Source: Malassezia furfur (Eukaryota). From it: a stretch of DNA of 20,000 bases. Location: the NCBI GenBank assembly GCA_052055015.1, contig JBQJIT010000008.1; one strand, written 5' to 3'. Both the position numbers and the translations under genes were made by a program. Positions 1-20,000 of this stretch are shown here, one piece after another (the stretch's first letter is position 1; each line of letters begins with the position of its first letter). The notes beneath the pieces are model-generated. The model had not been told where the DNA came from. It saw nothing but the letters and a program-made list of their open reading frames with translations, and ran no database searches.

Positions 1-169
1 CGGGACGAGTTGCAGAAGTGCCATCGCGCTGAGGGCGAAAACCACTATTATGTGTGCGCTCCGATCGTCAAGGTATACAACGACCTGCTCAAGGAAGCCA
101 GGGTATGTTCGACTGAGAGAAGGGGCATACTAACCGCAGGTCAAGGGCTACCGCACTGTGGACGTATAG
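1..169 (+). CDS. NDUFB10: NADH:ubiquinone oxidoreductase NDUFB10-like (fungal 12 kDa) subunit, 3' partial
   Basis: Exons <1-102 and 140-169. The 37-nt intron 103-139 (GTATGT...ACTAAC-CGCAG) gives ...RDELQKCHRAEGENHYYVCAPIVKVYNDLLKEAR|VKGYRTVDV*. The C-x2-xEG-x-NH-x3-C pattern is recognised from fungal NDUFB10 homologues. Confidence 0.8.
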
Positions 170-398
170 ACGAGTGTATCGTAGCCGCTTGGATAGACCA
201 ACGAGCCGCGTATACCGCATGCAGCAGAGCGCCGCAGGGCAGGGCAGGGCGCATGTATGATGTGTAGCAGCGTTCCGCACCGCTTTGGTGGACGTGGATG
301 GCGAGCGCAGTGCATCGGTAGGGGCCGTCGTAGGCGTCGGCGGTAGGCGGAGGAGACGTCGGGTCGCGCGCGCGGAGGATATCTACTATACTACAGTC

Positions 399-843
399 TT
401 ACGGTGCGCGCTTCTGCCCGCCGAGCTCCTGCTGCACCTTTTGTAGCTCGAGTTCCTTTTCGCGGTATTGTTTTGCGAGGTCCACGAGCACCTTTGTGAG
501 CTGGGCGTGAGTGGGCGACTGGGTGTGCAACGTACCCCTTCGTAGGTCGTCTCGAGTGTCGGTAACACGTCGCGCACCGTGCGTTCCACGAGCACGCCGC
601 CAATCAGCCGGAAACAGGTGCGGTCCGGCTCCTTTTCTTGGACGCCCGAGAGCGTTTTGATGACGAGCCTGGGTCAGTGTGTGTGCCTGCGTACCTGTGC
701 TCGTCTGCATCGCTCTCAATCTCGCCGATCTTTTCCGCAATCGCCTGCAGCTCTGAGCGGCGCTGCTGCGCGAGCACGGCGAGTTCTGCGCGGTGAGCCA
801 AGGGGCACGTACCCTGCTGCTTCTTGCTAGGCGCGCTGGCCAT
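399..843 (-). CDS. GIM4: Prefoldin subunit 2 (Gim4/Pfd2), 118 aa
   Basis: Exons 843-813, 785-695, 668-536, 500-399 (introns 27, 26, 35 nt). The spliced protein has ELQAIAEKIGEIESDADEHRLVIKTL...DRTCFRLIGGVLVERTVRDVLPTL, the prefoldin-2 signature. Confidence 0.92.
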
Positions 844-965
844 GCTGGGCAACGTGCAGCGGCGACGTACGTAATTCCACGATACATATTTCCCAAACAA
901 CGCGCGTCGTCAGCGCCCTGATCGGGTGCGAGCGTCGCCGGAACCGTGTCGGTGAAGTATTGAGG

Positions 966-3900
966 ATGGCCGCGCCGCTCACGTCTGTGGCGGGTATCAC
1001 GGCCCTTTTGCAAGAAAAGGACCCGAAATTGCAGGCATATGCTCTGCGGAAGCTGGACACGCTCGTGGACGGCTTCTGGGCGGAGCTTGCGGACTCGGTG
1101 CCGAGGATCGAGGAGCTGTACGAGGACGAGTCGTTTGCCGACCGTGCGGTGGCCGCGCTCGTGGCGTCCAAGGTGTACTTCTACCTGGGCGAGTTTGACG
1201 ACTCGCTGAACTTTGCGCTGGGTGCCGGTGCGCTCTTTGACGTGGACCGCCGCGACGAGTATGTGGAAACGGTGGTGTCCAAGGCGATCGACAGCTACAT
1301 TGCCCAGCGCAGCGCGGCACAGGCCGCGGTGGACCCGCGGCTCGAGTCGATTGTGAACAATATGCTGGAGCGGTGCGTGGCCGCGGGCGAGTACCGGCAG
1401 GCGCTCGGTATTGCGCTCGAGACGCGCCGTCTGGACGTGATCGAGAACGTGTTCCGCACGACGCACGACGCACAGCTGCTCATCTATGTGCTCGAGGTGG
1501 TAATGGGTGTGGCGCACGACCACGAGGTGCGCCGGAGTGTGCTGTCGCTGCTTGTGCAGCTGTTCCAGTCGCTGGAGCAACCCGACTACTTCTCGATGGC
1601 GCAGTGCTACGTGTATCTGAACGCGCCGGCGCCCGCGGCCGAGCTGCTGCAGACGCTTGTGCAGCGTGCCGAGGCGGGCGCGGCCGCGCAGGCGAACACG
1701 CCGCAGGACCCGCTGCTGATTGCGTACCAGATTGCGTTCGATCTGGTGGAGAGCGCCACGCAGGAGTTCCGCAAGAGCGTGCAGCAGGAGCTGCAGCACA
1801 AGCTCGGCATCGCGGCGGAGGCGAGCGGCGAGGGCGCCGCGTCGCCCGGTGCGCAGATTCACCTGATCCTGGGCGGCACCGAGTCGATCAAGCTGTACCG
1901 CGCGTTTTTGCAGTACGCCAACCACGCGGACCTCGCGATTCTGCAGGCGTCCAAGAACGCGCTCGACGCGCACTACAGTGCGTACCACTCGGCGGTGAGT
2001 CTGTCGAACGCGTTCATGAACGCGGGCACGTCGAGCGACGAGTTCCTCCGCGAGAACCTCGACTGGCTCGCGAAGGCGTCCAACTGGAGCAAGTTTACGG
2101 CGACCGCCGCGCTCGGTGTGCTGCACAAGGGCAACCTGCAGGAGGGCATGAACATCCTGCGCCCCTACCTGCCGTCGGACGCGCCGTCGAGCAGCGTGTA
2201 CTCTGAGGGCGGCAGCCTGTTTGCGCTCGGCCTGATCCACGCGAACCACGGCGCGGGGATCCTCGACACGCTGATGCATGCGCTGCGCACGCACACCGCC
2301 GAGGTCGTGCAGCACGGCGCGGCGCTCGGCCTCGGCGCGGCGGGCATGGCCACCGAGAACGAGGCGGCGTACGAGGAGCTGCGCAACGTGCTCTTCTCCG
2401 ACTCGGCCGTCGCCGGCGAGGCCGCCGGCTACGCGATGGGCCTCGTGTACCTCGGCACCGGCGCGCCGCACGCCGTCGACGAGATGCTGCAGTACGCGCA
2501 AGAGACGCAGCACGAAAAGATCATCCGCGGCCTCGCGATGGGCCTCGCGCTGCTGCAGTACGGCCGCGAGGCGCAGGCGGACGCGACGATCGAGGTGCTC
2601 ATCACGCACAAGGACGCAACGATGCGCTACGGCGGTGTCTACACGCTCGCGCTCGCGTACGCCGGCACGGGCAGCAACGCGGCGATCAGCCGCCTGCTGC
2701 ACCTCGCCGTGTCCGACGGGAGCGACGACGTGCGCCGCGCCGCGGTCACCGCGCTCGGCTTCCTGCTGTTCCGCACGCCGCACAACCTGCCCGCGATGGT
2801 GCAGCTCCTCAGCGAGAGCTACAACCCGCACGTGCGCTACGGCGCGGCGATGGCGCTCGGCATCGCGTGCGCCGGCACGGGCCTCGACGCGGCGCTCGAC
2901 CTGCTCGAGCCGATGACCAAGGACCCGGTCGACTTCGTGCGCCAGGGCGCGTGCATGGCGCTCGCCATGGTGCTCGTGCAGCAGAACGACACGCTCAACC
3001 CGCGCGTGTCGCACGTGCGCAAGACGCTCGAGCGCATGCTCACCGAGAAGCACGAGGAGGCGATGGCCAAGTTTGGCGCGACGCTCGCGCAGGGCCTGCT
3101 CGACGCGGGCGGGCGCAACGTCACCATCAGCCTGCAGGGCCGCGGGGGCAGCATCAACACGCCCGCGATCGTCGGCATGGCGCTCTTTGCGCAGTACTGG
3201 TACTGGTTCCCCATGGCGCACTTTGCCGCGCTCGCGTTCACGCCGACGGCGATCATCGGCCTCGCACGCACGCTCGAGCTGCCCGACGTGGAGCTCGTGA
3301 GCCGCGCGCGCCCGAGCCTGTTTGCCTACCCGCCGCCGCTCGAGGCGCCCAGCGAGCAGAAGCGCGAGAAGGTCGAGACCGCCGTGCTCTCGACCACGGC
3401 CAAGTCGCAGGCGCGGCAGCGCACCAAGGAGCGCAAAAAGGCCGCGCAGGAGGGCGGCGAGGCCATGGACCAGGACGAGGCCAAGGACAAGCCCGCGGCC
3501 GACGACGCGCCAGACGCCAAGAAGGACGACAAGCCCACCAAGCGCCCCGAGCCCGCACAGGAGCGCATCAAGAACTGCTCGCGCGTCACGCCGTACCAGC
3601 TCAAGTACGTCGCCTTCCCCTCCTCGTCGCGCTTCCAGCCCATCCGCCCGATCCTCGGCAGCCGCGCCGAGGTGTGGCACAACACCGCGGGCGTCGGCGC
3701 TTTGCCGATGCTCACGCCGCCCCCGCCGCGCGACGACGCCGACAAGCCGGCGCCGGCTGCCAACGGCACCGCACGTGGACCGGAGCCGGCCCAGGCGCGG
3801 CAGTTGCACCACTCGGTCACAGGCGGCGGCGGTGGCATCCTGATGCTCCTCGACCGTGAGCCGTCCAAGCCGTTTGCCAAGGTCACCATGCACGGCAACG

Positions 3901-4058
3901 ACGAGTCAAGCACCACGCAGGAGCAGCAAGAGACCGCAGACGCCCTCAAGTCTGCGCCGGATACCGACGAAAAGGCACCGACGGGCGTGCCGGGCGCCGA
4001 GCGCGCCGAGGGCCAGACGGACGACGTCGAGATGCCCGAGGCGCCGGAAGCGAGGTAG
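966..4058 (+). CDS. RPN2: 26S proteasome regulatory subunit Rpn2/PSMD1, about 1030 aa, no intron detected
   Basis: N-terminal LTSVAGITALL...FWAELADS, PC repeats (NWSKFTATAALGVLHKG, LLHLAVSDGSDDVRRAAV, SESYNPHVRYG, DPVDFVRQGA), YWYWFPM and KVETAVLSTTAK motifs. Confidence 0.97.
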   Translation: MAAPLTSVAGITALLQEKDPKLQAYALRKLDTLVDGFWAELADSVPRIEELYEDESFADRAVAALVASKVYFYLGEFDDSLNFALGAGALFDVDRRDEYVETVVSKAIDSYIAQRSAAQAAVDPRLESIVNNMLERCVAAGEYRQALGIALETRRLDVIENVFRTTHDAQLLIYVLEVVMGVAHDHEVRRSVLSLLVQLFQSLEQPDYFSMAQCYVYLNAPAPAAELLQTLVQRAEAGAAAQANTPQDPLLIAYQIAFDLVESATQEFRKSVQQELQHKLGIAAEASGEGAASPGAQIHLILGGTESIKLYRAFLQYANHADLAILQASKNALDAHYSAYHSAVSLSNAFMNAGTSSDEFLRENLDWLAKASNWSKFTATAALGVLHKGNLQEGMNILRPYLPSDAPSSSVYSEGGSLFALGLIHANHGAGILDTLMHALRTHTAEVVQHGAALGLGAAGMATENEAAYEELRNVLFSDSAVAGEAAGYAMGLVYLGTGAPHAVDEMLQYAQETQHEKIIRGLAMGLALLQYGREAQADATIEVLITHKDATMRYGGVYTLALAYAGTGSNAAISRLLHLAVSDGSDDVRRAAVTALGFLLFRTPHNLPAMVQLLSESYNPHVRYGAAMALGIACAGTGLDAALDLLEPMTKDPVDFVRQGACMALAMVLVQQNDTLNPRVSHVRKTLERMLTEKHEEAMAKFGATLAQGLLDAGGRNVTISLQGRGGSINTPAIVGMALFAQYWYWFPMAHFAALAFTPTAIIGLARTLELPDVELVSRARPSLFAYPPPLEAPSEQKREKVETAVLSTTAKSQARQRTKERKKAAQEGGEAMDQDEAKDKPAADDAPDAKKDDKPTKRPEPAQERIKNCSRVTPYQLKYVAFPSSSRFQPIRPILGSRAEVWHNTAGVGALPMLTPPPPRDDADKPAPAANGTARGPEPAQARQLHHSVTGGGGGILMLLDREPSKPFAKVTMHGNDESSTTQEQQETADALKSAPDTDEKAPTGVPGAERAEGQTDDVEMPEAPEAR

Positions 4059-4202
4059 ACACCATAGCTACCCAGATGGACCCAGCGCGCGAACCACCGG
4101 GCGGCTCGGGCCGCCGCCGCCGGCGCGCCACCGGCGCCGCCCGTAGCGCCGTGTCGCCAGCCACTTCCGCACAAGTCGCGCGTGCCTCCTTCTCCCTACG
4201 TC

Positions 4203-5399
4203 CTACTCCGTCTTTTTCGCGGCGTCCATCGCGTCCAGAATCCCCGCAAGGCGTTCCACGGCGTCGTCGCGGATCTGGTAGTGGAACACCAGGCGGGGGC
4301 ACCGGACTGCCATGGGCGGGTCAAGCGCTTCGGCACGCCGCGCAATCTCGTCAGGGTCGTACCCTGCCGCCGCCGCATCAAACCACACCATGTTGGTCTC
4401 GCACGGGACCGTCAGGGGGATGCCACGCCCGGCGAGCATGCGCGCACACCGCCGCGCCAGGTCGTGCGTCCGGCGCAGCTGCGGGAACGTGTCATGCACC
4501 GCAACGTGTGCCGCCGCTGTTAGCACACCGAGCTGCCGCATACCTGCGCCAAACAGCTTGCGGAACTTGCGCGCGCGCTCGATCATCGCCCGTGGACCCA
4601 CAAGGATCGAGCCGATCGGCGCGCCCAGGCCCTTGCTCAGACACAGACTCACCGTGTCGAACGGCGCACAGAGCTCCGCGAGCGGCAGCCCCGTCTCAGC
4701 CGCCGCGTTCCAGAGACGCGCACCGTCGAGGTGCATCGCCAGCCCATGCTCGCGCGCCCACGTACTGATGCGCACAATCTCCTCTTGGGGGAACACGAGG
4801 CCACTCAGCGTATTTTCCAGCGAGATGACCCGCGTGAGCGCATAATGCTGGTCCTCCGCGATGATTGCATGCTCCTGCACGTCCTCGAGCGTGAGGTGGT
4901 GGCCGTTGTGCGGTGCGACCGTCTGCGTCGCTGCGCGCGAGTGGTACGCCATGCCGCCCGTCTCATACTGGTACACATGCGCGCGCTGGTCACACAGGAC
5001 ACTTGCTGGACCACACGCCTGCAAGATGTGCAGGTGCAGCGCGAGCTGGTTCGATAGCGTGCCCGAGGGCATAAACAGCGCAGCCTCCTTCCCGGTGAGC
5101 TGGGCAATCTGTTCCTGGAACAGCGCGGTAGGAGGGTGCACCTGATGCACCTCGTCCGCACATACCGCCTCGGCCATGGCCTTGCGCATTGCCTCGGTCG
5201 GCAGGGTGACTGTGTCGCTGTACAAGTCGTACGCCAGCTTTCCGTAGGCTTCGTCGTTGTCGGCGGCCGTCGGCGTACGCAGCGGCGGAATCAGCGGTTT
5301 CGTCACGTCCGCACCCGCAGGAAGCACCGTTTCACGCACCATGCCACTCACAGCACTCGACACGGTGCGCATGCCTGTTTTGATCGGGTGGTAGACCAT
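4203..5399 (-). CDS. GLY1: Low-specificity L-threonine aldolase family PLP enzyme, about 398 aa
   Basis: SDTVT, FMPSGTLSNQLAL, AHVYQYE, LENT, HLDGARLWNA, and the PLP lysine in CLSKGLGAPIGS. Start is uncertain: in-frame ATGs at 5441, 5399, 5372, 5342. Confidence 0.9.
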   Translation of the reverse strand: MVYHPIKTGMRTVSSAVSGMVRETVLPAGADVTKPLIPPLRTPTAADNDEAYGKLAYDLYSDTVTLPTEAMRKAMAEAVCADEVHQVHPPTALFQEQIAQLTGKEAALFMPSGTLSNQLALHLHILQACGPASVLCDQRAHVYQYETGGMAYHSRAATQTVAPHNGHHLTLEDVQEHAIIAEDQHYALTRVISLENTLSGLVFPQEEIVRISTWAREHGLAMHLDGARLWNAAAETGLPLAELCAPFDTVSLCLSKGLGAPIGSILVGPRAMIERARKFRKLFGAGMRQLGVLTAAAHVAVHDTFPQLRRTHDLARRCARMLAGRGIPLTVPCETNMVWFDAAAAGYDPDEIARRAEALDPPMAVRCPRLVFHYQIRDDAVERLAGILDAMDAAKKTE

Positions 5400-5465
5400 C
5401 GCGGCACGCAGATAAGCTCGACCCCCTCGTTCCCAAATCATGCGCCGTTCGCCCCGCCGGCCCCG

Positions 5466-5520
5466 ATTGGCAGATTGGTCCAAGCGTCAAGGGCGATCGG
5501 GGGGTGCAGGGCGTGATTGG
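5466..5520 (-). promoter_or_regulatory. Three CCAAT boxes (GATTGG on the + strand) in the GLY1/COQ11 divergent spacer
   Basis: ATTGG at 5466-5470, 5474-5478 and 5516-5520, each preceded by G. Confidence 0.45.
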
Positions 5521-5536
5521 TGCTCTCACTGCGACC

Positions 5537-6528
5537 ATGGCCCAACGCTTGTTCGTCGTCGGAGGAAACGGATTTGTCGGTACGTGGCGCCCCCTCACAC
5601 AGGCTCGGCGGTGTGCCGTACGGCACTCGCGCGTGGATGGGAAGTGCAAAGCATCAGGTACGTCCTCCCCGAGTCCGCTGACCACCAGCGGCAGCGGCCG
5701 TCCGTTCCGCACGCCCAAGGGCCACGCCCCGGCATGGACCGAGTCGGACAAGATGCACTGGCACAAGGCCGATGCGCTGCATCCTGACCAGTACAAGGAA
5801 ATTGCTGCGTCGTGCACGGCTGCCGTCCATACCATCGGCATCCTGATGGAGTCCAAGTACAAAGGCCGCAGCGGCTCAGCCACCGGCATCTTCCAGGGCC
5901 TCGCCAAGGGCTGGGGGCTCGGCGACAAGGGCAACCCACTCGACACGCAGGATGCTCTGACCTACGAAAAGATGAACCGCGACTCGGCGATCACGGTCGC
6001 CTCGACGTTTGCCGAGGTTCAGCAGGCAAAGCACAACAACGAGGTGCCATTTGTGTACATGTCGGCGGAGGACATTATGCGTCCGATCATTTCGCCCCGC
6101 TACATCTCGACGAAGCGTGAGGCCGAGGTTGCGATCGCGGCGATCGCCGAGCAAGAATTTCCGCCGATCTTGCGCGCGGTGTTTATGCGTCCAGGTAGGT
6201 GGAGCGGCACTGACACCCAGGGTTGATGTACCACCCACACAACCGTCCGTGGTCCACGGTGCCCGCGACGCTCATCGATGCGTCCAACTATATGCACCGC
6301 CTACACCGCAAGTGGAGGCTGCCCATCCCGTCGCCGGCCGACATTCTTGCGAGCCGTGCGGTGCCGCAGGCGCTGCACCCGCTCTCGGCCGCACTGACCA
6401 CGCCGCCGCTCCATGTCGACACGGTCGCGCACGCGGTGCTCGCAGCGATTGAGTCGGAGCATGTGCGTGGTGCGCAGAACGTCGAGGCGATCCGCCAGCT
6501 CGCCGGTTGGCCCGCCCAAGTTGAGTAG
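5537..6528 (+). CDS. COQ11: Atypical SDR / NAD(P)-binding Rossmann protein, Coq11-like, 303 aa
   Basis: Exons 5537-5579, 5603-5657, 5689-6194, 6221-6528 (introns 23, 31, 26 nt). Splicing gives MAQRLFVVGGNGFVGSAVCRTALARGWEVQSISGSG, plus TYEKMNRDSAI, FVYMSA, RYISTKREAE and RPGLMY, which resemble yeast Coq11/YLR290C. Confidence 0.78.
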
Positions 6529-6633
6529 AATTAGGCAGCTGCACCGCGCCACGCCGCCGGATGGCCCTGGCCCCGGCTCCGGCCCTGACGCCCTCCACAT
6601 GGCCCGTCCACCGTGCGCCCCACGCTGCGCGAA

Positions 6634-6640
6634 TCACGTG
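6634..6640. promoter_or_regulatory. TCACGTG E-box upstream of SAC1
   Basis: ATCACGTG in the COQ11-SAC1 gap, about 55 bp before the ATG. Confidence 0.4.
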
Positions 6641-6693
6641 GACGCAACGCCGGTGTGGTGATTGCACGCAGCGGGCCCCAGCTGCCGACGACC

Positions 6694-8720
6694 ATGTCGC
6701 TCTGGGCTGGATTCACTTGGTACGTCTCCGTGTGCCGAACTAACGCAGCTATGTATCCAAAGGTACGCTGGTCGCCCCCGGAAAGCTCACCGCACAGATA
6801 CGTATACGTTCGTGCCCACGAACCGCGGCGACCCACCGCGCCCGCTGCAGAAGCTGGTGATCGATCGCAGGGAGAGCGTCCTGTCGCTCCAAGGTGGGTG
6901 GTGTACATACTTACACACCAGACACGGACTCTCTGGATGTGCCCAAATATGACAAGCAGTTTATTGTGCACGGGATCCTCGGGATTCTGTCGCTGCACAC
7001 CACCGACTTTATGGTGGTGGTGACGAACCGCAAAAAAGTCGCGCATATCCTTGGCGCCAACGTCTACCTTGCGACCGACTTCCGCATGCTGCCGCTTAAG
7101 ACGGAGGCGAACCCGACGCTGCTGCGGAACCCGATCGAGAAGCGCCTGCTGGGTCTGGTGAAGGAGTCGCTCTACTCGGGCCCGCTGTACTTTTCGTACG
7201 AGTACGACGTGACGAGCTGTCTGCAGCGCCAGACCAAGAGTGAGTTCGGTCCGGACGGTGCCAAGCTGCCCATGTGGAAGCGTGCGGACGAGCGTTTCTT
7301 CTGGAACTACCATCTGCAGGAGCCGCTCATGCGGCATGCACAGGACCTGAGTGCGTTCATCATGCCCGTCATGTTTGGTTTTCTGGAGGTGAAGGTCGCG
7401 CAGATCCATCAGCGTGCGTTTGTGCTGGGCCTGATCGCGCGCCGCTCGCGCTACCGCGCCGGAACACGCTATTTCTCCCGCGGGATTGACGCCGAGGGCC
7501 ACGTGAGCAACTACAACGAAACCGAGCAGTTCGTGCTGGTCGATCCGCCGAGCGGCGGCACGCCGACGAGCATGGAGGAGATCGAGGGCAAGGCACGCAT
7601 GAGCTACGTGCAGACGCGCGGCTCGGTTCCCGTGTTCTGGGCCGAGGTGAACAATTTGCGCTACAAGCCGGACCTGCTCATCCCCGCAGACCCCCGCACG
7701 GTGGCGAGTGCGCGCCGACACCTCGATGAGCAGGTGGCGCTGTATGGCAAAAACTACCTGGTGAACCTGGTGAACCAGAGCGGGTACGAAAAACCGGTCA
7801 AGGACGCGTACGAGCAGGTCGTGCAAGAGGTGAGCAACCCGCTGGTGCAGTACAACTACTTCGACTTCCACCATGCGTGCAAGGGCATGAAGTTTGACAA
7901 TGTGCAGCTGCTTATCAACCAGCTTGAGCGCGAGGGCCTGCGCCCCAATGACTACTTTATGCTCGATACGAACGGCGCGCCGCAGGTGCAGCTGCAAAAG
8001 TCGGTCGTGCGCACCAACTGCATGGACTGTCTCGACCGTACCAATGTGGTGCAGAGCATGCTCGCGCGCCTCGTGCTCAATGAGCAGCTGCGCTCCGTCG
8101 AGATCCTCGGCGCGGGCGACCGCGTGGAGGACCATCCCGCGTTCCTGTATCTCTTCCGCAACGTCTGGGCGGACCATGCGGACGTGATCAGCAAGGCCTA
8201 CTCGGGCACCGGCGCGCTCAAGACCGACTTTACGCGCACCGGCAAACGCTCCATGGAGGGTGCGCTACAGGACGGGCTCAACTCGCTCACGCGCTACGTC
8301 AAGAACAACTTCTTTGATGGCGCGCGCCAGGACGCCTACGACCTGTTTACCGGCGCGTGGGACCCTGCGACGCAGAAGCCAGAAGTGGTCGTGCAGCCGT
8401 GGACGGTGCGCATGATGCCGTGGCTGCTGTGGGTGTCGCTCCTGTTTGTGGTCCTGTCGTTCCTGCTGGAGGGGGACCCTGCGCGGCCATACAAGGTGCC
8501 GACGCACGCGCCTCTCTTCCCCGCGTTCTGGGCGACCGTCGCGCTGGTGTCGCTCTACTACATCTGGCAGCACGGCGTGCTGTACGTCGGGTGGCCCTCG
8601 CTCAACCGCCCCACGGCGCTTATCGACTACGACGGCCCCGGATACCGCTCGGGCCTGCGCGGCCGCAAGGGCACGCGCATCGACCCGCGCCGCCTGCTCG
8701 CCGCGCGCAAGACGCAGTAG
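6694..8720 (+). CDS. SAC1: Phosphatidylinositol-phosphate phosphatase Sac1, 644 aa
   Basis: Exons 6694-6719, 6749-6762, 6798-6893, 6922-8720 (introns 29, 35, 28 nt). Catalytic RTNCMDCLDRTN, RAGTRYFSRG, QTRGSVP and YSGTGALKTDFTRTGKR motifs, plus two C-terminal hydrophobic segments. Confidence 0.95.
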
Positions 8721-8747
8721 GCCTCCGCCGTAGCCCGATCGATCTAT

Positions 8748-8756
8748 TCACGTGAC
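8748..8756. promoter_or_regulatory. TCACGTGAC E-box upstream of PRP19
   Basis: Lies in the 66-bp SAC1-PRP19 gap, 30 bp before the ATG. The same core occurs in three other intergenic spacers. Confidence 0.45.
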
Positions 8757-8786
8757 CCGACGCATCGCGGCGTCGGCCCACCCACC

Positions 8787-10425
8787 ATGTTCTGTGCAAG
8801 TGCGTCGCGCATGCTGACCCAGTCTCTGGCGAGGCGCCGAAAGAGCCGGTCGTCTCCAAGAAGAGCGGGCTTCTGTTTGAGAAGCGTCTGATTGAGCGGT
8901 ACATCGACGAGCACGGCAAGGACCCGATCACGGGCGAGGAGCTGAGCGTCGACGACCTGCTGCCGGTCAAGTCGTGTACGTCGCGCCGCCCCACTCACCC
9001 AGCGCAGCACACGGCCTTCCCGCGCCCGCCGTCGCACACTTCTGTGCCGTCGCTGCTGACTGCGCTGCAGAACGAATACGACGCGATGGTCTTTGAGACG
9101 CTCGCGCTCAAGAAGCAGTACGACAGCGTCCGCCAGGATTTGGCGCATGCGCTCTACACCAACGACGCAAGCACGCGCGTGATCGCGCGGCTGCTCAAGG
9201 AGCGCAACGAGGCGCGCGAGTACGTACCCAAGGCTCACCCAGCGCGCTCGCCAACGTGCACGCCTCGCTCGGCACCGCGTCGGCGACCGACGACGTCGAC
9301 ATGGCGCCCGCCGAGGCCGCGACCGACGCGGCGCTCCCCGCCGACCTGCTCACGGCGATCGACGAGACGGCCTCGGCGCTCTCGAGCGAGCGCCGCGCGC
9401 GCATCAAGCGCGGCGCACCCGAGGGGTATACGACGCCGGCGTCGGCCGCCTCGTTGCAGCAGGTCGCGTCGATGACGTCGGTGCACGGTGCCTCTGCACC
9501 GGGCGTGACTGCCCTCGATGTCAGCGCCAATGGCCAGCTCGTACTGACCGGCGGCAAGGACAAGGCGGTGCTCGTGCTCGACCGCGCCTCGCAAAAGGTG
9601 CTGTCCACGTTCAAGGGCCACACCAAGCCAATCCACGCCGTGGCGTTCGCCGCGCGTGCGAATCCGCCGGTGGGCGCCGCCGCCGCGGAGCTGCCGCCGC
9701 CGCCGTACGCGGTGAGCGCGAGCGCCGACAAGACGCTGCGTGTATACGCGGCCAAGGACAACAACACCTACGGCCTCGCCCACACCCTCAAGGGCTATGC
9801 CGATGAGGTGACCGGCGCCGACATCCACCCCACCGACCTGCTCGTCGGCAGTGCGAGCCGCGACGGATCGTGGGCGCTGCACGCGCTCACGTCGGGTGAG
9901 CGCGTGCTGCACGTTGGTGCGCCCGACGCGGACGACGATGGGGGCTACGAGTATGAGTCCTTTGCCTTCCACCCCGACGGGCAGCTTGCCGCCACGGGCA
10001 CGGCCGGCGGCGCGATCCGCGTGTGGGACGTGAAGCAGGGCAAGCAGAGCGCCGTGTTCCGCGGGCATGACGGTGCGGTGCACTCGCTGAGCTTCTCGCC
10101 GAACGGCTACCTGCTTGCCGCTGCGTCGCGCGGCGCGTCCGTCGTCAAGGTGTGGGACCTGCGCAAGCTCGAGGTGGCCCGCACGGTGGAGCTGCCGGAC
10201 AACTACACGGTCGCGCAGGTGCGCTTTGACCCGACCGCGCAGCTGCTCGCGGTCGTGGGTGACGACGTGCGCGTGTTTGGGGGCAAGGCGCTCCAGCTCG
10301 TGTACACCTTTGCCGAAAACCACGCGCAGGAGACCAGCGCGCAGTGGTCGCCCGTCGACGGCGCCCTGCTCACCGCGGGGCTCGACCGGACCGTGCGCAT
10401 GCTCGGCGCAGGCGCAGACGCATAG
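8787..10425 (+). CDS. PRP19: Pre-mRNA splicing factor Prp19 (U-box, coiled coil, WD40), 521 aa
   Basis: Exons 8787-8799, 8823-8975, 9003-9219, 9243-10425 (introns 23, 27, 23 nt). Splicing gives [32 protein letters not shown]...DPITGE, SVPSLLTALQNEYDA, RQDLAHALYTNDASTRVIARL and WD repeats. Confidence 0.96.
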
Positions 10426-10460
10426 CGGACGTAGCGCGACCTACGTGTCCTTCGCTCTAT

Positions 10461-12788
10461 TTAGAACGGCAAACGTGCCTGTGCAACGTAGGCGCGGATC
10501 TTGGCGAGGTCCTTGGCCCCGTCCGTTTCGACGCCCGAGCTGGTATCTGCGCCGATCGCCTGCGACGCCCGCAGCGCCGCGTGCACATTGTCCGGCGTCA
10601 GGCCGCCGGCGAGCAAAAAGGGCGTGCGGGGCGCCCGCGCCGTCCGCGCAAGCGTGGCCACAGGGTCGTACTCGGCGAGCGTCTGCGCCACCTCCCACGA
10701 AAACGCCTGGCCGCTGCCGCCGTCGCCCTGCCCCGCGGCACCCGCCGCATCGAGGATCGCGAGGTGGTGCGTGTTGGGACGCAGCGCCTCGTCGAGCGCA
10801 GGGTGCGCACCCCTCTCCCACCTGTCCAAATCGCGCGGCACCGAAAAGGCGCGCAGCACAAACACCCCGGGCAGGAAGCGCGCCCAGTCGATCGGCTCGG
10901 TGCGCCCGTGGATCTGCACAGCGTCGAGCTGCAGCGCAGTGGCCGTCGCCATGATCTCCTGCACGCTCTGCTCGCGGAATACGCCGACAAGCAGCGGGCG
11001 GTGTGCCGCGGCCGCCGCGATGCGCGACGCATGCCACGCAAACCACTCGGTGGGCGCCACATCGGACGCCGCGAGAGCGTCGGGTGCAGGTGCGCGTGGC
11101 GGCAGCGCACGCACCGCACGCACCACCGCCGCCGCCTGCGCAAGCGACAACGAGCGGCGCGTGCCGGGCGCAAGGATCATGCCGAGCAGCGACGCGCCCG
11201 CCTCGGCCGTGCACAGCCCACACACCTTGACGAGGCGCGGCACCTCGGCGTCGCGCGGCGGCACACGGCCCTGCAGCGCGGCAATGAACGCGCGCTTGTC
11301 CGCCGCGCGCATGAGCGCTTCACCGACGAGCACGGCGCGCACGCCCTGCGCCTCGTACGCCTCGACGTCCGCACGGCCCTGGATGCCGCTGAGTGCGGCC
11401 AAGAGCGTGCCGCGCTCAATGGCCGCATGTGCGAGCTGCGACGTGGTCGACATGTCCACGTCAAAGGTGTGCAGGTTGCGGTTGTTGACGCCAATGACGC
11501 GCGGGGAGAGCACGAGTGCACGCGCCATCTCCTCGGCGGTGTTCACCTCAACGAGCGGGTGCATGCCGAGGCGCATGGCGTAGTCGTACAGCGTGCGCAA
11601 CGTCGCGTCGTCGAGCATCGCGACGATCAACAACACCGTGTCGGCGCCCGCAAGGCGCGCCTCCGCAATCTGGTACACGTCCACGACAAAGTCTTTGCGG
11701 AGGATCGCGGGGCGGTCGACAAGCTGTGCAACCGCCTGGCGCGCAAGCGCCAGGTCCTCGAGCGAGCCTTTGAACCACGTTGGCTCGGTGAGCACACTGA
11801 TGACATGCGCACCGCTGCGCGCGTACGCAAGCGCCTGTGCACCTGCGTGCGCCTGTACATCAATATCGCCCTTGCTCGGGCTCGCGCGCTTCATTTCGGC
11901 CATCACACCGATGCCGCCGCCGCGCTGCAGCCGCGCGGGGAAGTCGATGGGCGGCGGCGCAAGGTGCATCGCGAGCGACGCCTCGAGGTCCGCGAGCGAG
12001 CGGCCGGGCAGCGCACTCGCGGCTGCGACGTCGAGCTTGCGCTGGCGGTAGATGCGCTGGAGGATCGTTTCGCTCTTGGACGGCGCCGGCCCCGACGCCG
12101 GAGCTGGGACGGGCGCAGCGACGACGCCCGCCGCGGCGTTCTCCGTCCAGGACCCCCCGCGCCACGACAAAAAGTTGCCAAGCATGTCCTTACCGCGCTC
12201 GCTGATCACACTCTCGGGGTGGTACTGCACGGCCTCCATGGTGTACTGCTTGTGCCGAATGCCCATGATCACGCCGCTGTCGACGTGCGACGTCGCCTCA
12301 AAGCACGCGGGCAGCGCGGCGATGCGTGTCGCGAGACTGTGGTAGCGCGTGCCGACAAGCGGCGTCGGCAGGCCGCGGAACAGCCCCTTTTGGTCGTGCA
12401 CAATGTCGGAGACTTTCCCGTGGAAGATCTCGCCGGCGTACTCGACGATGCCGTCGAACGCCGTCACCATGCACTGCAGGCCCATGCAGATGCCGAGGAT
12501 CGGGATTTTGCCGACAAAGTGCCGGATGCACGCCATTGAGATGCCCGCATCGTGCAGCGGGTGCCCAGGCCCGGGGCTGATCACCAGGTTGACCGGCTGC
12601 AGCGCGTCGAGCGTCTCGAGCGTGACGCAGTCGTTGCGGAAGATGACGACGTTGGCGCCGCGCTCCACGAGGTACTGTGCGACATTGAAGGTGAAACTGT
12701 CGTAGTTGTCGATCAGCACCGTGATGCCTTGCTCGGGGCCGCGCGGCCCGGGGATCACGATGCGCCCGTCCGCTTCTTCCACCACCAT
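10461..12788 (-). CDS. TRP1: Trifunctional tryptophan biosynthesis protein (anthranilate synthase component II / indole-3-glycerol-phosphate synthase / PRA isomerase), 775 aa
   Basis: TrpG motifs LIDNYDSFTFN, ISPGPGHP, GICMGLQ, RYHSL, VQYHPES. TrpC motifs AEMKRASPSKG, ISVLTEPTWFKGS, LRKDF, GVNNRNL. TrpF motifs VKVCG, VQIHG, LAGGLTPDNV, DTSSGVE. ATG at 12788. Confidence 0.96.
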   Translation of the reverse strand: MVVEEADGRIVIPGPRGPEQGITVLIDNYDSFTFNVAQYLVERGANVVIFRNDCVTLETLDALQPVNLVISPGPGHPLHDAGISMACIRHFVGKIPILGICMGLQCMVTAFDGIVEYAGEIFHGKVSDIVHDQKGLFRGLPTPLVGTRYHSLATRIAALPACFEATSHVDSGVIMGIRHKQYTMEAVQYHPESVISERGKDMLGNFLSWRGGSWTENAAAGVVAAPVPAPASGPAPSKSETILQRIYRQRKLDVAAASALPGRSLADLEASLAMHLAPPPIDFPARLQRGGGIGVMAEMKRASPSKGDIDVQAHAGAQALAYARSGAHVISVLTEPTWFKGSLEDLALARQAVAQLVDRPAILRKDFVVDVYQIAEARLAGADTVLLIVAMLDDATLRTLYDYAMRLGMHPLVEVNTAEEMARALVLSPRVIGVNNRNLHTFDVDMSTTSQLAHAAIERGTLLAALSGIQGRADVEAYEAQGVRAVLVGEALMRAADKRAFIAALQGRVPPRDAEVPRLVKVCGLCTAEAGASLLGMILAPGTRRSLSLAQAAAVVRAVRALPPRAPAPDALAASDVAPTEWFAWHASRIAAAAAHRPLLVGVFREQSVQEIMATATALQLDAVQIHGRTEPIDWARFLPGVFVLRAFSVPRDLDRWERGAHPALDEALRPNTHHLAILDAAGAAGQGDGGSGQAFSWEVAQTLAEYDPVATLARTARAPRTPFLLAGGLTPDNVHAALRASQAIGADTSSGVETDGAKDLAKIRAYVAQARLPF

Positions 12789-12835
12789 CGACGTGCACAC
12801 CGGAGTGACTAGGCGCACGTGACTCGACTCCGACC
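12789..12835. promoter_or_regulatory. 47-bp divergent TRP1/ARP9 spacer with E-box and Gcn4/CpcA-like sites
   Basis: Lies between two opposed ATGs. Contains TGACTA (12806-12811), CACGTGAC (12816-12823) and TGACTC (12820-12825). Confidence 0.55.
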
Positions 12836-14294
12836 ATGACGCGCGAGGCCAGCACGCTGCTGATCGTGCATGACGCCCAGCGCGTGTTTGCGGGCGTTGG
12901 CATCCAGGACCCGTTCGCGGTGCCCGACGTGGTACGTGGTGCGCACTCACCCAGGTCATCCCCGCCCGCGTGGGCCGCCGCGCCGACCACACCTACCTCG
13001 TTGGCTCCGCACTGACCGACGCCGAAACCCGCGGCGAGGAGCTCACGATCCGCTACCCGATCGAGAACGGGCGCGTGGAGGACTGGGACGCGCTCAAGGC
13101 GCTATGGTACGTCCGCCGCACCCCTCACACAGGAACCACGTCCTCGAGGAGCTCAAGGTGCACCCCGCACACAACACCTTCTTTACGATGATTGGCCTCC
13201 CCATGCCGCTGCCGCGCGAGGCCGCCGAGCGCACGGCCCAGATCTTTTTCGAGCAGTTCAACACGCCGGCACTGTCGATCAGTGAGGTGCCGCTGCTCAC
13301 TGCGTACGCGGCCGGCGTCCTCAACGCGCTCGTCGTCGACATCGGCGCCGAAGAGACCAGCGCCGTGGCCATCAGCGACTGTGCGGTGCTGCCCACCACC
13401 GCGGTGCTCAGCAAGCTCGGCTCGGTGCACTGCACCTGGTGGCTCGCCTACCTGCTCACGCAGGACGCCGCCGTGACGCGCGCGCTCGAGCCGCTCGTCA
13501 CGCAGGAGCTCAGCATGAGTGCGCTCGCCTATGCGCTGGCCCAGGTGCTGGTCGCCGAGGGCAACGTGCGCATCGACGTCTCGTCCAACGTGCAGGGCCT
13601 TAACGAGCCGGACGCGGACGACGCGACGTTCGACGTCGCCGCCGCGCTCGTCGAGGGCCGCGAGCACGACGTGGTCAGCCAGCGCAAGCGCGCGGCGCAA
13701 CAAGAAAAGGCGGACGACACGATCCACGTAGCGTTCCGTGGCGTCCAGGTCCCGATCGGGCGCGTGCGTGCGCGCTTCCACGAGCCGCTGCTGCACCCGC
13801 AGCTTCTGGAGCGCGTGCGCCTCGACGTGCCGGCGCCGCCCGCGGTGCAGCAGGCGCTGCATGCACGTCAGATCGGCGGCGAGCCGATCTGTGTGTCGGT
13901 GCCCGACACGATCATCATGGCCGCTCGGCAGGTGCAGCCGCTCGAGCGGCGCGTGCCGCTCTGGGAAAACGTGGTGATGACCGGCAGCATGACGCAGTTC
14001 AAGGGCCTCGTTCCGGAGCTGCTCCAGGCTCTCACGGCGTTCATGATCAACGAGCAGACCGAAACTGCGCAGGTGGTCGGCGAGCCGAACCCGCAGCAGC
14101 CGCGCAGCGCGCGGGCGCTGCGCGTGCCCGAGTACTTCCCGGCGTTCAAGGATCGCCTCGATCTGCTGCCGTACCTCGGCGCCAACATCTATGCGAAACT
14201 CGTGTTCAACGACATGTCGGGCCGTAACTATATCTCCAAGATGCAGTACAACGACGGTGGCCCCTCGGTAGCGTTTGCGATCGGCAGTGGATAG
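12836..14294 (+). CDS. ARP9: Nuclear actin-related protein, probably Arp9 (SWI/SNF-RSC), 469 aa
   Basis: Exons 12836-12931, 12955-13106, 13133-14294 (introns 23, 26 nt). Actin-fold motifs RYPIENGRVEDWDALKALW, QIFFEQFNTP, ALVVDIG, LWENVVMTG. VPEYFPAFK and YISKMQYNDGGP are recalled from Arp9-type proteins. The subfamily call is less certain than the actin fold. Confidence 0.72.
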
Positions 14295-14358
14295 TATGCG
14301 AGGATTCGTGACAGGGATGTGCGAGGCACCTGGACCCAGCGTGCAGCTACCTAGGTCC

Positions 14359-16006
14359 CTATGCGTTTTCTACGAGCGCGGCCACGCCCGTGGCGAGCTT
14401 CTCGGTGTCCTCCGTGGACGCCGCTTCGGCATACACACGCACGCAGTCCTCGGTGCCGCTCGGGCGAACAAACGAGCGGCCCTGCGGGAACTGCGCAACA
14501 AGCGCGTCAATCTTGGCCTGCAGGCCCGCAGGCGACGTCAGCTTGCGCTCCGCGTCTGTGGTCTGGAACACGGTGCGGTCGGGCACCTGCACCTTGAGCA
14601 GCTTGTTGGGCAGGTCCGTGTAAGCCGCGTTCCACTGCTCGGGACCCCAGCGGCGTGCTGCCAGGATCGCGAGCACCATGAGCATGTCGGAGATCGCGTC
14701 GCCCACCGTCTGGTTGATGAGCTCGGCGAGGTTCTTGAGACGCATCAGCGCGTCCTTCGCCTCGTCGCTCGCGGGCTGCGCGCTCTCCATGGCGGCGCGT
14801 GCCTCGGGCGAAAAGAGCACCGTGCCGTGGCCGTTCGCCTCAAAGTACACACCGATCGCGTACTTGGCCGCCTCGTGGTGCAGGTGCTTGACGCCCGTCG
14901 GCGTGCACGATACGGGCACACGCTGCTCAAGGTAGGCCGTCGAGGCACCGTTCGCGTACGCCGTCTGCACGCATCCGAGCTTGATGTCCAGCTGCGCCTT
15001 GGCGACTAGCTCCGAGAGGTAGTCGGCCGCAAGGCTCGCGATCTTGTCGCCGTCCAGCAGGTGGAAGCTGGCGGCATCGGACGCGGGGCCCGTGAGATAG
15101 TAAAAGACGATGCGGTCCGCGTCGCCGTCAAACGAGCACATCAGCTCGTTCGGACGCACGCGCTCTTCGTCGGCGTAGCCGTCAGGCAACCGCTGCTGCG
15201 TCTTGACAAAGTCGGCGCCGCACCCGTTGTTGAGACGCCCCTGCGTCTCGGTATCGGTGCGCAGCAAAACGAGCGGCAGGCGCGACTCGGGGATGTGCTT
15301 TGTGAGGCCCTGCAGGGCCCGTGCACCCACACCATTGGCGCAGTCGACCACGAGCGGCGGCGGCGCCGGCAGGCCTTCGGTCGCTGCGAGGAACGCGGCG
15401 GCGAGCTTTTCGTAGTAGCCCGTCTCGGTGGGCGTGCCGTAGGCGTCCTTGGTGTTGGCCGTGTTGTGGGCCAGCACGAGGTAGTGCAGCTGCGGGGTGG
15501 TCAGCAGGCCGCCCTCGATCATTTCGGCATTCAGCGCCTGCAGCCCATCGACAATCGCGCCGACCAGCGACGGCGACGAGGGGCGCGTGTCCCAGCCGTA
15601 CACCACGCGCGGGCGCACGTCCAGCGAAATGTGGAAGCGCTGCACAATCGCGTCGAGCGCCGCTAGCAGCTCGTCCGGCGTGCGTGCATTGGCGACGTCG
15701 GTGCACACCGGCTCCCACGCGGCCTCTAGCATCTCGCCGTGGGGATCGACCATCTTCACGCCGTTGTCCGGCTCGGGGTTGTGCGACGCGGTGACCATCA
15801 AACCGACGACCTGGCCGCCGAGCGCCATGCTGCGCAGCGCGCCGATGAGCCCAATACGGAAGCAGGTGCTGTCAAGCAGCGTGGCTCTGCGTGAGTGCGT
15901 TGACATACTTGGTGCGGAAGCCCGCGGTGCCATACACGAGGCGCGCCTCGGGCTTGTGGTGCGCCGCCGAGGCTTGCACAATGACCGACTGGCGGTGCGA
16001 ATCCAT
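14359..16006 (-). CDS. PCM1: Phosphoacetylglucosamine mutase (Agm1/Pcm1/PGM3), 541 aa
   Basis: Exons 16006-15909 and 15886-14359. The 22-nt intron restores YGTAGFRTK-ATLLD. Motifs TASHNP (phosphoserine), DGDADR (metal), YFEANGHG, RSFVRPSGTED. Confidence 0.96.
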
Positions 16007-16050
16007 GACGGGAGAAGAAACACCCCGCCCCGCTTCCGACACCTCCACCT
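16007..16050. promoter_or_regulatory. 44-bp divergent PCM1/MPDU1 spacer
   Basis: Lies between opposed ATGs at 16006 (-) and 16051 (+). Contains a CCCCGCCCC GC-box-like run. Confidence 0.5.
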
Positions 16051-17010
16051 ATGCCGTCCGCGCTGCAGAACATCACGCGGTCGCTGCCGTGGTTCGTGTT
16101 GGACCCGGCGCGGTACCTGCTCGGCGAGGTACGCAGCACACTGCACTCACGCAGCAATGCTTTACGTCGCTTGTGTGGGACGTGAACTGGACCGACGTGC
16201 CGTGCCTCCGCCTCGGGCTCAGCAAGGGCCTGGGTCTCGGCATCGTCGTGTTTGGCAGCATCATCAAGTTTCCCCAGATTTACAAGATCGTGCATGCGCG
16301 CAGCGCGACGGGCATTAGTTTGGCCATGTACATCCTCGAGGTCGTTGCATACACCATCAGCCTCGCGTACGCTATCCGGCTGCATATCCCGTTCAGCACG
16401 TATGGCGAGAATGCGAGCTTGACGCTGCAGAGTACGTTGCTGCGCTCACGCAGACATGATCATCACGCTCCTCATCATTGCCTACTCCCCCATGGACACG
16501 TACTCGCGGCGCGTGACGACCTTTTGCCGCGCGCGCGGCATCACGACCAACACGCTGTACGTGAGCGTCGCAGCGGTCACCATGGTGTTGTGCTCGCTCG
16601 CGCTCGCGTTTGAGACCGCTGTGCCGCCCGCGATGCTCAAGACGCTTCAGTTGTTCACCATCCCTGTGTCGTTGGCATCCAAGGTGCCGCAGATGCTCGA
16701 GCTGCACCGCGACAAGGCCACGGGGCAGCTCAGTGTACTGGTCGTCTTTGCACAGCTGCTCGGCACCCTCGCCCGCGTCTTCACAACGCTCACCGAGACC
16801 AACGACCGCCTGCTGTTCTGGGGCTTTGCGCTCGCCACTGTGTTCAACGCGGTGATTGCCGTGCAGGTGCTGCTCTACTGGAACGGCAACGAGAAGCGCG
16901 CGGCGCTCCACGAGGGCCGCTGGTACGAATCCGTGCCGGTCGGGCGGCGCAACGTGAGCGAGCTGCCGACGACCATTAGTCCTGCACGCGGGCTTCCCAA
17001 GCGCGACTAG
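16051..17010 (+). CDS. MPDU1: Mannose-P-dolichol utilization defect 1 (MPDU1/Lec35) homologue, PQ-loop membrane protein, 303 aa
   Basis: Exons 16051-16128, 16155-16431, 16454-17010 (introns 26, 22 nt). Motifs SKGLGLGIVVFGSIIKFPQI, PFSTYGE, SKVPQ...TGQLS, GTLARVFTT. Confidence 0.9.
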
Positions 17011-17018
17011 TTTCTACA

Positions 17019-18603
17019 TTACAGGTGGACCGCCGCAGCCCGTGTTCGGCTCGGCAGGAAGAGCGCCGTGCAGGCACATAGCGCAAACAGCACCACACTC
17101 GTCAGTACCGCAAGCTCCACGCGCACCTGGAGCAGTGCCCCGGCGAGCATCGGCGCCACGATCCCGGTGATGCGGCCGAGCGCGCTCGCCACGGCACACG
17201 CCGTGCCCCGGATCGATGTCGGGAAGACGTCCGGAGTGAAGCCGTACAGGATCGCATACGCCGTAGTGGCCGATAGCGACACCCCCATGCCGGCCACTAC
17301 CACGGCCGTCGCGCTCGTCGACGCAAGGAACACGAGCTGTGCAGCGCTCGTCACGAGCAGCGCGAGCGCCAAGGACTTTGCACGGCCGAGCTGCGACTCG
17401 ACGAGCGCCGTACCCAGCAGGCTGCCGGGCACACTGCTCACGGCGTACCACAGGTAGTCGTACAGCGCATGTACCTCGTTCACATCGTCTGCCTGCTGCC
17501 CGAGCTTGCGCTGCAAGAACAGAGGGTAAAAGGCGTTAAACATCGTGAACGCAAGCGACATAAGCGCCCACAGCGTCCAGGTCAGCAGCACCGGCCGCCG
17601 GTTCGGCGCCTCGAACAGCGGCTCGCTTCGCTCTGCCAGCTCCGTGACGCGCTCGGCCAGTGCACCGGGCAAGAAACTAAACGACGACGGCGATGGATCG
17701 AGTGAGTCGCCGCGCCTATCCGACGCACGGTCGTCGCCCAGCATTGCCGTACGCTCCGGGTCGTCGCTGCCGCGCGACGTGCTGGGTGCGGCGTCCATAT
17801 CGCGCACATCGTCCAAGTTGAGCGTGCTGTCCTCGCCGTTCGCTGTACTGATCTGCTCGAGCGTCGAGCGCGCATCGTCGAGCTGGTCGGTCGCGACGAG
17901 GAAGGTCGGACTTTCGTGGACGCTCCATGGGCACATGCGCGCAACCGCAAAGACGCCCGTCTGTGTGAGTGGTGCGCACGTACGAGAAGCGCAAGGATCC
18001 GGATCAGGTGCCGCCATCCCGTGTTGGTGTCGGCGTCGGTGCACGGCGCCGTGCGCGTACAGCTGTGCCCCGGCAAGACGACCAGGGCCACCGACGCACA
18101 GACCACCGAGCCCAGCGAGAAGAAGACCGACAGCGCTGTGAGCCAAAAATGCTTCGACTGCGGGATGGACTCGAGGAAGAGCGTGCCGTCGATCGGCATG
18201 CTGCCTCCCACGCCCGTGCCCACGCCAAAGCTCATCACACACACGAGGCCAAACGTCGGTGCGAAGCTCAGCGCGGCGCCCAGCACCGCGGTCACCACGA
18301 GCGTGCGCAGAAACACGTACAGCCGACCATACAAGTCTGCACACGAGCCCCACACGATGCTGCCCAGCGTCATGCCTGCAAACAGCGCCGACGTCGCGAG
18401 GCCGATGGTGCGATCGGCGATCGACCACTCGTACTGGATGCGCGGAAGCGCGATGGCGATCCCCTGGATCCACATCTGGGGTCAGGTCATGCACGTACGT
18501 TGTCTGCTGCCCATCCCATCCCACTGAGGACGAGCAGACGCCACTGGTACACGCCCATGCCTAGCCGCGCCAGGGTCGCCTGGAGCGAGCGCGGGGGGCG
18601 CAT
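17019..18603 (-). CDS. Major facilitator superfamily transporter, SV2/SVOP-like, 512 aa
   Basis: Exons 18603-18499, 18475-17984, 17960-17019 (two 23-nt introns). GMGVYQWRL..SGMGWAADN|MW, WGSCADLYGR (MFS motif A), GVGGSMPIDGTLFLE, ESP, and YGFTPDVFPTSIRGTA. Substrate unknown. Confidence 0.88.
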
Positions 18604-18657
18604 GGTGGGTGGTTGTGCACGTGACTTTTCCTGTCGCCTCGTTTGCTTCTTGCGAAG
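18604..18657. promoter_or_regulatory. 54-bp divergent MFS/eIF3h spacer with CACGTGAC element
   Basis: CACGTGAC at 18618-18625 followed by a pyrimidine-rich tract before the eIF3h ATG. Confidence 0.5.
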
Positions 18658-19833
18658 ATGAGCCGCATGGAAAGTCTGGCGGCCGTCGCGCGCCCGGAAG
18701 AGGTGGTGCATGAGCCGACTGAGGAGGAGCGCGCCGCTATGGACGAGCTGGATCGCGAGGCGATGCAGCTCGACTCGGAGGAGATCACAGAGGTGCATAT
18801 CGATGGCATGGTCCTGATGAAAATCATCAAGCACTGCAAGGACAACCACGCGAGCAACGGCGCGAACGCCTGGGGCGCGCTCCTGGGTGTCGACGTCGGC
18901 GGCACGCTCGAAGTGTCGAACGCCTTCGGCCTGCCGAATGTGCGTGAGCGCAGCGACGAGGAGGAGCGCGGCACCAAGGCCGCGATGCAGTACATGGGCG
19001 AGATGCTCCGCCTGCTCCGCCAGGTGAGCGCCGACCAGAACGCGGTCGGGCTGTACCAGGGGTGCTTCTTGGGCCCCTTTTTGAACTCGGCCGTGGTCGA
19101 CGGGCTGAACACGCTTTCGCTGCTCATGGAGCGCGAGGGCAACCAGGGCCGCGGAAAGGCGGTGCTGCTAGTGCACGACTTTGCGCAGCTCGCGCAGGGC
19201 AACACGGTGGTGCGTGCATTTAAGCTTTCGCCGTCGTTTGTGGACGCATACCGCAAGGGCAAGATGACGGTGCAGAGCCTGGTCGAGCACCACCTGACCT
19301 TTTCCAATATCCTTGTCGAGATTCCCGTGGAGCTGCACAACACCGCGCTGCTGAACGCCTTCCTGACGATGCTCACGACGGAGTCGCCGCAGCCGCAGCG
19401 CCTCGTGCCGGAGACGAGCATGGAGCGCCTGCATGCGCCGCCGAACGAGCCGGTGCCGCCGAGCTACCTCGACCTGAACCTCGCGCTCGAGCCCGTGCTG
19501 GTGTCGAGCGGCGAGACGACGCTTGATACGCTCGAGGCGTACGCGGCCGAGGCGGGCAACGTCGGCTACCAGGCGCGCCAGGTCGCGCGCGAAAAGGGCC
19601 GCGCCGAGGCCTACATTGCGCGCCGCAAGGCCGAAAACGCCTCGCGCGAGGCCGCGGGCCTGGCGCCGCTCCCGCTGGACGATGTGAGCAAGATGTTCAA
19701 GATCCCGGCCGAGCCCAACCGCCTCGAGAGCATGCTGCTGCTCAACCAGCTCAGCGCGGCCTCGGCTCGGCTCTCGGAGACCGCCGCGGTCGGTGCCGTG
19801 CAGCTCGACGCGGCGCGGACAAGCACGACATAG
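18658..19833 (+). CDS. EIF3H: Translation initiation factor eIF3 subunit h (MPN domain), about 391 aa
   Basis: VHIDGMVLMKIIKHC, GALLGVDVGGTLEVSNAF, VGLYQ, ILVEIPVELHN, RKAENASR and FKIPAEPNRLESMLL. Alternative start at 18667. Confidence 0.9.
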   Translation: MSRMESLAAVARPEEVVHEPTEEERAAMDELDREAMQLDSEEITEVHIDGMVLMKIIKHCKDNHASNGANAWGALLGVDVGGTLEVSNAFGLPNVRERSDEEERGTKAAMQYMGEMLRLLRQVSADQNAVGLYQGCFLGPFLNSAVVDGLNTLSLLMEREGNQGRGKAVLLVHDFAQLAQGNTVVRAFKLSPSFVDAYRKGKMTVQSLVEHHLTFSNILVEIPVELHNTALLNAFLTMLTTESPQPQRLVPETSMERLHAPPNEPVPPSYLDLNLALEPVLVSSGETTLDTLEAYAAEAGNVGYQARQVAREKGRAEAYIARRKAENASREAAGLAPLPLDDVSKMFKIPAEPNRLESMLLLNQLSAASARLSETAAVGAVQLDAARTSTT

Positions 19834-19858
19834 CGGTATAGACGTATGGCGTCACGGA

Positions 19859-20000
19859 CTACGACTTTTTGAGAGCCTGCATACGCGCCTCGGCCGCACG
19901 CGCGCGCTTCTCGCGCTCGATGCGCGCGCGCATCGCGTCCGACAGCGTCGCGTCCGGCGCGGCGCCCGCACCCCCGAGGCGCTGTGCGCCTGCCGGAGTG
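19859..20000 (-). CDS. VMS1: 3' end of a gene ending in a Cdc48/VCP-interacting motif, probably Vms1/ANKZF1
   Basis: Hand translation: ...TPAGAQRLGGAGAAPDATLSDAMRARIEREKRARAAEARMQALKKS* (stop 19859-19861). REKRARAAEAR fits the VIM consensus R-x5-AA-x2-R at the extreme C-terminus, as in fungal Vms1. Only 46 codons are visible. Confidence 0.55.
   Translation of the reverse strand, partial: TPAGAQRLGGAGAAPDATLSDAMRARIEREKRARAAEARMQALKKS

What the first reader, a model, noticed from the sequence alone, without database searches (positions are those of the whole stretch)
103..18498. Ultra-short spliceosomal introns: 20 introns of 22-37 nt, eight of them 22-23 nt
Seen: GT-AG introns whose removal restores conserved protein motifs and, for the 18 non-3n cases, the reading frame. 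22 nt: 15887-15908, 16432-16453. 23 nt: 5580-5602, 8800-8822, 9220-9242, 12932-12954, 17961-17983, 18476-18498. 26 nt: 669-694, 6195-6220, 13107-13132, 16129-16154. 27 nt: 786-812, 8976-9002. 28 nt: 6894-6921. 29 nt: 6720-6748. 31 nt: 5658-5688. 35 nt: 501-535, 6763-6797. 37 nt: 103-139. Median is 26 nt. In the shortest, the putative branch A is only nucleotide 17-18. Known: introns this small are typical of ciliates, microsporidia and nucleomorphs, and most fungal introns are considerably longer. Malassezia is known for short introns, so the novelty may be one of degree. Inference: the spliceosome must handle a lariat too small for conventional simultaneous U1 and U2/SF3b occupancy, and default gene predictors will mis-annotate these genes.
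Basis: partly seen in the sequence, partly recalled or inferred. Interest (0 to 1): 0.8.

Follow-up and report, generated by a model that had tools for sequence, protein, structure and literature searches.

The report
Tiny real introns in Malassezia furfur
Twenty very small (22-37 base) interruptions in nine genes of the skin yeast Malassezia furfur are genuine introns; the genus is already known for this, but such introns still mislead automatic gene prediction.

Summary
All 20 intervals are GT...AG on the strand of their host gene, with the stated lengths: median 26, minimum 22, and 18 of 20 not a multiple of 3. Removing them gives nine clean reading frames.

Every junction has comparative support:
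- 10 junctions are crossed without a gap by an intron-less orthologue in a syntenic relative, L002.
- 4 have an intron at the same position but of another length in L002.
- 6 are crossed without a gap by protein homologues.

The signals are strong and nearly contiguous: 5' GTAYGY in 17/20, branch CTNAC in 20/20, CAG in 20/20, and branch A 5-8 nt from the intron end.

The window is Malassezia furfur. Very short introns are already published for this genus. M. sympodialis has 5350 curated introns with a mean of 30 bp, 99% backed by RNA-seq. M. restricta has a median of 30 bp, and its annotators set the minimum intron length to 15-20. So this is already known in kind. What is added is a pile-up at a 22-23 nt floor, and public gene models that miss these introns.

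RNA reads could not be examined. The U1/U2 crowding idea is untested.

The parts
103..139 (+). 37-nt intron, phase 0, in partial gene A (NDUFB10-like C-terminus)
   Evidence: GTATGT...TACTAAC...CAG. Homologues P0065, P0076 and P0081 read A[KR]VKG[YF] straight across the junction. P0066 and P0068 read through a 30-nt in-frame insert at the same site.
501..535 (-). 35-nt intron in prefoldin gene B
   Evidence: No gap at codons 85/86 in 14 prefoldin homologues.
669..694 (-). 26-nt intron in prefoldin gene B
   Evidence: No gap at codon 41 in 14 homologues.
786..812 (-). 27-nt (3n) intron in prefoldin gene B
   Evidence: 13 of 14 homologues show no insertion at codon 11. If retained it would add 9 residues without a stop.
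5580..5602 (+). 23-nt intron in gene E
   Evidence: The intron-less L002 orthologue reads GGNGFVGSAVC identically across the junction.
5658..5688 (+). 31-nt intron in gene E
   Evidence: L002 is contiguous: SISGSGRPFRTP.
6195..6220 (+). 26-nt intron in gene E
   Evidence: L002 is contiguous: VFMRPGLMYHPHNRPWST.
6720..6748 (+). 29-nt intron in SAC1 gene F
   Evidence: Same-position 36-nt intron in L002 (16013-16048), with both upstream exons 26 nt. The N-terminal motif is conserved in SAC1 homologues.
6763..6797 (+). 35-nt intron in SAC1 gene F, following a 14-nt micro-exon (6749-6762)
   Evidence: Same-position 31-nt intron in L002, which also has a 14-nt micro-exon. YVSKDxY is contiguous in homologues.
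6894..6921 (+). 28-nt intron in SAC1 gene F (branch CTTAC)
   Evidence: Same-position 29-nt intron in L002. The junction lies in a variable protein stretch, so protein support is weaker. Removal is needed for the frame.
8800..8822 (+). 23-nt intron after the 13-nt first exon of PRP19 gene G
   Evidence: Same-position 27-nt intron in L002 (13830-13856), which also has a 13-nt first exon.
8976..9002 (+). 27-nt (3n) intron in PRP19 gene G
   Evidence: L002 and L001 are contiguous: LPVKSS..TAFPRPP.
9220..9242 (+). 23-nt intron in PRP19 gene G
   Evidence: L002 and L001 are contiguous: KER.EAR.AL.
12932..12954 (+). 23-nt intron in actin-related gene I
   Evidence: L002 and L001 are contiguous across residues 32/33.
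13107..13132 (+). 26-nt intron in actin-related gene I
   Evidence: L002 and L001 are contiguous: ALW.HVL. Pfam Actin profile positions run on from exon 2 to exon 3.
15887..15908 (-). 22-nt intron in phosphoacetylglucosamine mutase gene J
   Evidence: L002 is contiguous: YGTAGFR..A.L.
16129..16154 (+). 26-nt intron in PQ-loop gene K
   Evidence: L002 is contiguous across residues 26/27.
16432..16453 (+). 22-nt intron in PQ-loop gene K
   Evidence: L002 is contiguous: ENASLT.QNM.ITLLIIA.
17961..17983 (-). 23-nt intron in MFS transporter gene L
   Evidence: P0006, P0007, P0009, P0011, P0012, P0014, P0022 and P0024 run without a gap across the junction, through a segment that the public M. furfur model P0001 skips as a 143-nt intron.
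18476..18498 (-). 23-nt intron in MFS transporter gene L
   Evidence: P0022 and P0023 read AD[NT]MW[IM]Q across the junction. The public model P0001 uses a 35-nt intron and loses MWIQ.
399..843 (-). Host gene B, prefoldin beta-type subunit, 118 aa
   Evidence: Pfam Prefoldin_2; spliced frame.
5537..6530 (+). Host gene E, conserved 303-aa protein
   Evidence: No Pfam hit at E<=0.01. 67% identical to the L002 orthologue.
6694..8720 (+). Host gene F, SAC1 phosphoinositide phosphatase, 644 aa
   Evidence: Pfam Syja_N; named homologues.
8787..10427 (+). Host gene G, PRP19 (U-box, Prp19 domain, WD40), 521 aa
   Evidence: Pfam.
12836..14294 (+). Host gene I, actin-related protein, 469 aa
   Evidence: Pfam Actin.
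14359..16006 (-). Host gene J, phosphoacetylglucosamine mutase, 541 aa
   Evidence: Pfam AMG1_II/III and PGM_PMM.
16051..17010 (+). Host gene K, protein with two PQ-loop repeats, 303 aa
   Evidence: Pfam PQ-loop, two matches.
17019..18603 (-). Host gene L, MFS transporter, 512 aa in the homology-supported model
   Evidence: Pfam MFS_1.

Best explanation
These are ordinary U2-type (GT-AG) spliceosomal introns of Malassezia furfur nuclear genes, shrunk almost to the sum of their three signals. Each consists of a 6-nt 5' splice site (mostly GTACGT), a spacer of only 5-19 nt, a branch box ending in CTNAC, and a CAG acceptor. The acceptor is the first AG, 5-8 nt past the branch A. The signals are strong and the introns are as GC-rich as the exons. 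The most likely mechanism (inferred) is recognition across the intron (intron definition) by U1 at the 5' site and U2 at the branch, with the acceptor chosen by proximity because there is no room for a polypyrimidine tract. Eight of the 20 introns sit at 22-23 nt, with a spacer of 5-6 nt. This looks like a mechanical lower limit against which deletions have pushed the introns. Shown here: sequence signals, frame restoration, and colinearity with intron-less or same-position-intron orthologues. Inferred: actual excision, lariat formation at the CTNAC adenosine, the order of snRNP binding, and the floor being mechanical.
For: GT-AG on the gene strand in 20/20. 5'SS GTAYGY 17/20, branch CTNAC 20/20 (CTCAC 12, CTGAC 5, CTAAC 2, CTTAC 1), CAG 20/20, acceptor is the first AG after the branch 20/20, branch A to intron end 5 nt in 12/20 and 6-8 nt in 8/20, spacer 5-19 nt, intron GC 0.50-0.74. 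Motif enrichment: 18 observed against 0.44 expected. Nine spliced frames are clean, and retaining any of the 18 non-3n introns shifts the frame. Ten junctions are crossed gap-free by the intron-less orthologue in syntenic locus L002; four of them are also crossed in L001. Four junctions carry same-position introns of other lengths in L002: 27 against 23, 36 against 29, 31 against 35, 29 against 28. The flanking exons keep lengths of 13/13, 26/26, 14/14 and 96/93 nt. Six junctions are supported by protein homologues. The public M. furfur prefoldin model P0030 uses the same three introns. Genus context: M. sympodialis has 5350 curated introns, mean 30 bp, 99% RNA-seq supported (Table 2 passage). 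M. restricta has a median of 30 bp.
Against: For 6894-6921 the protein junction lies in a variable, gapped region, so its support is the frame plus a same-position intron in L002 only. L001 and L002 are close to each other and are not independent witnesses. The public M. furfur model P0001 draws both MFS introns differently, at 35 and 143 nt, and I could not see what evidence it rests on. The floor at 22-23 nt rests on 20 introns from one 20-kb window.
Confidence: 0.93

Rival explanations
1. The introns are real, but some listed boundaries are wrong. For example, the MFS gene might really use the longer introns of the public model (35 nt at 18464-18498 and 143 nt at 17961-18103), or both forms might be made by alternative splicing.
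For: The public M. furfur protein P0001 is 100% identical to the window in its three exons and implies these longer introns, which also have GT...CAG ends. P0003 from another strain skips the same segment.
Against: The longer introns delete MWIQ and 40 residues that P0006, P0007, P0009, P0011, P0012, P0014, P0022 and P0024 carry without a gap across the junction (P0023 carries the segment but has a gap just after it); P0022 and P0023 read ADNMWIQ/ADTMWMQ across the first junction. The 35-nt version skips the first AG after the branch, unlike all 20 short introns. The 143-nt version would be far outside the 22-37 nt range seen here.
Confidence: 0.06
2. The frame breaks are sequencing or assembly errors, or the genes are pseudogenes, and the GT-AG ends are coincidence.
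For: The GC-rich sequence keeps wrong frames open for long stretches (for example a 1164-aa ORF antisense to RPN2), so frames alone are weak evidence.
Against: Errors would not produce 22-37 nt inserts that all carry GTAYGY, CTNAC and CAG on the coding strand (18 observed against 0.44 expected). They would not coincide with introns of other lengths at the same positions in an independent relative. They would not include two 3n inserts.
Confidence: 0.01
3. The introns are genuine, but their small size needs a changed spliceosome. U1 and U2/SF3b could not occupy a 16-nt 5'SS-to-branch span together, so binding would be sequential or components would be lost or altered.
For: In the 22-23 nt introns only 5-6 nt separate the 5'SS hexamer from the 7-nt branch box, and only 5 nt separate the branch A from the intron end. 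For nucleomorph introns of 18-21 bp, authors argue that such lengths strain the conventional model (passages).
Against: Nothing tested here. The signals are fully conventional and strong, unlike nucleomorph introns (no discernible branch motif) or Paramecium introns (weak signals). This argues for a conventional machine working at its limit. A full-length PRP19 with U-box, Prp19 and WD40 domains is encoded in the window itself.
Confidence: 0.3
4. The introns are genuine but spliced inefficiently, so a sizeable share of transcripts retains them, as reported for microsporidia.
For: A 2026 paper cites a median splicing efficiency of about 25% for the extremely short introns of microsporidia (passage). 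Retention would often go unpunished for long stretches: the next stop lies 3 to 133 codons downstream in 16 of the 18 non-3n introns and is absent before the transcript end in 2, and the two 3n introns have no stop at all.
Against: In M. sympodialis, 99% of 5350 curated introns have RNA-seq support. Nucleomorph introns of 18-21 bp are spliced at high levels. The strong consensus signals seen here argue for efficient recognition.
Confidence: 0.15

Closest known systems
Introns of other Malassezia species (M. sympodialis ATCC 42132 curated annotation, PMC5389616; M. restricta KCTC 27527, PMC6473144 and PMC9241646)
   Same: Same genus, compact genome, and GT-AG introns of about 30 bp. M. sympodialis has a mean of 30 bp over 5350 introns, 99% with RNA-seq support. 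M. restricta has a median of 30 and an average of 37.2 bp over 2150 introns, and its annotators set the minimum intron length to 20 and 15. A review states that Malassezia genes contain 'very short introns'.
   Different: The window's introns are somewhat shorter (median 26, mean 26.75, 8 of 20 at 22-23 nt) and denser (20 introns in about 13 genes) than the published figures of about 0.5-1.2 introns per gene. No length statistics for M. furfur were found in the papers read. The M. sympodialis length distribution (Fig. S8) is a picture and could not be read.
Syntenic relative in metagenome locus L002 (and L001), presumably another Malassezia-like yeast
   Same: Same gene order for E, F, G, H, I, J, K and M. 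Its introns are also tiny (27, 29, 31, 36, 36 nt) with the same signals. Four positions are shared with the window.
   Different: Within the aligned parts it lacks 10 of the window's 14 introns in the shared genes. It has one PRP19 intron (L002 13696-13731) that the window lacks. It is 55% GC against 66%. It lacks the MFS gene L.
Tiny introns of Paramecium and other ciliates
   Same: Length class: Paramecium tetraurelia averages 25 nt and is recognised by intron definition (passage).
   Different: Paramecium introns have weak splicing signals, and GC content contributes to their recognition (title and passage). The introns here have strong 5'SS and branch motifs and are as GC-rich as the exons.
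Bigelowiella natans nucleomorph introns (18-21 bp)
   Same: GT-AG introns near the conceivable lower size limit, spliced accurately.
   Different: Nucleomorph introns show no discernible branch adenosine motif, are AU-rich, have a very narrow length range, and are proposed to be measured by a 'caliper'. Here the branch box is present in 20/20, lengths span 22-37 nt, and there is no AT bias.
Microsporidian, dicyemid and myxozoan introns shorter than 30 bp
   Same: Listed as the notable exceptions to the rule that introns shorter than about 30 bp are absent.
   Different: These organisms are parasites with reduced genomes. Microsporidian short introns are reported as poorly spliced. Malassezia is a culturable, genetically tractable yeast and is not mentioned in that list.

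Membership tests
U2-type GT-AG spliceosomal intron | GT at the 5' end and AG at the 3' end on the coding strand | tested here: met
   20 of 20
U2-type GT-AG spliceosomal intron | Extended 5' splice-site consensus (GTRNGT-like) | tested here: met
   GTACGT 12, GTACGC 3, GTATGT 2, GTAGGT 1, GTGGGT 1, GTGCGT 1
U2-type GT-AG spliceosomal intron | Branch-site motif (CTNAY) with an adenosine shortly upstream of the acceptor | tested here: met
   CTNAC in 20 of 20, with the A 5-8 nt from the intron end. The motif is present, but use of this A as the branch was not shown.
U2-type GT-AG spliceosomal intron | Removal restores one reading frame colinear with orthologous proteins | tested here: met
   Nine clean frames. 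Junctions are crossed gap-free. 6894-6921 lies in a variable region and has weaker protein support.
U2-type GT-AG spliceosomal intron | Presence/absence, or same-position introns of different non-3n length, in related genomes | tested here: met
   10 absent and 4 same-position in L002
U2-type GT-AG spliceosomal intron | Excision from RNA with lariat formation | not testable with these tools
Malassezia genus-wide short-intron trait | Host genome is Malassezia | tested here: met
   MFS exons are 100% identical to a protein named for M. furfur CBS14141. The nearest homologues of the prefoldin and SAC1 genes are named Malassezia spp..
Malassezia genus-wide short-intron trait | Typical intron length near 30 bp | tested here: met
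   Median 26, mean 26.75 here, against a published mean of 30 and median of 30
Signal-poor AT-rich 'caliper' introns (chlorarachniophyte nucleomorph type) | No discernible branch motif, AU bias, very narrow length range | tested here: not met
   Branch box in 20/20, GC 0.50-0.74, range 22-37 nt, against the description
U12-type (minor spliceosome) intron | Highly conserved /ATATCCTT or /GTATCCTT 5' site and TCCTTAAC branch (motifs recalled, from no call) | tested here: not met
   None of the 20 5' sites or branch boxes has these motifs

The most novel reading that the evidence does not exclude
Genome-wide, M. furfur introns might be piled up against a hard floor of 22-23 nt: a 6-nt 5' site, a 5-6 nt spacer, a 7-nt branch box and 4-5 nt to CAG. 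They would carry full-strength conventional signals and show no AT bias. That would be the shortest intron set of any free-living, culturable and transformable fungus, and a different solution from the signal-poor tiny introns of ciliates and nucleomorphs. It would make M. furfur a practical model for asking how close the 5' splice site and branch can be for a conventional spliceosome. It would also imply that a sizeable share of public M. furfur gene models are wrong at such introns.
Probability: 0.35. Interest if true: 0.5.

Novelty: already known. Interest (0 to 1): 0.25.

Why it matters
For biology it is mainly a reminder. Malassezia belongs on the short list of organisms with introns shorter than 30 nt, yet a 2026 survey of such exceptions does not name it. 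In the paper library, none of the 15 listed of the 18 papers holding at least two of the six search terms holds the word Malassezia beside an 'ultra-short', 'tiny', 'shortest' or 'extremely short introns' term.

Unlike ciliate or nucleomorph introns, these keep strong 5', branch and acceptor signals in a GC-rich context. They therefore show how far a conventional three-signal intron can be compressed: a 5-6 nt spacer, and 5 nt from the branch A to the intron end.

The practical point concerns annotation. In a GC-rich genome, wrong frames stay open for hundreds of codons, and public models miss or mis-draw several of these introns. Annotation of this skin commensal and opportunist therefore needs a minimum intron length of 15-20 and RNA evidence.

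Tried and rejected
- **RNA evidence:** No whole genome is held, so no genome-wide histogram or snRNA/snRNP inventory was possible.
- **Earlier scan notes:** the word search returned only unrelated giant-virus intron notes, and there were no notes for this genome. None was used.
- **Nested shorter introns:** alternative GT sites at 6730-6748 (19 nt), 12939-12954 (16 nt) and 17961-17979 (19 nt) appear in the motif scan. I rejected them because they would break the frames that the orthologues support.
- **Other motif hits:** the longer hit at 501-577 (-) overlaps coding sequence of exon 3 of the prefoldin gene and was rejected. The hits at 13272-13307 (-) lie antisense inside gene I and were treated as chance.
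- **More introns in the other genes:** the loose motif scan found none in RPN2, the beta-eliminating lyase gene, the TRP gene or eIF3h. These have unbroken frames with full-length Pfam matches. The scan is not exhaustive, since it missed 6894-6921, whose branch is CTTAC.
- **Depletion of 3n introns:** 2 of 20, binomial P(at most 2) = 0.018. This is suggestive only, with n = 20 from one window.
- **RNA genes:** Rfam and tRNA scans of the window found nothing.
- **First Pfam call:** one search failed on a mis-set coordinate and was corrected.
- **M. furfur intron statistics in print:** not found in the passages read or in the searches.


Full report
**What the window is.** The 20-kb window is 62-70% GC and densely packed with eukaryotic housekeeping genes. 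The largest exon of the MFS transporter gene is 100% identical to a protein that its source names 'CBS14141_002122 [Malassezia furfur]'. All three exons of that public model map to the window at 100% identity. The nearest named homologues of the prefoldin and SAC1 genes are also Malassezia species. The window is therefore nuclear DNA of M. furfur.

I modelled these genes:
- A: partial, NDUFB10-like with only sub-threshold Pfam hits, 1-169 +
- B: prefoldin, 399-843 -
- RPN2: 966-4058 +
- a beta-eliminating lyase family gene: about 4204-5399 -
- E: conserved protein without a Pfam hit, 5537-6530 +
- F: SAC1, 6694-8720 +
- G: PRP19, 8787-10427 +
- the trifunctional GATase-IGPS-PRAI tryptophan gene: 10461-12788 -
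- I: actin-related protein, 12836-14294 +
- J: phosphoacetylglucosamine mutase, 14359-16006 -
- K: PQ-loop protein, 16051-17010 +
- L: MFS transporter, 17019-18603 -
- eIF3h: 18658-19833 +
- a partial gene at the right end

**Check of the observation.** Every one of the 20 intervals begins GT and ends AG on the strand of its host gene. The lengths are exactly those listed, and 18 of 20 are not multiples of three. The median is 26, the mean 26.75 and the minimum 22.

The pattern is far beyond chance. A strict three-signal motif of at most 40 nt occurs 18 times, against 0.44 on average (maximum 3) in 300 Markov-1 simulations. A looser motif gives 24 hits against 4.96 +/- 2.5.

With the introns removed, all nine host genes read as single frames ending in a stop. 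Retaining any of the 18 non-3n introns shifts the frame.

**Comparative evidence, junction by junction.** A scan of metagenome contigs with the intron-less tryptophan gene returned 19 loci. Two of them (L001, L002; 61-62% identical) come from a relative with the same gene order for E, F, G, H, I, J, K and eIF3h.

In L002 the orthologues of E, I, J and K are uninterrupted, and tblastn alignments run gap-free across all eight of the window's junctions in them. The same holds for PRP19 junctions 2 and 3. L001 repeats this for PRP19 junctions 2-3 and both Arp junctions. That makes 10 junctions validated by an intron-less orthologue.

Four more junctions carry an intron at the same position in L002, but with another length and an unalignable interior:
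- PRP19 intron 1: 27 nt against 23 nt, after a 13-nt first exon in both.
- SAC1 introns 1-3: 36, 31 and 29 nt against 29, 35 and 28 nt. The flanking exons are 26/26, 14/14 and 93/96 nt.

Indels that ignore the triplet rule inside the intervals, with exon lengths conserved around them, are the classical signature of introns.

The remaining six junctions were checked against protein homologues:
- The three prefoldin junctions show no gap in an alignment with 14 homologues from Malassezia to Coprinopsis. One homologue, P0043, has an insertion at junction 1.
- The NDUFB10-like junction is read straight through as A[KR]VKG[YF] by P0065, P0076 and P0081. P0066 and P0068 carry a 10-residue in-frame insert beginning VC... 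and ending ...Q at exactly that site, which is a read-through intron.
- Both MFS junctions are crossed without a gap by distant homologues.
- The SAC1 N-terminus (MSLWAGFTCYVSKDTYTF...) matches 18 SAC1 homologues across junctions 1 and 2. Junction 3 (6894-6921) falls in a variable stretch, so it rests on the frame and the L002 intron.

**Anatomy.**
- 5' site: GTACGT 12, GTACGC 3, GTATGT 2, others 3.
- Branch box: CTNAC in 20 of 20 (CTCAC 12, CTGAC 5, CTAAC 2, CTTAC 1).
- Acceptor: CAG in 20 of 20, and always the first AG after the branch.
- Branch A to intron end: 5 nt in 12 introns and 6-8 nt in 8.
- Spacer between the 5' hexamer and the 7-nt branch box: 5-19 nt.
- Intron GC: 0.50-0.74, about that of the exons.

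The shortest introns are thus 6 + 5 + 7 + 4 = 22 nt. Eight of 20 lie within one nucleotide of that minimum, which looks like a floor.

The introns are 5'-biased: 14 of the 19 in complete genes lie in the first third of the coding sequence. Two micro-exons exist, a 13-nt first exon in PRP19 and a 14-nt second exon in SAC1. Both are conserved in L002.

**How it most likely works.** These are conventional U2-type introns recognised across the intron. This reading is inferred from the signals. No polypyrimidine tract can fit between the branch and the acceptor, so the acceptor is probably taken as the first AG downstream.

It could not be tested, because no genome, snRNA or RNA data were reachable. 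The strength and conventionality of the signals speak for an ordinary spliceosome working at its spatial limit. They contrast with nucleomorph introns of 18-21 bp that show no discernible branch motif, and with Paramecium introns that have weak signals. This remains an argument, not a result.

**Comparison with what is known.**
- The curated M. sympodialis annotation has 5350 introns with a mean size of 30 bp, 99% supported by RNA-seq (Table 2 passage of PMC5389616).
- M. restricta has 2150 introns, average 37.2 and median 30 bp (Table 1 passage of PMC9241646). Its annotators ran BRAKER with 'minimum intron length = 20' and AUGUSTUS with 'min_intron_len = 15' (passage of PMC6473144).
- A review says Malassezia genes contain 'very short introns'.
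- Older automatic annotations gave inflated averages: 65 bp for M. sympodialis and 76-79 bp for M. globosa.

The phenomenon is therefore published for the genus, and the public M. furfur prefoldin model already uses the three introns listed here. What I did not find in print is a length distribution for M. furfur or any treatment of Malassezia in the tiny-intron literature. A 2026 paper names ciliates, microsporidia and dicyemids as the exceptions below 30 bp. In the search that combined 'Malassezia' with five phrases for tiny introns, 18 papers hold at least two of the six terms. The 15 listed have no occurrence of Malassezia. Only passages, not whole texts, of these papers were read.

**Mis-annotation.**
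- The public M. furfur MFS model (P0001, 468 aa) draws a 35-nt intron in place of the 23-nt one, losing MWIQ. It draws a 143-nt intron in place of the other 23-nt one, losing 40 conserved residues.
- P0003, from another strain, starts at MWIQ and skips the same segment.
- SAC1 predictions P0103, P0104 and P0105 lack or garble the three small N-terminal exons.
- P0064, P0066 and P0068 read into the NDUFB10-like intron.

The cause is visible. At this GC content, wrong frames stay open for hundreds of codons. Examples are 12870-14294, 14359-16146 and 17019-18524, which run through introns, so a predictor is not forced to splice.

**Verdict.** The kind of thing is already known for the genus. The increment is a slightly shorter distribution with a possible 22-23 nt floor, plus concrete annotation errors. 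Interest is low to moderate.

Noticed in passing
window 17010-17019; 10427-10461; 12788-12836; 16006-16051; 18603-18658: Extreme gene packing. The stop codons of the convergent genes K and L are 8 bp apart, and those of PRP19 and the TRP gene 33 bp apart. The start codons of divergent pairs are 47 bp (TRP/Arp), 44 bp (J/K) and 54 bp (MFS/eIF3h) apart. 3' ends must therefore overlap, and promoters must be tiny or shared (coordinates).
   Followed up: partly
window 17019-18603; L002 5408-5694: The MFS transporter gene L has no counterpart in the syntenic relative. In L002 the orthologues of K and eIF3h are only about 286 bp apart. This is a gene gain or loss between lineages.
   Followed up: no
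L002 13696-13731 (minus strand); window about 8900: The relative has a 36-nt PRP19 intron (GTACGT...CTGAC...CAG) where the window has none. Conversely, the window has 10 introns that L002 lacks in the aligned parts of E, G, I, J and K. The direction (gain or loss) is undetermined.
   Followed up: partly
window 6749-6762 and 8787-8799: A 14-nt internal micro-exon in SAC1 and a 13-nt first coding exon in PRP19. Both have the same length in L002.
   Followed up: yes
window 17961-18103 and 18464-18498: The public M. furfur model of the MFS gene (P0001) implies introns of 143 and 35 nt that remove residues conserved in distant homologues. The 23-nt introns fit better. Similar N-terminal or read-through errors occur in relatives' SAC1 and NDUFB10-like predictions.
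   Followed up: yes
window 399-3893 (-), 6531-8177 (-), 10344-12539 (+): Very long spurious ORFs antisense to real genes: 1164, 548 and 731 codons by the ORF lister with ATG/GTG/TTG starts. They are a by-product of 66% GC, so ORF length alone is no guide to genes here.
   Followed up: no
window 13272-13307 (-): An intron-like motif (GTACGC...CTCAC...CAG, 36 nt, with a nested 29-nt form) lies antisense inside the coding sequence of gene I. It was treated as a chance match.
   Followed up: no
window, all 20 introns: Only 2 of 20 introns are multiples of three (binomial P = 0.018), and neither contains an in-frame stop. This is a possible depletion of 3n introns, as described for other tiny-intron genomes, but the sample is too small.
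   Followed up: partly
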